A DNA stretch of 64,000 nt from Nitrospirota bacterium. Its GTDB lineage: Bacteria > Nitrospirota > Thermodesulfovibrionia > UBA6902. Under the pieces are notes generated by a model that saw nothing but the letters and a program-made list of their open reading frames with translations, did no database searches and was not told where the DNA came from. Where the stretch lies: NCBI GenBank assembly GCA_016213935.1, contig JACQZG010000009.1:647-64646 (forward strand), written 5' to 3'. Made by a program: the position numbers and the translations under genes. Shown here piece after piece: positions 1 through 64,000 of this stretch (positions are counted from its first letter, which is position 1; every line of letters starts with the position of its first letter).

Positions 1-2
1 TC

Positions 3-1427
3 GGCGACTTCGGCCCTTTCTCAAGGATAGGCAAGAGCATCGGCTATCAGGTAACGGTAGGCAGTTCCACTTTTCTCATTGACTGCGGCGCGCCTCTTTT
101 CCAGCAGATAGGCGGCCACGGCCTCAAGAAGGTGAAGGGGCTCTTTGTCACGCACGCGCACGACGACCATAAACGGTGGTTCTCGGATCTCGCGCTCTTC
201 AATATGTACGCCCCGGATATCAACAGCAAGGTCTTCTTTATCACCTCTGAGGATGTTCATGAAGAGATTATCAATGCCTCTGTGGCGGCTCTCGACAGGA
301 GCCTTTCAGCCGATTCAAAAAAGATAGTTGATATTGCCTATGAAGAGTATGTTGATTTCAGGATAATGGGCCCGAGGGCGAAGTTCAGGATAGCCGCTCT
401 TGATGACGGCCCCGGCAGGAAGAAGCTCTCAATTGTTGACAGAAAGGGGAAGGTTGCCGGGCCGGAGACGGCAAAGATAGTCATAAACCCTCGTTCGAAA
501 AGGCCGAGGATGCTATTTAAAGACCCTTTTTCGGGTGAGTGGGTGGAGCCTGAAAGTTTTTACCCTTTTACGTCAAATGTTTTTTATGAAGAAGATAAAA
601 ACATATTCAGCAGCCCCGAAGGGTTTACCATTGAAGCAATAAAGGCGCCTGTCTGGCACGGCGTGTCGGCCATAGGGATAAAGATATCCACAGGCAGAGA
701 CAGATTAATATTCAGTTCGGACACTGTCAATAATATCGAGCTTTGGAAAGAACTTTACACGGAGAAGAGAGAGCAGAAACCCGGGATGCCCAAAGCCGAT
801 TTTGAGTCCGCTTCTATAATAGAGGGCGACATAAACGACTACATTGAGCGGATATGGAGCAGGGAAAGGTTTGACGAGGCGCTCAATGCCTTCAGGGATG
901 CGGTGGTAGTGCATGACATAACGATCGGGGCGGGCGCCGTGCATACTGAATATCACAAGCTTGACAAGACCAACCTCGATAAGGAGAAGGTCATACTCAC
1001 TCACAGCCCTGACAGGATAACCTCCGAGTGGGTCATGAGCAGGGCAGACAAGAGCTTCATAATAAAAGGCACCTCTTTTTACGAGATCGTTAACGGCAGT
1101 CTGAAGAAGATGAATGCCGATATCTATCATAAGGAAGGCGGCAAGTATTATGTCGGCTATAAAAACAGCGGCGGAAAATATACTGTCTATGACAATGGCG
1201 GCATCCTGAGAGTATCGTCAAAGGCCGAGAAAAATTTTGGAGAGCCCCTTTACAAGGTTGACATGTATGAAGATATTTCAGGGAAATATTTTCCGATGCT
1301 TGACTCTGATAATGAAAGATATTGGGAAGGGCCGGACGGAGGCGTGCAGCTTATAAAGTTCAATAGTGAAGGAAGTTCCGGTGTCCCTGTCAGCGACCGC
1401 AGAGACAGGTTATCGGAAAAAGGTTAG
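3..1427 (+). CDS. MBL-fold metallo-hydrolase, 5'-partial (ORF continues to the window edge in this frame)
   Basis: Frame 3 is open from position 3 (GDFGPFSRIGKSIGYQVTVGSSTFLIDCGAPLF...). It has the HAHDDH (HxHxDH) metallo-beta-lactamase zinc motif. The first ATG at 132 is internal to the fold. Confidence 0.7.
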   Translation, partial: GDFGPFSRIGKSIGYQVTVGSSTFLIDCGAPLFQQIGGHGLKKVKGLFVTHAHDDHKRWFSDLALFNMYAPDINSKVFFITSEDVHEEIINASVAALDRSLSADSKKIVDIAYEEYVDFRIMGPRAKFRIAALDDGPGRKKLSIVDRKGKVAGPETAKIVINPRSKRPRMLFKDPFSGEWVEPESFYPFTSNVFYEEDKNIFSSPEGFTIEAIKAPVWHGVSAIGIKISTGRDRLIFSSDTVNNIELWKELYTEKREQKPGMPKADFESASIIEGDINDYIERIWSRERFDEALNAFRDAVVVHDITIGAGAVHTEYHKLDKTNLDKEKVILTHSPDRITSEWVMSRADKSFIIKGTSFYEIVNGSLKKMNADIYHKEGGKYYVGYKNSGGKYTVYDNGGILRVSSKAEKNFGEPLYKVDMYEDISGKYFPMLDSDNERYWEGPDGGVQLIKFNSEGSSGVPVSDRRDRLSEKG

Positions 1428-1434
1428 CGCGTTT

Positions 1435-3447
1435 TTGATCTCAAAACCTCTCAAATTTTCAAGTCTCAGCAAAGGCTTCATCAGGCCGACGTTAATCGTT
1501 CCTCTCTTTATAACACTCCTCTTTCTTCTTCTTACAAAGATCAACCCCTCGATAATAGACGAGCAGCTTGAGACGCTTTTTGTCGATTACCGCTTCAAGG
1601 CCGGCGATCTTATCCGCCGCCAGACCCCTCCGCCGGATATCGTGATAGTGACGATTGACGAGAAGAGCCTCTCACAGTACGGAAGGTGGCCCTGGCCGAG
1701 GCACCTGCAGGCCGGGCTCATAGATAAAATATTCGAAGGCGATCCGCGCGCCGTATCAGTGGATATATTTTATCCCGAGTCCGAGTCTCCTGAAGCGGAT
1801 ATCGCGTTGTCAGAGACCATTGAAAGGCAGAGGGGCAAATTAGTGATGGCTCTCGGGTTTGAGGGTGAGAAAGGAAAGGGTTTTACGGAAGATATCCCTG
1901 ACGTTCTTTATGAAGACGCTTTAATGAATCTCAAGAATGTGCAGTATCTGAAGGCTCTCGAAACATACAGGGTCCTCCTCCCGCCCGAGCCCATAGCTTC
2001 TTCGTCGGATTTCGGCCATGTTTACGCGCTCCCAGACATGGACGGGAAGCTGAGATGGGAGAATCTCTATATCAAATTCGGCGATGAATATTTTCCTTCG
2101 CTTGCTCTCAAGACAGCTCTGTCCGCGCTTAATATTCCTATGCAGGATGTGAAGGTGATCGGCGGCATAGGCATCGAGGCCGGCAATATCTTCATACCCA
2201 CAGACCTGTACGGGCGTTTGCATATCAAGTATTACGGCAGAGAGGGGACGGTCGCTCATAAGTCAGCGGCTGACGTGCTTTCAGGCAGAATCCCTGCTGG
2301 CCACTTTAAAAACAAGATCGTTATTATCGGGACTACCGCGATTGCCACATATGACACGAAGGTGACGCCGTTCTCGGCGAATTTTCCCGGAGTGGAAAAG
2401 AACGCCACAATAGTCGCCAATATTATAAAAGGCGACTTTATGACGCGCTCTCCCGTATATGCCGATATGCTTCTTGTTATACTTGCCGGGCTTTCCGCCC
2501 TTTTCATAGCACAGAGAAACATGAACTCTCTGTCGCTTCTCGCAAGCTTCCTTGCAGTCTTCATTGTATTTGTCACGGCAAATCAGGCGCTTTTCACATA
2601 TCATAATCTCAGGTTTAATTTTATATATCCTCTGATGACCCTTTTCAGCGTCGGGACCTTCGCGGTTAATTACAAATATTTTGTCGAGGAGAAGAAGGCG
2701 AGAGAGATAAAGAGGATGTTCTCAAGCTATGTCACCGAAAGGGTGGTGAATGAACTCATTAAGAGGCCGGAGATGGCAAAGCTCGGGGGCGACAGGAGAG
2801 ACGTCACGATATTCTTCTCTGACATAAGGTCGTTTACCACGTTCTCGGAAAAGCATGAGCCAGAAGAGGTCGTTGCCATGCTGAACGAATACCTCGGAGC
2901 CATGACCGAGATTGTCTTTAAATGGGAAGGGACCCTCGACAAGTTCATAGGAGACGCGATAGTCGCGTTCTGGGGCGCGCCTCTCCCTCAGGAGAATCAC
3001 ACCGAGCTTGCCCTCCAGTGCTCGCTTGACATGTCAAGAAAACTTGTCGAGCTTCAGGAGAAGTGGAGATCCGAGGGCAAGGCCCCGCTTGATATCGGGA
3101 TAGGGATTAACGCCGGAGAGGCCATTGTAGGCAACATTGGAGCGGAAGGCAAGAAGATGGACTATACGGTAATCGGCGACAATGTCAACCTTGCCTCGAG
3201 GGTAGAGTCTCTTACAAAAAGGTATAATGCCCGCATCCTGATGACGGAATTAGCAGTTGAGCGGATTCGTGAAAGCCTAACCGGCGGAAGGATAAAAGGC
3301 GTTTCAGCCGAAGGCCTTGAACGCGTTATCGTGAAAGGGAAGGATACCCCTGTCGGGCTTTATAGAATAACATCACTGGAGGAGGGGATGCCCTCTGTTA
3401 TTTCCGAACCCCGGCCCGGCGAGGTTCTTAAACTTGATGAAAAATGA
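1435..3447 (+). CDS. CHASE2 sensor domain-containing class III adenylate/guanylate cyclase
   Basis: N-terminal TM helix, then a periplasmic region with the GRWPWPR CHASE2-type motif. Multiple TM helices follow. C-terminal cyclase homology domain (RDVTIFFSDIRSFTTFSE ... KFIGDAIVAFWGAP ... IGINAGEAIVGNIG). The track start at 1366 overlaps the upstream gene by 62 nt; a TTG at 1435 is chosen and the start is uncertain. Confidence 0.8.
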   Translation: MISKPLKFSSLSKGFIRPTLIVPLFITLLFLLLTKINPSIIDEQLETLFVDYRFKAGDLIRRQTPPPDIVIVTIDEKSLSQYGRWPWPRHLQAGLIDKIFEGDPRAVSVDIFYPESESPEADIALSETIERQRGKLVMALGFEGEKGKGFTEDIPDVLYEDALMNLKNVQYLKALETYRVLLPPEPIASSSDFGHVYALPDMDGKLRWENLYIKFGDEYFPSLALKTALSALNIPMQDVKVIGGIGIEAGNIFIPTDLYGRLHIKYYGREGTVAHKSAADVLSGRIPAGHFKNKIVIIGTTAIATYDTKVTPFSANFPGVEKNATIVANIIKGDFMTRSPVYADMLLVILAGLSALFIAQRNMNSLSLLASFLAVFIVFVTANQALFTYHNLRFNFIYPLMTLFSVGTFAVNYKYFVEEKKAREIKRMFSSYVTERVVNELIKRPEMAKLGGDRRDVTIFFSDIRSFTTFSEKHEPEEVVAMLNEYLGAMTEIVFKWEGTLDKFIGDAIVAFWGAPLPQENHTELALQCSLDMSRKLVELQEKWRSEGKAPLDIGIGINAGEAIVGNIGAEGKKMDYTVIGDNVNLASRVESLTKRYNARILMTELAVERIRESLTGGRIKGVSAEGLERVIVKGKDTPVGLYRITSLEEGMPSVISEPRPGEVLKLDEK

Positions 3448-3484
3448 TCGATGGCAAAACGTAAGAACGTATCGGAGTGAAAAT

Positions 3485-4252
3485 TTATATTCTTATTAAT
3501 TTATTGTCTGACAGGATCTCGGTTTTGACGCCTGTATTTTTTTTAAGCTCTCTTATAATTTCAGATCGGTAACTCGGCGATATGTGCGTAACGAGTATTC
3601 TGTCCGGGACTTTCTTCATCTTTTTCAGTTCTTCCGAGAGGAGTGAAGGGGTCAGATGGCCTGATAAAAGAGCAAGCTGTTTCATCGAGTCGGGGAATGC
3701 CACTTCTATTATCAGCGCCCTGACATCATGATAACTCATCATGTTCCACAATTTGTTGGTAGGCCCTGTATCTCCGGTGTATACGAGCGTCCTTCCGTTA
3801 GGGTCTTCGATGATAAATCCGTATGATGGAACGGGATGATTGACCTTTGCGGTACAGACCTGGTATCCGCTTATCTTCATGCAGCTTCCGGCGGCAATAT
3901 TCATGAATTTCATCACAGGTTTTTTTCTGTCAGGGATAGCCGTGAAGTCAGGCCATATGCGGTTATTGAAAATATTTCTCTTTATGTCATTGATGACATC
4001 TCTTCCGCTTATCACTGTCAGCGGTTTGCCGTAATGGCCGTTTACGAGATTCTCGGCAAGAAAAGGGATGCTGTTGATATGGTCGAGATGGGCGTGAGTT
4101 ATGAGTATATGGGTGATCTTTCTCTGGGCTATCTTGTTGAGGACGCACGTTGATGTGCCGGCGTCAAGGAGCAGAAAGTCGTCTATCAGAAATGCCGGAA
4201 GGTTGTGCCCCGGCATGCGCGCTCCAGAAGAGCCGAGTACCCTGATTTTCAT
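3485..4252 (-). CDS. MBL-fold hydrolase resembling class-II 3',5'-cyclic-nucleotide phosphodiesterase
   Basis: ITHAHLDHINS partially matches the class-II cAMP phosphodiesterase signature HxHLDH. The N-terminus (MKIRVLGSSG) is typical of this fold. It is divergent from the crp-like gene and sits next to cyclases. Confidence 0.55.
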   Translation of the reverse strand: MKIRVLGSSGARMPGHNLPAFLIDDFLLLDAGTSTCVLNKIAQRKITHILITHAHLDHINSIPFLAENLVNGHYGKPLTVISGRDVINDIKRNIFNNRIWPDFTAIPDRKKPVMKFMNIAAGSCMKISGYQVCTAKVNHPVPSYGFIIEDPNGRTLVYTGDTGPTNKLWNMMSYHDVRALIIEVAFPDSMKQLALLSGHLTPSLLSEELKKMKKVPDRILVTHISPSYRSEIIRELKKNTGVKTEILSDNKLIRI

Positions 4253-4373
4253 TAGTGTTAACTATATCTTAAATAAACAGGATTTTCAAGTTTAAAAAGT
4301 TTTTTTCGACGAAGTGAAAACATGTGCTTAACCGTCTAAAAAGTAGTATAATTCAAGCAAATGGCGTTTTAAT

Positions 4374-5069
4374 ATGTTGCCGGAAGGCGTGATGATAATC
4401 GAAACCCTTAAAAAGAACAAGGTCTTCAGCGCTCTCACAGAGAGGGAGCTAAAAGATGTAGCTTCTTATTTCGAAGCAGCCGCTTTTAATAAAGGAAAGA
4501 CCATCTTTATTGAGGATGACCCTTCCGACTGGTTTTATATTGTGGCCGAGGGCAGGGTGAAGGTCGTAAAACATTCCATAAAGGGCAAAGACGTTATACT
4601 TGAGATAATATCCCCTGGCGAGGTATTTGGCGGGGTAGCCGTCCTCGACAGGAGGCCTTTCCCTGCTTCGGCAGAGGCGATGGAGACGGTGAAGGTTATC
4701 AGGATAAGCCGTAAAAACCTCTTTGCCGTCATGGAGTCTTACCCCGGCCTGAGCCTTTCGCTTGTAACATATTTCAGCAACAGGCTCAGAAATGCCCATG
4801 ACACGCTCAGAGACATCGCTACAGAGCGGGTTGAGATAAGGATTGCCTCTCTGCTTCTGAAGCTCTCTGAAAAGGCGGCTGTTGAGAAAGACGGCTTCAG
4901 AAAGATAGATATTCCCATGACGAGGCAGGAGATAGCTGAGATGGTTGGGACCACGGTAGAGACCGCGATACGAACGATGAGCAAGTTTCAGAAGGAAGGA
5001 ATGATAAGGACTTCGGGAGGAAGGATATTTGTCGCTAATGCGCCCCTGAGGGTATTTCTTCAATCTTAA
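4374..5069 (+). CDS. Crp/Fnr family transcriptional regulator (cNMP-binding domain plus C-terminal HTH)
   Basis: Beta-roll cNMP-binding region (GKTIFIEDDPSDWFYIVAEGRVKV...). C-terminal HTH reads MTRQEIAEMVGTTVETAIRTMSKFQKEGMI. Confidence 0.85.
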   Translation: MLPEGVMIIETLKKNKVFSALTERELKDVASYFEAAAFNKGKTIFIEDDPSDWFYIVAEGRVKVVKHSIKGKDVILEIISPGEVFGGVAVLDRRPFPASAEAMETVKVIRISRKNLFAVMESYPGLSLSLVTYFSNRLRNAHDTLRDIATERVEIRIASLLLKLSEKAAVEKDGFRKIDIPMTRQEIAEMVGTTVETAIRTMSKFQKEGMIRTSGGRIFVANAPLRVFLQS

Positions 5070-5140
5070 CGCATCCGTTTTTGTGCCAACCGGCGGAGTT
5101 GTTCAGACTTGATTTTATGGATATTCTTTAATTAATATCT

Positions 5141-6151
5141 ATGACCGTAAATCGGCAGGAGGCTGTATTGGATAATGATAGCGTGGAGAATGCTGAATAT
5201 CATAATGGCAAAGCCGTTCTCAATCTTTGGCTCGGCATAGCTTCCCTCATTGCGGTTCCTTTTTTTCTCCTTCTTGCGTGCCTCAGGTTTCTGGAGAGCA
5301 TCCTCCCTTTAAATATTTTTGTTTCACTCATAAAACTTCGCGAAACACTCTCCTCCCTTTCACCTTCGGGAATCAGTTTTGATTTGATTTTGTGGGCCTC
5401 CGTAATATTGCTGGTAGCATTGTTTCTGTTTTTTAACAGCAAGATGAGGCATCACAGCAACATGGCTCTCAGGTCAAGCGTCAGCAGGGATTTTGAAGAG
5501 CTTAAGGAAAAGACGCATCTCTCCGAGACATCAAAAGTACTCTCGCCGCTTAAGGAAAGGCTCGATGAATCGGCAGGCAAGGGGGGCAAGGTTCACAGGG
5601 ATGAACTTCTTAAAATATTTGCCGAGACAAAGAAGAAACTTGACACCATGGGCAGGGACCTCGCTTTTCTCTCGATAGACATAATGGATTCGACAGGCAT
5701 GAAGCAGGGCGAGGAGAAGGCGGCCATAGAGCATGATTTCAAGGAATATAAGCAGATGGTTGAGGAGATAATAAAGCGCAACGATGTGATGAAGTCCGCC
5801 TGGACTCCTGACGGCGTGATGATATGTTTTGACGACACGGATAAGGCCGTAAATGCCGCAAAGGAAGTTTTAAGGTCTCTTGATAATTTCAACAGGAACG
5901 TAAAGATGATAAAGAGGGATTTCAGGGTGCGCTGCGGCATCAATTCAGGCTTTGTGTACTGTGATGACTCCACGCCGATGGAGGAGATGAGCGACAGGGT
6001 CATAGATATCGCCGGCCACATGCAGAAATATGCAGAGGGAAACAGCGTTTACATGAGCAAAACGGTTCTCTGGCTGCTGCAGGACCGTTCGGGCTTTGAG
6101 CCTGCGGGGAAAGAGGTGGACGGGCTTGAGGCCTTTGCCTGGAAGGGGTGA
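5141..6151 (+). CDS. Membrane-anchored cyclase-homology-domain protein (second adenylate/guanylate cyclase-like)
   Basis: Two or three N-terminal TM helices. The C-terminal region carries class III cyclase-like motifs (FLSIDIMDSTGM ... RVRCGINSGFVYC). The motifs are degenerate, so activity is uncertain. Confidence 0.55.
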   Translation: MTVNRQEAVLDNDSVENAEYHNGKAVLNLWLGIASLIAVPFFLLLACLRFLESILPLNIFVSLIKLRETLSSLSPSGISFDLILWASVILLVALFLFFNSKMRHHSNMALRSSVSRDFEELKEKTHLSETSKVLSPLKERLDESAGKGGKVHRDELLKIFAETKKKLDTMGRDLAFLSIDIMDSTGMKQGEEKAAIEHDFKEYKQMVEEIIKRNDVMKSAWTPDGVMICFDDTDKAVNAAKEVLRSLDNFNRNVKMIKRDFRVRCGINSGFVYCDDSTPMEEMSDRVIDIAGHMQKYAEGNSVYMSKTVLWLLQDRSGFEPAGKEVDGLEAFAWKG

Positions 6152-6157
6152 GGCTCT

Positions 6158-6661
6158 TCAGAGCCTTTTAAGCGCCTGAAGCCTGCGCTTCTCTTTTTTT
6201 GAGAGTTTTCTATGATTTCCCTTTATCGATTCTGATTGAAAATCTTCTCCATCATCCGCGCCTTCATGGAAATTAATATCATCTTCAGGCGTTAATGCTT
6301 TGTTAAGCTTCCTCTCAAAGTCGCCGGAAGTGACGGCAATTATATTGTTTCTCAGCGCATGGTCATATATCTTTCTGTCTGAGCTTATGACAATCAGGCC
6401 ATCTTTTTTCCCTGCCATCATTTTTATCATGAGGTCGTCTGCCGTCTCCGCGTATCTTGAATAGATGACGGCGACACCGCCGGCTTTTTTTATCGTCTCA
6501 GAGGCTTCCTCTCTCTTCCATGCGTCAAAGACGATTGTTATTGAATGCCCTGTTGCCTTTGAATATCGTGAGAGCTTATCGATGATATCCTTACGAGCGC
6601 CTTCAAGGTCATTATGTCCGGTTCCGATAAGGTTATAGCCGTCAATCAGTAAATGTGCCAT
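6158..6661 (-). CDS. NYN-domain (YacP-like) predicted ribonuclease
   Basis: N-terminal MAHLLIDGYNLIGT ... SITIVFDAW pattern typical of YacP/NYN PIN-like nucleases. Confidence 0.7.
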   Translation of the reverse strand: MAHLLIDGYNLIGTGHNDLEGARKDIIDKLSRYSKATGHSITIVFDAWKREEASETIKKAGGVAVIYSRYAETADDLMIKMMAGKKDGLIVISSDRKIYDHALRNNIIAVTSGDFERKLNKALTPEDDINFHEGADDGEDFQSESIKGNHRKLSKKEKRRLQALKRL

Positions 6662-6842
6662 TAATGCATTATATCAGAAGATTACCTGTAACTTCTTGAA
6701 AGTATGTGGTTTAATAAAATAAATTCGTCGGTCCGAAAATATTATTAATAACTCCTTGCATCCCGGGGCATAGCAATGTTTGATTGGGCTTCGGACTATG
6801 TTATGGTATTATTATCGCTCAAATCAGATATGAGGAGATGAA

Positions 6843-7775
6843 TTGATGAAGGCTGCATTCGTATTCCCGGGGCAGGGGTCGCAGTATGTCGGGATGGGTA
6901 AAGATCTTTTTGATAATTTTTCCGAAGTGAGGGCGATATATAAAGAAGCCTCTGAAGCTTTAGGCTATGATATTGCCGGGATGAGTTTCAACGGCCCTGA
7001 TGAGGAGATCAATAAGACCTTCCGCACACAGCCTGCCGTCTTGACAGCAAGTTATTCGGCATATTTTCTTCTGAAGACGAGAGGCGTTAATCCTGTTTTC
7101 ATGGCAGGGCACAGCCTTGGCGAATATACGACACTTCCTGCGGCCGGGGTTTTATCTTTCAAGGAGGCAGTGATGCTTACCGAAAAGAGAGGCAGGTTCA
7201 TGCAGGAGGCGGTGCCTGAGGGCAAGGGGTTGATGGCGGCAATTCTCGGGCTTGAAAGGGCGCAAGTGGATGGAATATGTGATTCAGTAAAAAACGGCTA
7301 TGTCTCTTCCGCAAACTACAACTCGCCCGGGCAGATTGTCATTGCGGGCGAAAAACACGCTGTTGAAGAGGCTATGAGCCTTGCGAAGGCGGCGGGCGCA
7401 AAGCGCGCGCTTGCTCTTGCCGTGTCTGTCCCGTCGCATTGTAAGATGATGAGCCCTGCTTCCCAAAGGCTTTCAGAATTATTGAATGCTCTGGAATTTA
7501 ACACCCCCCATGTTCCGATCATAAATAATGCGGATGCTAAGATATTAATTAATCCGGCTGAAATAAAAGAGTCGCTCGTAAGGCAGCTCAATTCTCCGCT
7601 TTTGTGGGAAGATTCCGTAAAGGTGATGGCTGAAAAAGGCGTTGACACGATTATTGAGGCCGGCCCGGGGAATGTTTTATCAGGCCTAATCAGGAGGATA
7701 AACAAGGATTTGAGAACATTTAATGTTGGTGATACCAAAGGGCTTGAGGAGACGGTAAAGATTCTGGCTGGTTAG
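6843..7775 (+). CDS. fabD: Malonyl-CoA:ACP transacylase
   Basis: AFVFPGQGSQYVGMG and the active-site GHSLGEY motif. Confidence 0.9.
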   Translation: MMKAAFVFPGQGSQYVGMGKDLFDNFSEVRAIYKEASEALGYDIAGMSFNGPDEEINKTFRTQPAVLTASYSAYFLLKTRGVNPVFMAGHSLGEYTTLPAAGVLSFKEAVMLTEKRGRFMQEAVPEGKGLMAAILGLERAQVDGICDSVKNGYVSSANYNSPGQIVIAGEKHAVEEAMSLAKAAGAKRALALAVSVPSHCKMMSPASQRLSELLNALEFNTPHVPIINNADAKILINPAEIKESLVRQLNSPLLWEDSVKVMAEKGVDTIIEAGPGNVLSGLIRRINKDLRTFNVGDTKGLEETVKILAG

Positions 7776-7835
7776 CCGGCTCTTTTCATATTTATATATT
7801 TCAGTAAAACCATAATCCGGGGATAAAGCTGCACC

Positions 7836-8453
7836 ATGATACTCATCGGTTATTTTAGAGACTATATACTTTTTTTGACAAATCTCTTTTTGGATTTTTG
7901 GTATATCGGTCCTGTCGTCACCATTATTTTTATTGTTGCAGTATGCGTTGAGCGCTGGCGTGAGTATAAACATTCGGGTTCCTTTATCCGTGAGATAGAC
8001 ACAAAAGGTGCAGATATTTTCAAATCGCATCTTGAAAATATCATAAAGAAGCTCGGTTATACGATCGAGAAGGCAAGGCAGGCGGATGGAAATGAAGTTG
8101 CCTTTATCGGCTTGAGGGATGACGTAAGATTTTTTATAAGAGCCGTAAGGAACAGGGGCGCGGTGGGATGGAAGTTTATAGAGGAGTCGCTTAAGGCCAA
8201 ACGCTTTCACCGGTGCCACGGCCTTATCGTTGTAACCAATAAACACTTCACTTCAAAAGCGAGGAGGCTTGCCATGGAGAACGGCGTCATGCTATGGGAC
8301 AGGGCAGACCTTATATCCAGCCTGTTTGATGCCAGGGAAGAGATTTTTTCAGATGATGAAGCAAGGGTCATGCGTCATGAATCCGTAGATGAATTCATTG
8401 CTGAAAATCATCTCATGCCCGGCGGCAAATCAGAAGATAATCTTCCGGGTTGA
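7836..8453 (+). CDS. Membrane-anchored restriction-endonuclease-like (Mrr-cat type) domain protein
   Basis: Two N-terminal TM helices. The C-terminal region resembles the Mrr/restriction endonuclease catalytic fold (GLIVVTNKHFTSKARRLAMENGVMLWDRADL). Confidence 0.45.
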   Translation: MILIGYFRDYILFLTNLFLDFWYIGPVVTIIFIVAVCVERWREYKHSGSFIREIDTKGADIFKSHLENIIKKLGYTIEKARQADGNEVAFIGLRDDVRFFIRAVRNRGAVGWKFIEESLKAKRFHRCHGLIVVTNKHFTSKARRLAMENGVMLWDRADLISSLFDAREEIFSDDEARVMRHESVDEFIAENHLMPGGKSEDNLPG

Positions 8454-8481
8454 ATTTATTTTCATCATTCCTGGACATGAA

Positions 8482-8907
8482 ATGACGCCTGCAGATAAAG
8501 CCTTTGAAATTGCCGAAGAGATGAGGGAGACATTCAACCTCCTTTCGCCTTTCATAGAAAAACATACGTCCATTGTCTGCCCTGATTGCGATAAGGTTTG
8601 CTGTGCCGAGAGGCATGGATGTTACGACGGCGATGATATCTTTTTTTTTAAGGCTCTCGGCATAGATGTTTCACAGGAGGTGATTAATACTGGGGGAAAC
8701 GGGCCGTGCCGCTTTATCTCCGAGAAAGGATGCGTTCTTGAGAGGTGGAAGAGGCCTTTCAGGTGCACGCATTTTTTCTGCGACGCCCTCCTGAAAAGCC
8801 TTGAAAATGACAATGCCAAACTTTACCGCGCCTTTGTTGAATACTTCCGCCACCTTATCCGGTTGCGGCAGAAGCTTACAGGCGGAACCGATATTAATCA
8901 TGTTTAA
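8482..8907 (+). CDS. Cys-cluster protein, YkgJ-like zinc/iron-chelating domain
   Basis: CPDCDKVCC (CxxCxxxCC) followed by GPCRFISEKGCVLE ... FRCTHFFC. The start is uncertain; an in-frame upstream extension to 8389 is possible. Confidence 0.4.
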   Translation: MTPADKAFEIAEEMRETFNLLSPFIEKHTSIVCPDCDKVCCAERHGCYDGDDIFFFKALGIDVSQEVINTGGNGPCRFISEKGCVLERWKRPFRCTHFFCDALLKSLENDNAKLYRAFVEYFRHLIRLRQKLTGGTDINHV

Positions 8908-9124
8908 AGAAATGAAGCTTAAGGCAGAGGGCATTATCTGCATGTCTTGCGCAGAAGATATGGAAACGCTCTTAAGAGAGAAAGAAGGCATACTCGATGC
9001 CCACGTGAATTATGCGGAAGAGTTAATCTCTGTAAAATATGACCCGTCCATTATGAGCAGTAAAGAGGTTTATGCCGCGGTGAGAAGGCTCGGTTTCCAT
9101 GTTAAGATCCTTTCTGATAACTGA
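8900..9124 (+). CDS. Heavy-metal-associated (HMA) domain protein, CopZ-like
   Basis: MFKEMKLKAEGIICMSCAE: an MxCxxC metal-binding motif in a ~70 aa ferredoxin-like fold. It overlaps the upstream stop. Confidence 0.55.
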   Translation: MFKEMKLKAEGIICMSCAEDMETLLREKEGILDAHVNYAEELISVKYDPSIMSSKEVYAAVRRLGFHVKILSDN

Positions 9125-9144
9125 GAGCCATTATTTCCCGGCTT

Positions 9145-9612
9145 TCACTTCCCGTCGCCGCCGTACATGCCTGCCTTAAGGCTTGCTTCAGCAAGGAGGA
9201 TGCTGACCGTATTCGCGAGGTTGTAGCTTCTGACGTTCCCGAGTATCGGAACGCTGACGGTTCTCTCAGCCCATTGTCTCAGCCATTCCGCGGGAAGCCC
9301 TTTGGTCTCGTTGCCGAATATCATTATATCCTCATCCTTATAACATGGTTTGTCATATCTCAGGATGCCCTTTTTTGTTACGAGCCAGGGCTCGCGTTTT
9401 CCAAGCCATAAAAGAAATTTCCCGGCATCATTGTGGATTGTCATTTTCAGATCGTCCCAGTAGTCCAGCCCTGCGCGCTTTGCCTTGCCTCTGCTCAGTT
9501 CGAAAGTGATGGGTTTTATTATATGCAGGCGCGCGTTCATTCCCACGCACTGCCTGGCTATGGCGCCTGTATTCGGGGGTATCTCGGGTTGGTAAAGAGC
9601 TATATGGAGCAT
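9145..9612 (-). CDS. trmL: tRNA (cytidine/uridine-2'-O-)-methyltransferase TrmL (SpoU family)
   Basis: MLHIALYQPEIPPNTGAIARQC ... LHIIKP, ~155 aa SPOUT fold. Confidence 0.85.
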   Translation of the reverse strand: MLHIALYQPEIPPNTGAIARQCVGMNARLHIIKPITFELSRGKAKRAGLDYWDDLKMTIHNDAGKFLLWLGKREPWLVTKKGILRYDKPCYKDEDIMIFGNETKGLPAEWLRQWAERTVSVPILGNVRSYNLANTVSILLAEASLKAGMYGGDGK

Positions 9613-9643
9613 CTTATCCTTATTGTTATTATATTGGAATCAT

Positions 9644-9907
9644 ATGTTAAAATCACATATGACAACAGGCCGCAAGAATATATTATTTATATTTGCGATG
9701 CTTGCCGTGTTTGGTTTTTTCTGGGCCATTTCGGGCGAGAGAGCGCATCAGATGCCGGCTGATGATAATCATATTTTCGTTACGGATACCGCGTTATGCA
9801 AAGGCTGCCACATTCCGGCCGGCAGTAATGTTGTGTCAGAAAAACACCCCCCGAAGTTCGAATGCCTTAAATGCCACAAGGCAAAAAGGGCGTCAGGCGG
9901 CCGTTAG
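9644..9907 (+). CDS. Small membrane-anchored di-heme cytochrome c (putative)
   Basis: Hydrophobic N-terminus (ILFIFAMLAVFGFFWAI) and two CXXCH motifs (CKGCH, CLKCH). The start codon is ambiguous (ATG at 9644 or 9659) and the RBS is weak. Confidence 0.4.
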   Translation: MLKSHMTTGRKNILFIFAMLAVFGFFWAISGERAHQMPADDNHIFVTDTALCKGCHIPAGSNVVSEKHPPKFECLKCHKAKRASGGR

Positions 9908-9915
9908 GGCCGGAA

Positions 9916-10248
9916 TCATTTCATGGACCTTGCGAGCTCGATGTATTGCTGAGGAGGCATGATTACTTCAAGCCCGAGGCAGAATGAGTCTCCGTGATTT
10001 GTCGATTTGTCGCTGAACCATCTTACCCGGCAGACGAGATTAAGCGCTCTTGAGGAAGGGATCTTCAAAAAAAGTTCGACGATTGTTTCCTTGGTGAAAT
10101 CCTTGACATGTTTAATTGTAGCCGTGACAAAATACAGCCCGTTCTCCGAGATGTCGAGTATCATGCCGGGATAAACCGTGTCACAGCAGAGCAGTTCTCC
10201 TTCAAGAAAGTCGGTAATTCTTTTAGCTCTTCTTCTCTCAGAACTCAA
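9916..10248 (-). CDS. PilZ domain protein (c-di-GMP binding)
   Basis: N-terminal RRRAKR (RxxxR-type) and the DISENG (DxSxxG) motifs of PilZ. Confidence 0.7.
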   Translation of the reverse strand: MSSERRRAKRITDFLEGELLCCDTVYPGMILDISENGLYFVTATIKHVKDFTKETIVELFLKIPSSRALNLVCRVRWFSDKSTNHGDSFCLGLEVIMPPQQYIELARSMK

Positions 10249-10251
10249 AAA

Positions 10252-10986
10252 TCAAAGCCCCCTTATTCTGAATCGGTAATCATGATACCTTAATATTACA
10301 CCACTGATGGTAATTTCATCTACCACAAGACCCGGAATTATTTTTCCGCCCTCACGGAAGACCTGCCCGTTTATGGTGACGATCCTTGATGAAGGGTTGT
10401 TCGAATAAATGTGCCCGGAGATTGCAATCTCCGGAATTTCGCTTCTGACGGATGAAGGAAGTTCATTGAGTTCAACGACAACCGAGGGATCTGCCGGCGG
10501 GGCTTGCTCCGGCACATCCTCATTTTCCGGGTTACTTATCAGAGTTGGAGAGGTTGATGATGTTTCTTCCTGTTTAGTTGATTCTGTATTTTTATCCAAT
10601 TTTATTGGTTCAATGTTCTTCTCAGGATTAATCACGGGATTGTCGGCAGAATATGTTTTTGAGGCTGTCTTTTTGTCCGGCAGGTTATTCTCGGGATAGT
10701 TGATGAACGGCTTGTATTGAGTCACCGCAGGTTCAGTTTTTATGACACGGTTGTTTATATGTTTCTCCGGCAGACTGACAGAGGTCTCTTTTTTAGTTTC
10801 CCAGGGACGGAGCCATAAAACTATCAGCAGGGCGTTTATCAGCAGGGCAGCAGTAATGATATAAGGCCATAACTGTTTTTGCCGCGCCTTCACCTCTATC
10901 TGCGAGTGAACGGTAAGAAGGTTCGGAACAGCGTCTCTCTTGCGGCTCTCCTCAAGTTTTTTTAATCCGTCAAGTATGATTGACAT
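10252..10986 (-). CDS. Type II secretion system protein B-like (GspB/ExeB family)
   Basis: Short cytoplasmic N-terminus, one TM helix, a Pro/Ser/Glu-rich linker and a C-terminal globular domain (RIVTINGQVFREGGKIIPGLVVDEITISGVILRY). It sits immediately downstream of the GspA-like gene. Confidence 0.55.
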   Translation of the reverse strand: MSIILDGLKKLEESRKRDAVPNLLTVHSQIEVKARQKQLWPYIITAALLINALLIVLWLRPWETKKETSVSLPEKHINNRVIKTEPAVTQYKPFINYPENNLPDKKTASKTYSADNPVINPEKNIEPIKLDKNTESTKQEETSSTSPTLISNPENEDVPEQAPPADPSVVVELNELPSSVRSEIPEIAISGHIYSNNPSSRIVTINGQVFREGGKIIPGLVVDEITISGVILRYHDYRFRIRGL

Positions 10987-10988
10987 TT

Positions 10989-12602
10989 TTATTTACCGGC
11001 CTTATCCGAAAGTCTCGGCATTTTGTCTGAGGTCGATGATATGAGGCGCATGAATGTCTGCGTTCCGATTATTCCGTCAGGTGTAAGCCCTTTTGCGAAT
11101 TGAAACCTTTTCACTTCGTTTACCACCTCATTATCGTAAACAATATTATCTTTACCGGAGGGTTCTCTCTTATTTATAACCGCGAGTTGCGCGTCAAGCC
11201 ATTTTGCCCGCTTGCCGCGTTCGCCGGGACGTATATCGCCTGAATATCCGGGCGGCGTTTTCCAGAGAAGGGTGTATTCTCCGGGCCAGTGCGATTCTAT
11301 CTCTTCAAGAGATGCCATGATACTTTTTTCTTCGAGAAAAAGCTTGCCCGTTTCTCTGTCTACAGATGTAAGTGTCGCGTAATATTCCCTGCCTTCTTCA
11401 TCAAAAAGCCTGAGTACCGCGGGCAGATTTATTGCCAGAAGATTTTCGAAGTTACCTTGGCCGTTGAGACAATTGAGGCCTTGCGCCTTCGCCTGAAGGC
11501 AAGGGGTCCTGCTGTCATGCTTATCATAACCCGCGCCCCATGCCGTAAAAAGCGATTTAAACGCCGTCTTGAGGCTCTCTTCAGGCTGAATAGAAGGGCG
11601 TTCGAGTTTAACTGTATCAGGTTTTGGCTCATGCGCAACTTCAGCGTTAATCATATTTTCTGTCAGAGTAACAGCGTCAACCGGCTTCTCAGGGAAAATT
11701 CTGTCATATGAAACAGCAAACACAATCGCGAATATCGCGGAGAGCGATGCTCCGAAAAGGAGCGGCATCGTCCATCCAAAAGCCCGGGCTCTCGGCGCGT
11801 CAAGAACCTCTTTCGCCGCTTTATCAATTGTCCTCTTATTAACCGTCTGCCTGCCTAATGCAAATGTCCCCAAGAGCGCCCTGTCGCACAATAAATTGAT
11901 GATGCGGGGGATTCCTTTGCTCAGGCTGTAGAGCCTGTCAATCGCCGGTTGAGGGAAGACTTCTCTCTCGAGGCCTGCTATGGAGAGACGGTGTTTTACA
12001 TAGGCGCTGATATCTTTTTTTGAAAGCGGGCCGAGATGGTATCGGGCTATTATCCTCTGGGAAAGCTGCCTCAGCTCCGGCCTTGAGAGTTTTTCGCGAA
12101 GTTCAGGCTGGCCTAAAAGTATTATCTGAAGCAGTTTCTTCTGGCTGGTCTCGAGGTTGGTAAGAAGCCTTAGTTGTTCAAGCACGTCGGGGCTGAGGTT
12201 CTGCGCTTCGTCTATAATGAGCACCGCTTTTTTATCGCGGGAGTGGGTATCGAGCAGATAAGCGTTTATGAGGTCAGTGAAGGCCTTGTTGCTCGGGTTC
12301 TCTTTATTGTATTTGATTCCAAACTCATCACATATGGTCTCTAACAGTTCATTGACCGAGAGCTTTGGGTTGAATATAAATGCTATAGAGGCGTTTTCGG
12401 GTATTTTTTCGAGCAGGCAGCGGCAGACCGTGGTCTTTCCCGTTCCAACCTCTCCAGTGAGGAGGACAAAGCCGCCGAAGCTGTTAAACCCGTATACGAG
12501 GTGCGCCAGGGCCTCGCGGTGCTGTTCGCTCATGTAGAGATAGCGGGGGTCAGGCGCTATTGAAAACGGCTGTTCCCTGAAACCGAAATATTCCTTATAC
12601 AT
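10989..12602 (-). CDS. GspA/ExeA-like AAA+ ATPase with C-terminal peptidoglycan-binding domain
   Basis: Walker A (LLTGEVGTGKTT), a TM helix and a C-terminal PG_binding_1-like region (FQFAKGLTPDGIIGTQTFMRL). The start is moved to the ATG at 12602 (MYKEYFGFREQPF); the track ORF extends upstream to 12737. Confidence 0.8.
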   Translation of the reverse strand: MYKEYFGFREQPFSIAPDPRYLYMSEQHREALAHLVYGFNSFGGFVLLTGEVGTGKTTVCRCLLEKIPENASIAFIFNPKLSVNELLETICDEFGIKYNKENPSNKAFTDLINAYLLDTHSRDKKAVLIIDEAQNLSPDVLEQLRLLTNLETSQKKLLQIILLGQPELREKLSRPELRQLSQRIIARYHLGPLSKKDISAYVKHRLSIAGLEREVFPQPAIDRLYSLSKGIPRIINLLCDRALLGTFALGRQTVNKRTIDKAAKEVLDAPRARAFGWTMPLLFGASLSAIFAIVFAVSYDRIFPEKPVDAVTLTENMINAEVAHEPKPDTVKLERPSIQPEESLKTAFKSLFTAWGAGYDKHDSRTPCLQAKAQGLNCLNGQGNFENLLAINLPAVLRLFDEEGREYYATLTSVDRETGKLFLEEKSIMASLEEIESHWPGEYTLLWKTPPGYSGDIRPGERGKRAKWLDAQLAVINKREPSGKDNIVYDNEVVNEVKRFQFAKGLTPDGIIGTQTFMRLISSTSDKMPRLSDKAGK

Positions 12603-12733
12603 GGCCTTCAAAAAGCATTTGTATAAGAGTATTACATGTGCGGCACAAAATACAACAGGAGAGGCGCGGATTTGTTGAAGTGATCGTTCCGGAAGGCGAG
12701 AAAACGGATGATCAGATACAGGTTCCCGGTGAT

Positions 12734-12955
12734 TCACATAAAAACTTTTCCGTCTTCATCAGTGAAAAACACATGGCGCCTGTTCATGACCATTCTTCTT
12801 TTAAGATGCCTTCTCTGCGGGCCGGCATAGTCAGGGTTTTTCCACACCCTTCTTCTGTCCCTGCGTGTCCTCCTGTCAAAAACGCGCTTGTCTTTCAAAG
12901 GGCAGAGCTTTCCTGCTATCCAGCCGAGTTCGTTTCTGTCTTCAGGGGAGTTCAT
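12734..12955 (-). CDS. Small arginine-rich basic protein (hypothetical)
   Basis: 73 aa with FDRRTRRDRRRVWK. It is a paralog of the upstream ORF, overlaps it by 4 nt and lies upstream of the gspA-like gene on the same strand. Confidence 0.3.
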   Translation of the reverse strand: MNSPEDRNELGWIAGKLCPLKDKRVFDRRTRRDRRRVWKNPDYAGPQRRHLKRRMVMNRRHVFFTDEDGKVFM

Positions 12956-13269
12956 GTCTCATCATCCTTTCTTCTTTCCGTTATTCTTTTTTCTTCATGA
13001 TTTTCCGGAGGGTTGACAATATCGTTTTTCCTTCTTTCGTCTCTTCTCCTATCGTAAAATCTTTCGACAATTTTATCGTCAATATCTATGTATTTAGTCT
13101 TCCTTCTGTTGCGAAACCTTCTCTCATGCCCTTTGTAATGGCCTTTCATGCCGGGTCTTCTCCTGTCATGAAGGGTCCTTCTGTCAGGGCGGCGGCGGCC
13201 GTCGATGCTCATGAAGGCCTTACCTTTTATTATTTCCGCTGCGCCTTCTTTCTCTTTTTCTGAATCCAT
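12952..13269 (-). CDS. Small arginine-rich basic protein (hypothetical)
   Basis: 105 aa with RRRPDRRTLHDRRRPG and further DRR/ERR repeats. An AT-rich promoter-like region lies upstream. Confidence 0.3.
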   Translation of the reverse strand: MDSEKEKEGAAEIIKGKAFMSIDGRRRPDRRTLHDRRRPGMKGHYKGHERRFRNRRKTKYIDIDDKIVERFYDRRRDERRKNDIVNPPENHEEKRITERRKDDET

Positions 13270-13378
13270 GAGTTTGCCTTTTAAATTATTTAAATAATTT
13301 TACCATAAATACAATATGAGTCAACATAAAAACAGTAATAATTTTGTATACTACATCATAGTCTTGGGTTAAATAAAT

Positions 13379-14038
13379 ATGAATCTCAAGCTGGATAACA
13401 TCCAGGTAAGGATACTTGCCTCTCTGATTGAAAAAAAGATAACGACTCCTGAGTATTATCCATTGACCCTGAAGTCTCTGACCGCGGCATGCAATCAGAA
13501 GTCAAACCGCTATCCCGTGGTTTCTTATGATGAAGATACAGTTTTAAGAGGGCTTGAAAGCCTGCATAAAGCCGGGCTCATCGAAAAGATATACAAGGCG
13601 GAGAGCCGTGTTCCAAAGTATCAGCACCTCTTTACAGAGGCCTTTCCATGTACCCGGGGGGAAGTCGCTATATTGTGCGAATTGATGCTTCGCAGAGGGC
13701 AGACGTGCGGCGAGCTGCGCGGCCGGACTGAAAGGCTTTATCGGTTCGGGGGCGTAATCGAGGTGGAGGAGGCATTAAACGCCTTAATGAGCCGTGATGA
13801 GCCTGCCGTCGTTAAACTGCCTCGTCAGCCCGGAAGAAAGGAGCAGAGATATATGCATCTTTTTTCGGAATTGTCCGCGGATGTTATTCAGGATAATGCC
13901 CCTCTTGACGATGGCGCCGCTCAAGCCGTCACGGACGATGCGAGAATCTCAATCCTTGAAGATAAGATAATTAAACTTTCAGGCGAGGTTGAGGCGTTGA
14001 GGAAGGTTTTTGAGGAGTTCAGGGCTGAGTTCGGGTGA
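13379..14038 (+). CDS. yceH: YceH family protein (DUF480/UPF0502)
   Basis: Strong resemblance to E. coli YceH: IEKKITTPEYYPLTL ... TAACNQKSNRYPV ... PGRKEQRYMHLFS. Confidence 0.8.
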   Translation: MNLKLDNIQVRILASLIEKKITTPEYYPLTLKSLTAACNQKSNRYPVVSYDEDTVLRGLESLHKAGLIEKIYKAESRVPKYQHLFTEAFPCTRGEVAILCELMLRRGQTCGELRGRTERLYRFGGVIEVEEALNALMSRDEPAVVKLPRQPGRKEQRYMHLFSELSADVIQDNAPLDDGAAQAVTDDARISILEDKIIKLSGEVEALRKVFEEFRAEFG

Positions 14039-14139
14039 CAGGAATCAACCTTTTGGGGTTCATTGTTTTGGCCAAAAAATATATGTTATACTTAAATAAC
14101 GAAGAAATTTTATTTCAATCAAATCGTAAAAGGAGACGC

Positions 14140-14889
14140 ATGATGAGAAGAATATTGACGTTATCGACACTGATTTTAACTTCTGTTTTTTTAGTTTCAG
14201 TCAATATCGGGTGTGACAGTTCAAAAAAGACGACTGAACCGCAGCAACAGCAGCAGACAAAGCCGGCCACAGGCCCTATCACGAAGGAAACGCACCCGAG
14301 TATTTCGGGCAAAGTCGTTGAGACGATGAACAGCGGAGGTTATACTTATGTAAGGCTCCAGAAGGACGGCAAAGACACCTGGGTCGCCATTAACGAGGCA
14401 AAGATAGAGATCGGGGCGGAGATGGCATTTTATCCGGGTGATGTGATGAACAATTTTACAAGCAAAACGCTTAACCGCACCTTTGACAGCGTTATCTTTT
14501 CACCGGGGGTAGTTGGACAGGAGGCAAATACAACCCCTCCTTTTATGAGCAAAGGCGCGATTAAGACAGAGATACAGGATGTTAAGGTTGAAAAGGCTGC
14601 CGGTTCAGATGCCTACACAATAAATGAGCTCTACCAGAAGAAGGATACTCTTAATAAGAAGACTGTCACTGTAAAGGGAATGGTTGTGAAGGTCTCGACA
14701 GGGATCATGGGCAAGAACTGGGTTCATATTCAGGATGGCACCGCAAAGGATGACCTTGTCGTGACAACTGATACTGTTCCTCTTGAAGGCTCTGTGGTTA
14801 CGGTAAAAGGAACTTTAAGCAAAGACAAGGATTTCGGTGCCGGCTATGTTTATGCCGTATTGATTGAGGATGCGGCGATATCAAAATAG
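14140..14889 (+). CDS. Lipoprotein with two related beta-rich domains (hypothetical)
   Basis: ATG at 14140 with an AGGAG RBS. Signal peptide with a lipobox (VSVNIGC). The two halves share similar segments (GKVVETMNSGGYTYVRLQ / VKGMVVKVSTG...NWVHIQ). Confidence 0.5.
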   Translation: MMRRILTLSTLILTSVFLVSVNIGCDSSKKTTEPQQQQQTKPATGPITKETHPSISGKVVETMNSGGYTYVRLQKDGKDTWVAINEAKIEIGAEMAFYPGDVMNNFTSKTLNRTFDSVIFSPGVVGQEANTTPPFMSKGAIKTEIQDVKVEKAAGSDAYTINELYQKKDTLNKKTVTVKGMVVKVSTGIMGKNWVHIQDGTAKDDLVVTTDTVPLEGSVVTVKGTLSKDKDFGAGYVYAVLIEDAAISK

Positions 14890-14910
14890 GATTTTTGCAT
14901 AAGATCACTA

Positions 14911-14943
14911 AAGCCCCTTACTCGCCGTAAGGGGCTTTTTTTG
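14911..14943 (+). terminator. Rho-independent terminator
   Basis: AAGCCCCTTAC-TCGCC-GTAAGGGGCTT hairpin followed by TTTTTTTG. Confidence 0.65.
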
Positions 14944-14998
14944 TGCCTTGCGAACCTGTCTTAATGTATAATGAACAATAAATTCGAGGGGAATTTGA

Positions 14999-15724
14999 GT
15001 GAATATTAATTTTGGAAGCTGGACAAAGGAAAAGATCGATGAAATCCTTGCCGAAGCGTCAGGCATCGCCAATCAGGGTGAACGGATAATGTTTGTTTCC
15101 GGGTTATTTATCGGGGCACCTTATAAAGCAGGTACTCTTGGAGGAGGGAATGTTAAGGCTGAAGAACTGATTATTGACCTCGAAGGCGTCGACAGCTTTA
15201 CATATCTGGATTATGTAGAGGCGATGAGGATATCTGATGCCTTCTCTGAATTTATCGGGAATCTTGGGAGGGTAAGATACAGGGGAGGGGAGATATCATT
15301 CAGGCAGAGGAATCATTTTTTTACAGACTGGAGAGAATACAACGCGGGACTGGTAAGAGATATAACAAAAGAGATAGGGGGCAGGACGGCTGAAAAGACG
15401 GTAAAACATCTTAACAGGAGAGATGACGGCACTTTTATCCTTGACGGCCTTGAACCTGTCTGGCGGGATATCGTGTATATTCCTGCGGGCAATATCGACA
15501 CCTTTCTGCGTGGCGAACTGCGGACAGGCGATTATATCGGCATATATTCGAACGCGGCGGGGCTTGATGTTTCACACGTCGGGATAATCATAAAGTCAGA
15601 TGATATTTTTTTAAGGCATGCGTCGTCAGACAAGGGAAAAGTTGTTGACGAGAGTTTCAGTGAATATATCGCAGGCAAGCCGGGGATTATTGTGTTACGG
15701 GCTGTGGCGGGACAGGGCAAATGA
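14999..15724 (+). CDS. Hypothetical protein, possibly DUF1460 (amidase-like) family
   Basis: GTG start. ~240 aa soluble protein with YIGIYSNAAGLDVSHVGII. The family assignment is from memory only. It is adjacent to ampG. Confidence 0.35.
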   Translation: MNINFGSWTKEKIDEILAEASGIANQGERIMFVSGLFIGAPYKAGTLGGGNVKAEELIIDLEGVDSFTYLDYVEAMRISDAFSEFIGNLGRVRYRGGEISFRQRNHFFTDWREYNAGLVRDITKEIGGRTAEKTVKHLNRRDDGTFILDGLEPVWRDIVYIPAGNIDTFLRGELRTGDYIGIYSNAAGLDVSHVGIIIKSDDIFLRHASSDKGKVVDESFSEYIAGKPGIIVLRAVAGQGK

Positions 15725-15882
15725 AAAAATGCATTTTGATACAATAAGCGCAGCCTTCGTGAGCAAGACGGTTATTATTATGGCGAACGGTTCCGGAAAT
15801 TCAGAAACGACTTTCAATAAAGCCATCGAATTATGTTTTTTTGAATTTGTATTGTCCGGCCATCATCGGAACAGGTATTTTC

Positions 15883-17106
15883 ATGCACATTTTTAAAACC
15901 ATCTTCAGCCGCAGGATGCTCGTCTCTTTTGTAATGGGCTTTGCCTGCGGCCTGCCGCTTCTTTTAACGATAACAGTGCTTCAGGCATGGATGAAAGAAG
16001 AGGGCGTTGATTTGACAGTGATAGGAGCAATGTCCCTTGTCGGGCTTCCCTACACCATAAAATTCCTCTGGGCGCCTCTTGTGGACCGGTTTACTTTCCC
16101 GTTCTTCGGGAGGAGGCGCGGATGGCTTATTGTTTTTCAAATTGTGCTGACGTGTTCGATCATATTGCTTGGGTTAAGCAACCCGAAGAATATCTGGATG
16201 ATCGCAGCCGCGGCTTTTTTAGTTACGTTCTTCAGTGCGTCACAGGACATCGTTGTTGACGCCTACAGACGGGAAGACCTTGCAGACGCTGAATTGGGTT
16301 TGGGGTCTTCGCTTTATGTTAACGGATACCGCGTCGGGATGCTGTTTGCTTCAGGCGGCGGGCTGATCATGGCTGACCACATCTCCTTTTCAACAGTTTA
16401 CTTTATCATGGCGGCATGCATGCTGCCGGGCATAGCAACAACTCTGCTGACTCCTGAACCTGTGCTTTCTGCTGGAACACCAAAGAATTTGAAAGAGGCG
16501 GTGCTGGATCCTCTCATCGAATATTTCTCCAGGCAGGGCGCATTGTGGATGCTTGCCTTCATCCTTTTCTACAAGATCGGCGACACTATGGCAAGCGCGA
16601 TGACAACGCCGTTCTATCTGGACATCGGGTTTTCGAAAACAGAGATCGGAACAGTAGTAAAATTATTCGGCTTCTGGGCTACTGTCATCGGAAGCTTGAT
16701 AGGCGGTGTTATGATGCTGCGTCTCGGAATCAACCGCTCTCTCTGGATATTCGGTTTTCTGCAGGCGATTTCAACGGCAGGTTTTGTCCTGCTTGCGAAA
16801 ATCGGCTACAGCATACCGATGCTTGCCGGAGTGATCGTGTTTGAGAATTTAAGCGGAGGAATGGGAACAGCAGCCTATGTCGCTTTCATGGGCAGCATCA
16901 CGAATAAAAAATTTACCGCTACACAATACGCCCTGCTAAGCAGCCTGATGGGAGTTCCGCGTGTTCTGGCATCAGCGCCGACCGGCTACATGGCAAAGCA
17001 GATAGGGTGGACAGGGTTTTTTATTGCGTGCACGTTGATTGCGGTTCCGGGGATGCTGCTTCTGCTGAAGTTTGCTCCATGGAAAGAGTCAGTTAAAACT
17101 CTTTAA
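15883..17106 (+). CDS. ampG: AmpG family muropeptide permease (MFS)
   Basis: FVMGFACGLPLLLTITVLQAWMKEEGVDL ... KFLWAPLVDR ... GRRRGWL, matching the conserved AmpG N-terminus, and ~12 TM helices. The start is moved to the ATG at 15883. Confidence 0.85.
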   Translation: MHIFKTIFSRRMLVSFVMGFACGLPLLLTITVLQAWMKEEGVDLTVIGAMSLVGLPYTIKFLWAPLVDRFTFPFFGRRRGWLIVFQIVLTCSIILLGLSNPKNIWMIAAAAFLVTFFSASQDIVVDAYRREDLADAELGLGSSLYVNGYRVGMLFASGGGLIMADHISFSTVYFIMAACMLPGIATTLLTPEPVLSAGTPKNLKEAVLDPLIEYFSRQGALWMLAFILFYKIGDTMASAMTTPFYLDIGFSKTEIGTVVKLFGFWATVIGSLIGGVMMLRLGINRSLWIFGFLQAISTAGFVLLAKIGYSIPMLAGVIVFENLSGGMGTAAYVAFMGSITNKKFTATQYALLSSLMGVPRVLASAPTGYMAKQIGWTGFFIACTLIAVPGMLLLLKFAPWKESVKTL

Positions 17107-17175
17107 TATCAATATATTGCTTATATGGCATAAAGCTTTACATTAAGTCCATCTTTCACTATAATTTTAATAAAG

Positions 17176-17874
17176 ATGAGGAGTTGCTCTCAGAATAAAT
17201 ATTTCATTGCCACAGCAGTCATCTTATTTTTAACCGCTGTCTTATCTTCCTGCGCTGTCATAAAGGCTCCTTACACTATTACTAAAGGAGTTGTTAAGGG
17301 AACATATTACGCCGTGAAAGGCACGTATGAACTGACAGCGGGCACAACAAAGCTTGTCTATAAAATCGGTGAATTCACTTTCAATGTTGTGCGCGCCCCG
17401 CTTGACTGGCCTCTACTGAACAATGAAATAGAGACGATAGACGGACTTCCCGTTAAGGAAGCGATACGTCAGGGAAAGGTAAAAAATTCACCGTATGTTG
17501 TAAAGGGTAAGAAATATTATCCCATGACTGTTGAAATGGCAAAGACATATAACGAAGTCGGAATCGCCTCATGGTACGGGTATGAGACGAGAAATAAAAA
17601 GTTCGGGTACATGACCGCGAATGGAGAAGCATTCAACCCTGAAGAATTGACCGCCGCACACAAATATCTTCCCCTGCCGATAAATGTCAAGGTTACAAAT
17701 CTTGAGAATAAGAGATCGATTGTCGTAAGGGTAAATGACAGAGGGCCTTTCCCGAGCGACCATAACCCTGATTCAGGCAAGAGGATAATAGACTTGAGCA
17801 TGGGCGCGGCAAAACGGCTCGGGTTCTACGAGAAGGGCGTCGCAAAAGTGAGAGTTGAAGTGGTAGGGCTGTGA
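17176..17874 (+). CDS. rlpA: Septal ring lytic transglycosylase RlpA family (DPBB domain) lipoprotein
   Basis: GIASWYGYETRNKKFGYMTANGEAFNPEELTAAHKYLPLPINVKVTNLENKRSIVVRVNDRGPF. Confidence 0.8.
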   Translation: MRSCSQNKYFIATAVILFLTAVLSSCAVIKAPYTITKGVVKGTYYAVKGTYELTAGTTKLVYKIGEFTFNVVRAPLDWPLLNNEIETIDGLPVKEAIRQGKVKNSPYVVKGKKYYPMTVEMAKTYNEVGIASWYGYETRNKKFGYMTANGEAFNPEELTAAHKYLPLPINVKVTNLENKRSIVVRVNDRGPFPSDHNPDSGKRIIDLSMGAAKRLGFYEKGVAKVRVEVVGL

Positions 17875-17887
17875 GATATAACTTCAG

Positions 17888-18568
17888 CTATTTAAACGCA
17901 TACCCTTTTTTAAAGAGCTTTGAACATATTTCGACTACCTCAGGGTCAAAGAGTATCCCGCTGTTTTTTGCAATCTCTTCCAATGCCACGTCAACTCCGT
18001 GCGCGGGGCGGTAGGGGCGGTGAGACGCGATTGCCTCAAATACATCCGCAACTGCCATGATCTTTACCTCGATTATCAGTTCATCTCCCGATAGGCCGTT
18101 CGGATAGCCGCTTCCGTTTATTCTTTCATGATGCTGCAGGACAATGTTTGCAACAGGCCACGGGAAATCAATATCTTTCAGTATGTCATATCCTATCTGT
18201 GTGTGCGTCTTTATAAGGGCAAACTCTATATCAGTAAGTTTACTCGGTTTACTCAGTATTTCAGCCGGAATGGATATTTTTCCGATATCATGAATTGATC
18301 CTCCGATCCGAATCCCGTCGATCTGTTTTTCGGGCAAGCCCATTTCCGTGGCGATGGTTCTTGACAGGTCCGCGACGCGCCTCTGGTGGCCGGCTGTATA
18401 AGGGTCCCTTGTTTCGATCATTCGTGAAATAGCCTCGATCGTGCAGTCAAGAGATTTGCGCAGTTTCTCAAGCGTCGTCTGAAGTATCTCATCTTTGTCT
18501 TTGTCCGTTTTTTTCATAACGTCATATAAGAGAGCGCACCTTTGCGGCTGTCTGCAATAATATATCAC
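17888..18568 (-). CDS. HD-GYP domain phosphohydrolase (c-di-GMP phosphodiesterase-type)
   Basis: HQRRVADL ... IHDIGKISIP ... HHERINGSGYPNGL (HD and GYP motifs). Confidence 0.8.
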   Translation of the reverse strand: MIYYCRQPQRCALLYDVMKKTDKDKDEILQTTLEKLRKSLDCTIEAISRMIETRDPYTAGHQRRVADLSRTIATEMGLPEKQIDGIRIGGSIHDIGKISIPAEILSKPSKLTDIEFALIKTHTQIGYDILKDIDFPWPVANIVLQHHERINGSGYPNGLSGDELIIEVKIMAVADVFEAIASHRPYRPAHGVDVALEEIAKNSGILFDPEVVEICSKLFKKGYAFK

Positions 18569-18643
18569 ATGCTGTCTTAATAGAAAAGAAAAAAAATATG
18601 ATGAGAGGTGAGAAAAATCTCAATCAGGAAAGTTACCAGTGTA

Positions 18644-19963
18644 CTAAGAGCTTTGTATCTTCTTTTGCCATCTTTTGGCTTTTTCAAGAATTGCTTCTTC
18701 GTTTGCTGTCATGAGTTCGCCTTTGTCAATGAGAATTTTGCCGTTGACCATTACGGTCTCTATATCCGACGGCCTCATGGAGTAGGCGATATGAGAATAG
18801 ATATCGTAAATAGGAAGGAGGTGCGGCCTGTTGAGAGATGCAATAACGAGGTCAGCCCTTTTGCCCGGTTTGATGGAGCCTGTAATCTCTCCGAGGCCGA
18901 TTATTTCAGCGCCGGCCTTCGTTGCCATGAGCAATGCTGTTTTGCTGTTGACGACTGTGGGGTCAGAAGATACAGCCTTATGTACTTTGGCGGCAGTGGA
19001 GAGTTCTCCAAGTATGTTAAGGTCATTGTTGCTGGCGGCGCCGTCTGTCCCGAGGCCTACAGTTATTCCAGCCTTAAGGAGTTTGGGCACAGGCGCAAAA
19101 CCCGATGCCAGCTTCAGGTTGCTCTCAATACAATGGGCAACGCCTACCTTTTTCTTAGCGAGGATATCGATGTCATTATCCGTCAGCCAGACGCAGTGCG
19201 CTGCTGAGACTCTTTCGGAAAGGAAACCTATGGAGTCAAGGTGCTCGACAGGTGTTTTGCCAAATCTCTGACGGCATTGGGCGACTTCAAACTCTGTCTC
19301 GGCGAGATGAGTATGAAGCCTGACACCGTATTTTTCAGCGAGTTCTCTGGCGCGCGTGTAATTTTCAGGGCTGCAGGTGAATGTGGCGTGCGGAGCTACT
19401 GCAGTTGTAACCAGTTCATTGCCCTTCCAGTTTCTGATATGTTCCTCAGCCTTTCTGAAATAATCATCAGGGCCTTGAGAATAATCTTTCCAGGGGAAGT
19501 CTATAATCCCGGAGCCGAGAACAGCCCTCATTCCAATTGAAGTAAGCTTTTCGCCCGCGATATTTTCATAGAAGTACATGTCGTTGAAGGTGGTAACTCC
19601 TCCTTTCAGCATCTCGAGGCAGGCGAGTTCAACCGCGTCTCCGACGAATTCGGCGGAAAGCCACTTCATCTCATTCGGCCAAATATGTTTTTCAAGCCAT
19701 TCCTGAAGGGGCAGGTCGTCTGCTATGCCCCTAAAATAAACCATCGCGGCATGAGTATGAGTATTGACGAAGCCCGGGAATATTACCTTTTCTGTACCGT
19801 CAGTGACATTGCTTGAAGAGTATTTTTTGGAGATATCGGAGAAAGCCCCTGCAGCGGCAATATCCGTGCCTGATACGGCAACTGCTCCGTCATTGATGAT
19901 GCTCAGGTCGCCCTCCATTGTAAGGAGGTAATCGGCTTTGATTATGTGGTCAACTTTTAGCAT
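18644..19963 (-). CDS. mtaD: Amidohydrolase, 5-methylthioadenosine/S-adenosylhomocysteine deaminase-like
   Basis: PGFVNTHTHAAMVYFRGIADDLPLQEWL metal-binding start; ~440 aa TIM-barrel amidohydrolase. Confidence 0.75.
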   Translation of the reverse strand: MLKVDHIIKADYLLTMEGDLSIINDGAVAVSGTDIAAAGAFSDISKKYSSSNVTDGTEKVIFPGFVNTHTHAAMVYFRGIADDLPLQEWLEKHIWPNEMKWLSAEFVGDAVELACLEMLKGGVTTFNDMYFYENIAGEKLTSIGMRAVLGSGIIDFPWKDYSQGPDDYFRKAEEHIRNWKGNELVTTAVAPHATFTCSPENYTRARELAEKYGVRLHTHLAETEFEVAQCRQRFGKTPVEHLDSIGFLSERVSAAHCVWLTDNDIDILAKKKVGVAHCIESNLKLASGFAPVPKLLKAGITVGLGTDGAASNNDLNILGELSTAAKVHKAVSSDPTVVNSKTALLMATKAGAEIIGLGEITGSIKPGKRADLVIASLNRPHLLPIYDIYSHIAYSMRPSDIETVMVNGKILIDKGELMTANEEAILEKAKRWQKKIQSS

Positions 19964-19970
19964 ATTATGC

Positions 19971-20984
19971 TTACTCTATCAACTTCTCCGCTATCTGCAC
20001 CGCGTTCAGTGCGGCGCCCTTTCGGAGGTTGTCGGCCACTATCCACATGTTGATGCCGTTTTCTACAGACTCATCCTCTCTTATTCTTCCCACATAGGTC
20101 TCATCTTTGCCCGCAACATATATCGGAAGAGGATAGATATTCTTTTGCGGCGCATCGTATACAACAATCCCTGCTTTTGAAGAGAGTATGGCGCGCACTT
20201 CATTGGCCGTAAGCTTCTTTTCCGTCTCTATATTGACTGATTCAGAATGGCATTTAAATACCGGGACCCTTACGGTTGTCGCAGTGACCTTTATCGACTG
20301 GTCGCCCATTATCTTGCGTGTTTCATTGACCATCTTCATCTCTTCTTTCGTATATCCGTTATCGAGGAAGCTGTCTATATGGGGCAGGCAGTTGAATGCT
20401 ATCTGATGCGGATAGACCTTTGGCGTTATCTCCCTGAAGTTAAGGAACGCCGTGCACTGTTCATGAAGTTCATTCATCGCCTTCATCCCTGTTCCGGACA
20501 CAGACTGAAAAGTTGTCACGACTATCCTTTTGATCTTTGCCGCGTCATGAATGGGTTTAAGCGGAAGGACCATCTGAATGGTCGAACAGTTGGGATTCGC
20601 TATAATGCCTTTATGCCACATGAGGTCATGGGAGTTTACTTCAGGCACGACGAGAGGGACAGACGGGTCCATTCTCCACGCGCTCGAGTTGTCGATGACG
20701 ACGCTGCCGGCTTTTGCCGCGGCAGGCGCAAAATCGAGGCTCCTCTGCCCGCCGGCGGAAAAGAGTGCTATATCAATTCCTTCAAAGACATCATCCTTAA
20801 GAACTTCCACACTAACTGGTTTGCCGTGAAAATTAATCGTGCTGCCTTTTGAGCGCTCGGAGGCAAAAAGCCTCAATTGTCCCACCGGAAAATTTCTCTC
20901 TTCAAGTATGGATACCATCTCGTTTCCGACCGCTCCGGTGGCTCCAACCACTGCTACGATGTATTTTTCTTTTTTCTTAAGCAT
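19971..20984 (-). CDS. asd: Aspartate-semialdehyde dehydrogenase
   Basis: VAVVGATGAVGNEMVSILEERNFP ... SAWRMDPSVPLVVPEVN. Confidence 0.9.
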   Translation of the reverse strand: MLKKKEKYIVAVVGATGAVGNEMVSILEERNFPVGQLRLFASERSKGSTINFHGKPVSVEVLKDDVFEGIDIALFSAGGQRSLDFAPAAAKAGSVVIDNSSAWRMDPSVPLVVPEVNSHDLMWHKGIIANPNCSTIQMVLPLKPIHDAAKIKRIVVTTFQSVSGTGMKAMNELHEQCTAFLNFREITPKVYPHQIAFNCLPHIDSFLDNGYTKEEMKMVNETRKIMGDQSIKVTATTVRVPVFKCHSESVNIETEKKLTANEVRAILSSKAGIVVYDAPQKNIYPLPIYVAGKDETYVGRIREDESVENGINMWIVADNLRKGAALNAVQIAEKLIE

Positions 20985-21098
20985 GATTTGATATCCTTCA
21001 TTCTCCTGTTTGTCATTCCGAGGAAACGAGGAATCTTAAAATTTTTCCCTTTGCCTCCCTGCCGGCAGGGTCGAAATGACACAAATTGGATAAAATTT

Positions 21099-22163
21099 TT
21101 ATTTTAAATTCTTCACCACAAGGTCGCCGACTTCAGTGGTGCTGTATCCCATCTTGCCTGCCGCAAGGCTCTTTATGTTATTCGCGGTGACATTCATAAC
21201 GGCTTTCTCGATCGCCTTTCCGCTCTCTGTTTCACCCAGGCTCTCGAGCATAAGCCCTCCGGCGCATATTGCGGCAAGAGGGTTAATGATATTCTGCCCT
21301 TTATATTTCGGCGCAGAGCCTCCGATGGGCTCAAACATCGAGACGCCTTCAGGGTTGATATTTCCGCCTGCGGCAATGCCCATCCCACCCTGTATCATAG
21401 CGCCGAGGTCAGTGATTATGTCTCCGAACATATTATCAGTCACGATTACGTCAAACCATTCCGGGTTTTTGACGAACCACATAGTTATTGCATCGACATG
21501 AGCATAGGCGGTTTTAATGCCCGGGTACTCTTTCGCGACCTCGTAAAATGTTCTTTCCCAAAGGTCGAACGCGAATGTCAGGACATTTGTCTTTCCGCAG
21601 AGGGTCAGCTTATTTGCCTTATTCCTTTTTTTGCAATATTCAAATGCATAACGTATGCACCGCTCAACACCTTTACGCGTGTTTATCGAATCCTGTATCG
21701 CGACTTCGTCAGGCGTCCCTTTTTTCAGAACTCCACCGGCGCCGGCGTAAATGCCTTCGGTGTTCTCTCTTATTACAACAAAGTCAATGTCATCGGGACC
21801 TTTGTCTTTGAGCGGGCATTCGATACCGGGATAGAGTTTTACAGGCCTCAGATTTATGTATTGGTCAAGTTCAAAGCGGAGCCTGAGAAGTATGCCTTTC
21901 TCAAGTATTCCGGGCTTTACGTCGGGATGGCCTATGGCGCCAAGGTATATTGCGTCATGTTTTTTAAGTTCCGTGACAGCATTTTCCGGCAGGACTTCGC
22001 CTGTCTTGAGGTATCTGTCGCCTCCGAAATCATAATAAGTGAAATCAAGCCTGAAGCCTGATTTTTCTGATTCGGCTTTGAGAACCTTAACGCCCTCGGC
22101 TATCACCTCGGGGCCTGTCCCGTCGCCGGGAATCACAGCAATGTTGTAAGTTTTGGACATCAC
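21099..22163 (-). CDS. leuB: 3-isopropylmalate dehydrogenase (isocitrate/isopropylmalate DH family)
   Basis: YNIAVIPGDGTGPEV ... VIRENTEGIYAG ... NPLAAI. A family-level call; it could also be a tartrate/homoisocitrate-type enzyme. Confidence 0.7.
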   Translation of the reverse strand: MMSKTYNIAVIPGDGTGPEVIAEGVKVLKAESEKSGFRLDFTYYDFGGDRYLKTGEVLPENAVTELKKHDAIYLGAIGHPDVKPGILEKGILLRLRFELDQYINLRPVKLYPGIECPLKDKGPDDIDFVVIRENTEGIYAGAGGVLKKGTPDEVAIQDSINTRKGVERCIRYAFEYCKKRNKANKLTLCGKTNVLTFAFDLWERTFYEVAKEYPGIKTAYAHVDAITMWFVKNPEWFDVIVTDNMFGDIITDLGAMIQGGMGIAAGGNINPEGVSMFEPIGGSAPKYKGQNIINPLAAICAGGLMLESLGETESGKAIEKAVMNVTANNIKSLAAGKMGYSTTEVGDLVVKNLK

Positions 22164-22239
22164 ATACCTCTTTAATCAGTTATAAAATATAATTTCAAAA
22201 AGCTGACAGCTATAAGCTGATGGCTGATCGCTTGTTTCT

Positions 22240-22315
22240 TGGTGATCCCAACGGGACTCGAACCCGTGTTTCCGGCGTGAGAGGCCAGCGTCCTGGGCCA
22301 CTAGACGATGGGACC
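22240..22315 (-). tRNA. tRNA-Glu (anticodon CTC)
   Basis: The reverse complement reads GGTCCCATCGTCTAGTGGCCCAGGAC...CTCTCAC...GGGTTCGAGTCCCGTTGGGATCACCA. It folds as a cloverleaf with an encoded CCA. The anticodon loop CUCUCAC gives CUC. Confidence 0.8.
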
Positions 22316-22417
22316 AATAAAAACAGCGTTCAGCATTCAGCTATCAGCGAAGAAATCAAAATTTAGTTCTCTGAAATTTTTCAGCAGAAAGCTGATGGCT
22401 GACTGCTGATAGCTGTT

Positions 22418-22491
22418 TGGCTGGGGAGAGAGGATTTGAACCCCTACAAGCAGATCCAGAGTCTGCCGTGCTACCGTTACACTACTCCCCA
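22418..22491 (-). tRNA. tRNA-Gln (anticodon CTG)
   Basis: The reverse complement reads TGGGGAGTAGTGTAACGGTAGCACGGCAGACTCTGGATCTGC...GGTTCAAATCCTCTCTCCCCAGCCA. U1-A72 and a CCCCAGCCA 3' end are typical of tRNA-Gln. The anticodon loop CUCUGGA gives CUG. Confidence 0.75.
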
Positions 22492-22585
22492 AAACCAGAT
22501 TATTTTATATTATGATTGTTATATAATACAAGCTGTTCCCGGCAATTAAAATTTAAACTGAATAAGATTTTAAAGGACGGTAAAC

Positions 22586-23518
22586 ATGAAAAGAATCCTT
22601 GTTACGGGCGGTGCAGGTTTTTTAGGCTCACACCTTTGTAAAAGGCTGCTTAAGGAAGGGCACGAGGTTCTCTGCGTTGACAATTTTTACACGGGGCGCA
22701 GGCACAATATATCCGGCCTTGTCTCAAATCCCAATTTTGAAATACTGAGGCATGACATATGTTTTCCGCTTTATGTCGAGGTGGATGAAATCTATAACCT
22801 TGCATGCCCGGCTTCTCCAATCCATTATCAGTTTGATCCCGTTCAGACAACAAAGACCTCTGTACACGGAGCCATAAATGTCCTCGGCCTTGCCAAAAGA
22901 ATAAAGGCAAAAGTTCTTCAGGCCTCGACATCCGAAGTATACGGTGACCCCGCGGTTCATCCTCAGAAAGAGAGTTACTGGGGGAATGTAAACCCGATAG
23001 GGATACGTTCATGCTATGACGAAGGCAAACGCTGTGCCGAGACACTCTTTTTTGATTATCACAGGCAGCATTCTCTCAGGATAAAGGTCGCAAGGATATT
23101 CAATACCTACGGCCCGAATATGCACCCTCAGGACGGGAGGGTTGTGAGCAATTTCATAATGCAGGCATTAAAGGGCGAGAATATTACCGTTTACGGAAAA
23201 GGCATGCAGACGAGAAGTTTCTGTTATGTTGATGATCTTATAGACGGCATGGTCAAACTAATGGAGTCGTCTGACAGGTTTACCGGCCCGGTGAATCTCG
23301 GCAACCCTGACGAGTTCAGCATATTGGAACTCGCGAATGTTGTGATAGAACTTACGGGTTCAAAATCAAAGATAGTCTTCAGGCAGCTTCCAAAGGACGA
23401 TCCCGTGCAGAGACAGCCTGATATCTCTCTTGCGTGGAAAGAGCTGAAGTGGAAGCCTCAGGTAAAGCTTAGGGAAGGTTTAAAGAAGACGATACAATAT
23501 TTCAGCAAACTCGCGTGA
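22586..23518 (+). CDS. uxs: UDP-glucuronate decarboxylase (UDP-xylose synthase), NAD-dependent epimerase/dehydratase family
   Basis: [12 protein letters not shown] ... [24 protein letters not shown], characteristic of UXS. Confidence 0.85.
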
Positions 23519-23543
23519 GATTTTACAGTGAGTGAAACCGGAA

Positions 23544-24221
23544 TCATGCCGGAGGATTAATAAGAATCCCGTTCTCCCTGCCGGACTTTATACACACTTT
23601 CCCGCCTGTTAGGGTTATCTTTCCTTCGGCATAAAGCTTGATCGCGAGCGGGAATATCCTGTGTTCCTGCTTAAGAATTCTTTCTGACAACGTATCTTCG
23701 GTGTCATCTTCGTATACCGGAACCGCGGCCTGCATGATTATAGGCCCGGTATCAACGCCTTCGTCAACGAAATGCACGGTGCATCCGGATATCTTTACTC
23801 CGTAATCAACAGCCTGTTTCTGCCCGTGCAGGCCGGGGAAGGAGGGGAGGAGGGCAGGGTGTATGTTCATTATCTTATTATTGTATCTCTCAATTAAGGG
23901 TTTGCCGACCACCCTCATAAAACCCGCGAGCACGACAAGCTCCACGCCCCTCTTTTGAAGTTCGTCAGCGATATGCGCGTAGAATAAATCTTTATTAGAG
24001 AAGTTCTTAAGATTAATTACAAGCGATTCGATCTTATGTTTCTTCGCCCTCTCGATCGCAAAAGCATCAGCCTTGTCGCTTATCAGGACAGCTATCTCGG
24101 CAGGTATAAATCCTGATTCGATATTATCTATTATGGACTGGAAATTGGAGCCTCTTCCCGAGGCAAGAACGCCTATTTTAAGCATCTCAGACATATTTGA
24201 CACCGCCGCGCCCTTTTTCAA
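23544..24221 (-). CDS. purN: Phosphoribosylglycinamide formyltransferase
   Basis: IGVLASGRGSNFQSII ... NIHPALLPSFPG ... SGCTVHFVDEGVDTGPII. Confidence 0.85.
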   Translation of the reverse strand: MKKGAAVSNMSEMLKIGVLASGRGSNFQSIIDNIESGFIPAEIAVLISDKADAFAIERAKKHKIESLVINLKNFSNKDLFYAHIADELQKRGVELVVLAGFMRVVGKPLIERYNNKIMNIHPALLPSFPGLHGQKQAVDYGVKISGCTVHFVDEGVDTGPIIMQAAVPVYEDDTEDTLSERILKQEHRIFPLAIKLYAEGKITLTGGKVCIKSGRENGILINPPA

Positions 24222-25221
24222 TCTGCCCGATTACAAATGCCTTTTCTCCAAGTGAATTAAGTCTCTTGATAATTTTCGCCGTATCATCTTTATTGACGAC
24301 GAGCATGAACCCGATTCCCATATTAAATGTCCTGTACATCTCGTCTTCCGATACATTGCCTTCATTCTGCATAATGCTGAATATTTTATGGACAGGCCAA
24401 CTTCCTCTTTCTATTACGGCTTTCAGATTCTTCTTTTCGGGCAATATGCGGGGAAGATTTTCGGTGATGCCGCCGCCTGTGATATGCGCCATTCCCTTAA
24501 CCTTGAATTTGCTTATGATCTCCAAGATGCTTTTGACGTAAATCCGTGTCGGCTTGAGAAGCTCGTCTCCGACAGAGCAGCCGAGTTCTTTTATCTTCTT
24601 TCGGGCATTATATTTTTTTATCTCAAAGAAGAGCTTTCTTGCGAGAGAATATCCGTTGCTGTGAAGCCCGCTGGATGAAAGTCCTATGATAATATCACCT
24701 TCTTTGATCTTTGAACCGTCAATAATCTCTTTTCTCTCCGCGATGCCGACTGCGAAACCGGCAAGGTCATATTCCCCCGCGCTATAAAACCCGGGCATCT
24801 CAGCCGTTTCGCCGCCTATAAGTGAACAGCCCGCTGTCTTGCATCCGTCCGCAATTCCTCTTATTACATCTGCCGCGACTTTTGTCGAGAGCTTTCCTGA
24901 GGCAAAGTAATCAAGGAAGAAAAGAGGCCTTGCACCGCTTGTAAGCAGGTCATTTACCGACATTGCGACGAGGTCTATGCCCACGGTATCGTGCCTGTTG
25001 AGCATAAAGGCTATCTTGAGTTTTGTGCCGACGCCGTCAGTGCCGCTTACGAGCACAGGGTCTTTGTATCTTAATTGTTTTAATCCGAAGAAGGCGCCGA
25101 ACGAGCCGATGTCATTAAGAACTCCAGGTATAAATGTGGAATGCGCCAGAGGCTTGATTATGTCAACTAATTTGTCTCCTTCTGCTATGTCCACTCCGGA
25201 TTTTTTATAAGTTAGTGCCAT
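24187..25221 (-). CDS. purM: Phosphoribosylformylglycinamidine cyclo-ligase (AIR synthetase)
   Basis: YKKSGVDIAEGDKLVDIIKP ... AHITGGGITENLPR; it overlaps purN. Confidence 0.9.
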   Translation of the reverse strand: MALTYKKSGVDIAEGDKLVDIIKPLAHSTFIPGVLNDIGSFGAFFGLKQLRYKDPVLVSGTDGVGTKLKIAFMLNRHDTVGIDLVAMSVNDLLTSGARPLFFLDYFASGKLSTKVAADVIRGIADGCKTAGCSLIGGETAEMPGFYSAGEYDLAGFAVGIAERKEIIDGSKIKEGDIIIGLSSSGLHSNGYSLARKLFFEIKKYNARKKIKELGCSVGDELLKPTRIYVKSILEIISKFKVKGMAHITGGGITENLPRILPEKKNLKAVIERGSWPVHKIFSIMQNEGNVSEDEMYRTFNMGIGFMLVVNKDDTAKIIKRLNSLGEKAFVIGQIEKGRGGVKYV

Positions 25222-25327
25222 GTGCCTCCTTAAACCTGCTTTATTCTGACAAGCATCTGAAAAAATAGGGCTTATGAATTTTAAGTAATGGCAAATCGAA
25301 TATCAAGGTTGAATCAGCCAGATTATA

Positions 25328-26035
25328 TCAGGACTTCTTAATTTTTTTCAGCCCTTCTTTAGCCGCCATCTGTTCAGCCGCCTTTTTTGTCTTGCCGCTG
25401 CCTTTTCCGAGCATATCATTGTTGACCTTGACAGAGGCCTCAAATAATTTCTCGTGCTCCGGCCCTTTTTCGCTGTTTATCAGGTATTCGGGCAGGCATC
25501 CGAACTTTGCCTGAGTGATCTCCTGAAGAAGTGTTTTGAAGTCCACTAAAAGGTCGTCTTCGGTGATTTCAAGGAGATTATGGCTAAGAGAGCGCAGGAT
25601 GAAGTCTCTTGCCTTCTTCATCCCGCTGTCGATATATATTGCCGCGATAACCGCTTCGAAAGCATTGGCAAGAAGCGACGGTTTATTCCGCCCTCCGGAT
25701 ATTTCTTCGCCTTTTCCCATGAACAGGTATGACCCGATATCAAGCCGCTCAGCCGCCTCAGCAAGCGTGGCTTCCTTCACGAGGTAGGATTTGAGCTTTG
25801 AAAGTTTTGACTCGGGATATTTTCTGAAGTTCTCGAAGAGGTATTCGCTTATGACAAGGCCGAGAACAGAATCTCCGAGAAATTCAAGGCGCTCATTGTG
25901 AATCTGCCGGCTCTCCTTATTCTCGTGTGAATAAGACTTGTGGGTAAGGGCTTCTGTTGCGAGGGATCTTTTTTTGAAAGAATGCCCTATCGCCAGCTCA
26001 AAATCAGCTATATCTTTTGAAGACGATGGTGGCAT
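25328..26035 (-). CDS. rnc: Ribonuclease III
   Basis: [20 protein letters not shown] catalytic signature and a C-terminal dsRBD. Confidence 0.9.
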
Positions 26036-27245
26036 TTGTCCCTCCGAATCCGAAGGAATTAGAGATGGCGCTTCTTATTTCAAGCTTTCTCGACACATTG
26101 GGAACATAATCGAGGTCACATTCAGGGTCACGGTTGTCAAGGTTAATGGTCGGAGGAACGATATTGTTATGAATGCTGAGAACGCTTATTATGCCTTCAA
26201 TCCCGCCTGCCGCCCCGAGGAGATGGCCTGTCATGGACTTTGTTGAACTGACGCATAATTTGTAAGCATGTTCTTTAAAGACTTTTTTGATTGCCGCGGT
26301 TTCAAGTTCATCGCCGTATTTCGTCGATGTCCCGTGAGCATTTATATAATCAATTTCCTCAATCATCAACCCTGAGTCTTTGATTGCCGCCTCCATGCAC
26401 CTGGCGGCGCCTTCGCCTTCGGGAGCAGGGCTTGAAATATGGTAGGCGTCAGAGGTCATGCCGTAACCGATGATCTCAGCGTATATTTTTGCCCCGCGCC
26501 TTAACGCGTGCCCGAGTTCTTCAAGTATCATTATTCCCGCGCCTTCGCCCATGACAAAACCGTCCCTGTCAATGTCAAAAGGCCTGCTTGCTTTTTCAGG
26601 CTCGCCGTTTCTTGTCGACAGCGCTTTCATCGCGGAGAAACCTGCTATGGCGAGAGGCGTTATGACAGCTTCGGTTCCTCCCGCTATCATTACATCAGCA
26701 ATATCATTTTGTATAAGCCTGAACGCATCTCCTATGGAATGAGTGCCGCTTGCGCAGGCTGTAACAACCGCGGAGTTTGGGCCCTTTGCCCCGAACCTGA
26801 TGGATATTTGGCCTGAAGCGAGATTGATTATAGTCATCGGAATGAAGAAGGGGGTGACCTTTTTCGGGCCTTTCTCTGTCAGGACTTTTGCGTAGCGTTC
26901 GATTGCAGGGAGGCCTCCCATTCCTGCGCCAACTATGACGCCGGTTCTTTCAGCAATGTCGGGGGAAATCTTCAGGCCTGAATCTTCCATGGCCATCGTC
27001 GCGGCGGCGAGGCCAAGATGGATGAAGCGGTCCATTTTCTTCTGTTCTTTGATTTCGATATGGTTGTCTATATTGAAATCCTTCACTTCAGCGGCAATCT
27101 GGCAAGGGAATTCAGCGGGATCGAAATGAGTAATTCTTGAGACTCCTGATTTGCCGTTGATGAGTCCATCCCAGGATATCGCGGTTCCTGTCCCGAGGGG
27201 GGTTACCATACCCACCCCTGTTATAACAACCCTCCTTGGCGTCAT
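26004..27245 (-). CDS. fabF: Beta-ketoacyl-ACP synthase II
   Basis: [14 protein letters not shown] ... active-site Cys in [10 protein letters not shown] ... HGTSTKYGD. Confidence 0.9.
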
Positions 27246-27258
27246 ATCAGGAGGCCGG

Positions 27259-27492
27259 CTATGCTGACTTATCGCCGATATATTTTACCGCGTCTTTGAC
27301 CTTTATGATCTTCTCGGCATCCTCGTCCGGGATCTCGATGTTAAACGCTTCTTCGAGCGCCATTACAAGCTCAACGGTATCAAGCGAGTCAGCGCCCAGG
27401 TCATCGATAAATGATGATTCGGCAGTCACCTTGTCCGCGTCAACGCCAAGCTGTTTTGAAATAATTTCCTTAACCTTTTCTTCAATCGACAT
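27259..27492 (-). CDS. acpP: Acyl carrier protein
   Basis: [18 protein letters not shown] with the phosphopantetheine serine; 77 aa. Confidence 0.9.
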
Positions 27493-27586
27493 TGTCCGAC
27501 CTCCGTTTTGATAATGTTAATGGAATTTAGATATTTTTTAAGAAGTAATTATACATTTTTGAAATGATTTTTTCATTTAAACCGCA

Positions 27587-28327
27587 TTACATGTACATTC
27601 CGCCGTTGACATGTATAGCCTGGCCGGTTATATAGTCCGAATCTTTTGAAGCCAGGAAGACACAGGCATTAGCCACGTCTTCAGGGAGGCCGAACTCTCT
27701 AAGGGGAATGGCGTTTTTCATTTCTTCTTTAACCTTTTCCGGAAGGGCGTCTGTCATGGCGGTCTGGATGAAACCCGGCGCAACGGCGTTTATTCTTATG
27801 CCGCGCGCGGCGTATTCTTTAGCGAGCGTCTTTGTCATGCCTATAACGCCTGCTTTTGAAGCGCTGTAATTGACCTGTCCCGGATTTCCGCTGAAGGCCA
27901 CGACCGAAGAAATATTTATGATCTTGCCCGACCTCTGTTTCGACATTATCTTTATTGACTCCCTGCTGCATAGAAAAGTGCCTTTAAGGTTAATATCCAA
28001 TACCAAATCCCAGTCATCTTCCTTCATTCTTATGGCTAGTGAGTCCCTTGTTATGCCGGCGTTGTTGACGAGGATATCAAGCCTTTCGAATTCTTTTGTG
28101 AAAGACCCAAAAGCAGACGCTACGCTCTCCTGATTTGAAACATCGATTTTCAGAGCTATACATTTAACGCCGTATTTCAGGATTTCTTCAACGAGTTCTC
28201 CGGCCTTGTCGATATTGATGTCAGCGATGCAGATACCGGCGCCCTCTCTCGCCATTGCAAGCGCGACAGATCTGCCGATACCCTGGGCTGCTCCGGTTAT
28301 AAGCGCGTTTAAACTCTTGAGTCTCAT
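27587..28327 (-). CDS. fabG: 3-oxoacyl-ACP reductase
   Basis: SDR family: ALITGAAQGIGRSVA ... YSASKAGVIGMTK; it sits in the fab operon. Confidence 0.85.
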   Translation of the reverse strand: MRLKSLNALITGAAQGIGRSVALAMAREGAGICIADINIDKAGELVEEILKYGVKCIALKIDVSNQESVASAFGSFTKEFERLDILVNNAGITRDSLAIRMKEDDWDLVLDINLKGTFLCSRESIKIMSKQRSGKIINISSVVAFSGNPGQVNYSASKAGVIGMTKTLAKEYAARGIRINAVAPGFIQTAMTDALPEKVKEEMKNAIPLREFGLPEDVANACVFLASKDSDYITGQAIHVNGGMYM

Positions 28328-28469
28328 CTTGCCTCCATATTTAATGCTTAAAGTTTACATATTATATAAGTTCATTTTTAAATAGGCAACCGTTGGTTTA
28401 ACTTTATTTATGTGACGCCCGGCGCGAATATCTTATTGTAAAATAAGAATGTTTTTGTATAATTAAGTT

Positions 28470-29117
28470 ATGGGTGGGAAGCCTGTAATTAAAAGACTGC
28501 TGATGCTTACTGTCCTTTTTGCGTTGCTGTCTGCAGTATCTTTCGCTGAAAGCCCTGCCGCAAAGAAGTATCTTGAAATGGGTCTTGAGCTTACGGAAAG
28601 GATGGAATATTCCGGAGCGATCAATGCTTTTCAGCAGGCAATCAAACTCGACCCAGGCTATTCCGAAGCGTATTTCAGGTTAGGTAATGCGTATTATCAG
28701 ATTCACAGATATGCAGAGGCGGCAGACGCTTACAAAATGGCCGTGCGCCTGAACCAGAAACATGAAAAGGCATGCATTGCCCTCGGCGTAATTTCTTCCA
28801 TGCTTGGCAGATATGACGATGCTGTAAGCGCGTTCCAGACCGCCTTAAAGGCAAATCCCAACAACTCTGAGGCGCATTATAATTTGGGAATAATATACGT
28901 TGAAACCGGCAGGAAGGAAGCCGCGGTCGAGGCATATAAGAGCGCTGTGAAGATCCGCCCCGATTACGCAAAGGCGAGATATAATCTTGGGGTGCTGTGT
29001 GTTGAATTGGGAGATAAATTCCTTAAGCTTGCCATCGAACAAAAAACCGCCCTTGAAAAACTTGACAAAGGCCTTGCCGACAGCCTGGGCGATTTGATCA
29101 GCAGTTCCGGATATTAG
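28470..29117 (+). CDS. Secreted TPR-repeat protein
   Basis: Signal peptide followed by four or five TPR units (AYFRLGNAYYQIHRYAEA... etc.). Confidence 0.7.
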   Translation: MGGKPVIKRLLMLTVLFALLSAVSFAESPAAKKYLEMGLELTERMEYSGAINAFQQAIKLDPGYSEAYFRLGNAYYQIHRYAEAADAYKMAVRLNQKHEKACIALGVISSMLGRYDDAVSAFQTALKANPNNSEAHYNLGIIYVETGRKEAAVEAYKSAVKIRPDYAKARYNLGVLCVELGDKFLKLAIEQKTALEKLDKGLADSLGDLISSSGY

Positions 29118-29229
29118 GCTTTTCATCGGCAGGAGCCCTTGGCAGTCCGCAGGCACCGCTAATTCTGTATATAAACCATGTCAACCCGTCAACTACAAAA
29201 AATAATTATATAATTGTATTATAAGTTCA

Positions 29230-30741
29230 ATGTATAACTTTAACAGCCTCAAGTTCAAAATTTCCTTCGTTACTTTTCTCCTTATCTCCATAATAATGTC
29301 GGCAACCACATACAGGGATATCAAGTTGACAGAGCAAAAACTCATCAAAACGCAGCAGGAGAAGACTGTCCTCCTGTCTGACAGGATAGCTCACGGGATA
29401 ATGGTACTGATGCTGAAGAACAGGTGGCAGGAACTTCAGGCCATGATGCAGAATCTTGTAAAGGACAGCAATGAACTTAAGGAGATACGAATATTCCTTC
29501 CCACTGACGGGACAATAGTTGTATCCTCTGAAGAAAAAGAAATCGGGACAAAGATATACGCTGAGGATTTAATAAATTACAATAAAGGGAATTATGAGGA
29601 AGCTTTTTTGATAAATAAAGATGATTCCATTTATGCTTCAAAACTGACGCTTTTAAAAAACGCTCCTGCGTGTTTCAGGTGCCACGGGACAGAAAAGGAT
29701 GTGCTCGGAGTTATGGATGTCGAGCTCTCGCTTTTGAATGTGCATAACGCAATCGATGATTTCACCAAAGAGCATATCACGGATGCGTTTATCGGTTTTA
29801 TCATGTTAATGGGCACATTCCTCTTCTTGGTCGCGATCATGATTGACAGGCCTGTTAACAGGATGGTCAACACCATCAGAAGATTGGAGAAGGGGGATTT
29901 CTCAGCCAGAATGAACATCAGGTCTAAAGACGAGTTCGGGCTTCTCGCGGCCAGCTTTGACAATATGGTCGAGGCGCTTGAATCCGCAAAAAAAGAGCTT
30001 GAGCTTACCCATGAGATCAAGATGGAGAGGGCGGCAAAACTCGCAACTATCGGGGAGGTTGTTGCGGGCATTGCTCATGAGATAAAGAATCCTCTTACCG
30101 GAATAAGCTGCGCGGTGCAGCTTCTGCAGGTGGACATGAGCGAAGATGACAAGAACAGGGATGTCACTGAAAAGATACTGAGCCAGGTAAAGAGGCTTGA
30201 CAGGACAGTGAAAGACCTCCTTAGTTACGCCAAACCGAAGGCGGCAAAGTTTTTGCCTGCCAATATAGGCGAAGTTATTGACAGGGCAGTATTCCTTGTA
30301 TATCCGGAGGCAAAAAAACTTAACGTGAAAATCAATGCAACCGTTGCGCAAGACCTTCCTGATATCGTTATGGATACTGACCAGATGCAGCAGGTTGCGC
30401 TTAATTTGATGATAAACGCTCTGCAGGCTATGCCGGAGGGGGGCATACTGAATGTCAGCGTCTATCAGAAAAAATACAATGAAGTTCGCGATGAGTTGAA
30501 GTCCCCATTAAACTGTGAGAATGTTCTTGTTATGTCTTTTGAAGACACCGGCAAAGGGATCTCACAGGAGGACATGGAATATATTTTTGAGCCCTTTTTT
30601 ACCAGGAAATCAAAAGGGTCGGGGCTCGGGTTGTCCATAACGCAGAAGATCGTCCGTGAGCATGGCGGGGTGATTACATGCAGAAGCGCTCTTGGCAAAG
30701 GTTCTTTTTTTACGATATACTTGCCGATAACAAAGAAATAG
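29230..30741 (+). CDS. Sensor histidine kinase with periplasmic c-type-heme (CXXCH) sensor domain, HAMP, HisKA and HATPase
   Basis: TM1, ~150 aa periplasmic domain containing PACFRCHG, TM2, a HAMP domain, the H-box AHEIKNPLTGIS and the G-boxes GSGLGLSI. The sensor resembles Tll0287-like heme-c PAS-type sensor domains. Confidence 0.8.
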   Translation: MYNFNSLKFKISFVTFLLISIIMSATTYRDIKLTEQKLIKTQQEKTVLLSDRIAHGIMVLMLKNRWQELQAMMQNLVKDSNELKEIRIFLPTDGTIVVSSEEKEIGTKIYAEDLINYNKGNYEEAFLINKDDSIYASKLTLLKNAPACFRCHGTEKDVLGVMDVELSLLNVHNAIDDFTKEHITDAFIGFIMLMGTFLFLVAIMIDRPVNRMVNTIRRLEKGDFSARMNIRSKDEFGLLAASFDNMVEALESAKKELELTHEIKMERAAKLATIGEVVAGIAHEIKNPLTGISCAVQLLQVDMSEDDKNRDVTEKILSQVKRLDRTVKDLLSYAKPKAAKFLPANIGEVIDRAVFLVYPEAKKLNVKINATVAQDLPDIVMDTDQMQQVALNLMINALQAMPEGGILNVSVYQKKYNEVRDELKSPLNCENVLVMSFEDTGKGISQEDMEYIFEPFFTRKSKGSGLGLSITQKIVREHGGVITCRSALGKGSFFTIYLPITKK

Positions 30742-30744
30742 GGG

Positions 30745-32145
30745 GTGGCTGGAGTGCAAAGCGTCAAGATACTTGTTGTTGATGACGAGGAACTCATCAG
30801 ATCCTCAATAAAACAGTACCTCGAAAAAGAGGGGCATGAAGTCCTGACCGAAGGAACGGGAGAGGACGGTCTTAAGACATACAGGGCCGAACTCCCGGAT
30901 ATGGTATTTCTCGACCTTCATATGCCCGGGATAAACGGGATGGAGGTTTTGGAGGCAATTAAAAAAATAAACAAAGATACCGTTGTCATAATAATCACGG
31001 CTCACGGCGCGGTTGAGACAGCGGTATCCGCCATAAAACTCGGAGCGTTTGATTTCATAGAAAAGCCTTTTGAGTTCAGCCGGTTGTCAATTTTAATAAA
31101 AAAGGCCCTTGAAACTGTTGACCTCAAGAAAGAGGTAAATTTTTTACGGGGCGAGCAGCATCAGAAGTACAGGTTTGAAAGCATTATCTGTGAGTCCGAA
31201 ATAATGAAGAATATTATTTCGCTTGCCAAAAAGATAGCGGAAAGCGACGCAAACACGGTTTTAATACAGGGAGAGAGCGGGACCGGCAAGACCCTCATAT
31301 CAAGGGCAATTCATTACCACAGCGCGAGGGCTTCTAAACCTTTTGTCGAGATAACATGCACCGCGTTGCCCGAGACGCTTGTCGAAAGCGAGCTTTTCGG
31401 GTATGAGAAGGGAGCATTCACTGACGCTAAATCGGCAAAGAAGGGGCTTTTTGAACTGGCTGACGGAGGGACAGTCTACCTTGATGAAATAGGCGATATG
31501 AAGCCTTCCACACAGGCCAAGTTCCTTAAAGTTATTGAAGAGAAGGTCTTTATGAGGATCGGCAGCCTGAAAGAGACATCTGTTGATGTCAGGATCATCG
31601 CAACGACAAACAGGAACCTGAGGGAAGAGGTTATGAAGGGCAATTTCAGGGAGGATTTATATTACAGGCTTAATGTAATACCCATGGAGTTTCCCGCCTT
31701 GAGGAACAGAAAGGAAGATATATTGCCTACGGCCATGTATTTTCTTGAAACGATGAGGAAAGAGTGCAGAAGAAATATTACCGGCATCTCCAAAGATGTT
31801 CAGGGCCTTTTTTTAAAATACAACTGGCCCGGCAATATCAGAGAGTTGAAGAATGTTATAGAGAGGGTTTTTATTCTCGGGATCGAAGGGCAGCTTCTAC
31901 CTGAGCATCTTCCCCTTGAAATTGCCGGGGTCGGCAGGGAGGCTCCGGTTTTGGGGTCAGTTCATGATCACGATGAATTCAGGTTCCCTATTTCGGATGA
32001 CGGCATATCCATTGAAGAAGTTGAAAAAGAATTCATTATTCAGGCCCTTCGCATGACCGCAGAGAATCAAACAAAAGCGGCTAAACTTCTCGGCCTTTCA
32101 AGGGATGCCCTCAGGTACAGGATGCAGAAGTTCAAACTTCTTTGA
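30745..32145 (+). CDS. Sigma-54-dependent response regulator (NtrC/AtoC family: REC, AAA+ sigma-54 activator, Fis HTH)
   Basis: REC (ILVVDDEELIR...D at FLDLHMPG), Walker A GESGTGKTL, the GAFTDA motif and a C-terminal HTH (AAKLLGLSRDALRYRMQKF). GTG start; it follows the kinase stop by 3 nt. Confidence 0.9.
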   Translation: MAGVQSVKILVVDDEELIRSSIKQYLEKEGHEVLTEGTGEDGLKTYRAELPDMVFLDLHMPGINGMEVLEAIKKINKDTVVIIITAHGAVETAVSAIKLGAFDFIEKPFEFSRLSILIKKALETVDLKKEVNFLRGEQHQKYRFESIICESEIMKNIISLAKKIAESDANTVLIQGESGTGKTLISRAIHYHSARASKPFVEITCTALPETLVESELFGYEKGAFTDAKSAKKGLFELADGGTVYLDEIGDMKPSTQAKFLKVIEEKVFMRIGSLKETSVDVRIIATTNRNLREEVMKGNFREDLYYRLNVIPMEFPALRNRKEDILPTAMYFLETMRKECRRNITGISKDVQGLFLKYNWPGNIRELKNVIERVFILGIEGQLLPEHLPLEIAGVGREAPVLGSVHDHDEFRFPISDDGISIEEVEKEFIIQALRMTAENQTKAAKLLGLSRDALRYRMQKFKLL

Positions 32146-32174
32146 CCGTCTGCGGAACATATTGAAGTTTCATG

Positions 32175-34043
32175 TCACTGGGTTTTTTTTATGTAATTGC
32201 CTATCGCGGCTGCGACAACGTCCTTTCTCAGGGCTGTAAGGTTATGGTCATTAGGGTACAAGGCGAGGCCTTCATCAAGTACTGATTTCGACTTCTCATA
32301 ATAGATAAGGGAATTTTTTGGGTCGATTTCTCCAAGCCTGTAGTAAATCAATCCTTCGAGATTATACGAAGGAAGCCCCGGCCTCCTTATCTTCTCTTTC
32401 GCATTCCATAGCAGGAAACTATTTATAAAATCCATGTTCTCGGCAGGGTTTAAAGCGGCGTTAAGAGCTTTTCTGAACATATAATCAGGTTCAGCCCAGT
32501 TTTTCAAATAGATATTTTTTGTTGCCGGGAGAATTTGAGTTTCATCGAGGGCCTCCCCATTCATAAAGGCTTCTTTGTACTGTCCGTATTTCCTGTAATC
32601 GATAAATGTTTTTACGGTATAGGATGAGAGCCCCAGATAGAGCACTGAGAAGAATATAAGTATTGCCGCAGTCGCCTTGTTTCCGGTGCGAATTTCTTTT
32701 ACTCTCGTTTCATCGGATGTAACCATAAACAGCAGTATTATAAACAGGAGAAAGTGAGAGGCGGATAATTCCAGAGGGTATTCGACCATCGTATGCATGA
32801 GCACAGGGATAAGCAGCATAGCATATGCAAAAGTATTACTTACGCGGCCTGCTTTATACAGCATCTTGAAGATCCCAAACAGCGCGAAACCTAAGGCAAG
32901 CATTCCTGCTATCCCGCATTCGGCCAAAATATTAAAAAACTCATTATGAGGATGGCTTATGAATTCATTGTAAACCATTCCCTTGTACAGGGGATTTTCG
33001 GAGGAGACTTTTGCTTTTTTGTGCATAAAAACACTGCTGAAATTAGAGTATCCGTAGCCGAATAAGGGTTTATCCTTGAACATTTCATATGAGGTTTCGA
33101 AGAGAATCAGGCGTTCGACATAGGAACGCTGTGTTATGTCGGAAAGCCATTTGACTTTTTCCTTGGCGGTGCTGTCAGCGCTTTCAACCAGCCCTTTTGG
33201 GCCTGTCTTTGTGCCTGACACATAAAATCCGCAAGCTGTGCCGATAAAAAATATCATGATCCATATTGCTATATATTTTTTTGTCCGCAGATATGCAGAA
33301 TGGTTGGAAATCAAGAGCGCCAAAATGGCCAGCGCCAATCCTATAAGCCCAATCCTTGAATTGGCAAGGAACAGCCCTCCCGCAAGCGGCATAGCAGAGA
33401 TTAAAAATAGTGCCTTCTTTGCCTTTCCGAACAGTTTAAACCTTTCGGTTGTAATAAGGTGAACGCTTATCGCTATACCTGTAGCCGCCCATGAAGCAAA
33501 GAGGTTCTTCTGCTGGAAAGCGCCGCCGACATCAGGTATATATTTGGTCACTTTTACCATGGCAAGAGCGAAACTGATGCCAAAAGAATGTATAGCGTAG
33601 GAATTGACCAGAGCTTTCAATATGACCATGGTTGATTCAATAACTGCTGACATGAGTATCACTATAAGAACAGTTACTTTTTCTCTCTCACTGAATCTGA
33701 ACTGGTGAAGGCTTAACCATATTATTACTGCGGCAATCACGCGCAGGGATTGAATTATAAATATTTCCCTATTTAGGATTGGATTAAATACGGCTGTAAT
33801 CAGGAGGAGAGATGTGTAGGCTGCGGCATATTTAAAATACGACGGCACGATTAGTGCTTTTCTGCTTGTAACGAATGCAGCTGCAATAAGGATCAATGTG
33901 AAGATGCCTATCCAGACTATATATTCCCGAGGATGCGCAAGGGTGCCCCCCATATTCGGGATGGCAATATGCATAATAACGAGCAGGATAACGGATAACA
34001 CCGTAATCGGTAAATATTCAAACGCCTTTTGTGATTTTGTCAA
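32175..34043 (-). CDS. O-antigen ligase (Wzy_C) family polytopic membrane protein with C-terminal TPR-like soluble domain
   Basis: ~10 TM helices and HPHNEFFNILAE (conserved His of the WaaL/PglL type). The C-terminal ~200 aa are helical and repeat-like. It is a paralog of the upstream gene. Confidence 0.55.
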   Translation of the reverse strand: MTKSQKAFEYLPITVLSVILLVIMHIAIPNMGGTLAHPREYIVWIGIFTLILIAAAFVTSRKALIVPSYFKYAAAYTSLLLITAVFNPILNREIFIIQSLRVIAAVIIWLSLHQFRFSEREKVTVLIVILMSAVIESTMVILKALVNSYAIHSFGISFALAMVKVTKYIPDVGGAFQQKNLFASWAATGIAISVHLITTERFKLFGKAKKALFLISAMPLAGGLFLANSRIGLIGLALAILALLISNHSAYLRTKKYIAIWIMIFFIGTACGFYVSGTKTGPKGLVESADSTAKEKVKWLSDITQRSYVERLILFETSYEMFKDKPLFGYGYSNFSSVFMHKKAKVSSENPLYKGMVYNEFISHPHNEFFNILAECGIAGMLALGFALFGIFKMLYKAGRVSNTFAYAMLLIPVLMHTMVEYPLELSASHFLLFIILLFMVTSDETRVKEIRTGNKATAAILIFFSVLYLGLSSYTVKTFIDYRKYGQYKEAFMNGEALDETQILPATKNIYLKNWAEPDYMFRKALNAALNPAENMDFINSFLLWNAKEKIRRPGLPSYNLEGLIYYRLGEIDPKNSLIYYEKSKSVLDEGLALYPNDHNLTALRKDVVAAAIGNYIKKTQ

Positions 34044-34044
34044 T

Positions 34045-35805
34045 TTATTTAATTTCCTTTGCGTCGGCAGATTTCATCTCTTGTTTTAACTTAACCATAC
34101 TGCTCCAGCCAGGGTAAAGATCCAGCCCTTCCTCAAGAAGTTTATATCCCTCTTCCCTTCTTCCTACGACAAACAAAGCAAATGACCCTCTTTCGTATAC
34201 ATGCGGATGCGGGAACACTTCTTTCTCCTTAATGAGAAAGTCAGCATAGTCTTCTATTAACTTCTTGTCGCCCCTCATAAAACCGATCCTGTAATTGGCA
34301 TCAAAATAAAATCTCTTTGCAAGCTGTTCAAGGTACATATTGCCGGTTGCTGGTTCAACAAGTTCAGGCCTGACAATTCCTATAATAAGCAAGTCCTGAT
34401 ATTTTTTCATGGCTCTCTGGGCAATGAGGGTTGTTATTGACAGATACGATATAATTACAAAGAGCGTGGCGGCCGCAGTAAACGCGCTTGCCCGTAAGAG
34501 TCCGGCTGGTCTAATCTTAATTTTCTTTACAAAAGATGACGACGGCAGGTAAAGCAGAAAGAGAAAGAGCGCCCAGTGGGGCATGGACTGATAAAGGGAA
34601 TAACTCACTTGTGTATCAAATGCTATCGGGAACAAAAAAGCCGCGTAAGTTCCGCCCTGTTTTCTTCCAAGTTTTATAAGGCATACCGTAAAGGCGGCTC
34701 CAATCAGCATCAGCCCGGCACTGCCCATTAGGCCGGACTCTACCGTCCTGTACAAAAACTCGTTATGCGGATGAGAGGTAAAGGCAGCTTCATAGGGATA
34801 TTCAGGGTGTTCTTTTGCAAGCCTGCTTCGGTAATGCATGAACCTGCTGCCGAAACTGCCGGGTCCGTGGCCGGTCAGCGGCCTGTCTTTTATCATGTTT
34901 ACAGCAGTAATGTACATCGGTACCCTCATGTCCGTAACCTCGTCTCCTGCTACACTCTCCATCGTCATCCCGATCTTTTGTCCTACGGAACTGAGCGCCG
35001 AGTCCCGTTTGTAGTAATACTTCTCAGCCGCCACACTGCCTGCTATTCCAAATACTATCATCAGCAACCATATGGCGAGATAGAGCGCCTTCTCTTTGTA
35101 ACTCCGATACCTTGCCCATAAGAGTATAAGTGTTCCGGCGCCGGCCTCTATAACTCCTGCCCGTGAGCCCGTCAGAAAAATGATAAAGCACATGAGCATA
35201 ACAAAAAGATAAAAAAGAGTTTTAAGCCATCTGCCGAATCCCTTAAAAATATCTCCGGTTAAGAGATAAAGCGATATCGCAATCGTGGTAGCAAGGTATG
35301 ATGCAAGTAGGTTCTGGTGCTGGAAATTGCCAAATATTTTGTTCGGGGCAGGCGCGACTATAAGAAATATGGCAGTATCAGGATTAAAATACTGAAACAG
35401 GCTTATCAGTGCCTCAGTCATGCCGGAGATAACTATCGCGTATAAAAGCCGTTCCTTCTCATCATTTGAAAACTCAAACTGATGGAGGGAAGCAAAAAAT
35501 ATTATCCCGCCGATAAGCCCGGCTGTCTCAAATATGAAGACATGACGGTCTATTATCGGATTAAAAATTGCTGACGAAAGCGATGATAAGAGGAATAGAA
35601 TTATATATAAGGAAATGCGCGGGACTGAGATGTCCCATTGATTGAATATATGTATCACTGAAAGAAGTACAAGTCCTGACAGCGTTATCCAGACAAGATA
35701 TGCCGCAGGCAGTACAAGGGGGGCGCCGAAGTTCCTGATGGTTATGTGAGAAACCGCCAGAAAGAGCAGCGCGAGAACCCATAAATGGATTTTCTTTGTC
35801 ATCAA
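34045..35805 (-). CDS. O-antigen ligase (Wzy_C) family polytopic membrane protein with C-terminal soluble domain
   Basis: LTGSRAGVIEAG and HPHNEFLYRTVESG motifs typical of O-antigen ligase/O-oligosaccharyltransferase proteins, plus ~10 TM helices. Confidence 0.6.
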   Translation of the reverse strand: MMTKKIHLWVLALLFLAVSHITIRNFGAPLVLPAAYLVWITLSGLVLLSVIHIFNQWDISVPRISLYIILFLLSSLSSAIFNPIIDRHVFIFETAGLIGGIIFFASLHQFEFSNDEKERLLYAIVISGMTEALISLFQYFNPDTAIFLIVAPAPNKIFGNFQHQNLLASYLATTIAISLYLLTGDIFKGFGRWLKTLFYLFVMLMCFIIFLTGSRAGVIEAGAGTLILLWARYRSYKEKALYLAIWLLMIVFGIAGSVAAEKYYYKRDSALSSVGQKIGMTMESVAGDEVTDMRVPMYITAVNMIKDRPLTGHGPGSFGSRFMHYRSRLAKEHPEYPYEAAFTSHPHNEFLYRTVESGLMGSAGLMLIGAAFTVCLIKLGRKQGGTYAAFLFPIAFDTQVSYSLYQSMPHWALFLFLLYLPSSSFVKKIKIRPAGLLRASAFTAAATLFVIISYLSITTLIAQRAMKKYQDLLIIGIVRPELVEPATGNMYLEQLAKRFYFDANYRIGFMRGDKKLIEDYADFLIKEKEVFPHPHVYERGSFALFVVGRREEGYKLLEEGLDLYPGWSSMVKLKQEMKSADAKEIK

Positions 35806-36140
35806 CTATTAACCCAGCTAAAAATACCAGAATCCGTAATCCATGTCAAAAAGGGGGTATAAATTTAATGTCATGGAAACCCCGGTGTTACAGATGACCT
35901 TGATTTTTTTTGACATCAAATATTAATATACATTATAAAATGCTGAACAATCTTGTTAATGAGAAAGTCTGCTTACTAATTAGGCACTATATTGCAGATT
36001 CTCCGAAGTTGCGTGAAATAACGCTCCCGATTGGTTGAGTCTAATATTTTTGGAACCAAAAATTAAGTATTAAACGCCGTGTTGTGTTACAACTTGTTGA
36101 TTTATAAGTTAAATATTTTTTAACTGCAACATTGAGAATC

Positions 36141-36156
36141 TGGTATGCTAATTGCT
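36141..36156 (+). promoter_or_regulatory. Candidate sigma-54 (-24/-12) promoter upstream of the first OmcS-like gene
   Basis: TGGTATGCTAATTGCT gives GG-N10-GC spacing with the TTGC -12 element, ~150 nt upstream of the ATG at 36304. The sigma-54 activator gene is 4 kb upstream. Confidence 0.5.
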
Positions 36157-36303
36157 TTATAAATAGCCGTGAGGATTAATCAAATGAAAGATAAACAAAA
36201 AATAAATACAGGAGGGTTGCCTATGGAACACAAAACCAAATCCATTTTAGATGGAGAATCAACACTATACTTTATTAAAAGTATAACACCAAAAGGAGGA
36301 ATT

Positions 36304-37299
36304 ATGAAAAAAGTACTGTTCACAATGTTCGTAGTACTTGCGGCCGCGTTCATGCTGTATGGAATCGCAGACGCAATCTCCGGCGTGTGCTCCGGATGCC
36401 ACACAATGCACAACAGTCAGGACGGCGCTGCAGTAAACGGTTCAGGCCCCGCAGACATCCTGCTCAAGAGCGACTGTATGGGCTGTCACACCACAGCGTC
36501 AGCAGTTGGACCGAGGGTTGATAATGCGACCTTGCTGTCAGCAGGCTCATTTGCAGATGCCTTTGTAACATCAGACACAAACACCCACAACGTTGAGGAC
36601 CTCGTAGGATTTAATGCCGGCGGCGCTGACGACATTCTTACCTCTAACGATCCACCGGGAGGAAGCGCGGCTGTTTTAACCAAGTTCTCTGGTGCTAACC
36701 AGTTGAAGTGCGCCGGTAGTAACGGCTGTCACGGTAGCCATGATAGTAAAGCTACAAGCTGGGCAGGCATACAGGGTTATCACCATGCAGGCGGGTCAAT
36801 CTATAAGTTCCTTGAGGTTGCTACTGACAACGAAGGCGCAGGCACCGCTGTTGCAGGCACAAAAGATTCAACCTACGAATCAGGCGGAGCAACCGCATCC
36901 AAACATAATATTTACGTGTCCGACGCGGCAACAGGCATCAGCGCATTCTGCAATAACTGCCATGATGTCTTCCACGGCGCGGCGACCACTGACCTGACCA
37001 CCAACGGCCTTTGGAACCGCCACCCGACCGATATATCAATTGCTACTTACCTTGGGGCTTCGGGTGTAACAGTTGATTATGTGAATAACCCGTTTGCATT
37101 CACAGCGGCATACGCAACCACATTAAGCACAACCTCGGCAACAGGTTATGACGCAACTAATGGTTATGTAATGTGTCTGTCTTGCCATCGCGCACACGCG
37201 TCTGAGTACGCAGACCTGCTCAGGTTTAACTATGCTTCACAGAGCGCAGGCGGCGGCGGTACAACAGGATGTCTCGGATGTCACGTGAATCAGAGGTAA
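36304..37299 (+). CDS. OmcS-like hexaheme c-type cytochrome (nanowire-type), paralog 1
   Basis: Strong RBS (AAAGGAGGAATT-ATG) and a signal peptide (MKKVLFTMFVVLAAAFMLYGIADA). The mature N-terminus [17 protein letters not shown] matches the OmcS CEGCHTMHNS start. C-terminal MCLSCHRAHASEYADLLRFNY matches OmcS NCLSCHRAHASGFDSMTRFN. Heme sites: CSGCH, CMGCH, C-x5-CH (CAGSNGCH), CNNCH, CLSCH, CLGCH. Confidence 0.75.
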   Translation: MKKVLFTMFVVLAAAFMLYGIADAISGVCSGCHTMHNSQDGAAVNGSGPADILLKSDCMGCHTTASAVGPRVDNATLLSAGSFADAFVTSDTNTHNVEDLVGFNAGGADDILTSNDPPGGSAAVLTKFSGANQLKCAGSNGCHGSHDSKATSWAGIQGYHHAGGSIYKFLEVATDNEGAGTAVAGTKDSTYESGGATASKHNIYVSDAATGISAFCNNCHDVFHGAATTDLTTNGLWNRHPTDISIATYLGASGVTVDYVNNPFAFTAAYATTLSTTSATGYDATNGYVMCLSCHRAHASEYADLLRFNYASQSAGGGGTTGCLGCHVNQR

Positions 37300-37308
37300 T
37301 TTAATCCG

Positions 37309-37373
37309 CAAGGGGAACCCGTTGGGGTTCCCCTTGCATCTGAGTGGTTAAGCAACTCTTAACCACTCAGATG
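37309..37373 (+). other. Two consecutive perfect stem-loops between OmcS-like paralogs (terminator/attenuator or RNA processing element)
   Basis: CAAGGGGAACC-cgt-GGTTCCCCTTG, immediately followed by CATCTGAGTGGTTAAG-caact-CTTAACCACTCAGATG (16 bp stem). No clear U-tract follows. Confidence 0.5.
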
Positions 37374-37397
37374 CAAGATACGAAAGCAAGGCATATT

Positions 37398-38609
37398 ATG
37401 ATTAAAATAATCATAAAAGAAATGGCAAGAATAAATAATACCAATAGGTATGTTTTAATATTTATTGCAGCCTTGGCTTTAGTTGCTTCTTCAGTAAATG
37501 CAAATATTACAGGCGTATGTTCAAACTGCCATACAATGCATAATAGTCAGGACGGAGCAGCTGTTGTTGGGTCAGGCCCAAACGATGTTCTTTTAACTTC
37601 AGATTGTCTTGGTTGTCACGGCCAGGGCGGCAGCCAGAAGATAATCAGTATCGGGGGAAGTGAGATTCCCCAAGTATTGCATTCTGACGGCACAGGCGAC
37701 CTTGCAGGAGGAAACTTTAATTATATCGGCACACTCGGCGACAATAGAGGCCATAACATCGTTGATCTCGTTAATGGAGATGATGTGTTAGATATACCGC
37801 CCGGGGCTGAATATGGCGAGCATGCCAATCCCGCAAAGATGGTCACTGATTCCGTGCTTACATGCGCAGGCTCTAACGGTTGCCACGGGTTTAGGGCGAT
37901 TGGAGGGAGTTCGAATCTTCAGGCATTAAAAGGGGCGCACCATAAGAATATTACAACTGATTCCACAAGCGGATTTGATGACGATTACAACAGCTATAGA
38001 TTTCTCAGGAAAGTGAAGGGGCATGAGAATGACGGGCAGGTAAATTCCTCAACAAAATGGCAGAATGCCGATGCCAATAACCATAATGAATATTTCGGCG
38101 CTACGTCTCCTCTTGAGTTTGACGCAAACTGCGCAAAGTGCCATTCAAATGCGCCGTCAGCCAACATTGTTCCCCCGCAAAATACTATGAGCGGCTTCTG
38201 CGGCACATGCCATATGAATTTTCATCTCTTAACAGGAACAGAAACCTCTGATATGGGCATAGGAGATTCAACTGTATCTCCATTCAGGAGGCACCCGACT
38301 GATGTTGTGTTGCCTGGGGCAGGTACAGAATATAATAACTATACATCGTACAGTGTGGAGGCTCCTGTAGCGAGGGGCGTGGTTCCTGACAGTATGAGCA
38401 ATGTCGTAACACCCGATAACAGCGGCGTACAGGGTGCGATTGTAATGTGCCTTTCCTGCCATAAGGCGCACGCATCTCAATATCCCGATATGCTGAGGTG
38501 GGATTATGACGGTATGGTTGTCGGCACAACCGGGGCTTCAGCCTTTTTTTCCATTGTCGATAGAAACCGCAGGTATTTATTGCATCTCAGCTTATTTATT
38601 GAAGAATAA
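37398..38609 (+). CDS. OmcS-like hexaheme c-type cytochrome, paralog 2
   Basis: Signal peptide ([27 protein letters not shown]). [26 protein letters not shown]-x5-CH (CAGSNGCH), [14 protein letters not shown] and [23 protein letters not shown]. The start is ambiguous (ATG at 37398 or 37422). Confidence 0.7.
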
Positions 38610-38647
38610 TTGACTCATTATTTTTTTTTTAATATTATTAGTAAGTT

Positions 38648-39628
38648 ATGCGTTCAATAAGACTTCAAACAAGAAAGATAATGACATTGATTAAACATGT
38701 TTTAAATCCATCTGTCATTATTGTTTTATTTGTTTTATTTGGAACAGTCAGACCTGTTTCATTAAATGCCCAGGGGCCTCTTGTCAGGTATTATATGGCA
38801 TTAGAGTATGACGAAAATGATGAGAGACTTGTCAGGCCCTCTTTTGCGCAGTATGAAAATGTAATGAATGAAATTTATGTAATTGATGCCAGGCAAAGGG
38901 TGCTGATATATACTTCTGACCTTTTTCCGGTTCTTTCACTCGGCAAGAGCCGTAAGATACTGAATCCCGAAGGTTTGACAGTTGATTCTAACGGCAATCT
39001 TTATGTTGTTCAGACAGCCACGCCTGAAGATTTGAGAAACAGGGTTTCCGTTTACAATGCCTGCCTCAAATGGGAGCGTGATATCTTTTTTGAGGGCTTT
39101 GAAGGCGCTGATAAATTTGTGCCGTATCGCCTTGCAAAAGATTCAAAGGGCAATCTTTTTGTTGCAGGAATACGCTTCCCGGGAGTTCTGATATTTGATG
39201 CTGATTATAACTTGGTAGAAATAATATCTCCGCAGGAAAATGATAGGAAGGCGTTGATTATGAATGTCCATATTGATGACACGGGCCGGATATATCTTGT
39301 AAGCGAGGAAGAAGGGCATATTTATGTTTATGATGAAAATCGAAAGTTCATCTATCAGTTTGGGGAAAAAGGCGGCAGTTCCGGCAAGTTGAGCAGGCCG
39401 CGTGCCGTGGCAGTTGATAATAACAGGGGATGGCTTTATGTCGTTGATTATATGAGACACACGGTCAATACATATGACCGCAACGGCATGATGTTATTCG
39501 AGTTTGGCGGAATGGGATGGGGAGAAGGCTGGTTCAGGTTCCCTACAGACATTAGCGTTAATAAGGAAGGCGATGTGATGGTTACAGACCTTTTTAACCA
39601 GAGAGTACAGATCTTTAAGCCTTACTGA
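38648..39628 (+). CDS. Secreted NHL-repeat beta-propeller protein
   Basis: Signal peptide and repeated NHL-like units (SNGNLYVVQ..., RPRAVAVDNNRGWLYVVDYMRHTVNTYDRNG, VMVTDLFNQRVQIFKP). Confidence 0.8.
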   Translation: MRSIRLQTRKIMTLIKHVLNPSVIIVLFVLFGTVRPVSLNAQGPLVRYYMALEYDENDERLVRPSFAQYENVMNEIYVIDARQRVLIYTSDLFPVLSLGKSRKILNPEGLTVDSNGNLYVVQTATPEDLRNRVSVYNACLKWERDIFFEGFEGADKFVPYRLAKDSKGNLFVAGIRFPGVLIFDADYNLVEIISPQENDRKALIMNVHIDDTGRIYLVSEEEGHIYVYDENRKFIYQFGEKGGSSGKLSRPRAVAVDNNRGWLYVVDYMRHTVNTYDRNGMMLFEFGGMGWGEGWFRFPTDISVNKEGDVMVTDLFNQRVQIFKPY

Positions 39629-39642
39629 CGGTTGAAAATTTC

Positions 39643-41244
39643 ATGTCAATATTATTTTGCAATTTGAGGCGGTTTTTCAGAAATAAAAATTTGGTGTTGT
39701 GTATTATTATTTTTATATACGGCTGCTCCATCGTTTTAAATGATAATAGTGTAACTGAAGACCAGAAGCCTCCCGATTACAACAGCCAGATAACGCTTTA
39801 TTTTAATGGCCATGAGAAGACATCTCTTGATTTGGAATTTCTTTTAACCGGGGTTGACATGGTTTTTGTTGATGGAACATCAATAGGGATTCTTAAAGGG
39901 CCTGTAACATTGAGGTCATCTGAAGTTAAGGGCAGGCAGGTGCGCCTTGGCGAGATATATGTCCCTGAAGGCGAATGCAAAGAAGTCCGTTTGCATATCA
40001 CTAAAGCATCGATAATAACCCCTGACGGCACTGCATCACTTTCAATTTCTTCAGATACGGTATCCATGCCTTTTAATCTTGTCATTAAAAGGAGGCAAAA
40101 TTCCACGCTATTTTTAAATTGGAACCCTGACGGGTCTGTGACAGATAACTATCTTTTTACCCCTTTGTTCTATTTGGGAAAAGAGGCCCCAGACCTTATT
40201 GGTCAGCTTCTGTATGTTACCAATGAAGATTCTAATAATGTGTCGGTCATAAACCGGTATTACGGCAAGGTCGTCGGAACCGTGCTCGTAGGCAAAAGGC
40301 CGAGGGGTATTGCCGCTGGATTGAAGGAAGACCGGTTAAGGGTATATGTTGCAAATTCAGGTTCAAACAGCGTATCGGTAATTGATCCCAATACAAATAC
40401 AGTAGAACATGAAATCCCTTTAAGATTCGGTAGGGAACCGGTCGCGATTGCTGTTGCGAAAGGGCCTTTTGGGAGAGAACTCGTTTTCGTGGCTAATTAT
40501 GCTTCCGGCTCGGTATCTGTGATAGACCCTTTATCTTTTCAGGAGCTTGAGAGAGTCGGGGTCGGAAACGGGCCTGTGGCTGTAGCCGCGGATCCTCCCG
40601 TCGAATTTTATTCTGGTTCCGCATCTCTCAGCATTGAAGAGGTTAACTTAATAAAAGATTATAGAGGCAAATTTGTTAATGTCTATGTTGCCAATAAAGA
40701 GTCAAACAGCGTATCAGTAATTCGAATGGACATGCTTAATAACAGGGTGGAAGATGTTCAGAATGTCGCTGTTGAATGGAGCCCTGTCGCATTGTCCGTT
40801 GACTTCAAAAGAGGCAAAGTCTATGTCGCAAATTACGGCTCTGACAGGCTGTCTGTCATAGATATCGTATCGCTAATACGCGGGGATGGTTCTGCAGAAA
40901 TAAGCTCAATTGAAAATACCGGCCGTTACACAGTGGGAGTCGCAACCAATCCATTCATTGACAGGCTCTACCTGCTTAAATCCGTCTCGTCCGAAGTTTT
41001 ATTTTTAAACCCTTATTCTGATGCAGGAAATGATATATTTTCTGTATCAGGCTCTGTAATGGGTATTGCCGCAACAGGTCTTTCGCCGAGATCATTACAA
41101 TTTGACCTTCAATCCAGAAATCTCTTTGTGGTTAACAGCGGCTCCGACAGCGTTTCAATCATTGACGTCACTACCCGTAATGAAAAAAAGAGAATTTCCG
41201 TGGGGCGTAATCCTTACGGCGTAACAATGTTCTCGGTGAAATGA
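39643..41244 (+). CDS. YVTN-family beta-propeller repeat lipoprotein
   Basis: Lipobox (IFIYGC). Repeated ~40 aa units of the YVTN type (LYVTNEDSNNVSVINRYYGKV, VYVANSGSNSVSVIDPNTN, VFVANYASGSVSVIDPLSF, VYVANKESNSVSVI, LFVVNSGSDSVSIIDVTT). Confidence 0.75.
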   Translation: MSILFCNLRRFFRNKNLVLCIIIFIYGCSIVLNDNSVTEDQKPPDYNSQITLYFNGHEKTSLDLEFLLTGVDMVFVDGTSIGILKGPVTLRSSEVKGRQVRLGEIYVPEGECKEVRLHITKASIITPDGTASLSISSDTVSMPFNLVIKRRQNSTLFLNWNPDGSVTDNYLFTPLFYLGKEAPDLIGQLLYVTNEDSNNVSVINRYYGKVVGTVLVGKRPRGIAAGLKEDRLRVYVANSGSNSVSVIDPNTNTVEHEIPLRFGREPVAIAVAKGPFGRELVFVANYASGSVSVIDPLSFQELERVGVGNGPVAVAADPPVEFYSGSASLSIEEVNLIKDYRGKFVNVYVANKESNSVSVIRMDMLNNRVEDVQNVAVEWSPVALSVDFKRGKVYVANYGSDRLSVIDIVSLIRGDGSAEISSIENTGRYTVGVATNPFIDRLYLLKSVSSEVLFLNPYSDAGNDIFSVSGSVMGIAATGLSPRSLQFDLQSRNLFVVNSGSDSVSIIDVTTRNEKKRISVGRNPYGVTMFSVK

Positions 41245-41288
41245 GATTTTCCAAATAAACGGTTACTATTGTTAATCAGCAGGGAACA

Positions 41289-43529
41289 GTGAGTAATAGA
41301 CGTTTAATAAACGCTCTTCTTTTTTTGATTTTATTTATCGGCGGTTCCTCGGCAGTCTTCGCTGACCTGAACGGAAACGCAAGCATTGACTATACCTCGT
41401 TTCAGGAGGATAGGGGCGATGCCAGTATTACCCAAAACGATACTCAGAAGCGTCTAAATTTCTATTTCACTAAACCGATAACCTCCCTTCTTTCTTACCA
41501 GCTAACTTTGAGGGCTGAGATTTCCGATTCTGATTCCAGTGATTCACAGGGCGCTGATTATACCTCTCTTAAGGAAGTCTATGAACCCGGAATAGATTTT
41601 TCGCTTAAAAATGTTATGTACGAATTCGATTCGGGGTTTCATCACAGAGATGAGCTTTATTCTAATTCAGGACAGGCTTATGATAACAAAAGAATCACTG
41701 ATTTTTTCTACAGCCGGTTTGCTGTCAGCCCTCTTAATCTCCCCACTTTTTCCGCTGAACTTAGCAGGATTAAGGAAAGCGATAACATCATGCTCGACAG
41801 GCAAAACAGTATTTATTTTTTGAGGTCATCTTATGAACTGCCTTCTCCCGAGCTTGACTTCAGGGCAAATCTCAATTATTCACATGCAGAAGAAGAGAAC
41901 CCCGGGAAAATATTGTATAAAAACGTCAGCGATGCTTACTCCGGTGATTATCAGTTATCTGATTCACGCATTTTTTTGTCTGGGAAAATAATACTAAATG
42001 GAAGTTACAGGGGCAATTTCAGCAGTGCCGACAGCACGAGTTATTCCTCAGATACCGGATATGTCCTCTTTGAGCGCACCAAACTCGGCGGCCTCCACGC
42101 AAAAGGAACGGCGCTGAATCCTGACGTTGACAGTTTGCCTTCTGAAACAGCTCTTGCTGATGATAATTATATTCTTTCGACATCAATTAATCTCAGCATA
42201 TCAGGTTCTGACGAATATCATAATATAGGGATTTGGGTGCCTTCTGACGATTCTGTCGAGAAACTGTACATTTACGTTAACAAAGATGTAACAGGCGATT
42301 TTTCTTTAAAAAGCATCTCGAACTGGAAAGTCTATAAGAGCGATTTTAACCTGGCAGGCACATGGCTTCCGGTAACGATCAGCAGTGTTTCGGTTTCTCT
42401 ATTTGATCTTGCAAACACCATTTATCGTTACGAAATCGAATTTTCAGCTCCGCATAATGCGAGATATTTCAAAGCGGTTAACATGGATGTCTCCGATATT
42501 TCCAATGTTGCTGTCACAGAGATAGAGGCTTACGGGTCAGAACTCATTCCTGATTCCGGAATATTGACGAGCTCTTCTAACGCACTCGGCCAGAGGCTGG
42601 ATTTTTTATCGGTCTTTCAGCCATTAAGCAAATTCAGATTTAGTTTTAATTATTCGATTGATAAGTCTGACCAGAATCCGTCATCTGTTTTTAGCTCGAT
42701 CACATCTCTTTTTACAAGCATTTTTTCCAAATCAAGGAGCGAAGAAGATCAATCTGATTCCAGCAGCACAATCAATAAAGGCCTCGCACTTAATGCAAAC
42801 TGGTTAACTCATAAATTTCTCACGACCAATTTTCGTTTTCAGCGGAATGAATCATATGACAATGCCTTTAAGACTGATAGGGCGGCTACTACTTATGAAC
42901 TATCTTTTAATTCATCGCCGATTGAAACGCTTAACGCAAGTTTTAGTATGGTAAGAGGGGATAGTTATCAATTTGAAGTAAAAGAGTCGACATATGATTC
43001 GGCAATATTAAGCCTTGGCACCCGATTATACAGGGATTTGAATATGGTGACGGATATAGGATATTCACGGTCTGACTCCGTAAGCGGGGGAGATTCAACT
43101 TCAAGGTATATTTCAGGTAGCATTGATTCGGTTTTTACAGATAAATTGGAGGGTAGCTTGAGCTACAATATAAACTGGAAATCGTCTGGGGAATCAGAAG
43201 TTCAGTCAAAAAGCAGTTCGGCAAAGATAACCTATCGTCCAGGCAGATTTGTTAATTTATCCTGTGATTTTAATTATTCTTCTAATGACGCAGGTTCCGC
43301 CATGTCGGAAATAATAACTGCGGAATGGCGGCCTGTCCCCGTTTTGCAGTTGAATGCCAATTACCAGCACTCAAGTACAAGCTCAGCGAGTATTACAAAG
43401 GATGTTTTTTCGGGCAACGGCACATGGCATATTAAAAAGTTTTTACATGCGCAGCTTTCATTTTTATATGAGAAAGAAGGCGAAAGCACGGAACAGAATG
43501 TCAGTACCGGCATGAGATTATTGTTTTAA
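41289..43529 (+). CDS. Large Ser/Asp-rich secreted protein, predicted outer-membrane beta-barrel (porin-like)
   Basis: Signal peptide (ALLFLILFIGGSSAVFA). 746 aa with alternating polar/aromatic beta-strand-like segments and a C-terminal ...TGMRLLF (terminal Phe, typical of OM beta-barrels). Confidence 0.5.
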   Translation: MSNRRLINALLFLILFIGGSSAVFADLNGNASIDYTSFQEDRGDASITQNDTQKRLNFYFTKPITSLLSYQLTLRAEISDSDSSDSQGADYTSLKEVYEPGIDFSLKNVMYEFDSGFHHRDELYSNSGQAYDNKRITDFFYSRFAVSPLNLPTFSAELSRIKESDNIMLDRQNSIYFLRSSYELPSPELDFRANLNYSHAEEENPGKILYKNVSDAYSGDYQLSDSRIFLSGKIILNGSYRGNFSSADSTSYSSDTGYVLFERTKLGGLHAKGTALNPDVDSLPSETALADDNYILSTSINLSISGSDEYHNIGIWVPSDDSVEKLYIYVNKDVTGDFSLKSISNWKVYKSDFNLAGTWLPVTISSVSVSLFDLANTIYRYEIEFSAPHNARYFKAVNMDVSDISNVAVTEIEAYGSELIPDSGILTSSSNALGQRLDFLSVFQPLSKFRFSFNYSIDKSDQNPSSVFSSITSLFTSIFSKSRSEEDQSDSSSTINKGLALNANWLTHKFLTTNFRFQRNESYDNAFKTDRAATTYELSFNSSPIETLNASFSMVRGDSYQFEVKESTYDSAILSLGTRLYRDLNMVTDIGYSRSDSVSGGDSTSRYISGSIDSVFTDKLEGSLSYNINWKSSGESEVQSKSSSAKITYRPGRFVNLSCDFNYSSNDAGSAMSEIITAEWRPVPVLQLNANYQHSSTSSASITKDVFSGNGTWHIKKFLHAQLSFLYEKEGESTEQNVSTGMRLLF

Positions 43530-43534
43530 TAATA

Positions 43535-44164
43535 ATGCGCAATAATGAAGCTTTAAATAAAAATATCAATGGGTTATATTATTCTATGTTTAATTCGGCA
43601 ATCAGGCATGGTTCATTGATTTTTCGTTTTTCGTTTTTATTATTTTTTGTAACATACGGGTGCAGCGTTATGAGCGCGTATGTAAGGCCCGGATTTGATA
43701 AAGCTTCAGTGAAAAAAATAGCGGTTCTTCCTTTTGAAAATTATACCGAAGATAAATTTGCAGGCCAGAAGATGAGGGCTAAGGTTATGATCGAGCTTCT
43801 TAATTCCGGATTCGAGGTTGTGGAAGAGGGGGAGGTTACAAGGATATTGAAGGAGTTAAAAGTGTATCAGGTCGCATCAATAACCGTTTCAGACATTCAG
43901 GAACTTGGCAAGAGGCTCGGCATTGACGCGGTGGTTAAAGGTTCAACAGGGGAGATGGAAGATAAGAAAGGCGTAGCCTTAACATATCCTGAAGTATCCA
44001 TTAATTTAAGCATACTCGATGCAAAATCCGGAGATATTGTCTGGTCCGTGTCGCATAGTGCCGGCGGTCCGAGTTTCTGGACAAGGCATTTTGGAACAGA
44101 GGGGGATACCCTGGATAAGGCCGCTTATAAAGTTGTAAAAGAGTCTATTAATACATTAAAATAA
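43535..44164 (+). CDS. Small lipoprotein, paralog family member 1 (hypothetical)
   Basis: Lipobox (FVTYGC). KIAVLPFENYT ... GIDAVVKGS; similar to the next two genes. An alternative start is the ATG at 43586. Confidence 0.5.
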   Translation: MRNNEALNKNINGLYYSMFNSAIRHGSLIFRFSFLLFFVTYGCSVMSAYVRPGFDKASVKKIAVLPFENYTEDKFAGQKMRAKVMIELLNSGFEVVEEGEVTRILKELKVYQVASITVSDIQELGKRLGIDAVVKGSTGEMEDKKGVALTYPEVSINLSILDAKSGDIVWSVSHSAGGPSFWTRHFGTEGDTLDKAAYKVVKESINTLK

Positions 44165-44182
44165 ACACATTTATATAATATA

Positions 44183-44779
44183 ATGAACTTAATATTGAAG
44201 TTGAAATATAATACAATTTTTATTTATCTAATAATTGGCTGTTCGTTTTTTTTAAACGGATGCTTCGCCTCTCAACCGACATATCATATTAAGGAGGATG
44301 TTGATTTCAGTTATATAAAAAGGGTAGCTATATTGCCGTTGCAGAATTTTACCAGCGACAAAAACGCTTCTGATGCGGTTAGGCAGGTGCTTATCACAGA
44401 ATTTTTGTCTTCAGGGTTGGCCGATGTTGTTGTCCCGGGAGACGTTCTGGCTGCCCTTAATAATATAGGCGTTAGCTCTATTTCCTCTCCAAGTATTGAA
44501 GAAATAAGATCAATCGGAAAATTTCTGAAAGTACAAGCTGTCATTACGGGTTCTGTAGACAAATTAGCTGAGATCAGGAGCAGTAATGTTACTTCGGCCG
44601 AGGTTACTTTGACTTTAATGATGGTGGACACAGGAGCAGGCGATATTCTCTGGTCCGTAACGGCCACAAGCGGCGGGGCAGGCTTTATGTCAAGGCATTT
44701 TGGCGCTGATACCCCGACATTGAGTGAAACGATTTCAGATGTTGTAAAAAGGTCTATTCAGACATTGACAGGGAATTAA
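44183..44779 (+). CDS. Small lipoprotein, paralog family member 2 (hypothetical)
   Basis: Lipobox (LNGC). RVAILPLQNFTSD ... VQAVITGSV ... ILWSVT ... HFGADTPTL parallels member 1. Confidence 0.5.
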   Translation: MNLILKLKYNTIFIYLIIGCSFFLNGCFASQPTYHIKEDVDFSYIKRVAILPLQNFTSDKNASDAVRQVLITEFLSSGLADVVVPGDVLAALNNIGVSSISSPSIEEIRSIGKFLKVQAVITGSVDKLAEIRSSNVTSAEVTLTLMMVDTGAGDILWSVTATSGGAGFMSRHFGADTPTLSETISDVVKRSIQTLTGN

Positions 44780-44819
44780 TTTTTACTTGCTGTGTGTAAT
44801 ATAATGTGTGTAATATAAT

Positions 44820-45896
44820 ATGATGCCTAAATCAGACAGACTGACTTCTTTTTTTTCTTTAGTTAAATTTTCTTTACTGTTGCATAGTTTTTTGTTTTTC
44901 TTTTTGTTGTGCGACGGTATTGTCTTTGCCCAAGCAGTCACTGATATTAAGGAAGCCGATCAGAAAATAATCATATTTCCTTTTGATAATTATAGCGATA
45001 AGGTAGAAGCCGCTGACATTGTCATGCCTGTTCTCGTGGATAGTTTTATAAATAGAGGGTATAAAGTCATTGATGAAAAATTGCTTTATGACTTTTTATG
45101 TAAAGAGAAAGTAAGGGAAACAGGGTATATCTCAAGGGATCTTGCGAGAAAATTAAGAGATAAATTCGGGGTTGATTTTATTCTGGTTGGAGCGATTATC
45201 AGATTTGCTAATATTGACGTTCCTGATTTGGGTTTGACGGCAAGGCTTGTTGATGCTTCAAACGGCAACATCTTATGGGCTGATTATTCCTCAGCTGCTG
45301 GAGATGACTTTACAGCCGTATTAGGATTGGGGAATGTAAGGGAGATTGAAATGCTCGTTTCCATGGTGATCAATAATCTTTTGGCGTCATTCAGCTTAGA
45401 ACCTTTTGGCAAGCATGCCGAATCAGCTTACAAGATAGCGGTAATGCCTTTTCAGAATGATTCTGAAAATAAGGATGCCGGAATGATAGCCTCACAGTTT
45501 TTTATAGTTTCTTTGTTTAAAAGCAAAAGCTTTATCCCTGTTGAATACGGTGAAATTAAAACAAATATTTTTGATCTAAAGTTAAGGACAAAAGGTGAGC
45601 TGGATTATAGAAGTGTCAGCGAGTTAATGGAAAGGCTGAATGTTGATGGTTTTGTTATAGGCACAGTTGAACTATATTCCGAAGGGCAGAGGCTGCTTTC
45701 TCCCCCTGCGGCCGCAGTAACCGCAAGACTTCTGAATGCGCGTAACAGCAGGATGCTATGGTATAACAGGTACCAAATGACCGGTGATGATGATGTTATA
45801 ATTTATGATTGGCGCAGACTCAGGAGCGTTGATAAGGTTGCAAACAGGATAATTTCAAAACTTGTTAATGGGATGGGAGCTATTCAATGGCAGTAG
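44820..45896 (+). CDS. Secreted protein with two tandem copies of the same lipoprotein-family domain
   Basis: KIIIFPFDNYSD...ILWADYS and KIAVMPFQNDSEN...MLWYNRY are two repeats of the module seen in the two preceding genes. Confidence 0.5.
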   Translation: MMPKSDRLTSFFSLVKFSLLLHSFLFFFLLCDGIVFAQAVTDIKEADQKIIIFPFDNYSDKVEAADIVMPVLVDSFINRGYKVIDEKLLYDFLCKEKVRETGYISRDLARKLRDKFGVDFILVGAIIRFANIDVPDLGLTARLVDASNGNILWADYSSAAGDDFTAVLGLGNVREIEMLVSMVINNLLASFSLEPFGKHAESAYKIAVMPFQNDSENKDAGMIASQFFIVSLFKSKSFIPVEYGEIKTNIFDLKLRTKGELDYRSVSELMERLNVDGFVIGTVELYSEGQRLLSPPAAAVTARLLNARNSRMLWYNRYQMTGDDDVIIYDWRRLRSVDKVANRIISKLVNGMGAIQWQ

Positions 45897-47521
45897 AGCG
45901 CGGGATAAAATTTATTATTAATAGCCGATATCTGCAATATATTTTTGCTGGTATCTTATTGATTTTTATAACATATGGCTGCGCTTCAGTAAGACAGGCT
46001 CAGAGCGTATTGGCAATTGTTGACGGTGAATCCATAACAATTGATGACGTTAATTACGCGTTGGCAATTGAGCATAGAAGGGAGAATCTTTCAGCTACAG
46101 AAAAATTGGATATAAAAGGCTTCATTGATTCCATTATCGGCGACAAACTTATTATACAGGAGGCCCGCAGAATTGGTTTGGACCAGTACCTTGAGGTTAA
46201 AGACAAGCTGAAGGCATATATTCTCAGGGAATCTGTGGTGAAACTTCATGAGGATGAGATTGTTAAAAAAGTGAATGTTAGTGATGAGGAGATTCTTAAT
46301 TATTACAAAGACAATTACAAACGAATTACATATGATATTGTCGAATTAAACACAATGGAAGATGCGCTGAGCATATTAAACAGGCTTAACGAGGGCGAAG
46401 ATTTTAAGGAGATAGCTCTTACACTGCCTAATTATGAAGCAAAGGATAAAGAGAGGGTTTCAACCTTTGGTTCTTTTGATAAACTTTTTCAGGAAAAGAT
46501 TTCCGATCTGGGCACGGGTGAATTCAGCGACGTTATTGAGTTAAATAATAGTTTTTACATTATCAAGATACTTGGCAGGGAGGATGCTCCGCCTGAAAAG
46601 TTTTCAGAAGCAGCGAGCCATATTACCAAGATTATAAGAAACAAGAAGGAGGATGACAGGGGGAATGAATATCTCTCTGAACTGCGGGCTGCCTCTAACA
46701 TTGTAATTGATAATGAGATTCTCTCTTCCATTAAATTGCTGAAAGGAGAAGATGAGCGGGATAAGTGGGTTAATGACACCAGTCCTCTTGTTGTTTTGGA
46801 CGGAGAGATTTTCACTGTCAAGGATTTTATATTTGTTCTTCCTCCCGTTGTTAAAATTTCTAACGAAGTTTTGATAAAAAACTGGATTGACAGAAAGATT
46901 GTTGACAGAGAGGCTTTGTCAAGAAATTACAATCTTGATCCTGAACTAAGCCGTTACAGGGATCAGGTTTTTAAAAATGTTTACATTAAGGAATATGTTT
47001 TGCCAAATATAAATGTTTCCGAGGATCTCCTGAGGAATTATTATAACGAGCATTTAGATAATTATATGGAACCTCAACGTTACAGGATGCAGGTGATTAC
47101 TGCAGAGACAAAGGAGTCTGCTGAAGCGATTTACGACAGCCTTTTAAAAGGTGCTGATTTTGCATGGCTTGCGAAAATGAGGTCAACCGATGTTAAAACT
47201 GCCGAAAAAGGGGGGAATCTGGGCTGGCAGGCTATTTCGTTATTGCCTAAGCCGTTAATAGAGGTTATTGATTCCATTGAAGCTGAGGGAATAAGCCCGG
47301 TACTGTCAGTAGACTCAGTATATGCCATCTACAGGGTCCAGGAAAAGGCCGCTCCACTGGTTAAGGATTTTAATTCAGTAAGACAGGATGTTTACAGGTC
47401 ATATTTTGCAGAGCAGTTTAAAAAATCATATAATGAATATATAGAAAAATTAAAGTCAGACGCCGAGATAATTATCAATGAGAATGCAATCAAGTCATTT
47501 GCTGAAATGTTTAAACCGTAG
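45887..47521 (+). CDS. SurA/PpiC-type peptidyl-prolyl cis-trans isomerase lipoprotein (periplasmic chaperone-like)
   Basis: Lipobox (ITYGC), a SurA-N-like helical region and a C-terminal parvulin domain (LLKGADFAWLAKMRSTD...GGNLGW...). Confidence 0.65.
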   Translation: MAVERGIKFIINSRYLQYIFAGILLIFITYGCASVRQAQSVLAIVDGESITIDDVNYALAIEHRRENLSATEKLDIKGFIDSIIGDKLIIQEARRIGLDQYLEVKDKLKAYILRESVVKLHEDEIVKKVNVSDEEILNYYKDNYKRITYDIVELNTMEDALSILNRLNEGEDFKEIALTLPNYEAKDKERVSTFGSFDKLFQEKISDLGTGEFSDVIELNNSFYIIKILGREDAPPEKFSEAASHITKIIRNKKEDDRGNEYLSELRAASNIVIDNEILSSIKLLKGEDERDKWVNDTSPLVVLDGEIFTVKDFIFVLPPVVKISNEVLIKNWIDRKIVDREALSRNYNLDPELSRYRDQVFKNVYIKEYVLPNINVSEDLLRNYYNEHLDNYMEPQRYRMQVITAETKESAEAIYDSLLKGADFAWLAKMRSTDVKTAEKGGNLGWQAISLLPKPLIEVIDSIEAEGISPVLSVDSVYAIYRVQEKAAPLVKDFNSVRQDVYRSYFAEQFKKSYNEYIEKLKSDAEIIINENAIKSFAEMFKP

Positions 47522-47537
47522 GTCAACAGCTTATCGT

Positions 47538-49490
47538 ATGTATATTTCAAAAATATCATTGTTATTTTTTTGCCTGATAATCTTTACTGTATTATCTTGC
47601 GCTCCTGCAACTCAGAAGTCTGCAAAAGGCCGTTTTAAGCAGAAAGAGTGTCTTGATTGCCATGAAGAGATACAGCCTGACTTGAAACGCCGAATTGTGC
47701 ATATTCCTTTACAAGAGCACAATTGCGAAGGATGCCATCTTCGTCACGGAAGGCTGGCTTTTAAATCATTTATAGAACGTGAAGAAAGAAAACTTTGCTT
47801 TATATGCCATACTGTCATGGAATCGGATATTCTGAAAAGAAAGCATGTTCATACGGTAATTCAAGAGAATAAATGCCTGCCATGCCATGAACCTCATGCT
47901 TCTGAGGCCCAGGCTCTTCAGAAGAATGCCGGGAACAGTCAATGTTTTGGATGCCATAATGATGCTACGTTTAAACGCGCGACTCGGCATAAACCCGTTG
48001 AAGACGGGTGCCTTATTTGTCATGATCCGCATGGGTCTGACTATAAGTCTAATCTTATTAAAGATGAGGTAGCTCTTTGCGAATCATGCCACAAGTTTAA
48101 TGAAAAGAATTTTATCGCAGCTCACAATAATTATCCAGTCGGCAAGGGCACTTGTATGGGCTGCCACACTCCGCACAGTTCGTCAAACAGCAAACTTCTC
48201 AGAGAGTATGTGCATGCGCCGGTCAGTAATATTGAGTGTTCTTCATGCCATCTGCCTTCTGAAGGCCCTAACCCCCTTTCGGTTTCATCAGTAGAAGGAA
48301 ATCTCTGCTATTCATGCCACACAAAAGAGAAAAAAGATTTCAATAAAAATTACAGACACCTCGTGGCCGAAAAGGAAGAGTGTTTGAAATGCCATAGCCC
48401 TCATGCATCTGATTATCCCAAAATCACCATTAAAAACAATGTGGATTTATGTTTAATGTGTCACGACAAGAAACCAAATGTAAACGTTAATAATTTACAT
48501 AGCCCGATAAGAAATAAAGGTTGTACCGCTTGTCATGACTCTCATGCTTCTGATAACCGGCTTTATCTTACTGCTCCTGAAAATGAGATATGTTTTACCT
48601 GCCATGAGGCTCTTAAGGATATGCTGAAAGAGGAGAATATACATGAACCCTTCATGAAGATTGAATGCCTGAAATGCCATGATACCCATGGCAGCAACTA
48701 TGCCGGCATGCTGAAGGTAACAGCCGAAGACCTTTGTTTCACCTGCCATAAAGATGAACAGAAGAATTACTTTAGAACATATATTCATACTCCTGTTAGC
48801 AATAAGAAATGTTCTTCTTGCCACCAATCTCATGTTTCTAAATTTAAGAAGCTGCTCACCGATGACCCTGAAAATATATGTATGAAATGCCATCAGGGCT
48901 TGGTTCAGGAGGAAGAAGGCATTTTTATCCACCAGCCGTTTAAGGAGAAAAAATGCAGTGTTTGCCATGATCCGCATGCAAGTGATAATATCGCTTCAAC
49001 TGTAAAACCTATGACTGAGCTTTGCTTCACATGCCATAAAAATATGGGGGAAGCATTAAACAAGTCTCTTAATAAGCATCTTCCCGTTGAGGAAGGGAAA
49101 TGCAATTCCTGTCATAATTCCCACTTGTCAAAAATAAAGAATCAACTCCTTAATCTTCCGAATGCTCTTTGCCTTACTTGCCATGAAAGGATAATTACGA
49201 CTACATCAAGAAGCGGACATATTGCAACTGAAGGCGTGGATTGCCTGAATTGTCATATATCTCATTATTCTGATTCTAATACGCTTTTAAAAGGTAAAGA
49301 CCCTGACATATGCCGTAAGTGCCACTCTGCAGATACTGAAAATCTTTTAAGGGTTCATAAGTCTCCGCTTGATGATATTTCCCGTTGTTCAAGCTGTCAC
49401 GAACCGCATGTTACTGAAAAGCCAGGGCTTCTGAAGAAAGTTGTTCATGACCCATTCAACCAAGGGCATTGTGAGGCATGTCATGAATAG
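47538..49490 (+). CDS. 26-heme c-type cytochrome lipoprotein built from ~13 doubled-CXXCH units
   Basis: Lipobox (FTVLSC) and 26 CXXCH motifs counted. The repeating unit is CxxCH-x(~20, with internal His)-CxxCHxxH(A/G/S)S, as in the paired-CXXCH family. Confidence 0.8.
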   Translation: MYISKISLLFFCLIIFTVLSCAPATQKSAKGRFKQKECLDCHEEIQPDLKRRIVHIPLQEHNCEGCHLRHGRLAFKSFIEREERKLCFICHTVMESDILKRKHVHTVIQENKCLPCHEPHASEAQALQKNAGNSQCFGCHNDATFKRATRHKPVEDGCLICHDPHGSDYKSNLIKDEVALCESCHKFNEKNFIAAHNNYPVGKGTCMGCHTPHSSSNSKLLREYVHAPVSNIECSSCHLPSEGPNPLSVSSVEGNLCYSCHTKEKKDFNKNYRHLVAEKEECLKCHSPHASDYPKITIKNNVDLCLMCHDKKPNVNVNNLHSPIRNKGCTACHDSHASDNRLYLTAPENEICFTCHEALKDMLKEENIHEPFMKIECLKCHDTHGSNYAGMLKVTAEDLCFTCHKDEQKNYFRTYIHTPVSNKKCSSCHQSHVSKFKKLLTDDPENICMKCHQGLVQEEEGIFIHQPFKEKKCSVCHDPHASDNIASTVKPMTELCFTCHKNMGEALNKSLNKHLPVEEGKCNSCHNSHLSKIKNQLLNLPNALCLTCHERIITTTSRSGHIATEGVDCLNCHISHYSDSNTLLKGKDPDICRKCHSADTENLLRVHKSPLDDISRCSSCHEPHVTEKPGLLKKVVHDPFNQGHCEACHE

Positions 49491-50778
49491 ATTGTACACA
49501 TTGAGTATCTTTAATTTAATCAGAGGTAAAAGCTTAAGTGTATTAATCTTTCAAGCTGTCTTTTTCACTATTATATTTCAATTTGATTTCGCTCATGCAA
49601 AAGCTGAGCTGACAGCGGCCGAACCAACGATTTGTTATAAATGCCATAAAGAGCTAAAAGATAATTTATCTGCTAAATATGTCCATTTCCTTTTTAAGCA
49701 GGGGAAGTGCAGTACATGTCATAATCCGCATGTTAGCAAGGATAAAGGCTTGTTAAGGGAGGATATTAATCCGCTGTGCCTTGGTTGCCATGAAAACATT
49801 AAGAATATAATCGCAACTGGACGTCAGCACAGCGCAATCAGAGACGGGGCATGCACTGATTGTCATTTTGCACATAGCAGTAATAATAACAACCTTATGG
49901 TTAAACCGGAAAAGGATCTTTGCTGGAAGTGCCATGAAGAACTAAAGCCTCAGCTTGAGAAAAAATATGCCTGTTCTCCATTCAAGAACGGGGATTGTTC
50001 AGCCTGTCACAATGCCCACGGCTCATCAGAAGACAATCTTTTGCACAGTAATCCTAAAGCGACATGTAAAAAATGTCACAATTCAGTCGGCTGCAAGTCA
50101 GGCAGTGTCTCTATATCAGCTTTAACGAAGGATATGAACTGCATATCCTGTCACTCAGGACATAGTTCCGATTCAAAAGGCATGTTAGGCCCGTATGGCC
50201 ATAAAGTATTTATTAACAAAGAATGCGTCAAATGCCATAAGCCCATAAAAGAGGGTGAGAAAATAACAACTCTTGCTGTTGGAGACGTCTTATGCCTTAA
50301 CTGCCATCGTGAAAAAACAGAGGTGATTGAAGATGATGTTCATGGAAGGGGCGATGCGTATTCTTGTACTTTGTGTCATGACCATCATGCTTCCGAAAAG
50401 AGCAATCTTACCAAGAGTGAATCAAGGCTATGTGTTAAGTGTCATGCTGATACCGAAAAAAGAACTGTCTTTATGGAGAAGGCCCTCAAATCAAAACGTG
50501 AATGCGAGCCTATAAAGAACAGAGAATGTTTTGAGTGCCATGTCCCTAAACATTCGAGGCGGATTTTGAATTTTAAACAGGATGTTTTTGTACTCTGCAA
50601 TGAATGTCATGAAACCGAGCACAAAATAACGCATCCTCTCGGCGCCGATGTAATCGATGTTCGTAACGGTCAGCCAATTACGTGCGTCACATGCCATAGC
50701 ATGCATTCTGCAAAAGCAAGCTATATGCTTACTCATGACGGAAAAAGAACTTTGTGCATTCAGTGCCATAAATATTAG
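49483..50778 (+). CDS. 16-heme c-type cytochrome (secreted)
   Basis: The start ATG overlaps the upstream stop by 8 nt (ATGAATAG). Signal peptide and 16 CXXCH motifs counted, again in paired units (CYKCH...CSTCHNPHVSKD). Confidence 0.8.
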   Translation: MNRLYTLSIFNLIRGKSLSVLIFQAVFFTIIFQFDFAHAKAELTAAEPTICYKCHKELKDNLSAKYVHFLFKQGKCSTCHNPHVSKDKGLLREDINPLCLGCHENIKNIIATGRQHSAIRDGACTDCHFAHSSNNNNLMVKPEKDLCWKCHEELKPQLEKKYACSPFKNGDCSACHNAHGSSEDNLLHSNPKATCKKCHNSVGCKSGSVSISALTKDMNCISCHSGHSSDSKGMLGPYGHKVFINKECVKCHKPIKEGEKITTLAVGDVLCLNCHREKTEVIEDDVHGRGDAYSCTLCHDHHASEKSNLTKSESRLCVKCHADTEKRTVFMEKALKSKRECEPIKNRECFECHVPKHSRRILNFKQDVFVLCNECHETEHKITHPLGADVIDVRNGQPITCVTCHSMHSAKASYMLTHDGKRTLCIQCHKY

Positions 50779-50906
50779 TTCAAGCATTATCGTACGAGCA
50801 GTTATTATTTGCTGACACCAGATTTAATAAACAGTCTTCGTGAATGCTTTTCCAATATTAACCACGGCATGGTTGTCTTTGGGTAAATAGTTCTTTACTT
50901 CTGTTT

Positions 50907-51926
50907 ATGAAGTTACCGCTCTATAACATAATTTTTTTTTGCGGTTTGATGTTTGTTCTTTATTTGTCCGAGTGCAGCGCTGATATGTCGGGTAAATTCT
51001 GCAGCGATTGTCATACAATGCATAACAGCCAAGCTTCTGAGGTTATGACATTTGATGACAGTTTGACGCCTTACAAGGCATTGCTACGTGGCTCTTGCGA
51101 CGGCTGTCACTCATCTTCCTCTAATTCCGTGTGGATTGACTCGGTTGCCGGGGCCCCTATCGTATATAATACTGTTGAACCTTCATATGCGAACAATGGA
51201 CTTGCCGGCGGCAATTTTTATTACACAAGTACAACCGATGATGATAAAGGCCATAATATTTTTTTGTTAAATCCTGATGATATATTAGGCAATACTCCGC
51301 CTGGAGGGAATAGTCTCGATCAGCAACTCAATTGTTCAGGAACTTACGGTTGTCACGGGCATAACGGCAGGCAGGTCGGAGATGTCGCAATTGAGGATCA
51401 ATTGAGTGCGATTATGGGCGGGCATCACGGGATTAATTCCCCTATGGACGGCAGTGTCACTGAGGTATCAAAAAGTTATCGTTATCTGCTTGGCATAAAG
51501 GGTATGGAGGATTCTGATTGGGAACATGACAATACTGCCACAAGCCATAATGATTCAAGCTCAACCGATTCTATAAGTTTTTTTTGCGCTTAATGCCATG
51601 GTAATTTCCATACATGGACAGGGGGCGAGTCTGAAGTGGGAAGCGCTTCTCCCTGGCTTAGGCATCCGACCGATATGGTTTTGCCGGCTTCCGGGGAATA
51701 CAATTCATATACAAACTATGACCTTTTGGCGCCAGTCGCTCGGGCAGATCCCGATTCTGTTGCCGACACTACGCGTGCTTATCCTGGAACCGACATTGTT
51801 ATGTGTCTTTCATGTCATCGGGCGCACGCCTCTCCTTATTACAAAATGCTCAGGTGGGATTATAAAAGCACAGTTTTATCAACTGCATTATCCGGATGCA
51901 ATGTTTGTCATACGTCAAAAAATTAA
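50907..51926 (+). pseudogene. OmcS-like hexaheme cytochrome paralog 3, interrupted by an in-frame TAA (51591-51593) inside a CXXCH motif
   Basis: Signal peptide, [17 protein letters not shown] and C-x5-CH (CSGTYGCH). At the fourth site the paralogs read CxxCH but this copy reads FFCA-TAA-CHGNFH. The same frame then continues (WLRHPTDMVLP ... CLSCHRAHASPYYKMLRWDY ... CNVCH) to 51926. Confidence 0.6.
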
Positions 51927-51949
51927 CAGGCTTGGTTTATTGTCATAAT

Positions 51950-53230
51950 ATGAAACAGATGCTAAGATTCTTTATTGGTACGATAATAATATATTTTCTT
52001 TTTATTGACACCCAGCCTGCGAACAGCGGGGCATACCTTCAATCTTCACATGGAGATTCAACTTATGGCGTTAAGCGAAACGCTTCAGGCTTTCCTTCAG
52101 GTTATCCGAAAGGACTCTGTGCCCATTGTCATGAACAGCATGCTAATATAGATGGCTCTGAACCTGCTCCATCCGACGGAGGACCTTCTTTGTTTGAGCT
52201 TTTCTCAGATAATCATATTGCACAGACTGAGAATTTTTGTTATCAATGTCATAAAGAATCAGGGTCTTACCAGTCAGGAGGGATGGTCAATAGGAGTTAT
52301 AGCTACAGGGCAGGTGGTTGGACTGCTGACAGCGTGAATGATATACTTGAGTCATTTAATTATGGTTCTCCAGACTCCTCGCATTATCTCGATGATATTG
52401 TAACTTTTATTTCCGGTAAATGGGGTTATACTGCTAATTCCAATCCCTGTACTGCCTGCCATAATCCTCATTCTGCGCAGGGTGATCCGCCTAATATGCC
52501 GAATGGGCCTAAAAATACTTCAACAACTCGAGGCTGGCCTGTTTCAAGGCCGAGCTTGCACAGTAAGGATAATAATACTTGGGGGCTATGGGGCGATGTA
52601 TCCGGCGAAAGGATGAGCATTTTTACATATCAGGCGCCTTACAGGTTTAACTCTTCAACCAATTACGAACCTGATGGCTCGACAACTGTATATGACGGTT
52701 CTAATCTTACTGATTTTGTGTCATTTTGCACAGACTGCCATAATGATTCCAACACAATATACAGCACCCCACTTTTTAGAGATAGTAATAAGTTTAACTG
52801 GAATACTGAACAGCATGGAGGGGGCGTTGCAAGTTATGGATGCTCTGATATTTTGCCGCCATATCAAGAAGCGCAATGCGGGTCATATGTGCTTTCATGC
52901 ACAGACTGCCATGAACCTCACGGCTCTCCAAACATCTTTTTGATACGGAAAGAAGTAAATGGAGACGAAGTTACGGTAGATGCCGGTAATGCTCCAGGGC
53001 CTGATGAGAGGGAAAATACAGAATGGATATTTCTTTGCAGCAGATGTCATGATGGATTAAGCATTCCTGACGGCAGGCATACCCATCCGTTTTTTGTTCC
53101 GCCGCAGGTTTCCGGCTGTTCTTCATTGCAATGTCATGAGGCTGGGGATTATTACAGGGTGTGTACCGAATGCCATAATCATGGCAATCAGGATATCGAC
53201 GGAACGCCGTTTGGCGAGCCTTTATTATAA
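51950..53230 (+). CDS. Octaheme c-type cytochrome (secreted)
   Basis: Signal peptide (MKQMLRFFIGTIIIYFLFI). Motifs CAHCH, CYQCH, CTACH, CTDCH, CTDCH, CSRCH, CSSLQCH (CX4CH) and CTECH. Confidence 0.7.
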   Translation: MKQMLRFFIGTIIIYFLFIDTQPANSGAYLQSSHGDSTYGVKRNASGFPSGYPKGLCAHCHEQHANIDGSEPAPSDGGPSLFELFSDNHIAQTENFCYQCHKESGSYQSGGMVNRSYSYRAGGWTADSVNDILESFNYGSPDSSHYLDDIVTFISGKWGYTANSNPCTACHNPHSAQGDPPNMPNGPKNTSTTRGWPVSRPSLHSKDNNTWGLWGDVSGERMSIFTYQAPYRFNSSTNYEPDGSTTVYDGSNLTDFVSFCTDCHNDSNTIYSTPLFRDSNKFNWNTEQHGGGVASYGCSDILPPYQEAQCGSYVLSCTDCHEPHGSPNIFLIRKEVNGDEVTVDAGNAPGPDERENTEWIFLCSRCHDGLSIPDGRHTHPFFVPPQVSGCSSLQCHEAGDYYRVCTECHNHGNQDIDGTPFGEPLL

Positions 53231-53248
53231 ATCTTTGGAGACAACAAA

Positions 53249-53500
53249 GTGAAAAATTTTTTTACAGCATCTGTGTTTGTTTTATTTTTGGTATTCTGCA
53301 TAACTACATATCCTGCAGCGGATGCTTTAAAGTCATCTGCAGAGATTGAGCAGGAGATAAAAATTAAAATGAACGCACATATTGAAAAAGTAAAACATAA
53401 AAACCCTGAAAAAATTCAGTCTTTGATGCAAAAGACCGGCAATAAAATAACAGGATGTTTAAGCTGCCATGATGACCTCCTTGGCAACAAAAACAAATAG
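53249..53500 (+). CDS. Small monoheme c-type cytochrome
   Basis: GTG start with a GGAGA RBS. Signal peptide and a single C-terminal CLSCH. Confidence 0.55.
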   Translation: MKNFFTASVFVLFLVFCITTYPAADALKSSAEIEQEIKIKMNAHIEKVKHKNPEKIQSLMQKTGNKITGCLSCHDDLLGNKNK

Positions 53501-53621
53501 CTTCAACATCTTCTGCCTTAAATTGCAGTTTATATATGTGCGATAACTCATATTACTGCGTGAAATTGCACAATTAATCTGTTTTTTAGGTCAAAATTGA
53601 TAGAAAAATAAGCATGTTGCC

Positions 53622-53637
53622 TGGCATATGTTTTGCT
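53622..53637 (+). promoter_or_regulatory. Candidate sigma-54 (-24/-12) promoter
   Basis: CTGGCATATGTTTTGCTAT is a near-consensus TGGCAT-N5-TTGCT, 23 nt upstream of the receiver gene at 53660. Confidence 0.6.
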
Positions 53638-53659
53638 ATAGTATTTATAGGCAAATACT

Positions 53660-54043
53660 ATGGCAATGAGTAATAACAAAAAAATTTTAGTTGCTGAAGA
53701 CGAAGAGCTTATCGGTTGGTCGTTAAGAAAGTTTTTTGAGTCTGACGGGTATAGAGTTGATATGGTTCACAGCGGCATTGACGCGCTTAACAGGATTAGA
53801 AATAATGAATATGATATCGTTGTTACAGACCTTTTCATGCCTGGTATGAGCGGGATGGAGGTTCTCTCCAAAATGAAGCAGGACGGCATAACGACCCCTG
53901 TTATAGTGACCTCGGCTTATTTTTCAGAAAAAATCATGTCTGATGTGCTTGATGGGGGAGCTTTCAGATGTATAAATAAGCCATTTAAGCTCGAAGACGT
54001 TCTTGTTGCAATAAAAGATGCTGAAAGAGTAAGCATCAGGTGA
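53660..54043 (+). CDS. Stand-alone response regulator receiver (CheY-like)
   Basis: KILVAEDEEL ... VVTDLFMPGMSGMEV ... TSAY ... KPF; REC domain only. Confidence 0.8.
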   Translation: MAMSNNKKILVAEDEELIGWSLRKFFESDGYRVDMVHSGIDALNRIRNNEYDIVVTDLFMPGMSGMEVLSKMKQDGITTPVIVTSAYFSEKIMSDVLDGGAFRCINKPFKLEDVLVAIKDAERVSIR

Positions 54044-54165
54044 ACCGACAGGCCTTTTAATCTAAAAGGCTTCTCATCTATATTAGTTAATCATCATTAT
54101 AAGCATTGCTTATAAAAGATTAATTTCTTTTTAATTCACTTTCTTCCTCTTACCGTGTAACATTA

Positions 54166-55068
54166 ATGGATTTATTTTGGCTTAGCATAATGAATATTAT
54201 ATTTCTTCCCTTAATAGGGTTGATAATGGGAACAGCATTTGCCAACGAAATTCCGAAAGAAACTAATATTCACTTCGCAGGTAAATATTGTGAAGAGTGT
54301 CATTCTCAAACGCCGGAAAAAGGCAAAGATAAATACTTGAAATATGGAAACGATTATGGTCGAACTTGCCGGTGCCATGAATATACCCCAGGGACATACA
54401 TTCACCCGGTTTTTATAAAACTTTCTGATGAGAAAAAGTCCAAGATACCCGATAATTTTCCTTTGGACAACGGAGAAATAACATGTCTGACATGTCATGA
54501 TATATATCTTCAGTGTCAGGACAGAGTTGTTTTAAAACTTTTCAACAGGCTTTTTCTAAGGGGAGGTCCTTACTTGCAGAGGACAGACATATGCTTTAAT
54601 TGTCATAATCGAAGCGAATATGCCAAACTTAATCCGCACAATCAGCTTGATGAGTATGGGAATATAATAGGCGAAAAATGCCTCTATTGTCATACGGAAA
54701 AGCCCGATGAGAAGCTGGATGCATATAAGGAAACATCTTCCGGCCATCAAGTCAAGCTTATTGGAAACTTTGATGCATTGTGTCTCAGATGTCATCCTGA
54801 AAAAGGAAGATTTCATCCGATAAACGCTGATCATCTTAGGAGACCTTCTGCGGTAACTTTGTCCAATATTAAAGAGGCGGAAAAGAAATACAATGTTATT
54901 CTCCCATTAAATGACAAGGGCGAAATCACATGCGCAACTTGTCATAATCCTCATGAAAAGGGCGTGTTGCCTCGCAAAAAGGCCTCTGCCTCAGGTGCAA
55001 GTGAGAAATACAGGCTTCGATTATCCGGCATGACTGGTGAGATATGCAGGGCATGCCATAAAAAATAA
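54166..55068 (+). CDS. Heptaheme (possibly octaheme) c-type cytochrome, secreted
   Basis: Signal peptide. Motifs CEECH, CLTCH, CFNCH, CLYCH, CLRCH, CATCH, CRACH, plus an atypical CRCH (C-x-CH) at 54367-54378. Confidence 0.7.
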   Translation: MDLFWLSIMNIIFLPLIGLIMGTAFANEIPKETNIHFAGKYCEECHSQTPEKGKDKYLKYGNDYGRTCRCHEYTPGTYIHPVFIKLSDEKKSKIPDNFPLDNGEITCLTCHDIYLQCQDRVVLKLFNRLFLRGGPYLQRTDICFNCHNRSEYAKLNPHNQLDEYGNIIGEKCLYCHTEKPDEKLDAYKETSSGHQVKLIGNFDALCLRCHPEKGRFHPINADHLRRPSAVTLSNIKEAEKKYNVILPLNDKGEITCATCHNPHEKGVLPRKKASASGASEKYRLRLSGMTGEICRACHKK

Positions 55069-55084
55069 TATAGGGGGTGGAAAT

Positions 55085-56161
55085 TTGAAGCATATTAATC
55101 ATGTGAGAATCACGTTATATTTCAGTCTCCTCTTCTTTGTTGCGGTGGCAGCATTTGCAACATCTGCTTATGCAGCAGACAAAGAAAACTGTTTAATGTG
55201 CCATAAGTATCGTTTTCTCGGCAGAATCGATGAACACGGTAAAAAAAGAAATTATAATGTTGATGAAAATATTTTCAACAATACGGTTCATCGAAATGTA
55301 CCGTGCAGGGATTGCCACACTCAAATCGCCAACCTCCCGCACGATCCGATAACGGAGGAAGTTAACTGCGGAAATGAATGTCATATTAAGCCGCCCTTCT
55401 CGACTGAAAATTTCTCGCATAAAAAAATAATCCAGATTTACAACAAAAGTGTTCACGGCATAAAAGCAGATGACCCCGAGGATTTGAAGGCGGCAAAGCC
55501 ATATTGTAAATACTGCCATTTAAACCCTATTTTTACGAAAGTGGAGGAAGAAAGGGTAGCAAGTTCAACACTACGGAGATGCTTGAACTGCCATGAAGAG
55601 AAAGGGGTTTCCCAGGCTTATAAGCATATAACGCACCGTCTCCGGCATAAAACATCTCGTTCAAGGCAGGAGATTGTCAAGCTATGTTCGTATAATTGTC
55701 ATGAGAATACCGCATTAATGGCAAGATTTAATGTTTCCCAAGAGAGCCTTGAGTCTGTCGAAACCTATAAGCGATCTATACATGGAAAGGCTGTTGCGTT
55801 AGGTTCTGAGGAGACAGCTGACTGTGTGAGCTGCCACGCGACCAGCAGTATACATGATGTTTACAAGAAGGATGAGATGATGTCAACAGTAAATGAAAGA
55901 AACCTCAAAAGGACGTGTGAGCAGTGCCACAGGGATGTTAGTGATGAGTTTATAAAAATAGATGTTCATTCCGGGATTACCCATGATGAAAAGCCGTTCC
56001 TGCATTTTCTCGAAGTTATGCTTGGTTTTGTTCTGTACGGAACAATATTCAGCTTATTGGGCCTTGCCGTTCTTGAGACGATTGGAAGAAAGAAGGATGG
56101 GATCAAGTGGCAGATTAGAGAGGGCACTACCTGGCGCGGAATATCAAAAAGAGGATTTTAG
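55085..56161 (+). CDS. Octaheme c-type cytochrome with C-terminal TM anchor (Cbc-type quinol oxidoreductase c subunit), module A
   Basis: TTG/GTG start after an AGGGGGTGG RBS and a signal peptide. Motifs CLMCH, CRDCH, CGNECH (CX3CH), CKYCH, CLNCH, CSYNCH (CX3CH), CVSCH, CEQCH. C-terminal hydrophobic helix (FLEVMLGFVLYGTIFSLLGLAVL). Confidence 0.7.
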   Translation: MKHINHVRITLYFSLLFFVAVAAFATSAYAADKENCLMCHKYRFLGRIDEHGKKRNYNVDENIFNNTVHRNVPCRDCHTQIANLPHDPITEEVNCGNECHIKPPFSTENFSHKKIIQIYNKSVHGIKADDPEDLKAAKPYCKYCHLNPIFTKVEEERVASSTLRRCLNCHEEKGVSQAYKHITHRLRHKTSRSRQEIVKLCSYNCHENTALMARFNVSQESLESVETYKRSIHGKAVALGSEETADCVSCHATSSIHDVYKKDEMMSTVNERNLKRTCEQCHRDVSDEFIKIDVHSGITHDEKPFLHFLEVMLGFVLYGTIFSLLGLAVLETIGRKKDGIKWQIREGTTWRGISKRGF

Positions 56162-56186
56162 ATTATAAATCTTACATGGAGGTAAC

Positions 56187-57077
56187 ATGGCAACTTCGTC
56201 TGAAACATTAGTAACCACTGCCGGGAATGCACAGGCGGACAGCGATTATATGCATTATGTCGAGGGAGTCGGTCATGTCCCGAGGGATATTTACAAACAT
56301 GTGCTTTCAGACCCTCTCGGTGACTTGCCTCGGTATTCGATTCATATCGTCATCCAGCACTTTCTTATTTTTATAACATTCATCACTCTCGCGGCTACCG
56401 GCCTCCCTCTTCATTTCGGTGACCTGTTCTGGGCGCCGATAATTCTGGCTCCATTAGGCGGCCCTGATTCCGCACGAATTATACACAGGATTTCTGCAGG
56501 GATAATGATAGTGGCTGCTCTCTATCATTTCATCACTATCGCAATCGGGACTTACAGTAAGCTTAAAAAGCACAAATTTAACCTGTTACATAGTCAGATT
56601 CCGACATTGAAGGATTTAAATGACATTAAGCATGATATCAGGTATTTTCTTGGCAAGGAGCAGTACCGCCCCAAGATGGGCAAGTTCATGTATAAACAGA
56701 AGCTGCATTACCTGGCCATAATATGGGGTACATTTGTAATGATAGTTGCAGGGTCAACGCTTTTGTTTCCTGAGGCCATGGCTAAGTTTTGGCCAAATCC
56801 TGAATTTGCCCAGGATCTCGCAAGGCTTATGCACGCGGATGAGGCAATTATGGCTTCAGCTGTGGTTGTATTTTGGCATTGGTCCAATGTGCACTTGGTG
56901 CCCGGCAGATTTCCGCTTCAGTGGACTTTTTTGACAGGCAGAATCACTCGCGAACATCAGATAGAAGAGCATTTTCTTGAATATATCGATAAGCTAAAAG
57001 ATGACCCGAAAGAAAAGGAATATTTAATAAGCGTATTGAAAGAAAAAGGATACAAAACAGAAGGGGGTGAGGTTTAA
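56187..57077 (+). CDS. Membrane di-heme cytochrome b (FdnI/HydC-like, Ni/Fe-hydrogenase b-type cytochrome family), module A
   Basis: Four or five TM helices with conserved His residues (IHIVIQHFLIF, RIIHRISAGIMIVAALYHF, VVFWHWSNVH). Confidence 0.7.
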   Translation: MATSSETLVTTAGNAQADSDYMHYVEGVGHVPRDIYKHVLSDPLGDLPRYSIHIVIQHFLIFITFITLAATGLPLHFGDLFWAPIILAPLGGPDSARIIHRISAGIMIVAALYHFITIAIGTYSKLKKHKFNLLHSQIPTLKDLNDIKHDIRYFLGKEQYRPKMGKFMYKQKLHYLAIIWGTFVMIVAGSTLLFPEAMAKFWPNPEFAQDLARLMHADEAIMASAVVVFWHWSNVHLVPGRFPLQWTFLTGRITREHQIEEHFLEYIDKLKDDPKEKEYLISVLKEKGYKTEGGEV

Positions 57078-57911
57078 TTGTCCGGGAGACCTAAAAGGCT
57101 TAATCATCCAAAAAGTGTTTATGTTGTGGGTTTAGTTTTTAAAATTATAACCCTTACGGTTATCATTGCGGTTTTATATCATCTGACCTTGTCGCATCAT
57201 GGCCCAAACCTTCTGACTCCTTTAAAAACAAAGATCGAGGAAAAGCAGAAGTCGGAAATTATGGAAGAAGTACAACATCTTGAAGAACTCGAAGTCCACA
57301 GGCATTTTCATAATATAGCCCCATTTCCGGAGATGCCTGAAAACCTGAGGCCGGTCTGTTTTATATGCCATTCAGATTACCCTCACAGCAAGAGTAAAAA
57401 GGTCAGGGCGATGTTAAATATGCACACCCAATTTTTCACATGTGAGGCGTGCCATTTAGAAGAAGACCCCGGTCTTAAGGTTGTTTTCAACTGGTATAAT
57501 CCACAGGATGAAAATCCTAAAGGGCCTTTTTTCGGCACGGATTATGACTCTGAAACAGGCAATCTCATAACTGTCACGGATAAATTATCAAAGATATCAG
57601 TTTTTTATAAAAAAGGTGATAAATTAGAATCTACGATTCAGATGCAGGATGCCCCGATCGCGATCGATTACATGAAAATCAGGGATAAACTTACTCCTGA
57701 CCAGCGCGATAATGTCAAAAAGAAATTTCATGTAAGGATCAAACCCAAGGGTCATGAATGCAAAAAATGCCACGACAGAAACAGTATTCTTGATTTTAGG
57801 AAACTCAGCTTTTCAGACAACAGAAGGGTTGACCTTGAGCAATTGAATATCACAGGTATGATTACGAAGTATGAAATGTTTTACCTGCCTAACCTTTTTC
57901 AGGGTGAGTAA
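57078..57911 (+). CDS. TM-anchored triheme c-type cytochrome, module A
   Basis: N-terminal TM helix (VVGLVFKIITLTVIIAVLY), then CFICH, CEACH and CKKCH. It starts 1 nt after the upstream stop. Confidence 0.65.
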   Translation: MSGRPKRLNHPKSVYVVGLVFKIITLTVIIAVLYHLTLSHHGPNLLTPLKTKIEEKQKSEIMEEVQHLEELEVHRHFHNIAPFPEMPENLRPVCFICHSDYPHSKSKKVRAMLNMHTQFFTCEACHLEEDPGLKVVFNWYNPQDENPKGPFFGTDYDSETGNLITVTDKLSKISVFYKKGDKLESTIQMQDAPIAIDYMKIRDKLTPDQRDNVKKKFHVRIKPKGHECKKCHDRNSILDFRKLSFSDNRRVDLEQLNITGMITKYEMFYLPNLFQGE

Positions 57912-57975
57912 GAGATTTACAGGGAATATTTAAAGTTCCCTGCAGTCAAGAACTTATTTTGTCGACACCTTTAAT

Positions 57976-58012
57976 GCCTCCCCCTTCGCATGCGAAGGGG
58001 GGGTGTTTCTTC
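57976..58012 (+). terminator. Rho-independent terminator after module A
   Basis: CCTCCCCCTTCGCA-TGCGAAGGGGGGG palindrome followed by TGTTTCTT. A smaller hairpin (CAGGGAA...TTCCCTG) lies at 57920-57942. Confidence 0.6.
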
Positions 58013-58084
58013 CATTGGTTTTTATAATACTGGCTTTATGTTCCTGATTTCTTATTAGGTAGTTACTCTTAGGGAGATTTTCAT

Positions 58085-59005
58085 TTGAGAAACTGTATTA
58101 AGTTTTTATTTTTTATATTCTGTTTGATTGCTGTCAGTTATAACAATGCATTTTCACTGGACTGTGTTAATGCCAGGTTCCTTTTTGACATAAAAGGCGA
58201 TATTGATCAGCCAAGCGATGTTTCCGTAAGCCAGAATGGAGACATCTATTTTGTTGATGGCGTAAATAACCGTATAGTAGCCGTTGATAATTTGGGCCGC
58301 TTTAAATTTACATTTGGCAAGAGGGGATCAGGAAAAGGCGAATTCGACTTGCCTCTGGGTATTGATATTTCTTCTGATGATAAAATTTATATTGCCGATA
58401 CAGGCAATAAGAGGATACAGGTATTTGACCTGGAAGGTAATATATTGACTATGTTCAGCACCGTCCTTGAATCTGACAGAAACACTTCAGAACCTGTAGA
58501 TGTCCTTGTGTCAAAATTTAAGGACTACCTTTATGTTTCTGATAATAATAATCATGAAATTAAGGTGTATGACAGAGGAGGAAGGTTTAAACTTAAATGG
58601 GGAAAATTCGGTGAGGGATACGGCGAGTTCAGATATCCTGCCACCATGTCTGCCAATTCCCTTTCAGAGGTTTTTATTGCGGATGTTATAAATACCAGGG
58701 TTCAAAGGTTTTCTCCCATGGGCGATCACATTAATGATATTGGCGTATGGGGGGTTCACCCGGGTGATTTTTTCAGGCCTAAAGGCGTTTCTGTTTCGAA
58801 AGACGGCTGGGTATTCGTGAGTGACAGCTATATGGGGGTCGTACAGGTCTTTTCATCGGCAGGCAAGTTTGACGGAGTCATATGTGAAAACAATAAAAAG
58901 AAAGTGTTCCGAACTCCGGTAGGCGTTTTTGTAGACAAGGACAGCAGACTCCTCGTTGTTGAAATGAGGGCAAATAAAATTACTGTCCTCAAAATATTGC
59001 AATGA
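58085..59005 (+). CDS. Secreted NHL-repeat beta-propeller protein
   Basis: TTG start and a signal peptide. NHL units (GDIYFVDGVNNRIVAVD, IYIADTGNKRIQVFD, LYVSDNNNHEIKVYD, VFIADVINTRVQRF, VFVSDSYMGVVQVF). Confidence 0.75.
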   Translation: MRNCIKFLFFIFCLIAVSYNNAFSLDCVNARFLFDIKGDIDQPSDVSVSQNGDIYFVDGVNNRIVAVDNLGRFKFTFGKRGSGKGEFDLPLGIDISSDDKIYIADTGNKRIQVFDLEGNILTMFSTVLESDRNTSEPVDVLVSKFKDYLYVSDNNNHEIKVYDRGGRFKLKWGKFGEGYGEFRYPATMSANSLSEVFIADVINTRVQRFSPMGDHINDIGVWGVHPGDFFRPKGVSVSKDGWVFVSDSYMGVVQVFSSAGKFDGVICENNKKKVFRTPVGVFVDKDSRLLVVEMRANKITVLKILQ

Positions 59006-59039
59006 CCTTTCATTTCCTAAGCAACATATTGATTATATT

Positions 59040-61289
59040 ATGCGTTATCTACGCTGTTTAAACGGGTTAGTAATATTTTTTTTTGTTTTTGTTCTGGTTG
59101 CTCCCGATTCATTTGCTCTTGTTGAATCTGCAAGAAGAGATTGTGTCCTTTGCCATATAATGTGGATGGATGATTTCAGGGAGAATAAGGAAACTCTGAT
59201 CGAATGGCAGCCGTCGAATGCACTTAAGAAAGACACACAGGGCGTGGAAAGCTCTGAGGATATATGCTACAGTTGCCATGACGGCTACGTAAGAGATTCA
59301 AGAAACATAACATGGAAATATAACAGACATCCTGTCTTTGTAAAACCTTCCGGCAAGGTTATAGTACCTGATTCTTTTCCCCTGAGCGTCAAGAATGAAA
59401 TTTACTGCGGCACATGTCATTCAGCTCACGGCAAAGGCGCGGCTGCCACGGAAGAACACGCTAAGACATCGCTTTTCAGGGAAGTAAACGTTAATTCCAG
59501 CCTTTGCGAGATGTGCCACCTGGACCAGGCAAATTTCAGAGCATCCAACGGCCATCCAGTTCATTCAAGGGCTATCAAGCTTCCTGATAAACTTTTTGAG
59601 AACGGAGCTGTTTCTGCTTCTGACAAAAATACCGTTATTTGTCAGTCCTGTCATAAAATTCACGGCGCAAAAGGGCAGAAACTTCTTATTGTGGACAATC
59701 AGAACTCTGAATTATGCATAATTTGTCATCAGGAAAAAGAGAGTATATCGGGAACGAAACATGACCTCAGCATCACCCTTCCTGATGTCAAGAACATAAA
59801 GGATAAGTCATTGTCTGAATCCGGCCCGTGCGGGGCATGCCATCTTCCCCATAATGCTGTCGGCAAAAGATTGTGGGCTCGCACAATGGGGAAGGGCAAT
59901 CCGGCTGCACAGATGTGCCTTACATGCCATGACCAGTCTTCCGGCTATAAAATTAAAGGAGTTGGCGAGTTTTCTCATCCTATAGACATAAAACCGGCAT
60001 CAGGAACGCACATTCCTCCGGAATTGCCTCTTTTTTCCTCTGAGGGAGCAAAGACGAAGGATGGGAATGTGCAGTGCTTCACTTGCCATGATATACACAG
60101 ATGGGATCCACAGACTCCTATTAATAAAGGCGGGAAGGACGTGGAAGGCGACTCATCAAACAGTTTTTTAAGAATAAGCAACAGCAGTGGCTCAGGCCTT
60201 TGCATTTTATGCCACGTTGATAAAAAGCAACTGGTTTATTCAGACCATAATCTCGAAGTCACTGCTCCGGAGGAGAAGAATATTCAGGGCGTAAATACCC
60301 GGTCTTCCGGCCCCTGCGGCGCTTGTCATCTTCCGCATAATGCATCTTCATATCGTCTGTGGGCAAGGAATCTTCCCAAAGAAAATATTGCGGGTGAATT
60401 ATGTATCTCGTGCCATAAGAATGAAGGCCCGGCAAAGGATAAACAGTTAGGGAATTATTTTCATCCTGTTAACGTATCTCTCGAAAAATTCAAGATCAGC
60501 ACGGCGCTCCCCTTATTTGATGAAAAAGGAAACAAGACCCAGGACGGAAAGCTTGTATGCATGACATGTCATGACCCCCATGTGTGGAACCCTGACAGTT
60601 CATTATTTATTGAAGAGTATAAATACGCCAATGTCGAGGGAGACGCCACAAACAGCTTTTTACGAAAGCATAATTCGCCTACTTCGGATCTTTGCGAAGC
60701 ATGTCATTTCAAACAGGCTTTTGTTGATGGAACCGATCATGACTTAAATGTTACCGCACCTGATGCAAAAAATCTCCTTGGCCAGACAGTCAAAGAGTCA
60801 GGACAATGCGGGGCCTGCCACCTCGTTCATAACAGCCCTAACAGTTTAAGGTTATGGGCAAGGCCGTATCTGCCGTACATAGAAAAATCGGGTATCATTG
60901 AATCTCTATGCAACAGCTGTCATTCAAAAAATAATATCGCAGGTAATAAGATCCCGGTAATTGCCACGCATCCTGGCGACAAACTGGTTAATAATATAAT
61001 GAGATGTGACCGCGATGACATTGATTACGCCCCATTGTTTGACGTGAAAAGCGGGAACTTTACCAATTACGGCAATATTTCGTGCCCAACATGCCACAAT
61101 GCGCATCAGTGGAGCCCTTTATCAAAGATAAAAGGCATAGGCCAAAACGTGGAGGGCAATGCAACAAATAGTTTTTTAAGGAATGTCAGCTATAGAAACA
61201 TATGTATAGATTGCCACGGTTTTGACGCACTTTTCAGATATAAGTATTTTCATGACCTTGAAGACAGAATTCCTCAAAGGACCCGCTGA
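59040..61289 (+). CDS. 18-heme c-type cytochrome with three internal ~150 aa repeats
   Basis: Signal peptide and 18 CXXCH motifs counted. The block SGPCGACHLPHNA..RLWAR...C(L/I)(T/S)CH occurs three times, and the block ...NSFLR...C..CH...DH(D/N)L(E/N)VTAP(E/D)(E/A)KN also recurs. Confidence 0.8.
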   Translation: MRYLRCLNGLVIFFFVFVLVAPDSFALVESARRDCVLCHIMWMDDFRENKETLIEWQPSNALKKDTQGVESSEDICYSCHDGYVRDSRNITWKYNRHPVFVKPSGKVIVPDSFPLSVKNEIYCGTCHSAHGKGAAATEEHAKTSLFREVNVNSSLCEMCHLDQANFRASNGHPVHSRAIKLPDKLFENGAVSASDKNTVICQSCHKIHGAKGQKLLIVDNQNSELCIICHQEKESISGTKHDLSITLPDVKNIKDKSLSESGPCGACHLPHNAVGKRLWARTMGKGNPAAQMCLTCHDQSSGYKIKGVGEFSHPIDIKPASGTHIPPELPLFSSEGAKTKDGNVQCFTCHDIHRWDPQTPINKGGKDVEGDSSNSFLRISNSSGSGLCILCHVDKKQLVYSDHNLEVTAPEEKNIQGVNTRSSGPCGACHLPHNASSYRLWARNLPKENIAGELCISCHKNEGPAKDKQLGNYFHPVNVSLEKFKISTALPLFDEKGNKTQDGKLVCMTCHDPHVWNPDSSLFIEEYKYANVEGDATNSFLRKHNSPTSDLCEACHFKQAFVDGTDHDLNVTAPDAKNLLGQTVKESGQCGACHLVHNSPNSLRLWARPYLPYIEKSGIIESLCNSCHSKNNIAGNKIPVIATHPGDKLVNNIMRCDRDDIDYAPLFDVKSGNFTNYGNISCPTCHNAHQWSPLSKIKGIGQNVEGNATNSFLRNVSYRNICIDCHGFDALFRYKYFHDLEDRIPQRTR

Positions 61290-61529
61290 AAATCGTAACA
61301 GTTTTGCCTGCCATGCTTAATCATTATGCAATATTTATAAGGTAATTAATTTTTCAATATCAGGTGTATTACCGATATATCAGGCAAGTCATTTTTTTAT
61401 TACAAAATGGCTAATGCATTATCACATAAGAAAAAATAGCGCCATATTTATAACCGCTGAATTCTATCAGCATAATCATATAATAATTTATTATTTCACA
61501 TTAAGTAAGGTTTGTTGTAAAAAAATTAT

Positions 61530-62582
61530 ATGAGCCTAAAAAGAGCTGCAAGGCTTTATATTGTTGGATTTATTTTTATAGTATTGAATTTCTATCCTTC
61601 CAAGAATCTTTTTTCTGCAGATGTCGGCAACTGTCTCTTGTGCCACAAATATCCTGGCTTAAGCAGGATTGACGAGCAAGGCAAAATGAAACTTCTCTAT
61701 GTTAATGAAGATATTTTCAATATCAGCGTTCACTTAAAAGTTAAATGTGAGGGCTGTCATACTGATATAAAAAAGATTCCCCATGACCCTGTGAATAAAG
61801 TAGACTGCCTGGTTGAATGCCATATTGTTGAACCTTCAAGCGAACAGAAATTCTCTCATAAGGATGTTGATAATTATGTTAAAAAGAGTGTTCATGCCGC
61901 GTTAGACAAGTATGGGATGCCGAAGAAATTCAAAGAGGATCTGCCTACCTGCAAAAATTGCCATGACGAGCCGCTATACAGGCCTCTCTCTTTCTTTAAG
62001 CAGGTGCGTCCAGGTATTTCTGAAGCTGCACTCGGCAGGTGCAGGGTATGTCACAAGAAAGAGGATTTTATTATAAGATTTTATAATCATGTTACCACAA
62101 GATTGCACCGCACCAGAAATCCAATCAATATTGCAGAGGTTTGCGCTAGGTGTCATGATGATCCGTTGTTGGTTGAAAGGCATAATCTGGGCACAAGGGC
62201 GGTTTTTTCATACGGAGAGACCTTTCACGGGAAAGCGGCACGCTTTCTTGATGAAAGAGTGCCGGACTGTCTTGATTGCCATGTTAATACAGGCGAATCT
62301 GTCCATCAAATGCTGAGTCATAAAGATTCTGCCGCGATAACCTATCGGGAAAACAAATATCTGGCATGTTCTAACATTGAATGCCATCCCGGCACGTCGC
62401 AGCAATTCGCCAGTTATAAAGTTCACGCGGAATTTAATCTGGACCAAAGCCCGGTGCAATATTATTTCACCCTCTTTTTCATAATTCTCACAGGGGGCAC
62501 GCTCCTGCCGTTGATGGCGATCATATTTTTGGACTTGATAAGAAGGTTATTCCCGGACGCCGTGATACCAAGGAGAAGATGA
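61530..62582 (+). CDS. Octaheme c-type cytochrome with C-terminal TM anchor, module B (paralog of 55085-56161)
   Basis: Signal peptide. Motifs CLLCHKYPGLSRIDEQGK (paralog: CLMCHKYRFLGRIDEHGK), CEGCH, CLVECH (CX3CH), CKNCH, CRVCH, CARCH, CLDCH, CSNIECH (CX4CH). C-terminal TM helix. Confidence 0.7.
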   Translation: MSLKRAARLYIVGFIFIVLNFYPSKNLFSADVGNCLLCHKYPGLSRIDEQGKMKLLYVNEDIFNISVHLKVKCEGCHTDIKKIPHDPVNKVDCLVECHIVEPSSEQKFSHKDVDNYVKKSVHAALDKYGMPKKFKEDLPTCKNCHDEPLYRPLSFFKQVRPGISEAALGRCRVCHKKEDFIIRFYNHVTTRLHRTRNPINIAEVCARCHDDPLLVERHNLGTRAVFSYGETFHGKAARFLDERVPDCLDCHVNTGESVHQMLSHKDSAAITYRENKYLACSNIECHPGTSQQFASYKVHAEFNLDQSPVQYYFTLFFIILTGGTLLPLMAIIFLDLIRRLFPDAVIPRRR

Positions 62583-62586
62583 AGAC

Positions 62587-63420
62587 ATGGAAAAGTATCC
62601 TCTTATAAAAACGATAAACGGGCGCAGGTATTTTTATAGGTTTTCATTGAATCAGAGGGTGCAGCACATAATACTTGCCTTATCAGTAATTATACTCGTG
62701 TTAACCGGAATGCCCCTGAAGTTTCATAATGCTGGCTGGGCTCCTTATCTGTATAAAATATTCGGAGGGATAAAAGCCGCTCCCATTGTGCATAAAGCGG
62801 CAGGCAGCATCCTTCTTATCCTCTTTGCTTATCATATAATTTATCTCGTTTATGTAATTTATAAATATCAAATAGTCCCTTTGAGAGATAAGGAACGGCG
62901 TCTCACTTCGGGCATGATCTTGAAGTTACTCGCGACTCAGCCGCTGGTTCCGAATATGAAAGATGCGAGAGACATAAGGGATCTCATGACATATCTTCTT
63001 TATTTTACAAATAAAAGGCCTGACGGCGATGCTTTTACATGGAAGGAAAAGTTTGATTACTGGGCGCCTTTCTGGGGTATGGTAGTAATTGGGCTGTCAG
63101 GCCTTATAATGTGGAATAAAGTGCTTGCGACAAAGATCGTACCAGGCATTGTCATTAATTTCTCTTTGATTGCTCACAGCGATGAGGCACTTCTTGCGGC
63201 GCTTTTTTTATTCATATGGCATTGGTATAATGTTCATTTTTCAATTTCGGTTTTTCCAATGGGGATGGTCTTTATAACGGGTTATTTGCCCGAAGAGCTG
63301 ATGATTGAGGAACATTATGAATATTATGTCAAAATCATGAAGCAGGCCGGGCTGGACAATGAAATACGCCCTCCGCACGGAGCACATTCAGAACTTTCTA
63401 CAGACGAGGCAGAGAAATAA
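62587..63420 (+). CDS. Membrane di-heme cytochrome b, module B (paralog of 56187-57077)
   Basis: TM helices with His ligands (RVQHIILALSVIIL, IVHKAAGSILLILFAYHIIY, LFIWHWYNVH). Confidence 0.7.
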   Translation: MEKYPLIKTINGRRYFYRFSLNQRVQHIILALSVIILVLTGMPLKFHNAGWAPYLYKIFGGIKAAPIVHKAAGSILLILFAYHIIYLVYVIYKYQIVPLRDKERRLTSGMILKLLATQPLVPNMKDARDIRDLMTYLLYFTNKRPDGDAFTWKEKFDYWAPFWGMVVIGLSGLIMWNKVLATKIVPGIVINFSLIAHSDEALLAALFLFIWHWYNVHFSISVFPMGMVFITGYLPEELMIEEHYEYYVKIMKQAGLDNEIRPPHGAHSELSTDEAEK

Positions 63421-64000
63421 TGAAAAACATTTTTTACAAATTATATGTCGTAGCTTTTATGTGTTTAACGGTGTGGTTCATCGTAATTATCTGGAATGTC
63501 ACTTTTCATCATGTTATTGAAGAATACGAGAACCGTAAAGAGCTTGAAGAAGTCGCAACCATAAAAGAACAGAAAAAACGAGAAGCGGAAAAAACCAAAT
63601 TCGAGAGAATAATACTTCAAAGCGAAGAAAGGGTCAAGCATTATCTTGGTTACAGGGTGATCGAGGAGCAGAGAATCGAAGGCCATTTTCATCATATCGG
63701 TTTTGATATTGGCCCTGACAACAGATCGTACTGCATAAGATGCCATGGGGATATGCCGCATGATAAGGTCAGAGATCTTAGGGCGTTTCTTAATATGCAC
63801 GCATTCTTCATCGCCTGTCAGACATGTCATGTAAAGACCGAAGGAAGAGGCCCCAGAGTTTACAAATGGTACGACAGAAAAACAGGCGAGTTGGTACCAA
63901 GCCCTGTGCTGACATACAGAGCCGGCACGTATAATGCAAAAATTATTCAAATCGAGAACACAGGTGTCGGAGAGCCTCAACGGGTTGACTCACAGGAGCG
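63420..64000 (+). CDS. TM-anchored c-type cytochrome, module B, 3'-partial at window end (paralog of 57078-57911)
   Basis: ATG overlaps the upstream TAA. N-terminal TM helix (LYVVAFMCLTVWFIVIIW), then CIRCHGDMPHDKVRDLRAFLNMHAFFIACQTCH, paralleling CFICHSDYPHSKSKKVRAMLNMHTQFFTCEACH. It is absent from the ORF track because no stop is reached. Confidence 0.65.
   Translation, partial: MKNIFYKLYVVAFMCLTVWFIVIIWNVTFHHVIEEYENRKELEEVATIKEQKKREAEKTKFERIILQSEERVKHYLGYRVIEEQRIEGHFHHIGFDIGPDNRSYCIRCHGDMPHDKVRDLRAFLNMHAFFIACQTCHVKTEGRGPRVYKWYDRKTGELVPSPVLTYRAGTYNAKIIQIENTGVGEPQRVDSQE

Follow-up and report, generated by a model that had tools for sequence, protein, structure and literature searches.

In Geobacter sulfurreducens, OmcS and its companions are encoded in the omcS-osc (OmcS-companion) cluster, GSU2504-GSU2493, reportedly described by Shen et al. 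in 2025 (Cell Chem Biol 32:239). OmcS is known to polymerise in Geobacter, and most of its paralogs there are not known to. Published text (PMC13194489; bioRxiv 10.1101/2025.11.06.686851) gives the osc gene classes as OmcS-like cytochromes, the beta-propeller OscD, the channel-like OscEFG, the PPIase OscH and the periplasmic cytochromes OscI/J. In Geobacter, an eight-gene block, GSU2500-2493, is also placed after an OmcS-like gene, and GSU2495 is described as a protein of about 70 kDa with 26 hemes. Both the OmcE and the OmcS regions are reported to encode a large outer-membrane beta-barrel together with a beta-propeller lipoprotein (Petersen et al. 2025, bioRxiv 10.1101/2025.10.22.684050). 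The same work describes the propeller lipoprotein as a hallmark of nanowire clusters and reports OmcE homologs in Nitrospirota. Finally, the CbcBA-type units of Geobacter are characterised as quinol-oxidising exits (bioRxiv 10.1101/2021.04.15.440034).

The window analysed here, 64,000 nucleotides long, comes from a metagenome-assembled groundwater Nitrospirota genome (Thermodesulfovibrionia-type). From 29.2 kb onwards, it probably encodes a complete pathway of extracellular electron transfer (EET) in three linked parts, namely regulation, a filament with its assembly machinery, and quinol oxidation. All ORFs from 36169 to 63420 run along the + strand, separated by short gaps or overlapping briefly. 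The sole long - strand ORF between 36.1 and 64 kb (63465-63980) is overlapped by the + strand cytochrome gene starting at 63420, which is itself cut by the window end, so that the island runs on past 64 kb. CXXCH motifs number 107 in the + strand reading frames of 29-64 kb, with 0 on the - strand. In six frames, there are 107 in 36.1-64 kb versus 3 in 1-29.2 kb, and none in the 29 ORFs of the left half. Heme-c sites come to about 116 when CX3-5CH variants, a small monoheme ORF and the sensor kinase are included.

A preliminary description of this DNA had placed every gene from 36.1 kb to the window end on the + strand and counted about 115 heme-c motifs; both statements agree with the ORF listing and with our counts. 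Its 13 c-type cytochromes plus three OmcS-like genes need correction, as there are 13 genes including the OmcS-like three, with the kinase as an extra. The remaining parts it named were recovered: a sensor kinase with a heme motif, a sigma-54 activator and two O-antigen-ligase-like genes ahead of the island (by Pfam and CXXCH), two diheme b cytochromes (both FdnI-like), beta-propeller, lipoprotein and chaperone genes (propellers, lipoproteins and a PPIase), and an interrupted third OmcS-like gene. Its view of an organised EET system, and not of scattered cytochromes, is in agreement with synteny, OmcS homology and regulatory linkage. The omcS/osc cluster in the first half and the likeness to a CbcBA-type operon in the second were not recognised in that description.

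In terms of regulation, the region at 29.2-32.1 kb would form a two-component system of a periplasmic-heme kinase and an NtrC-type sigma-54 activator. The sensor histidine kinase (29230..30741, +) has HAMP, HisKA and HATPase domains in Pfam, two TM segments (7-25 and 187-205) and a CxRCH heme-c motif in its periplasmic loop (C148). Among the related loci, L015, L038, L043 and L051 have an ortholog immediately before the cluster, and the motif is kept in the last three. The two-component system most likely senses the periplasmic redox state. The activator (30745..32145, +) is an enhancer-binding response regulator of the NtrC/AtoC type by Pfam (Response_reg, Sigma54_activat with E=1e-67, HTH_8) and NCBIfam (AtoC/NtrC-like). 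Its orthologs, with 56-60% identity, are upstream of the cluster in L015, L029, L038, L043 and L051, and the Desulfobulbaceae locus L003 also has a sigma-54 activator upstream.

Two sigma-54 -24/-12 promoter-like elements occupy the two large intergenic gaps of the window: TGGTATGCTAATTGCT at 36141..36156 (+), about 150 nt upstream of the start of OmcS-like gene 1, and TGGCATATGTTTTGCT at 53622..53637 (+), 38 nt upstream of a receiver gene. Across related loci, such elements are found within 300 nt upstream of 49 of the 84 OmcS-like genes, whereas any other cluster gene has one in 0-2 of 41-49 cases. These elements sit specifically before OmcS-like genes. None was seen in the window sequence upstream of OmcS-like gene 3. 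The activator would switch on the promoters before the filament-subunit genes and the second operon.

After the activator come two - strand genes. The first (32175..34043) encodes a polytopic membrane protein with about 10 TM segments, assigned by Pfam to Wzy_C / Wzy_C_2 and resembling O-antigen ligases / O-oligosaccharyltransferases; the 52 other loci all lack a homolog, which makes it specific to the present genome at that position. The second (34045..35805), also Wzy_C / Wzy_C_2 in Pfam, carries a PglL_A (protein-glycosylation ligase) signature (Wzy_C 6.5e-22, PglL_A 1.2e-6) and is missing from all other loci compared.

The filament part spans 36.2-53.2 kb. OmcS-like gene 1 (36304..37299, +, HY809_02680) encodes a hexaheme cytochrome of 331 aa, identical in sequence to P0121, which matches the OmcS structure 6ef8 (phmmer E=3e-9) and contains five CXXCH and an invariant CX5CH as site 3. 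OmcS-like gene 2 (37344..38609, +, HY809_02685) belongs to a heptaheme subfamily and matches 6ef8 with E=0.003. Its C-terminal heme motif is absent, leaving 6 sites, whereas its orthologs have 7 motifs, ending in ...GGCFTCHTSK. The N-terminal CHTMHNS and C-terminal CLSCHRAHAS blocks align with OmcS. Over 40 members of the family, six sites have invariant Cys/His and at least six distal His are conserved. A third, hexaheme gene (50907..51929, +) has an in-frame TAA (51591-51593) that breaks heme motif 4, where the L001 ortholog reads CAECH and the window has a stop in place of the Glu; this is a probable pseudogene or sequence error. Lesions in 2 of the 3 OmcS-like genes of the window count against the filament reading. 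So do the low similarity to OmcS, the CX5CH in place of CXXCH at heme site 3, and the fact that polymerisation in Geobacter is known for OmcS alone and not for its paralogs.

Next, the genes for assembly begin with a secreted NHL-repeat beta-propeller (38648..39628, +; Pfam NHL/SBBP), syntenic in at least 41 loci. A YVTN/YncE-type beta-propeller lipoprotein follows (39643..41244, +; lipobox IYGC), assigned by NCBIfam (beta_rpt_yvtn, 1.4e-50) and synteny, and it is of the same protein class as OscD. The gene at 41289..43529 (+) encodes a predicted outer-membrane beta-barrel of about 28 strands with a C-terminal Phe and, at residues ~257-420, a discoidin-like beta-sandwich domain as an insertion; no Pfam or NCBIfam family is matched. 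Three lipoproteins come after it. The first (43535..44164, +; lipobox TYGC) is GNA1162/LpoB/CsgG/PelC-like in Pfam, of a TolB-N-like fold class, with a weak PelC match (9h80_C, E=0.0086). The second (44183..44779, +), with a lipobox, is its paralog (32% identity, E=6e-35). The third (44820..45896, +; GNA1162/FlgO/CsgG-like in Pfam) has two domains with the fold of the small pair, each half matching the small lipoproteins in hhalign, and has 177 homologs, mostly in Nitrospirota; it is a candidate periplasmic ring or channel component of the OscE/F/G class. The last assembly gene (45887..47521, +) encodes a lipoprotein PPIase with SurA-N and double parvulin domains (lipobox TYGC; Pfam SurA_N, and Rotamase_2 4.7e-28 in two stretches), and by domains and synteny it belongs to the class of OscH.

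Directly after the PPIase, a gene with MtrA/DmsE-like repeats (47478..49490, +) contains 26 CXXCH, or one heme per ~24 residues, and exactly 26 motifs are present in 34 of 35 orthologs. Its position and heme number match OscI/GSU2495. By motif count, the next gene (49441..50778, +) is a 16-heme cytochrome of the same repeat type, with exactly 16 motifs in 32 of 37 orthologs, and its position matches OscJ/GSU2494. The last gene of the conserved block (51950..53230, +) encodes an 8-site cytochrome (7 CXXCH and one CX4CH), and orthologs 35-63% identical to it occupy the corresponding place in L001, L012, L015, L016, L021, L026, L030, L033, L038, L039 and L044-L049. A small secreted monoheme cytochrome ORF with a GTG start and a CLSCH motif lies just beyond (53249..53500, +).

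Taken together, the OmcS-like hexa- and heptaheme subunits would be exported by Sec, loaded with heme in the periplasm, handled there by the lipoprotein PPIase, and may polymerise. They would pass through, or anchor on, an outer-membrane apparatus, predicted to combine the ~28-strand barrel, a ring or funnel of the three PelC/LpoB/CsgG-like lipoproteins, and the beta-propeller lipoproteins. Electrons would cross the periplasm to its base along the MtrA-like "heme wires" of 26 and 16 hemes. These same genes could instead encode a porin-cytochrome conduit of the Mtr/Pcc type with no filament, in which the 26-heme cytochrome threads the large barrel, the OmcS-like proteins are monomeric surface cytochromes in the role of MtrC, and the lipoproteins and PPIase are merely assembly factors. 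The 26-heme cytochrome matches MtrA from the Mtr complex (6r2q_A, E=1.6e-14), which points that way, as does the fact that most OmcS paralogs of Geobacter are not known to polymerise. We consider such a conduit clearly unlikely: neither by sequence nor by family does the barrel match MtrB or Pcc porins, and its scores against MtrB are lower than those against ushers and TonB-dependent transporters; a lipoprotein decaheme of the MtrC/OmcA type is missing from the locus; the homology to OmcS is significant; and gene content and order fit the published osc nanowire cluster. The two readings overlap in part, since the current model of OmcS is a porin-mounted filament.

A synteny search finds the block at 36.17-53.23 kb, with its gene order unchanged, in 49 genomes of Nitrospirota species, plus L001. 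A homologous cluster in modified form, with a homologous barrel, is present in a Desulfobulbaceae MAG. This block is likely homologous to the omcS/osc cluster for nanowire biogenesis in Geobacter, the orthology of its non-cytochrome genes to GSU2500-2493 being judged by domain class, order and heme number and not by alignment.

As for composition, mean GC is 46.7% in 1-29.2 kb, 43.8% in 29.2-36.1 kb and 41.3% in 36.1-64 kb. The lower GC claimed for the island therefore holds (41.3% versus 46.7%), but the contrast of ~40% with ~65% rested on cherry-picked lines, with neighbouring 60-nt lines at 20.7 and 26.4 kb ranging from 37 to 70%. The shift is real in GC3 (0.53 in the left half versus 0.40-0.42 in the island; Mann-Whitney p = 6e-9), in RSCU distance (0.26-0.32 versus a within-flank null maximum of 0.19) and in the dinucleotide signature delta* (70-106 between halves versus 30-33 within each half). 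Such a shift fits horizontal transfer without proving it, and the acquisition suggested earlier can be retained only as unproven.

Alternatively, there was no recent acquisition: the cluster is ancestral to Nitrospirota and its low GC3 stems from a local bias in mutation or expression, or from chimeric assembly of the contig. This has a considerable chance of being correct, if somewhat short of even. The cluster occurs in 49 Nitrospirota species, no integrase, transposase or flanking tRNA is found at the 29-36 kb boundary in the 64-kb window, and GC3 is intermediate or host-like in the kinase, the activator and the first OmcS-like gene. The nearest homologs are only ~50% identical, and therefore no recent donor is identified. 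Against an ancestral origin, GC3 is lower here than in the flank, the RSCU and dinucleotide distances fall outside what the flanks produce, nine other genomes show a cluster-minus-flank GC3 difference of 0.00 +/- 0.04, the four clusters closest in sequence are in low-GC genomes (GC3 0.38-0.42), and the Wzy-like pair is inserted in the present locus only.

The remaining sequence, 53.6-64 kb, holds two paralogous CbcBA-like units behind a sigma-54 promoter-like element. It opens with a stand-alone response-regulator receiver (53660..54043, +; Pfam Response_reg 5e-26) and a 7-heme periplasmic cytochrome (54166..55068, +). The first unit comprises a CbcA-like cytochrome c with 8 sites (6 CXXCH and 2 CX3CH) and a C-terminal TM helix (55037..56161, +), a CbcB-like diheme cytochrome b of the FdnI/Ni_hydr_CYTB type (56187..57077, +; Pfam 3e-7, NCBIfam formate-DH gamma 1.8e-12, structure 1kqf_C E=0.0075) with His58, His100, His114 and His216 in or near TM segments, and an N-terminally anchored triheme cytochrome (57078..57911, +). 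Homologs of the first (64-69% identity) and of the cytochrome b adjoin the cluster in L038 and L043. A second NHL beta-propeller (58085..59005, +; Pfam NHL 3.8e-24) and an 18-heme cytochrome with MtrC/MtrF domain II/IV-like segments (59040..61289, +) separate the units. The second unit repeats the 8-site cytochrome with its C-terminal TM helix (61530..62582, +; 33% identity, E=5e-58), the cytochrome b (62587..63420, +; 30% identity, E=3e-36, Pfam 2e-10; His27, His69, His83, His197) and the anchored triheme cytochrome (63420..64000, +), cut by the window end, aligned by eye to its paralog, and showing an N-terminal TM segment and CIRCH/CQTCH motifs. Each unit would sit in the inner membrane and, together with additional multiheme cytochromes of the periplasm, would pass electrons from the menaquinol pool into the periplasmic chain.

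The same hardware might work mainly inward or between species, taking electrons from a syntrophic partner, mineral or cathode to drive sulfate or sulfur respiration in place of Fe(III)/Mn(IV) respiration. In favour of this, the classical metabolism of Thermodesulfovibrionia is sulfate reduction, high expression of OmcS homologs is reported for methane-oxidising co-cultures with direct interspecies electron exchange, and nothing in the sequence fixes electron direction. We find inward flow rather doubtful, given the quinol-oxidising character of the Geobacter CbcBA-type units and the link, by genomic inference only, of OmcS-bearing Thermodesulfovibrionia to subsurface iron reduction. The window contains no genes for a terminal reductase that would support either direction.

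As in Geobacter osc, co-oriented genes are led by OmcS-homologous subunits with duplicated paralogs, then a propeller, channel-like outer-membrane and lipoprotein parts, a PPIase, and 26-heme and second large periplasmic cytochromes. The present locus differs in its phylum (Nitrospirota, not Desulfobacterota), its invariant CX5CH at heme site 3, its hexaheme and heptaheme subunit subfamilies, its further OmcS-like gene and 8-site cytochrome after the 16-heme gene, and its sigma-54 promoter-like elements at individual OmcS-like genes. Six non-cytochrome genes stand between the OmcS-like genes and the PPIase here and four there, the set here having an extra NHL propeller, and a barrel plus three paralogous lipoproteins, and therefore the machinery differs from that of Geobacter. 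This difference, too, counts against the filament reading.

OmcE clusters likewise have a large barrel and propeller lipoprotein beside the filament subunit gene, with a porin-mounted secretion or anchoring model, but their subunit is the tetraheme OmcE and not an OmcS type of 6-7 hemes, and the PelC-like lipoprotein trio, PPIase and 26- and 16-heme wires are additional here. Small TolB-N-like lipoproteins encoded beside an outer-membrane barrel recall the PelBC exporter of exopolysaccharide and the secretion of curli through CsgG. Under the PelB barrel, PelC assembles into a periplasmic ring; here, the PelC match is weak (E about 0.01), the cargo would be a heme protein, and the ring is a candidate. 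Shewanella MtrCAB shares the MtrA-like heme-wire repeat of the 26-heme cytochrome and a very large outer-membrane barrel, but our barrel is outside the MtrB family, MtrC is absent, and the wires have 26 and 16 hemes.

Lastly, the likeness to the Geobacter CbcBA (Cbc5) operon, GSU0593/0594, is drawn from gene classes and operon layout: a sigma-54 promoter and response regulator (bioRxiv 10.1101/2021.04.15.440034), a diheme b cytochrome in the FdnI/hydrogenase-b class, a multiheme c cytochrome that has a TM helix at its C-terminus, and a nearby NtrC-type activator, as with the sigma-54 regulator BccR. In contrast, the c subunit has 8 heme sites here and 7 there, c precedes b, each unit adds an N-anchored triheme cytochrome, and the unit is tandemly duplicated and physically joined to the nanowire cluster. 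Overall, the co-oriented genes of the locus probably make up a full set for exporting respiratory electrons, and they add a well-ordered new case to a kind of system known from Geobacter.

Every credible gene from position 36169 to the window end lies on the + strand, in line with the preliminary description; the - strand ORF at 63465-63980 overlaps a cytochrome gene of the + strand that starts at 63420. The + strand frames hold 107 canonical CXXCH motifs and the - strand 0, and a six-frame count gives 107 for 36.1-64 kb vs 3 for 1-29.2 kb. Together with CX3CH, CX4CH and CX5CH variants, a small monoheme ORF and the sensor kinase, there are about 116 heme-c sites, close to the ~115 counted earlier. 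The earlier tally of "13 plus 3" cytochromes was too high, as the c-type cytochrome genes number 13 with the three OmcS-like genes included.

The left 29 kb carries ordinary genes: FabD/F/G, PurM/N, LeuB, Asd, two tRNAs, a cAMP signalling trio and ExeA/GspB-like genes. The cAMP genes form a compact set at 1366-5069, with a CHASE2-domain adenylate/guanylate cyclase, a class-II cAMP phosphodiesterase and a Crp-family regulator. At 10252-12737 (- strand), an ExeA-like AAA_22 ATPase with a peptidoglycan-binding domain adjoins a T2SSB (GspB-like) protein, a secretin-assembly pair near which no secretin gene is visible. The window, part of a MAG, contains locus tags HY809_02680, HY809_02685 and HY809_02700.

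The first two OmcS-like genes are significantly similar to Geobacter OmcS (PDB 6ef8) in phmmer searches, OmcS-like 1 (36169-37299) at E=3e-9 and OmcS-like 2 (37344-38609) at E=0.003. The blocks aligned to OmcS are the N-terminal CHTMHNS and the C-terminal CLSCHRAHAS, and from these sequence matches we regard both as homologs of G. sulfurreducens OmcS. OmcS-like 1 and 3 have six Cys-pair/His heme sites. In the 40-member alignment of OmcS-like proteins, five His positions are invariant (H36, H95, H160/161, H240 and H298) and two are at least 90% conserved (H201 and H224). Conserved His are sufficient in number for bis-His ligation of six heme-c sites to be possible, as expected for the OmcS family. 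Heme site 3 is a CX5CH rather than a CXXCH, C-A-G-x-x-G-C-H at residues 136-143 of the 36304-37299 product, and is invariant in 40/40 members of the alignment, Desulfobacterota included. Geobacter OmcS has CSSCH where the aligned family members have CX5CH, which may have implications for heme lyase specificity.

OmcS-like 2 is a member of a seven-site subfamily, with the window copy lacking the C-terminal site. The motif ...GGCFTCHTSK, present in 13/13 examined orthologs, is absent from it, and its 3' end (38500-38609) is an unrelated tail with a terminator-like hairpin at 38532-38545. OmcS-like 3 (50907-51929) has an in-frame TAA at 51591-51593 inside heme motif 4 (CA*CH), where the ortholog in related locus L001 reads CAECH, with a Glu codon. 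This gene is either a pseudogene or the product of a sequencing or assembly error. With the lost C-terminal motif and the TAA, two of the three OmcS-like genes of this genome look damaged.

The genes 3' of OmcS-like 1 and 2 encode an NHL beta-propeller and then a YVTN beta-propeller lipoprotein, both on the + strand. They are followed by a 746-aa outer-membrane protein of about 28 strands (41289-43529, +; hereafter the barrel), for which neither Pfam nor NCBIfam has a family. Three + strand lipoproteins with GNA1162/LpoB/CsgG-like matches lie 3' of the barrel. Two of these are paralogous (32% identity), the third carries this domain twice in tandem, and matches to the ring-forming PelC are weak. 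Next on the + strand is a PPIase with SurA-N and double-parvulin domains, itself a lipoprotein.

Directly 3' of the PPIase, also on the + strand, is a 670-aa cytochrome with 26 CXXCH (47478-49490), and 3' of this a 16-heme cytochrome (49441-50778), both with approximately one heme per 24 residues. The heme numbers are well kept among orthologs, with exactly 26 CXXCH in 34/35 for the former and 16 in 32/37 for the latter. In one of the two loci L045 and L051, an ortholog has 41 CXXCH in about 1082 aa, and there the two large cytochromes appear to be joined in a single protein. The 26-heme protein matches MtrA (E=1.6e-14). Of the parts of an MtrCAB/Pcc complex, the window holds no MtrB/Pcc-family porin and no MtrC-type surface decaheme lipoprotein. 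The N-termini of the two large cytochromes gave NrfH-like matches far under family cut-offs, which we judged to be generic heme-spacing similarity; given these scores, we do not claim a fused quinol dehydrogenase for either protein. OmcS-like 3 and an 8-site cytochrome (51950-53230), both +, end the first block.

A genome scan with a single query, the barrel motif and alignment, returned 49 loci, all in Nitrospirota/Thermodesulfovibrionia MAGs except for one bin labelled Deferribacteres. Using tblastn with the window proteins, we found in essentially every locus of sufficient length the order of one to four OmcS-like genes, NHL, propeller, barrel, three lipoproteins, PPIase, 26-heme and 16-heme cytochromes, with a further OmcS-like gene and the 8-site cytochrome as variable members. 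The barrel, propeller, PelC-like lipoproteins, PPIase and 26-heme wire are constant components in approximately 50 species. An exact-protein look-up also located one Thermodesulfovibrionales chromosome of 3.58 Mb that keeps the gene order of the window. The preliminary description had read the locus as an organised system rather than scattered cytochromes, and the homologs are clearly not scattered, being syntenic in the 49 loci.

In terms of the wider distribution, a Desulfobulbaceae MAG has a related cluster with a sigma-54 activator, an OmcS-like gene, a multiheme cytochrome, a 696-aa protein, three small proteins, a PPIase and a large cytochrome. Of these, the 696-aa protein is a homolog of the barrel, aligning with it across 670 columns (99.2% probability in hhalign). 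A full HMM search over 50%-identity clusters gives the barrel family 1036 cluster representatives at E<=1e-3 and 793 at E<=1e-10. Named members come from Desulfobulbaceae, Thermodesulfobacteriota, Pseudomonadota and Spirochaetota MAGs, one of them annotated as "discoidin domain-containing"; there was no Geobacter among 20 distant representatives sampled by name. The family alignment has a conserved V-x-V-T-E-I-E-A-Y-G motif within an inserted discoidin-like beta-sandwich domain. The locus draws attention to a large outer-membrane barrel family of some 800-1000 clusters at 50% identity that lacks a Pfam or NCBIfam model. A Thermodesulfobacteriota MAG (L002, 10001-15995) has an OmcS-like gene adjoining two small cytochromes and ResB/CcsA heme-maturation genes. 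Since this gene sits outside an osc-type context (osc being the OmcS-companion cluster of G. sulfurreducens), an OmcS-like gene alone does not imply the full machinery.

As for regulation, the sensor kinase has two TM segments and a periplasmic-loop CxRCH conserved in orthologs. In several genomes the kinase and an NtrC/AtoC-type sigma-54 activator, at 55-60% identity, are directly 5' of the OmcS-like genes, and Wzy-like genes are absent between regulators and OmcS-like genes in all of those genomes. In the window, two polytopic membrane proteins with Wzy_C/Wzy_C_2 domains (32175-35805, - strand), one with a PglL_A signature of protein O-glycosylation, separate the regulator pair from the OmcS-like genes. 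These two proteins have no homolog in the 52 other loci. It could be speculated that the Wzy-like proteins glycosylate the secreted cytochromes.

Each of the island's two large intergenic gaps holds a sigma-54 -24/-12-like element, at 36141-36156 (5' of OmcS-like 1) and at 53622-53637 (5' of a receiver gene). Over the whole window such matches are not above chance (20 seen vs 31.7 expected), so it is their placement and not their count that is informative. Considering all loci, there are 67 per 126 kb of intergenic sequence vs 68 per 866 kb of coding sequence. An element is present within 300 nt 5' of 49/84 OmcS-like genes vs 0-2 of 41-49 for each other cluster gene. The gap at 50778-50907, 5' of OmcS-like 3, has no recognisable sigma-54 element, unlike most orthologous positions elsewhere. 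No convincing inverted repeats that could serve as activator-binding sites were found 5' of either predicted promoter, and intrinsic terminators are not enriched in the window (8 found vs 16 expected). From this placement we infer that the subunit genes may be driven individually by sigma-54 under the adjacent two-component system. This gives a regulatory hypothesis open to test, where the heme-c sensor kinase may signal via the sigma-54 activator to the subunit genes.

Between the first block and the second sigma-54-like element there is a small ORF (53249-53500), below the length cut-off of the ORF list, with a signal peptide, a single CLSCH and a mature product of about 60 aa. The second block, entirely on the + strand, starts 3' of the 53622 element with a stand-alone receiver (53660) and a 7-heme cytochrome. 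Then comes a three-gene unit, with an 8-site cytochrome bearing a C-terminal TM helix (55037-56161), an FdnI-type diheme cytochrome b and an N-anchored triheme cytochrome. Between it and a second three-gene unit, whose first gene (61530-62582) also encodes a C-terminal TM helix, lie an NHL propeller and an 18-heme cytochrome. The two units are paralogous, at 33% (E=5e-58) and 30% (E=3e-36) identity. The third gene of the second unit (63420-64000), for the paralog of the N-anchored triheme cytochrome, begins on the stop codon of the second cytochrome b gene; the window ends within it, so the island reaches past 64 kb.

Both cytochromes b match Pfam PF01292 (3e-7 and 2e-10) and also the NCBIfam formate-DH gamma model. 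Both are of the FdnI/Ni_hydr_CYTB type, and their four-His pattern is identical, with a 14-residue spacing within one helix. Homologs of the c/b pair, at 64-69% identity, adjoin the nanowire cluster in two other Nitrospirota genomes, which means that the nanowire modules and these modules, similar to the Geobacter inner-membrane quinol oxidoreductase CbcBA, have been linked more than once.

The composition of the island bears on its origin. The preliminary description called it AT-richer than the left half, which stands on regional GC (46.7% for 1-29.2 kb, 43.8% for 29.2-36.1 kb and 41.3% for 36.1-64 kb); its own GC figures, from hand-picked lines, do not. The GC and codon comparison it suggested separates the left half from the island clearly, with GC3 of 0.53 vs 0.40-0.42 (p = 6e-9). 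The RSCU codon-usage distance between island and flank is 0.26-0.32 vs a null maximum of 0.19, and the dinucleotide signature distance is 70-106 between the halves and ~30 inside each. Among 9 related loci with adequate flanks, whose GC3 spans 0.38-0.67, the cluster-minus-flank GC3 stands at 0.00 +/- 0.04; for the window it is -0.12. The four clusters most similar to that of the window belong to low-GC genomes with GC3 of 0.38-0.42, as in the island. These clusters are only about 50% identical to it, and no correlation holds overall. No tRNA or integrase was found at the island boundary. Acquisition from a lower-GC Nitrospirota lineage is consistent with these values but unproven, and we hold the chances for and against it to be roughly balanced.

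Regarding function, we propose that menaquinol would be oxidised by the CbcBA-like units and that electrons would pass to periplasmic multiheme cytochromes, among them the 26- and 16-heme wires. The wires would deliver them to an apparatus in the outer membrane, in which the large barrel would be combined with the propeller lipoproteins and with a ring or funnel of lipoproteins. This apparatus would secrete and/or anchor the OmcS-like subunits, with the PPIase assisting their folding. Outside the cell, the subunits would assemble into a heme filament, or at the least cover the surface as a layer of cytochrome. These steps are proposals throughout, subunit polymerisation and the direction of electron flow included.

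Thermodesulfovibrionia are usually regarded as sulfate reducers. Earlier work recorded OmcS matches in their MAGs as isolated gene calls only (PMC8478452), and OmcE homologs have been reported in Nitrospirota (bioRxiv 10.1101/2025.10.22.684050). Here, the OmcS matches belong to a complete, conserved cluster for nanowire biogenesis that has a regulator and quinol-oxidase modules of its own, which strengthens the case for electroactivity of these widespread subsurface and groundwater bacteria. The osc cluster itself is already published, and it has been described as widespread. In the searchable literature, with Shen et al. 2025 represented by its citing papers, we found no description of a complete OmcS/osc-type cluster in Nitrospirota, nor of the CX5CH site, per-subunit sigma-54 promoters or the fusion of the cluster with CbcBA-like modules.

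We tentatively suggest, as a possibility on the less probable side, that Thermodesulfovibrionia as a class carry a distinct cytochrome-nanowire variant, and that the pathway of this genome was acquired or assembled in its entirety, quinol oxidases, wires and filament together, as a single transferable unit of ~30 kb. The cluster is present in at least 49 species genomes. The variant would be defined by the invariant CX5CH, by mixed hexaheme and heptaheme subunits each with its own predicted sigma-54 promoter, by a kinase that senses redox state through heme c, by a barrel of ~28 strands carrying a discoidin-like insert and by a PelC-like lipoprotein trio. If the single unit is real, EET capability can move between lineages as one cassette.

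Lastly, both blocks can be compared with Geobacter systems. The Geobacter cbcBA operon, which the sigma-54 regulator BccR activates, has a sigma-54 promoter and includes a response-regulator gene; its multiheme c cytochrome is held by a C-terminal TM helix and accompanies a diheme cytochrome b (bioRxiv 10.1101/2021.04.15.440034). The second block has the same architecture, with the predicted sigma-54 element at 53622, the receiver at 53660 and c cytochromes with a C-terminal TM helix. The window units have 8 heme sites (7 in Geobacter) and an extra anchored triheme cytochrome. The likeness to GSU0593/GSU0594 is one of architecture, and NCBIfam has no matching model.

According to papers citing Shen et al. 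2025 (PMC13194489, bioRxiv 10.1101/2025.11.06.686851), omcS, omcT and oscC of the G. sulfurreducens osc operon encode OmcS-like proteins, OscD is a beta-propeller affecting filament morphology, OscE/F/G are channel-like with a role in secretion, OscH is a PPIase with a role in folding, and OscI (GSU2495) and OscJ (GSU2494) are periplasmic cytochromes. The eight-gene block GSU2500-2493 is reported to be always 3' of a GSU2501-type OmcS-like gene, and GSU2495 to be a protein of ~70 kDa with 26 hemes. OmcE and OmcS regions are reported to contain, as a rule, a large outer-membrane beta-barrel and a beta-propeller lipoprotein, with a porin-mounted filament model (bioRxiv 10.1101/2025.10.22.684050). 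In the window and the 49 Nitrospirota loci, an OmcS-like gene is likewise directly 5' of a conserved, co-oriented block of cytochrome and non-cytochrome genes. The PPIase followed by the 26-heme cytochrome of 670 aa repeats the succession of OscH and OscI/GSU2495. For OscD and OscE/F/G, the two propellers, the barrel and the three CsgG/PelC-like lipoproteins are candidate counterparts by protein class, in a gene number unlike that of Geobacter. The non-cytochrome genes are probably orthologous to those of osc, judging from class and position rather than alignment. The Nitrospirota version offers a natural comparison set with Geobacter for finding the essential osc components, and the first block of the window matches the published osc cluster in protein classes, order and unusual heme number.

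Follow-up and report, generated by a model that had tools for sequence, protein, structure and literature searches.

The window, by which we mean the whole 64 kb stretch of DNA analysed, carries on its + strand a gene for a sensor histidine kinase (29230-30741, 503 aa) followed by one for a sigma-54 enhancer-binding response regulator (30745-32145, 466 aa; a GTG at 30754 may be the true start). The kinase is organized as TM1, a periplasmic single-Cache domain of the predicted heme-c type, TM2, HAMP, HisKA and HATPase_c. Its hydrophobic segments (residues ~6-27 and ~182-209) enclose a periplasmic domain of ~160 aa (residues ~26-185), and the HAMP (207-251), HisKA (275-337) and HATPase_c (382-501) domains were all found, with H283 of the H-box lying within AHEIKNPLT, as in a HisKA-type kinase. 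The kinase operon is more likely to be transcribed from a sigma-70 type promoter, because a TATAAT-like box lies directly 5' of the kinase start codon both in the window and in its two closest relatives.

A CXXCH motif had been placed in the periplasmic domain at 29671-29685 by a sequence-only reading of this DNA, and a c-type heme attachment motif (C148-F-R-C-H152) was found to be encoded exactly there on the + strand, on a helix between two beta strands in the structural model. Homologues of the sensor were collected by exhaustive HMMER searching, giving 324 representatives at E ≤ 1e-3. The motif is not a chance occurrence, since CxxCH was present in 150 of the 156 aligned stretches from these homologues; five of the remaining six are fragments ending short of the motif, and one (P0038) spans the region yet lacks it. 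In a 41-sequence sensor alignment the only invariant columns were M, C, C and H. The invariant methionine, Met61 (codon 29410-29412, + strand), lies on the N-terminal helix and aligns, at the level of the pair, with the Met-Met pair of the Geobacter domains GSU0582 and GSU0935 (3B47 and 3B42) that contains axial Met60 (PMC8396549).

The profile of the 41-member family matched 3B42 (GSU0935, E 1.7e-14) and 3B47 (GSU0582, E 5.5e-11) over their full length, with the CxxCH and the axial-Met position both aligned. Similarly, PF21563 (Mcp40H-20_sensor / sCache_heme) was matched by 40 of the 41 family members (best 5e-11). Taken singly, the window sequence scored 14.5 bits (E 0.045), below the cut-off of 27, so that membership of the PF21563 type rests on the family profile and not on the single sequence. 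The AlphaFold model of the sensor domain (pLDDT 96) has Cache topology, the helix at 121-127 that carries C123-H127 (sensor numbering) being flanked by strands 108-118 and 133-142, and a fold search with this model gave the Cache domains of WalK, CitA and KinD, plus 3B42, as best matches. Similarity to Tll0287 was weak, both for 5B82 against the family profile (E 0.51) and for PF11845 against the window sequence (E 0.19), and weak Tll0287-like matches were seen in 20 of the 41 members.

Judged from sequence, the periplasmic domain is thus a member of the heme-c single-Cache family that includes Geobacter GSU0935/GSU0582, with heme attachment predicted. A covalent heme sensor of the Tll0287-like or heme-PAS kind had been suggested; the heme-'PAS' part of this suggestion stands, now as a single-Cache domain with heme c, whereas the resemblance to Tll0287 itself is much the weaker. 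The Tll0287/DUF3365 Cache domains, which are NO-binding sensors, fall in the same broad heme-c Cache superfamily, with CxxCH at the same position (PMC12889525). With the GSU0582 and GSU0935 chemoreceptors the window domain shares its domain family, the Cache fold, a CxxCH on an inserted helix and the aligned Met, but its output goes to a HAMP-HisKA kinase and a transcription activator instead of to a chemoreceptor.

The partner of the kinase had been read as an NtrC-type sigma-54 activator, which is supported by its architecture of REC (Response_reg, E 1e-30), AAA+ (Sigma54_activat, E 1e-67), lid (AAA_lid_14) and HTH_8 (E 1.4e-12, residues 423-463). It has D57 in the REC domain, a Walker A motif GESGTGK at 176 and a GAFTDA loop at 223; D13, D14 and D57 were invariant in a four-sequence alignment that included two orthologues. 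Activator orthologues are 58-78 % identical, and the loop reads GAFTDA in place of GAFTGA in every orthologue examined (loci L007, L009, L030 and L045). GAFTDA is among the motif variants expected to retain activation and is present in the D. vulgaris activator DVU2106 (PMC4641369). For both window proteins the best NCBIfam matches were NtrB/NtrC-type systems (AtoS/AtoC, ZraS/ZraR, NtrX); common to these and the window pair are the logic of the phosphorelay, a Fis-type HTH for binding an enhancer, and upstream sites with dyad symmetry. However, these matches were far under the equivalog cut-offs (AtoC 448 vs 714 bits), and the window pair differs in its input domain, its target genes and the GAFTDA loop.

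Two -24/-12 promoters had been proposed at 36141-36156 and 53622-53637, and both were found with strict spacing on the + strand, as TGGTATGCTAATTGCT (TGGTAT-N5-TTGCT, GG at 36142-3 and GC at 36154-5) and TGGCATATGTTTTGCT (TGGCAT-N5-TTGCT) respectively. These are the sole matches to TGGYAY-N5-TTGCW on either strand of the 64 kb, and both are intergenic and upstream of + strand genes. They also took the top two scores in a scan of the window (17.0 and 14.7, with the 53622 site the best) with a sigma-54 matrix that is approximate, being modelled on the published consensus. From the window alone the two sites are only suggestive, because at least two strict matches arose in 7 of 100 shuffles (expected 0.39) and the mean maximum score of random windows was 15.2; they become convincing because they are conserved in related loci. 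The weaker GG-N10-GC element proposed at ~29140 before the kinase did not survive this comparison: the sequence exists, but its score of 9.5 is at chance level (26 window sites score at least 9) and the regions 5' of orthologous kinase genes do not conserve it (median best score 1.0). No rpoN was found among the window ORFs scanned, a set that covered the ORFs of 1-27 kb in part.

From the 36141 site, a transcript predicted to start near 36167 would have a leader of ~137 nt up to the ATG at 36304 of OmcS-like multiheme cytochrome 1 (36304-37299, + strand). This ATG follows AAGGAGG and is the real start; an alternative GTG at 36169 was rejected. The only PDB sequence match of the product was OmcS (6EF8/6NEF, E 1.5e-9), including the CxGCHTMHNS and CLSCHRAHAS blocks, and it is accordingly described here as OmcS-like, a homologue by sequence with a predicted filament role. 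It is followed on the + strand by OmcS-like multiheme cytochrome 2 (37419-38609, start approximate) and by the remainder of a packed gene run (38648-53500, gaps of at most 128 bp) encoding NHL and beta-propeller proteins, three lipoproteins, a PpiC/SurA-like chaperone, a 746-aa protein without Pfam match that is possibly outer-membrane, and 26-heme, 16-heme and 7-heme cytochromes together with an 83-aa monoheme protein. A third OmcS-like gene in this run has an in-frame stop. Between the activator and this presumed target stand two convergent Wzy_C-family genes.

The 53622 promoter lies 21 kb from the activator gene and precedes an orphan single-domain response-regulator receiver of 127 aa (53660-54043, + strand). 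Behind the receiver, at 54166-57911 on the same strand, are genes for a 7-heme cytochrome c, a 6-heme cytochrome c with a C-terminal membrane anchor, a cytochrome b (Ni_hydr_CYTB) and a 3-heme protein. A hairpin at 54046-54075, after the receiver gene, was seen by eye and is absent from the terminator scan; it may limit the second transcript.

A conserved dyad of 15-16 bp, TGYGYRAAATWDCRC (consensus TGTGTGAAATTACACA), was found upstream of the -24/-12 sites. In the window it gives two candidate enhancers (upstream activator sites) on the + strand, TGCGTGAAATAACGC at 36010-36024, 130 bp upstream of the 36141 site, and TGCGTGAAATTGCAC at 53557-53571, 64 bp upstream of the 53622 site; elsewhere the distance to the promoter was usually 114-177 bp, and 254 bp in L028. 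The pattern was initially drawn from four sites, including the two inside the window; nine regions (L013, L015, L028, L030, L032, L040, L043, L045 and L049) had no role in its definition. The combination of dyad and -24/-12 site occurred 11 times in 771 kb, in all cases downstream of the activator gene, compared with 0.05 per shuffle set (~200-fold).

Among 15 distinct related loci with enough sequence, 10 had the orthologous kinase-activator pair followed by a -24/-12 site with an upstream dyad. By count of these loci, about ten further uncultured bacteria share the arrangement and its DNA control sites; the named organisms closest to them are Nitrospirota. Wherever it lay on the contig, the gene downstream of the pair and its -24/-12 site was an OmcS-like or OmcE-like cytochrome. 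An OmcS-like gene follows the pair on the same strand in L007, L015, L032, L040 and L043, and L032 repeats the gene order of the window (OmcS-like, NHL, beta-propeller, 746-aa protein). In L045-L049, where the kinase is ~32 % identical, small cytochromes come next after the pair, with an OmcS-like gene behind them, and in L028 and L030 an OmcE-like tetraheme cytochrome (E 2.5e-20 to 7TFS) takes the place of the OmcS-like one. Each such intergenic region had a single outstanding + strand sigma-54 site scoring 14.1-18.1, with a next-best score of at most 8.1 in the one subset of regions examined for it. From the related loci 13 sigma-54 sites were tabulated, and in an alignment of 12 regions on the site, TGG..A and TGC were essentially the sole invariant positions, the flanks having 40 % mean identity. 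The association between the kinase-activator pair and cytochromes is frequent and not universal, since the other five loci (L009/L034, L023/L024, L027, L035 and L044) had no cytochrome gene, or no promoter/dyad pair, beside the activator. The earlier view that the pair is positioned to control the cytochrome island is thus backed by a conserved neighbourhood and by promoter-plus-dyad conservation in divergent genomes, and each main element of the circuit then proposed is supported as far as computation goes.

Two systems of Geobacter resemble this arrangement. In G. sulfurreducens the histidine kinase GSU2507 and the sigma-54 response regulator GSU2506 adjoin GSU2505 and omcS (GSU2504), as the window pair stands beside an OmcS-like gene. 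An NHL-repeat gene is presumably also found beside GSU2507/GSU2506/omcS. The comparison is one of arrangement and domains, and GSU2507 differs in being a protein of 621 aa with a Cache_1 (non-heme) sensor, while GSU2506 has an extra PAS domain. Loss of GSU2507 alters cytochrome and pilin transcript levels (PMC11077965, PMC10599522); no description of an omcS enhancer or sigma-54 promoter was found in the accessible GSU2507/GSU2506 literature.

The region 53660-57077 resembles, in layout and domain types, a cbcBA-type operon (sigma-54 promoter, receiver, anchored multiheme c and cytochrome b). According to one preprint (bioRxiv 10.1101/2021.04.15.440034), the Geobacter activator BccR (REC-sigma54-HTH) is required for induction of such an operon at low redox potential; in the BccR-dependent operon a sigma-54 promoter serves a receiver gene together with cbcB and cbcA. 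On the same account, BccR (GSU0598)/cbcBA of G. sulfurreducens is alike in having a REC-sigma54-HTH activator near a sigma-54 operon with a small receiver, an anchored cytochrome c and a cytochrome b. It differs in that BccR divergently adjoins its operon, whereas 21 kb lie between the window activator and this region, and the OmcS-like operon is a second and closer presumed target; furthermore, the window has a heme-c kinase fused into the operon, and the accessible portions of that source name no sensor kinase for BccR. This likeness too is one of layout and domain types. All parts of the window circuit are of known kinds, and no description of the kinase-activator pairing, its enhancer or its link to nanowire-type cytochromes was found in the accessible literature.

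The observed domain architectures, sensor family, CxxCH and Met conservation, gene neighbourhood, and promoter and dyad conservation lead us to consider it probable that the predicted heme-c two-component system switches on, via the dyad and sigma-54 promoters, the OmcS-like operon and the receiver gene, possibly with the c/b cytochrome genes behind it. Heme c would sit in the periplasmic single-Cache domain, ligated proximally by His152 and, on the distal side, probably by the invariant Met61. If the sensor works as proposed for GSU0582/GSU0935, a change in the oxidation or ligation state of the heme would act as the switch, with reduction binding the Met and oxidation, NO or CO displacing it; the ligand switch would shift the helices that lead to TM2 and HAMP, and autophosphorylation of H283 would change as a result. 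Phosphotransfer from H283 to D57 of the activator would then lead to assembly of the AAA+ domain. The dyad would be bound by this activator rather than another, upstream of the sigma-54 promoters, which it would open by ATP hydrolysis. The two window targets would be the 36141 promoter, serving the OmcS-like operon, and the 53622 promoter, serving the orphan receiver, with the latter transcript possibly extending into the cbcBA-like cytochrome c/b genes behind it. The direction of regulation and the extent of each transcript are likewise predicted, and we favour periplasmic redox poise as the probable signal.

The signal could instead be NO rather than redox potential (PMC12889525). With NO, or CO, as input the circuit would be the same and the cytochrome operons would answer nitrosative or gas signals. 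A 2026 preprint that treats DUF3365/Tll0287 and GSU0582/GSU0935 as one family of heme-containing Cache domains reports that members fused to signalling modules behave like sensors of NO and unlike sensors of oxygen (PMC12889525); the axial Met of GSU0582/GSU0935 is displaced by both NO and CO (PMC8396549), and about half of the family here (20 of 41) is weakly Tll0287-like. Against this, the circuit would control cytochromes for extracellular-type and membrane electron transfer rather than enzymes that detoxify NO. Among solved structures the closest relatives are GSU0582 and GSU0935, whose midpoint potentials are -156 and -251 mV and whose redox-linked spin/ligand switch was proposed as the signal (PMC8396549), and the Geobacter analogue BccR answers falling redox potential (bioRxiv 10.1101/2021.04.15.440034). 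A gas input is regarded as unlikely, if well short of far-fetched.

It is also conceivable, and in our view very unlikely, that the pair controls other genes, for example the Wzy_C/PglL-like envelope glycan genes, that another activator serves the cytochrome promoters and that the adjacency is incidental. A Wzy_C-family gene adjoins the activator in the window and in L011, and a GT2 glycosyltransferase does so in L009/L034; sigma-54 is often linked to cell-exterior functions (PMC3162934). Moreover, genomes with many activators can cross-regulate, and a second kinase-activator pair lies beside this one in L002 and L040. However, the Wzy genes run towards the activator gene, and their own strand has sigma-70-like sites and no sigma-54 site. 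The promoter-plus-dyad combination, by contrast, accompanies activators of this orthogroup in 10 of 15 distinct lineages and persists where the target changes from OmcS-like to OmcE-like, which is the pattern expected for a cis-linked regulator and target.

That the -24/-12 matches are chance and the cytochrome operons run from ordinary sigma-70 promoters is extremely improbable: the scores of 17.0 and 14.7 do fall inside the best-random range and 7 % of shuffles gave two strict matches, but TGG..A and TGC stay invariant between flanks of only 40 % mean identity, the dyad co-occurs at ~200 times the shuffled rate, and good-quality sigma-70-like sites in the 35.8-36.3 kb region are on the minus strand only, leaving no good + strand candidate.

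The cues for building extracellular cytochrome filaments and for switching membrane quinol oxidoreductases are poorly understood. In Geobacter the activator BccR is known, its sensor being unnamed within the passages of the literature consulted, and there has been little characterisation of the kinase/activator pair next to omcS. The heme-c two-component system described here, with its relatives, offers a complete testable chain from heme-c sensor, kinase and sigma-54 activator through a 15-16 bp enhancer and -24/-12 promoters to OmcS-like/OmcE-like genes, and this chain spans two different filament-cytochrome families. A broader reading, which we put forward tentatively as possible, is that the orthogroup acts as a widely conserved master switch dedicated to nanowire cytochromes, which would also control a cbcBA-like low-potential quinol oxidoreductase, with the heme gauging the backlog of electron export. 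It would govern filament subunits of the OmcS or OmcE type and the NHL/beta-propeller proteins that accompany them; electrons would pass between the periplasmic heme and the carrier pool of the periplasm, and the cell would adjust its export machinery. If true, such a switch would represent the missing sensor for BccR-type regulation, together with an enhancer sequence predicting such regulons in uncultured bacteria. If the circuit is correct, the enhancer and promoter signature could predict extracellular-electron-transfer regulons in metagenomes, and the sensor domain, expressed alone, could reveal the potential or ligand that triggers nanowire gene expression.

The region 29230–32145 was found to hold two plus-strand genes separated by 3 bp. 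The first (29230–30741) encodes a sensor kinase of 503 aa with the Pfam domains HAMP (residues 207–251), HisKA (275–337) and HATPase_c (382–501), and hydropathy places membrane segments at residues ~6–27 and ~182–209 with a periplasmic domain of ~160 aa between them. The CxxCH motif noted in the sequence-only reading was recovered as C148-F-R-C-H152, encoded at 29671–29685. The second gene (30745–32145) encodes a 466 aa protein with Response_reg, Sigma54_activat (E 1e-67), AAA_lid_14 and HTH_8 domains, in agreement with its earlier designation as the NtrC-type sigma-54 activator partner of the kinase; its top NCBIfam matches were AtoC, NtrX and NtrC, every one well under the equivalog cut-off. 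The activator carries D57, a Walker A motif GESGTGK at residue 176 and a GAFTDA loop at residue 223. This loop is kept in all activator orthologues examined (related loci L007, L009, L030 and L045), and a neighbouring paralogue has GAFTGA. GAFTDA is among the naturally occurring variants predicted to remain functional, DVU2106 of D. vulgaris being one activator that has it (PMC4641369), and the loop may be active here too. No rpoN was found among the window ORFs scanned.

Directly upstream of a TPR gene and the kinase lie fabF, acpP and fabG (26004–28327, minus strand), and a CHASE2-domain adenylate/guanylate cyclase is encoded amid housekeeping genes at 1366–3447. A TATAAT-like box lies no more than ~15 nt from the start codon of the kinase gene (29195–29229 in the window), likewise in the two closest relatives, L011 and L014, which suggests a sigma-70 promoter for the kinase–activator operon and a leader that is very short or absent.

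Searched alone, the periplasmic sequence gave sub-threshold Pfam matches (PF21563, E 0.045; Tll0287-like, E 0.19), and a word-indexed search returned only three close relatives, annotated Nitrospirota MAG proteins. Exhaustive HMMER searching with a four-sequence profile retrieved 324 representative proteins at E ≤ 1e-3. The CxxCH motif was present in 150 of 156 aligned homologue stretches; five of the remaining six are fragments ending short of the motif, and the sixth, from kinase homologue P0038, spans the region without it. In an alignment of 41 sequences that are 21–66 % identical to the window protein, no columns were invariant except those of a single Met and of the motif's C, C and H, and 40 of the 41 members individually matched PF21563. 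Compared with solved structures, the 41-sequence profile matched the sensor domains of two Geobacter sulfurreducens chemoreceptors, GSU0935 (3B42, E 1.7e-14) and GSU0582 (3B47, E 5.5e-11), over nearly the full length, with both the CxxCH and the Met in register. Tll0287 was rejected as the nearest family, its match (5B82, E 0.51) being far weaker. An AlphaFold model of the sensor built from the 41-sequence alignment reached a pLDDT of 96 (40 with the four-sequence input) and combines a long helix at the N-terminus with an alpha/beta core, the CxxCH being on a short helix between strands. Foldseek grouped the model with the single-Cache sensors WalK, CitA and KinD and also with 3B42; its large rmsd to 3B42 is consistent with the latter having crystallized with domain-swapped helices.

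The c-type heme of GSU0582 and GSU0935 is high-spin when oxidized and low-spin when reduced, probably through binding of Met60, with midpoint potentials of −156 and −251 mV, respectively, and the Met is displaced by NO and CO (PMC3460858, PMC8396549). A 2026 preprint reclasses the superfamily as heme-containing Cache domains and reports NO-sensor behaviour for its signalling-linked members (PMC12889525). The architectures of both window proteins, membership of the sensor family and conservation of the heme-attachment and Met positions are computational results. Taken together, the family matches, invariant CxxCH and Met, model and literature support the covalently bound heme sensor predicted in the sequence-only reading, with GSU0582/GSU0935 and not Tll0287 as the closest family.

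To compare neighbourhoods, window proteins were mapped onto related loci. Scanning genome contigs with the single kinase sequence matched only an unrelated Clostridium kinase. A metagenome scan with a kinase-orthologue alignment gave 80 loci, ~35 of them with kinases 46–71 % identical over the full length, and L007 was added from the contig of a kinase homologue. The contigs of the closest homologues, P0001 and P0003, stop within the kinase gene, so that downstream context is absent. In every locus whose contig runs far enough, the kinase gene is followed by an activator gene, and the activators mapped with the window protein were 52–78 % identical to it. The closest relative, L011 (kinase 71 %, activator 78 %), has the order FabG–TPR–kinase–activator–Wzy seen in the window and then reaches its contig end. 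In five loci (L007, L015, L032, L040 and L043) the next same-strand gene encodes an OmcS-like cytochrome, and the order in L032 is that of the window: OmcS-like, NHL, beta-propeller and 746-aa protein. The more distant loci L045–L049 (kinase ~32 % identical) have three small cytochromes followed by an OmcS-like gene of 405–417 aa with NHL proteins. In L028 (8145–8939) and L030 (4286–5050) the kinase–activator pair, promoter and dyad described below are followed by an OmcE-like tetraheme cytochrome in place of the OmcS-like one, and in L030 by an NHL-repeat protein after it; these tetrahemes matched the OmcE filament 7TFS (E 2.5e-20) and, for the L030 protein, the multiheme assembly 9YUQ (E 3.8e-22). 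Overall, the kinase–activator and promoter–dyad arrangement was found in 10 of the 15 distinct lineages in which ~500 bp or more is available past the activator gene. The exceptions were L009/L034, where the contig is short and a GT2 glycosyltransferase follows the activator, L023/L024, L027, L035 and L044.

The strict sigma-54 pattern TGGYAY-N5-TTGCW has exactly two matches on both strands of the 64 kb, at 36141 and 53622, both intergenic, on the plus strand and upstream of plus-strand genes. The chance expectation is 0.39, and at least two matches arose in 7 of 100 shuffles. The same sites have the window's two top scores (17.0 and 14.7) with an approximate sigma-54 matrix based on the published consensus; random windows have a mean maximum of 15.2, so the window by itself is no proof of the two promoters. 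A third, weaker element proposed before the kinase at ~29140 (TTGGCAGTCCGCAGGCAC) was not upheld: its score of 9.5 is at chance level, being one of 26 window sites scoring at least 9, and no counterpart precedes the orthologous kinase genes (median best score 1.0).

A 10-mer, TGCGTGAAAT, was noticed by eye upstream of both window promoters, and two similar sites stand in tandem in L007. From these four sites the dyad pattern TGYGYRAAATWDCRC was written, which has exact window matches only at 36010 and 53557; one further match with one mismatch is intragenic. Each kinase–activator–cytochrome locus has a single outstanding plus-strand sigma-54 site in its intergenic region (score 14.1–18.1), the runner-up scoring at most 8.1 in the subset of intergenic regions compared. 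Upstream lie one or two copies of the dyad, spaced 18–23 bp, at 114–177 bp from the promoter in the majority of loci; the distance is 254 bp in L028 and 64 bp for 53557. Co-occurrence, defined as a sigma-54 score of at least 14 with a dyad (one mismatch or fewer) 40–200 bp upstream, was found 11 times in 771 kb searched on both strands (the window plus 90 loci) against 0.05 per Markov shuffle set, and all 11 were downstream of the activator gene on the kinase strand. Nine regions are independent of the pattern definition (L013, L015, L028, L030, L032, L040, L043, L045 and L049). In an alignment of 12 regions, essentially only TGG..A and TGC were invariant against a background identity of 40 %. 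The consensus of 18 tabulated dyads, TGTGTGAAATTACACA, forms an imperfect TGT-N10-ACA palindrome. Operon pairing, the nanowire-type cytochrome neighbourhood and the −24/−12 elements with their upstream dyad are conserved. As the only strict matches and best matrix scores in the window, with counterparts in related loci, the promoters proposed at 36141 and 53622 are retained.

The possibility that the enhancer serves the divergent Wzy genes was rejected, as their strand has no sigma-54 site and does have good sigma-70-like sites, located at 35.8–36.3 kb on the minus strand and oriented toward these genes.

Further sigma-54-like sites were observed elsewhere. In L045 (12617), L049 (10921), L046 (5314) and L047 (12995) a second site, scoring 13.9–15.5, directly follows the activator gene and precedes three small triheme cytochromes, and dyad-like sequences with two mismatches lie ~130–150 bp downstream of it, not upstream. 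In L001, a strong minus-strand site (TTGGCATGTTTTGTGCA, 2919–2935, score 16.1) lies near the orthologous kinase gene in a Nitrospirota MAG, ahead of a gene for a 920-aa NHL/FG-GAP/BACON protein.

The first gene after the 36141 promoter encodes a cytochrome whose sole PDB sequence match is OmcS (6EF8/6NEF, E 1.5e-9). Its true start is ATG 36304, preceded by AAGGAGG, giving a leader of ~137 nt. Geobacter omcS is preceded by a cGAMP riboswitch; in contrast, an Rfam scan of the window returned two tRNAs only, and no riboswitch in the cytochrome-operon leaders. The OmcS-like proteins (36304–38609; L007 4753–5313) have five CxxCH motifs and a conserved CAGSNGCH/CAGTYGCH segment, which possibly marks a sixth heme site, its two cysteines separated by five residues. 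A third OmcS-like gene (50907–51926) has an in-frame TAA at 51591–51593 inside a heme motif (FFC-A-stop-C-H-GNFH) with the frame unchanged to 51926; the gene has either become a pseudogene through a recent nonsense mutation or been sequenced wrongly at this point. Mid-operon, a PpiC/SurA-like chaperone and three GNA1162/LpoB-like lipoproteins are followed by two heme-rich cytochromes with paired-CXXCH repeats (47478–49490, 26 CxxCH; 49441–50778, 16 CxxCH). Between the activator gene and the operon, and divergent from the latter, two tandem Wzy_C/PglL-like membrane proteins are encoded at 32175–35805 (minus strand), with the same arrangement in L011. This family comprises O-antigen ligases or protein O-glycosylation ligases, and these genes, with the GT2 gene of L009/L034, may hint at surface-cytochrome glycosylation or a connection with envelope glycans.

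The 53622 promoter lies 22 bp ahead of an orphan receiver gene (127 aa), followed by a 122-bp gap with a hairpin and four genes. These encode, in order, cytochromes c with 7 and 6 hemes, the latter with a C-terminal membrane segment, then a cytochrome b (Ni_hydr_CYTB) and a 3-heme protein. In each of two alike modules (55037–57077 and 61530–63420) a cytochrome b (Ni_hydr_CYTB) accompanies an anchored 6-heme cytochrome c; both modules resemble Cbc-type quinol oxidoreductases, and neither a sigma-54 site nor a dyad was detected ahead of the one at 61530–63420.

The layout at 53622 resembles that of the G. sulfurreducens cbcBA operon, with its sigma-54 promoter, a pair of small genes, the receiver gene GSU0596, cbcB and cbcA; the REC–sigma54–HTH protein BccR is needed to induce cbcBA when redox potential falls (bioRxiv 10.1101/2021.04.15.440034). 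Also in G. sulfurreducens, the kinase GSU2507 (Cache_1 sensor) and sigma-54 regulator GSU2506 adjoin GSU2505 and omcS (PMC10599522, PMC11077965). These precedents mean that this kind of circuit is already known. Literature searches turned up no account of what regulates OmcS-like genes in Nitrospirota, and no description of the heme-c input, the enhancer or the OmcS-like/OmcE-like association outside Geobacter.

With the exception of the weak third site, the overall observation in the sequence-only reading is confirmed, and its interpretation as a circuit from heme kinase through sigma-54 activator to cytochrome operons is supported and sharpened by the conserved neighbourhood and promoter–dyad pairs of the related loci. 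By analogy with GSU0582/GSU0935, the redox or ligand state of the heme would set kinase activity. The activator would be the dyad-binding protein because the two are cis-linked across lineages, and we infer the direction of regulation and the length of each transcript. The locus suggests a specific answer, open to experiment, to the question of what governs filament-type cytochrome expression, and the promoter plus dyad provides a signature by which such regulons can be sought.

Follow-up and report, generated by a model that had tools for sequence, protein, structure and literature searches.

Surface glycosylation is present on the OmcS and OmcE filaments of Geobacter sulfurreducens (PMC9473688; bioRxiv 10.1101/2025.10.22.684050), and our literature search found no paper that names the transferase for it. 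The window analysed here (that is, the whole 64-kb stretch of Nitrospirota DNA) carries two tandem ligase-family genes, which we call ligA and ligB, next to a cluster of OmcS-like, nanowire-type cytochromes, and so raises the question of what these enzymes do and on which acceptor. The first-pass annotation had proposed a dedicated protein O-glycosylation or surface-polymer system acting on the cytochrome filaments or their anchoring matrix. We consider it likely that the pair has the biochemistry of PglL-type protein O-oligosaccharyltransferases (O-OTases) and rate the two proteins as new members of a known family; in their place beside the cluster, they are candidates for sugar-coating the neighbouring cytochromes.

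Family and predicted fold of the ligase pair

The two Wzy_C-family reading frames lie exactly at the positions (32175–35805) and on the strand first given for them, and their assignment to the WaaL/PglL-type ligase family holds. The HMM search that had been proposed as a check (Wzy_C, PglL) returns Wzy_C for ligA at 78.4 bits (6.5e-22) and for ligB at 72.8 bits (3.3e-20; gathering cutoff 31.7 bits), Wzy_C_2 at 38.6 bits (1.5e-9) and 41.7 bits (1.6e-10), respectively (cutoff 28.5 bits), and PglL_A (cutoff 25 bits) for ligA at 28.7 bits (1.2e-6), with no PglL_A match in the Pfam scan of ligB. The two proteins share 30% identity across their whole length, and of the motifs earlier read as LTGSRAG and HPHNEF, ligA has FLTGSRAG and SHPHNEF, and ligB has SHPHNEF with the variant LANSRIG. 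Residues N164, S213, R214, R293, P308, G311, G313, H346, N347, G357 and P564 of ligA are unchanged in 30 diverse family members, and ligB retains the equivalent invariant residues N180, S229, R230, R311, H366 and N367. Counted from an alternative TTG at 35805, the ligA frame (34045..35805, minus strand) would encode 586 aa; a start at the ATG at 35802 is more likely, in agreement with the NCBI protein of this MAG (P0001), which is 100% identical to ligA. As ligB starts 1 nt past the ligA stop, the two genes probably form a single operon and are predicted to be co-transcribed.

Table 1. Features of the ligase locus and its surroundings (positions in the window)
Feature	Position	Strand	Details and basis
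ligA, PglL-type O-oligosaccharyltransferase-like	34045..35802	-	585 aa; Pfam domains, AF2, Foldseek, family profile
ligB, second Wzy_C/Wzy_C_2 ligase paralog	32175..34043	-	622 aa; Pfam domains, AF2
ligA C-terminal TPR-like domain, locus-specific module	34048..34383	-	residues 474-585; identity drop, TPR tree, Foldseek
ligB C-terminal helical (TPR-like) domain	32178..32561	-	~residues 495-622; AF2, Foldseek
Putative sigma-70-like ligA promoter	35821..35849	-	TTGACA-17-TATTTT, upstream TG; promoter scan
Box TGCGTGAAATAACGCT, candidate enhancer-binding site	36010..36025	+	~120 bp upstream of sigma-54 promoter
Sigma-54 promoter TGGTATGCTAATTGC of OmcS-like operon	36141..36155	+	GG-N10-GC match
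OmcS-like hexahaem cytochrome 1, candidate acceptor	36304..37299	+	PDB OmcS 6EF8, E=3.1e-9
OmcS-like cytochrome 2, candidate acceptor	37344..38609	+	lacks C-terminal haem motif present in orthologs
TPR protein, HAMP histidine kinase, sigma-54 response regulator	28470..32145	+	Pfam

AlphaFold2 models of the two proteins share one architecture (pLDDT 90.6 for ligA and 86.0 for ligB) with 13 membrane helices, rather than the ~10 previously counted, and a C-terminal helical domain, which in ligB (helices 501–621) comes after a long transmembrane helix (455–494). The soluble tail past the last membrane helix, earlier put at ~200 aa, is shorter (~112 aa in ligA and ~128 aa in ligB), and its TPR-like nature is borne out: the C-terminal domains resemble the three-TPR domains 4cgv, 1elw and 6fd7 (Foldseek probability 0.99–1.0, TM ~0.7; for the ligB tail against the RPAP3 TPR 6fd7, probability 0.99 and TMt 0.68), and the family profile matches consensus TPR proteins at positions 520–580. 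The K/R distribution agrees with an N-in, C-out topology, which would place the TPR-like domain in the periplasm.

Pfam scans of 52 ORFs spread over the window found no LPS-core gene, as the first-pass annotation had noted for the vicinity, no glycosyltransferase and no O-antigen, wzx/wzz, lpt, flippase, co-polymerase or export gene, the sole sugar-related gene being a lone NAD-epimerase (22586–23518). This gene content bears on two readings in which the product is not a glycoprotein. The first sees the proteins as ligases of the WaaL type, with O-antigen or some other Und-PP-linked polymer as donor and lipid A-core or a different lipid as acceptor, so that they would remodel the outer-membrane surface where the filaments emerge. 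It draws on the whole fold of ligA, for which WaaL (7tpg) is the sole significant Foldseek match (E=1.6e-6, TMt 0.64), on the Wzy_C domain in common, on a distant Wzy_C and Wzy_C_2 family member (P0144) that adjoins lptF/lptG, and on the name 'O-antigen ligase' in databases. However, the ligB model has no significant Foldseek match to WaaL; the family profile matches 9rmk_A ('Oligosaccharyltransferase') over its full length (E=3.6e-25, profile positions 45–570) but WaaL 7tpg in the core only (E=7e-13, positions 206–385); the WaaL chain (403–413 aa) lacks TM13 and the periplasmic TPR domain; LPS core, O-antigen, wzx/wzz and lpt genes are missing from the window; and five to six paralogs per genome, most of them in pilin loci, are no WaaL pattern. 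As a single sequence, ligA finds nothing in a phmmer search of the PDB. Given the PglL_A motif of ligA, a full-length match to 9RMK that is better than the one to WaaL, TM13 with its predicted periplasmic TPR domain and the pilin-locus paralogs, we favour a PglL-type O-OTase and regard a WaaL-type activity as quite improbable. The second, that the proteins are Wzy-like polymerases making an exopolysaccharide matrix that anchors the cytochromes, takes up names occasionally given to relatives ('O-antigen polymerase' or 'Wzy polymerase domain-containing protein') and the description of Wzy_C_2 as a 'membrane-bound polymerase'; genes for a flippase, a co-polymerase, export or glycosyltransferases are missing from the neighbourhood, the best relatives in structure and sequence are a ligase and an O-OTase, and the closest paralogs are linked to pilins, which makes this reading highly improbable. 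The 'surface-polymer' alternative first put forward, to which it corresponds, finds no support.

As a predicted co-transcribed pair of PglL-family protein O-OTases, ligA and ligB would each combine a membrane core of 13 helices in the WaaL/GT-C_B fold with a large periplasmic loop that bears conserved arginines (R214 and R293 in ligA) and the histidine of the HxHNE motif (H346). Homology with WaaL, PglL and PglS suggests that these residues bind a glycan linked to undecaprenyl pyrophosphate and catalyse its transfer en bloc, and the last membrane helix would set the three-TPR-like domain in the periplasm next to the active site. The glycan donor would be synthesised elsewhere in the genome, given that no glycosyltransferase genes lie nearby.

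Genomic setting beside the OmcS-like cluster

As first described, the pair is divergent from the OmcS-like operon, with which it has a common intergenic region of 498 bp (35806–36303) between ligA and the first OmcS-like gene. The cluster consists of two multihaem cytochromes, the first with five CXXCH motifs, a CAGSNGCH motif and a signal peptide, two beta-propeller proteins and a large protein without a Pfam match. Its sigma-54 site is kept in two related loci (L001 and L004), and among 15 related loci, 14 have an equivalent site upstream of their OmcS-like genes (10 under a stricter consensus). When the intergenic regions of three genomes are aligned, GTGAAATAACGCT is unchanged, and the position of the TGCGTGAAATAACGCT box suggests that it may act as an enhancer-binding site; the block GCTAAAAATACCAGAATC...CATGTCAAAAA around the ligA promoter, a function predicted from its sigma-70-like sequence, is unchanged in the window, L001 and L004. 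A GG-N10-GC search found no sigma-54 site on the minus strand upstream of ligA, and the putative promoter is sigma-70-like, so there is no indication that the ligases are regulated together with the cytochromes.

Five related Thermodesulfovibrionia assemblies have the ligase pair and, reading away from it, an OmcS-like cluster driven by sigma-54. The order of OmcS-like gene, ligA and ligB, and then sigma-54 response regulator, histidine kinase and TPR gene is kept in the window, L001 and L091 and, as far as the contig reaches, in L092; in L004 the side with the OmcS-like gene and the ligases is kept up to the contig end. Identity of ligA among these syntenic loci drops to 60%, and they count as one evolutionary event, being syntenic by descent. 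In 80 other OmcS-like loci sampled (1.18 Mb), no ligase homolog was found even at E<=10, whereas other parts of the cluster recur in 23–49 of them. In related genomes without the ligases, the sigma-54 regulator directly abuts the OmcS-like gene (histidine kinase, regulator and cytochrome follow in that order in L007, L009, L010, L020, L023, L030, L032, L055 and L069), which, with the absence of the pair from all 80, identifies it as a lineage-specific insertion; ligA and ligB do not belong to the conserved nanowire cluster, and glycosylation by an adjacent ligase is no general feature of OmcS-like clusters.

Pilin-locus paralogs and the choice of acceptor

The origin of the inserted pair may be sought in the same genomes, in which most of the ligase paralogs lie in type IV pilin loci. 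The closest paralogs of ligA (72–74% identity) are the second ligases of these loci, ligB groups with the last ligase, and the nearest paralogs stand downstream of 4–5 pilin-like genes (L002, L003, L005 and L086). We suggest that an A-type and a B-type ligase downstream of the pilin genes were duplicated and inserted, in one Thermodesulfovibrionia lineage, at a point where they now separate the sigma-54 regulator from the promoter region of the OmcS-like operon.

Such a descent would also fit enzymes that still glycosylate pilins or pseudopilins encoded elsewhere, their place beside the cytochromes being an accident of where the duplicated segment landed. Besides the relationships above, the 4–5 pilin paralogs of each pilin locus outnumber its 3–4 further ligases, and in NCBI the paralogs carry the name 'pilin glycosylation ligase domain-containing protein'. 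The core and the TPR domain of ligA, however, have evolved differently. Between cytochrome-locus and pilin-locus copies, the core is 71–90% identical and the TPR domain 43–44%; in one genome, DNA identity is 80–88% over the first ~1350 nt and then falls to 66% and 55%; and bootstrap support for monophyly by locus type is 100% in the TPR tree and 0% in the core tree. In the sub-lineage of the window, the ligA core is homogenised with its pilin-locus twin and the TPR domain is locus-specific, a divergence that shows specialisation, whichever the acceptor. With the TPR clades kept apart during core exchange, no pilin-like gene in a six-frame motif search of the whole window, and a position retained in all five assemblies down to the lowest ligA identity, we consider continued service to pilins distinctly unlikely.

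A homogenised core with a distinct TPR domain can be read as a TPR domain that, along with the periplasmic loops, chooses the acceptor, which would then differ from the one that the pilin-locus copy serves; we lean towards such a difference with somewhat better than even confidence. A broader possibility is that ligA and ligB are general O-OTases (as Neisseria PglL/PglO and Burkholderia PglL) that modify many periplasmic or surface proteins at serines and threonines in low-complexity stretches, in which case they would modify the OmcS-like proteins only incidentally, if at all, and where the genes lie would say nothing about function. The PglL_A motif and the full-length 9RMK match agree with this, and the sigma-70-like promoter may mean constitutive expression. 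Neisseria PglO has c-type cytochromes (CycB, CcoP and CCP) among the dozens of targets that it glycosylates and is encoded apart from its targets and the glycan genes (PMC11130364), and a cited title refers to Acinetobacter strains with one pilin-specific and one general O-OTase. Yet the 3–4 further pilin-locus paralogs per genome point to a subdivision of acceptors, and a TPR domain that stays strictly locus-specific despite core homogenisation suggests a specific partner, so that we find a general role unlikely.

The OmcS-like cytochromes, as exported proteins encoded in the adjoining cluster, would be the best candidate acceptors of a specialised PglL-family pair; a large PKD/He_PIG/Big_9 protein, encoded between ligA and the cytochromes in L091 and L092, is a candidate alternative. 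That the acceptor includes the adjacent OmcS-like proteins is plausible from adjacency, if on the whole doubtful; the complete reading, of an inserted and specialised pair that serves a non-pilin acceptor, best sought among neighbouring exported products, we hold tentatively, at a shade under even confidence. Of the dedicated O-glycosylation of cytochrome filaments first envisaged, the PglL-type chemistry is thus favoured and the dedication is not: ligases accompany none of the 80 other loci, adjacency is confined to one lineage, the promoter is sigma-70-like, and OmcS-like proteins encoded beside ligases fall within the range of unlinked ones both in Ser/Thr content and in their densest Ser/Thr patches.

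Comparison with known glycosylation systems

The pair resembles Neisseria PglL/PglO in its domain set (Wzy_C, PglL_A and a C-terminal Wzy_C_2) and in an HxHN motif that aligns with that of 9RMK (THSHN in 9RMK, SHPHN in ligA and ligB), an entry whose chain A we take from the motif position to be probably Neisseria PglL/PglO. In both cases, the gene lies away from glycan-synthesis genes, and the C-terminal part, to which PilE targeting by PglO has been mapped (in C-terminal segments), would address the acceptor (PMC9239064). Sequence identity to ligA is low, however, and Neisseria has one enzyme where here there is a tandem A and B pair of putative O-OTases with 3–4 further paralogs per genome, placed beside an OmcS-like cluster. 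Acinetobacter TfpO, PglL and PglS are likewise paralogous O-OTases, two to a genome, with divided acceptors (one pilin-specific, one general or ComP-specific), and its pilin-specific enzymes, as those of L002, L003, L005 and L086, are encoded directly downstream of a pilin gene, whereas the pair in the window adjoins none. Harding et al. are said to have described a tandem tfpO-pglL arrangement in some Acinetobacter strains in 2015, and we know of no description for Acinetobacter O-OTases of a mosaic with a shared core and a locus-specific TPR domain. The PglS model, with catalytic His and Arg, has 13 transmembrane helices and a C-terminal periplasmic domain that form a cleft with the active site (PMC12800693), the layout also predicted for ligA and ligB.

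With WaaL of Cupriavidus metallidurans (7TPG/7TPJ), the pair has in common the GT-C_B membrane fold, the Wzy_C region with conserved Arg and His and, by homology, the Und-PP-glycan donor chemistry; it differs in the length of the chain and in TM13 and the TPR domain, as described above. The WaaL acceptor is lipid A-core, and WaaL genes sit with LPS genes.

Closest in setting is the Geobacter OmcE cluster, downstream of which lie 15–70 glycosyltransferases, sugar-modification enzymes and exporters, with no O-OTase or ligase mentioned (bioRxiv 10.1101/2025.10.22.684050). Here, there are instead two O-OTase-like genes only, no glycan-synthesis genes and an OmcS-like cytochrome; the large protein without a Pfam match is possibly the equivalent of the beta-barrel of the OmcE cluster. 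In both, a nanowire-type cytochrome cluster is physically linked to glycosylation functions in some lineages only, and for OmcE the presence or absence of this linkage correlates with glycosylated versus bare filaments (bioRxiv 10.1101/2025.10.22.684050).

The ligase pair and its family branch

The minus strand of the window carries two long open reading frames at 32175–35805, the gene pair that the first-pass annotation had claimed there, and given that ligB starts 1 nt past the stop codon of ligA, the two genes very probably form one operon. In the profile check that the annotation had proposed, both products passed the curated Pfam cutoffs for Wzy_C (O-antigen ligase-like; 78.4 bits for ligA and 72.8 bits for ligB; cutoff 31.7) and Wzy_C_2 (38.6 and 41.7 bits; cutoff 28.5), and ligA also passed that for PglL_A (PF15864, 'protein glycosylation ligase'; residues 157–182, 28.7 bits against a cutoff of 25), a motif whose position in PglL/PilO/TfpO-type enzymes is the periplasmic loop ahead of TM6. 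A PglL_A-like string, GAFQQKNLFASW, is present in ligB, for which Pfam reported no PglL_A match. The ligase motifs were found as claimed (FLTGSRAG and SHPHNEF in ligA; LANSRIG and SHPHNEF in ligB), and the two proteins share 30% identity end to end. An NCBIfam match to IctB was disregarded as sub-threshold (44.5 bits against a cutoff of 366).

The AlphaFold2 (AF2) model of ligA, built with 30 family sequences (pLDDT 90.6, pTM 0.89), contains 13 membrane helices rather than the roughly ten first counted, an 84-residue loop (264–347) with the HPHNE motif at its end, and a long last membrane helix (434–473) followed by a helical-hairpin bundle (483–584). The ligB model (pLDDT 86) has the same architecture. 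The tails, first put at ~200 aa, span ~110–130 aa in the models, and their description as TPR-like was right: Foldseek matched that of ligA to the three-repeat TPR domains of RPAP3 and HOP (prob 1.0, TMt ~0.7, rmsd ~3.2 Å) and that of ligB to a TPR domain as well. Lys and Arg residues in the short loops of ligA (10 in assigned cytoplasmic versus 2 in periplasmic loops) fit an N-in, C-out orientation in which, on the positive-inside rule, the catalytic loop and the TPR domain are both predicted to face the periplasm. TM13 plus periplasmic helical repeats, the C-terminal feature of PglL/PilO/TfpO-type O-oligosaccharyltransferases (O-OTases), recurs in both proteins.

The sole significant whole-fold PDB match of the ligA model in Foldseek was WaaL (7tpg; E=1.6e-6, TMt 0.64), and a distant family member, P0144, adjoins lptFG, both of which speak for a WaaL-like ligase with a lipid acceptor. 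We nevertheless consider such an activity very unlikely, given the TM13 and TPR domain of both proteins, the failure of Foldseek to retrieve WaaL with the ligB core (FtsW only, prob 0.91), and the lack of linkage to LPS core or O-antigen genes, none of which occur among the 52 window ORFs (as the first reading had it) or in the flanks of the related loci L001, L091 and L092. At the level of sequence profiles (9RMK does not appear in the Foldseek output), a profile of 30 family members, used for PDB matching, is closer to the solved O-OTase 9rmk_A ('Oligosaccharyltransferase', 610 aa; E=3.6e-25 over positions 45–570, C-terminal domain included) than to WaaL 7tpg_B (E=7.1e-13, restricted to the Wzy_C core, positions 206–385). 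Both structures were reached by the family profile alone, a single-sequence PDB search with ligA having given no match.

Eleven positions are invariant in the 30 family sequences (ligA numbering: N164, S213, R214, R293, P308, G311, G313, H346, N347, G357 and P564), and ligB keeps equivalents at N180, S229, R230, R311, H366 and N367. In the profile alignments, H346 of ligA corresponds to THSHN in 9RMK and to EHAHN in 7TPG, and the catalytic His (HxHN) and Arg common to WaaL, PglL and PglS are present in ligA and ligB. In a study of WaaL and an AlphaFold model of PglS, the same Arg and His positions were assigned pyrophosphate binding and catalysis, and the PglS model was laid out as 13 TM helices with a C-terminal periplasmic domain (PMC12800693). 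By homology with these enzymes, we consider it likely that the pair transfers a glycan en bloc from Und-PP to Ser/Thr of an exported periplasmic protein. The first-pass interpretation thus holds as regards PglL-family ligases (Wzy_C/Wzy_C_2, 9rmk_A) and finds no support as regards a surface polymer: wzx flippase, wzz co-polymerase and glycosyltransferase genes are absent from the window and related loci, which makes a Wzy-like O-antigen or EPS polymerase highly improbable. An exhaustive HMMER search returned 1811 cluster representatives at E<=1e-3, the top ones mostly 550–620 aa, so that the architecture is common and not new (word-indexed protein searches gave 19 and 36 family members).

Setting beside the OmcS-like cluster

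A 498-bp intergenic region separates ligA from two OmcS-like hexahaem cytochromes (OmcS-like 1 versus G. sulfurreducens OmcS 6EF8, E=3e-9), beyond which lie two NHL beta-propellers, a 746-aa protein without a Pfam match, LpoB/GNA1162-like lipoproteins and a PPIase, with very large multihaem cytochromes further downstream. A Pfam scan of the 52 window ORFs and a six-frame motif search for pilins found no glycosyltransferase, LPS, flippase or pilin genes in the window, and a Geobacter-style linked glycosyltransferase block was likewise looked for there and is absent. As no prepilin motif occurs in any frame of the 64 kb, we regard it as quite unlikely that the pair glycosylates pilins and that its location is incidental.

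Coordinates of the ligase pair, its neighbours and related loci (window numbering unless a locus is named)
Feature	Position	Strand	Remarks
ligA	34045..35802	-	585 aa counted from ATG; 100% identity to NCBI MAG protein P0001 ('Nitrospirae bacterium')
ligB	32175..34043	-	622 aa
TPR protein, HAMP histidine kinase (HK), sigma-54 response regulator (RR54)	28470-32145	+	Pfam
Conserved box GTGAAATAACGCT	around 36012		~120 bp upstream of sigma-54 promoter
Sigma-54 promoter TGGTATGCTAATTGC	36141-36155		faces cytochromes; conserved in two relatives
Putative sigma-70-like promoter TTGACA-17-TATTTT			faces ligA; conserved
OmcS-like 1	36304..37299	+	
OmcS-like 2	37344..38609	+	divergent 3' end 38520-38609
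746-aa protein, two lipoproteins, 198-aa unknown, SurA-like PPIase	41289-47521		
Second good sigma-54 site CTGGCATATGTTTTGCT	53622-53638		upstream of cytochrome genes starting 54166
Two more cytochrome modules	54166-63420		
Cytochrome b561-like membrane proteins	56187-57077, 62587-63420		one after each module
cAMP signalling genes	1366-5069		
GspB-like and ExeA/GspA-like genes	10252-12737	-	
572-aa PKD-like protein	L091:8139-9857	that of the cytochromes	between ligA and OmcS-like genes
1171-aa protein	L092:2759-6274	that of the cytochromes	between ligA and OmcS-like genes
Pilin loci	L002:4412-13651, L003:4440-13578, L005:2375-13647, L086:2815-9809		

The intergenic region is shared with the OmcS-like promoter, as first proposed, and that promoter is of the sigma-54 type. 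Of 15 related loci among L006–L069, 14 have a sigma-54 site (TGGYAY-N5-TTGC) 90–200 bp 5' of the OmcS-like genes (10 under a stricter consensus), and OmcS-like clusters seem in general to be under sigma-54 control. Direct drive of ligA by the adjacent RR54 was ruled out, there being no GG-N10-GC site on the minus strand between 27 and 64 kb and hence none facing ligA.

The pair lies divergent from omcS-like genes in five assemblies (the window, L001, L004, L091 and L092), with ligA identity down to 60%, and the RR54, HK and TPR genes flank its other side wherever the contig reaches, which that of L004 does not. Beyond these, a ligase HMM found no match, even at E<=10, in 80 other OmcS-like loci (1.18 Mb, other species, mostly Nitrospirota and Thermodesulfobacteriota), in which NHL1 recurs 49 times, the lipoproteins 38, the PPIase 37 and RR54 22. 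About ten Nitrospirota loci show the order HK > RR54 > omcS-like with the promoter region alone between, RR54 directly adjoining an OmcS-like gene in L007, L010, L030 and L069, among others. The ligase pair is not a conserved component of nanowire clusters; its absence from the 80 loci, together with the adjacency of RR54 and omcS elsewhere, marks it as a lineage-specific insertion between a regulator and its target promoter.

Within the block 27587–44779, compared with its orthologs in L001, L092, L091 and L004, identities are 75–81% for FabG, HK, RR54 and ligA, and 46–58% for ligB (55%), both OmcS-like proteins, NHL2 and the 746-aa protein, a weak hint that ligB may evolve as fast as the exported proteins of the cluster, unlike ligA, the kinase, the regulator and FabG. 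OmcS-like 1 of the window shares more identity with L004 (58%) than with L001 (50%) and ligA the reverse (60% versus 80%), a conflict hinting that the cytochrome genes may have recombined or exchanged alleles. At its 3' end, the OmcS-like 2 protein diverges past ...VVGTTGASA and is without the final haem-binding motif (G-x-G-C-F-x-C-H-x-x-K-D-G-I) kept in the L001, L004 and L091 orthologs; the last haem may really be lost, or the cause may lie in a frameshift or in the assembly.

Elsewhere in the window, the set of the 746-aa protein, two GNA1162/LpoB-like lipoproteins, the 198-aa protein and the SurA-like PPIase has the look of a conserved module that exports or assembles the cytochromes, with homologs in 37–38 of the 80 other loci (23 for the 746-aa protein). 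Extracellular electron-transfer genes occupy more than 27 kb; the two distal cytochrome modules also hold an NHL protein and a 749-aa multihaem cytochrome. Products of the compact cAMP set are a CRP-family regulator, an adenylate/guanylate cyclase with a CHASE2 domain and a metallo-beta-lactamase protein resembling class II phosphodiesterases. Two neighbouring genes encode accessory factors for secretin assembly, one GspB-like (T2SSB domain) and the other an ExeA/GspA-like AAA protein that bears a peptidoglycan-binding domain; their vicinity holds no further type II secretion genes.

Origin and mosaic composition of ligA

A second locus in the same genomes (the pilin loci of the table) encodes a response regulator and a kinase, then 4–5 paralogous type IV pilin-like genes (~210 aa) and 3–4 tandem ligases, a near one-to-one ratio suggesting one cognate pilin per ligase. 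The tree resolves three ligase subfamilies: type A (ligA and the second pilin-locus ligase, 72–74% identity), a pilin-locus-only type, and type B (ligB and the last pilin-locus ligase, 47–50%). This pairing indicates that ligA–ligB is a copy of the pilin-locus A+B pair, or the reverse. A profile search of metagenome contigs with the type-A alignment returned only the two known PJEL contigs and one weak partial match.

Compared with its pilin-locus twin, ligA shows 71–90% identity over the membrane core and catalytic loop and 43–44% over the TPR domain, a drop that orthologs from the same locus type do not show. In neighbour-joining trees (200 bootstraps), cytochrome-locus and pilin-locus copies were reciprocally monophyletic in 0% of replicates for the core (473 columns), and each locus type was monophyletic with 100% bootstrap for the TPR domain (112 columns). 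Within a single genome (L001 versus L002), DNA identity is 80–88% over approximately the first 1350 nt, then 66% and 55%; in the protein, the natural breakpoint lies near residue 450–473. The simplest reading of this mosaic from the sequences is that the ligase pair was duplicated long ago, that the ligA core was later homogenized by gene conversion in the sub-lineage of the window, and that the TPR-coding end stayed distinct throughout. As a shared core with a distinct TPR domain is the pattern expected if the TPR domain carries a locus-specific function, the acceptor is probably other than that of the pilin-locus twin. Chimeras of Neisseria PglO trace the targeting of pilin to segments of the C-terminal part, but the last 247 residues by themselves did not suffice (PMC9239064).

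Candidate acceptors and known systems

It is possible, if doubtful, that the adjacent OmcS-like cytochromes are among the acceptors. The position of the pair beside their genes is persistent within the lineage, and c-type cytochromes are among the proteins that Neisseria PglO modifies with glycans (PMC11130364); against this stand the 80 loci without a ligase, the different promoter types on the two sides of the intergenic region, and the alternative neighbouring acceptors in L091 and L092. There, the large inserted protein, secreted-looking in both loci (PKD-like in L091; with NosD/He_PIG/Big_9/PKD matches in L092) and not present in the window, is another possible glycosylation target. Five ligase-linked OmcS-like proteins do not differ from 115 others in Ser+Thr fraction (0.18–0.22 versus 0.187±0.025) or in their densest 15-residue Ser/Thr patch (7–8 versus 6.8±1.2), and the sequences therefore give special sequons no support. 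A general O-OTase is an unlikely alternative to a dedicated enzyme.

Cryo-EM revealed surface glycosylation on OmcS and OmcE filaments of G. sulfurreducens (PMC9473688), and in Desulfuromonadia a glycosylation gene block by omcE correlates with glycosylated filaments (bioRxiv 10.1101/2025.10.22.684050), two findings that also favour a cytochrome acceptor; the proposed role of the glycans is to keep the wires insulated and unbundled (both sources). The OmcS paper of Portela et al. does not discuss gene clusters or glycosylation. No paper in the literature searched names the enzyme that attaches nanowire glycans, and nothing relevant emerged on OmcS together with an O-antigen ligase or on an oligosaccharyltransferase in Geobacter. 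We can tentatively envision, while thinking it rather doubtful, that ligA and ligB form a dedicated O-glycosylation system for extracellular OmcS-like filaments, retargeted from pilin glycosylation through a different TPR acceptor-recognition domain; the catalytic core would have continued to exchange with the pilin-locus copies while a different periplasmic TPR domain was acquired or retained.

PglL-family enzymes are used for bioconjugate vaccines, although the rules by which they choose acceptors are still poorly known. Physically tied to an OmcS-like cluster, this O-OTase pair is a concrete, clonable candidate for nanowire-glycan attachment. A dedicated cytochrome system, if true, would provide the first named transferase for nanowire glycosylation and would show, through a natural example, that acceptor specificity of PglL-family enzymes is set by their C-terminal TPR domain; if the acceptors are pilins or many proteins, the pair would just be an ordinary addition to an enzyme family already known. 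Whatever the acceptor, the mosaic is useful as a natural 'domain-swap experiment' pointing to the seat of acceptor specificity in the family, and it makes the acceptor and specificity-domain questions directly testable.

In summary, ligA and ligB are fresh members of the known PglL/Wzy_C_2 family with its standard architecture, and two things are new: the lineage-specific placement by an OmcS-like cluster and the mosaic of a shared core with a private TPR domain. WaaL, a GT-C_B protein of ~400 aa without a further periplasmic domain, shares its fold with the ligA core, whereas ligA and ligB have an additional TM13 and TPR domain. Pilin-specific O-OTases of the TfpO/PilO type are encoded directly 3' of their cognate pilin; the paralogs in L002, L003, L005 and L086 follow this arrangement, but ligA and ligB, set beside cytochrome genes, do not.
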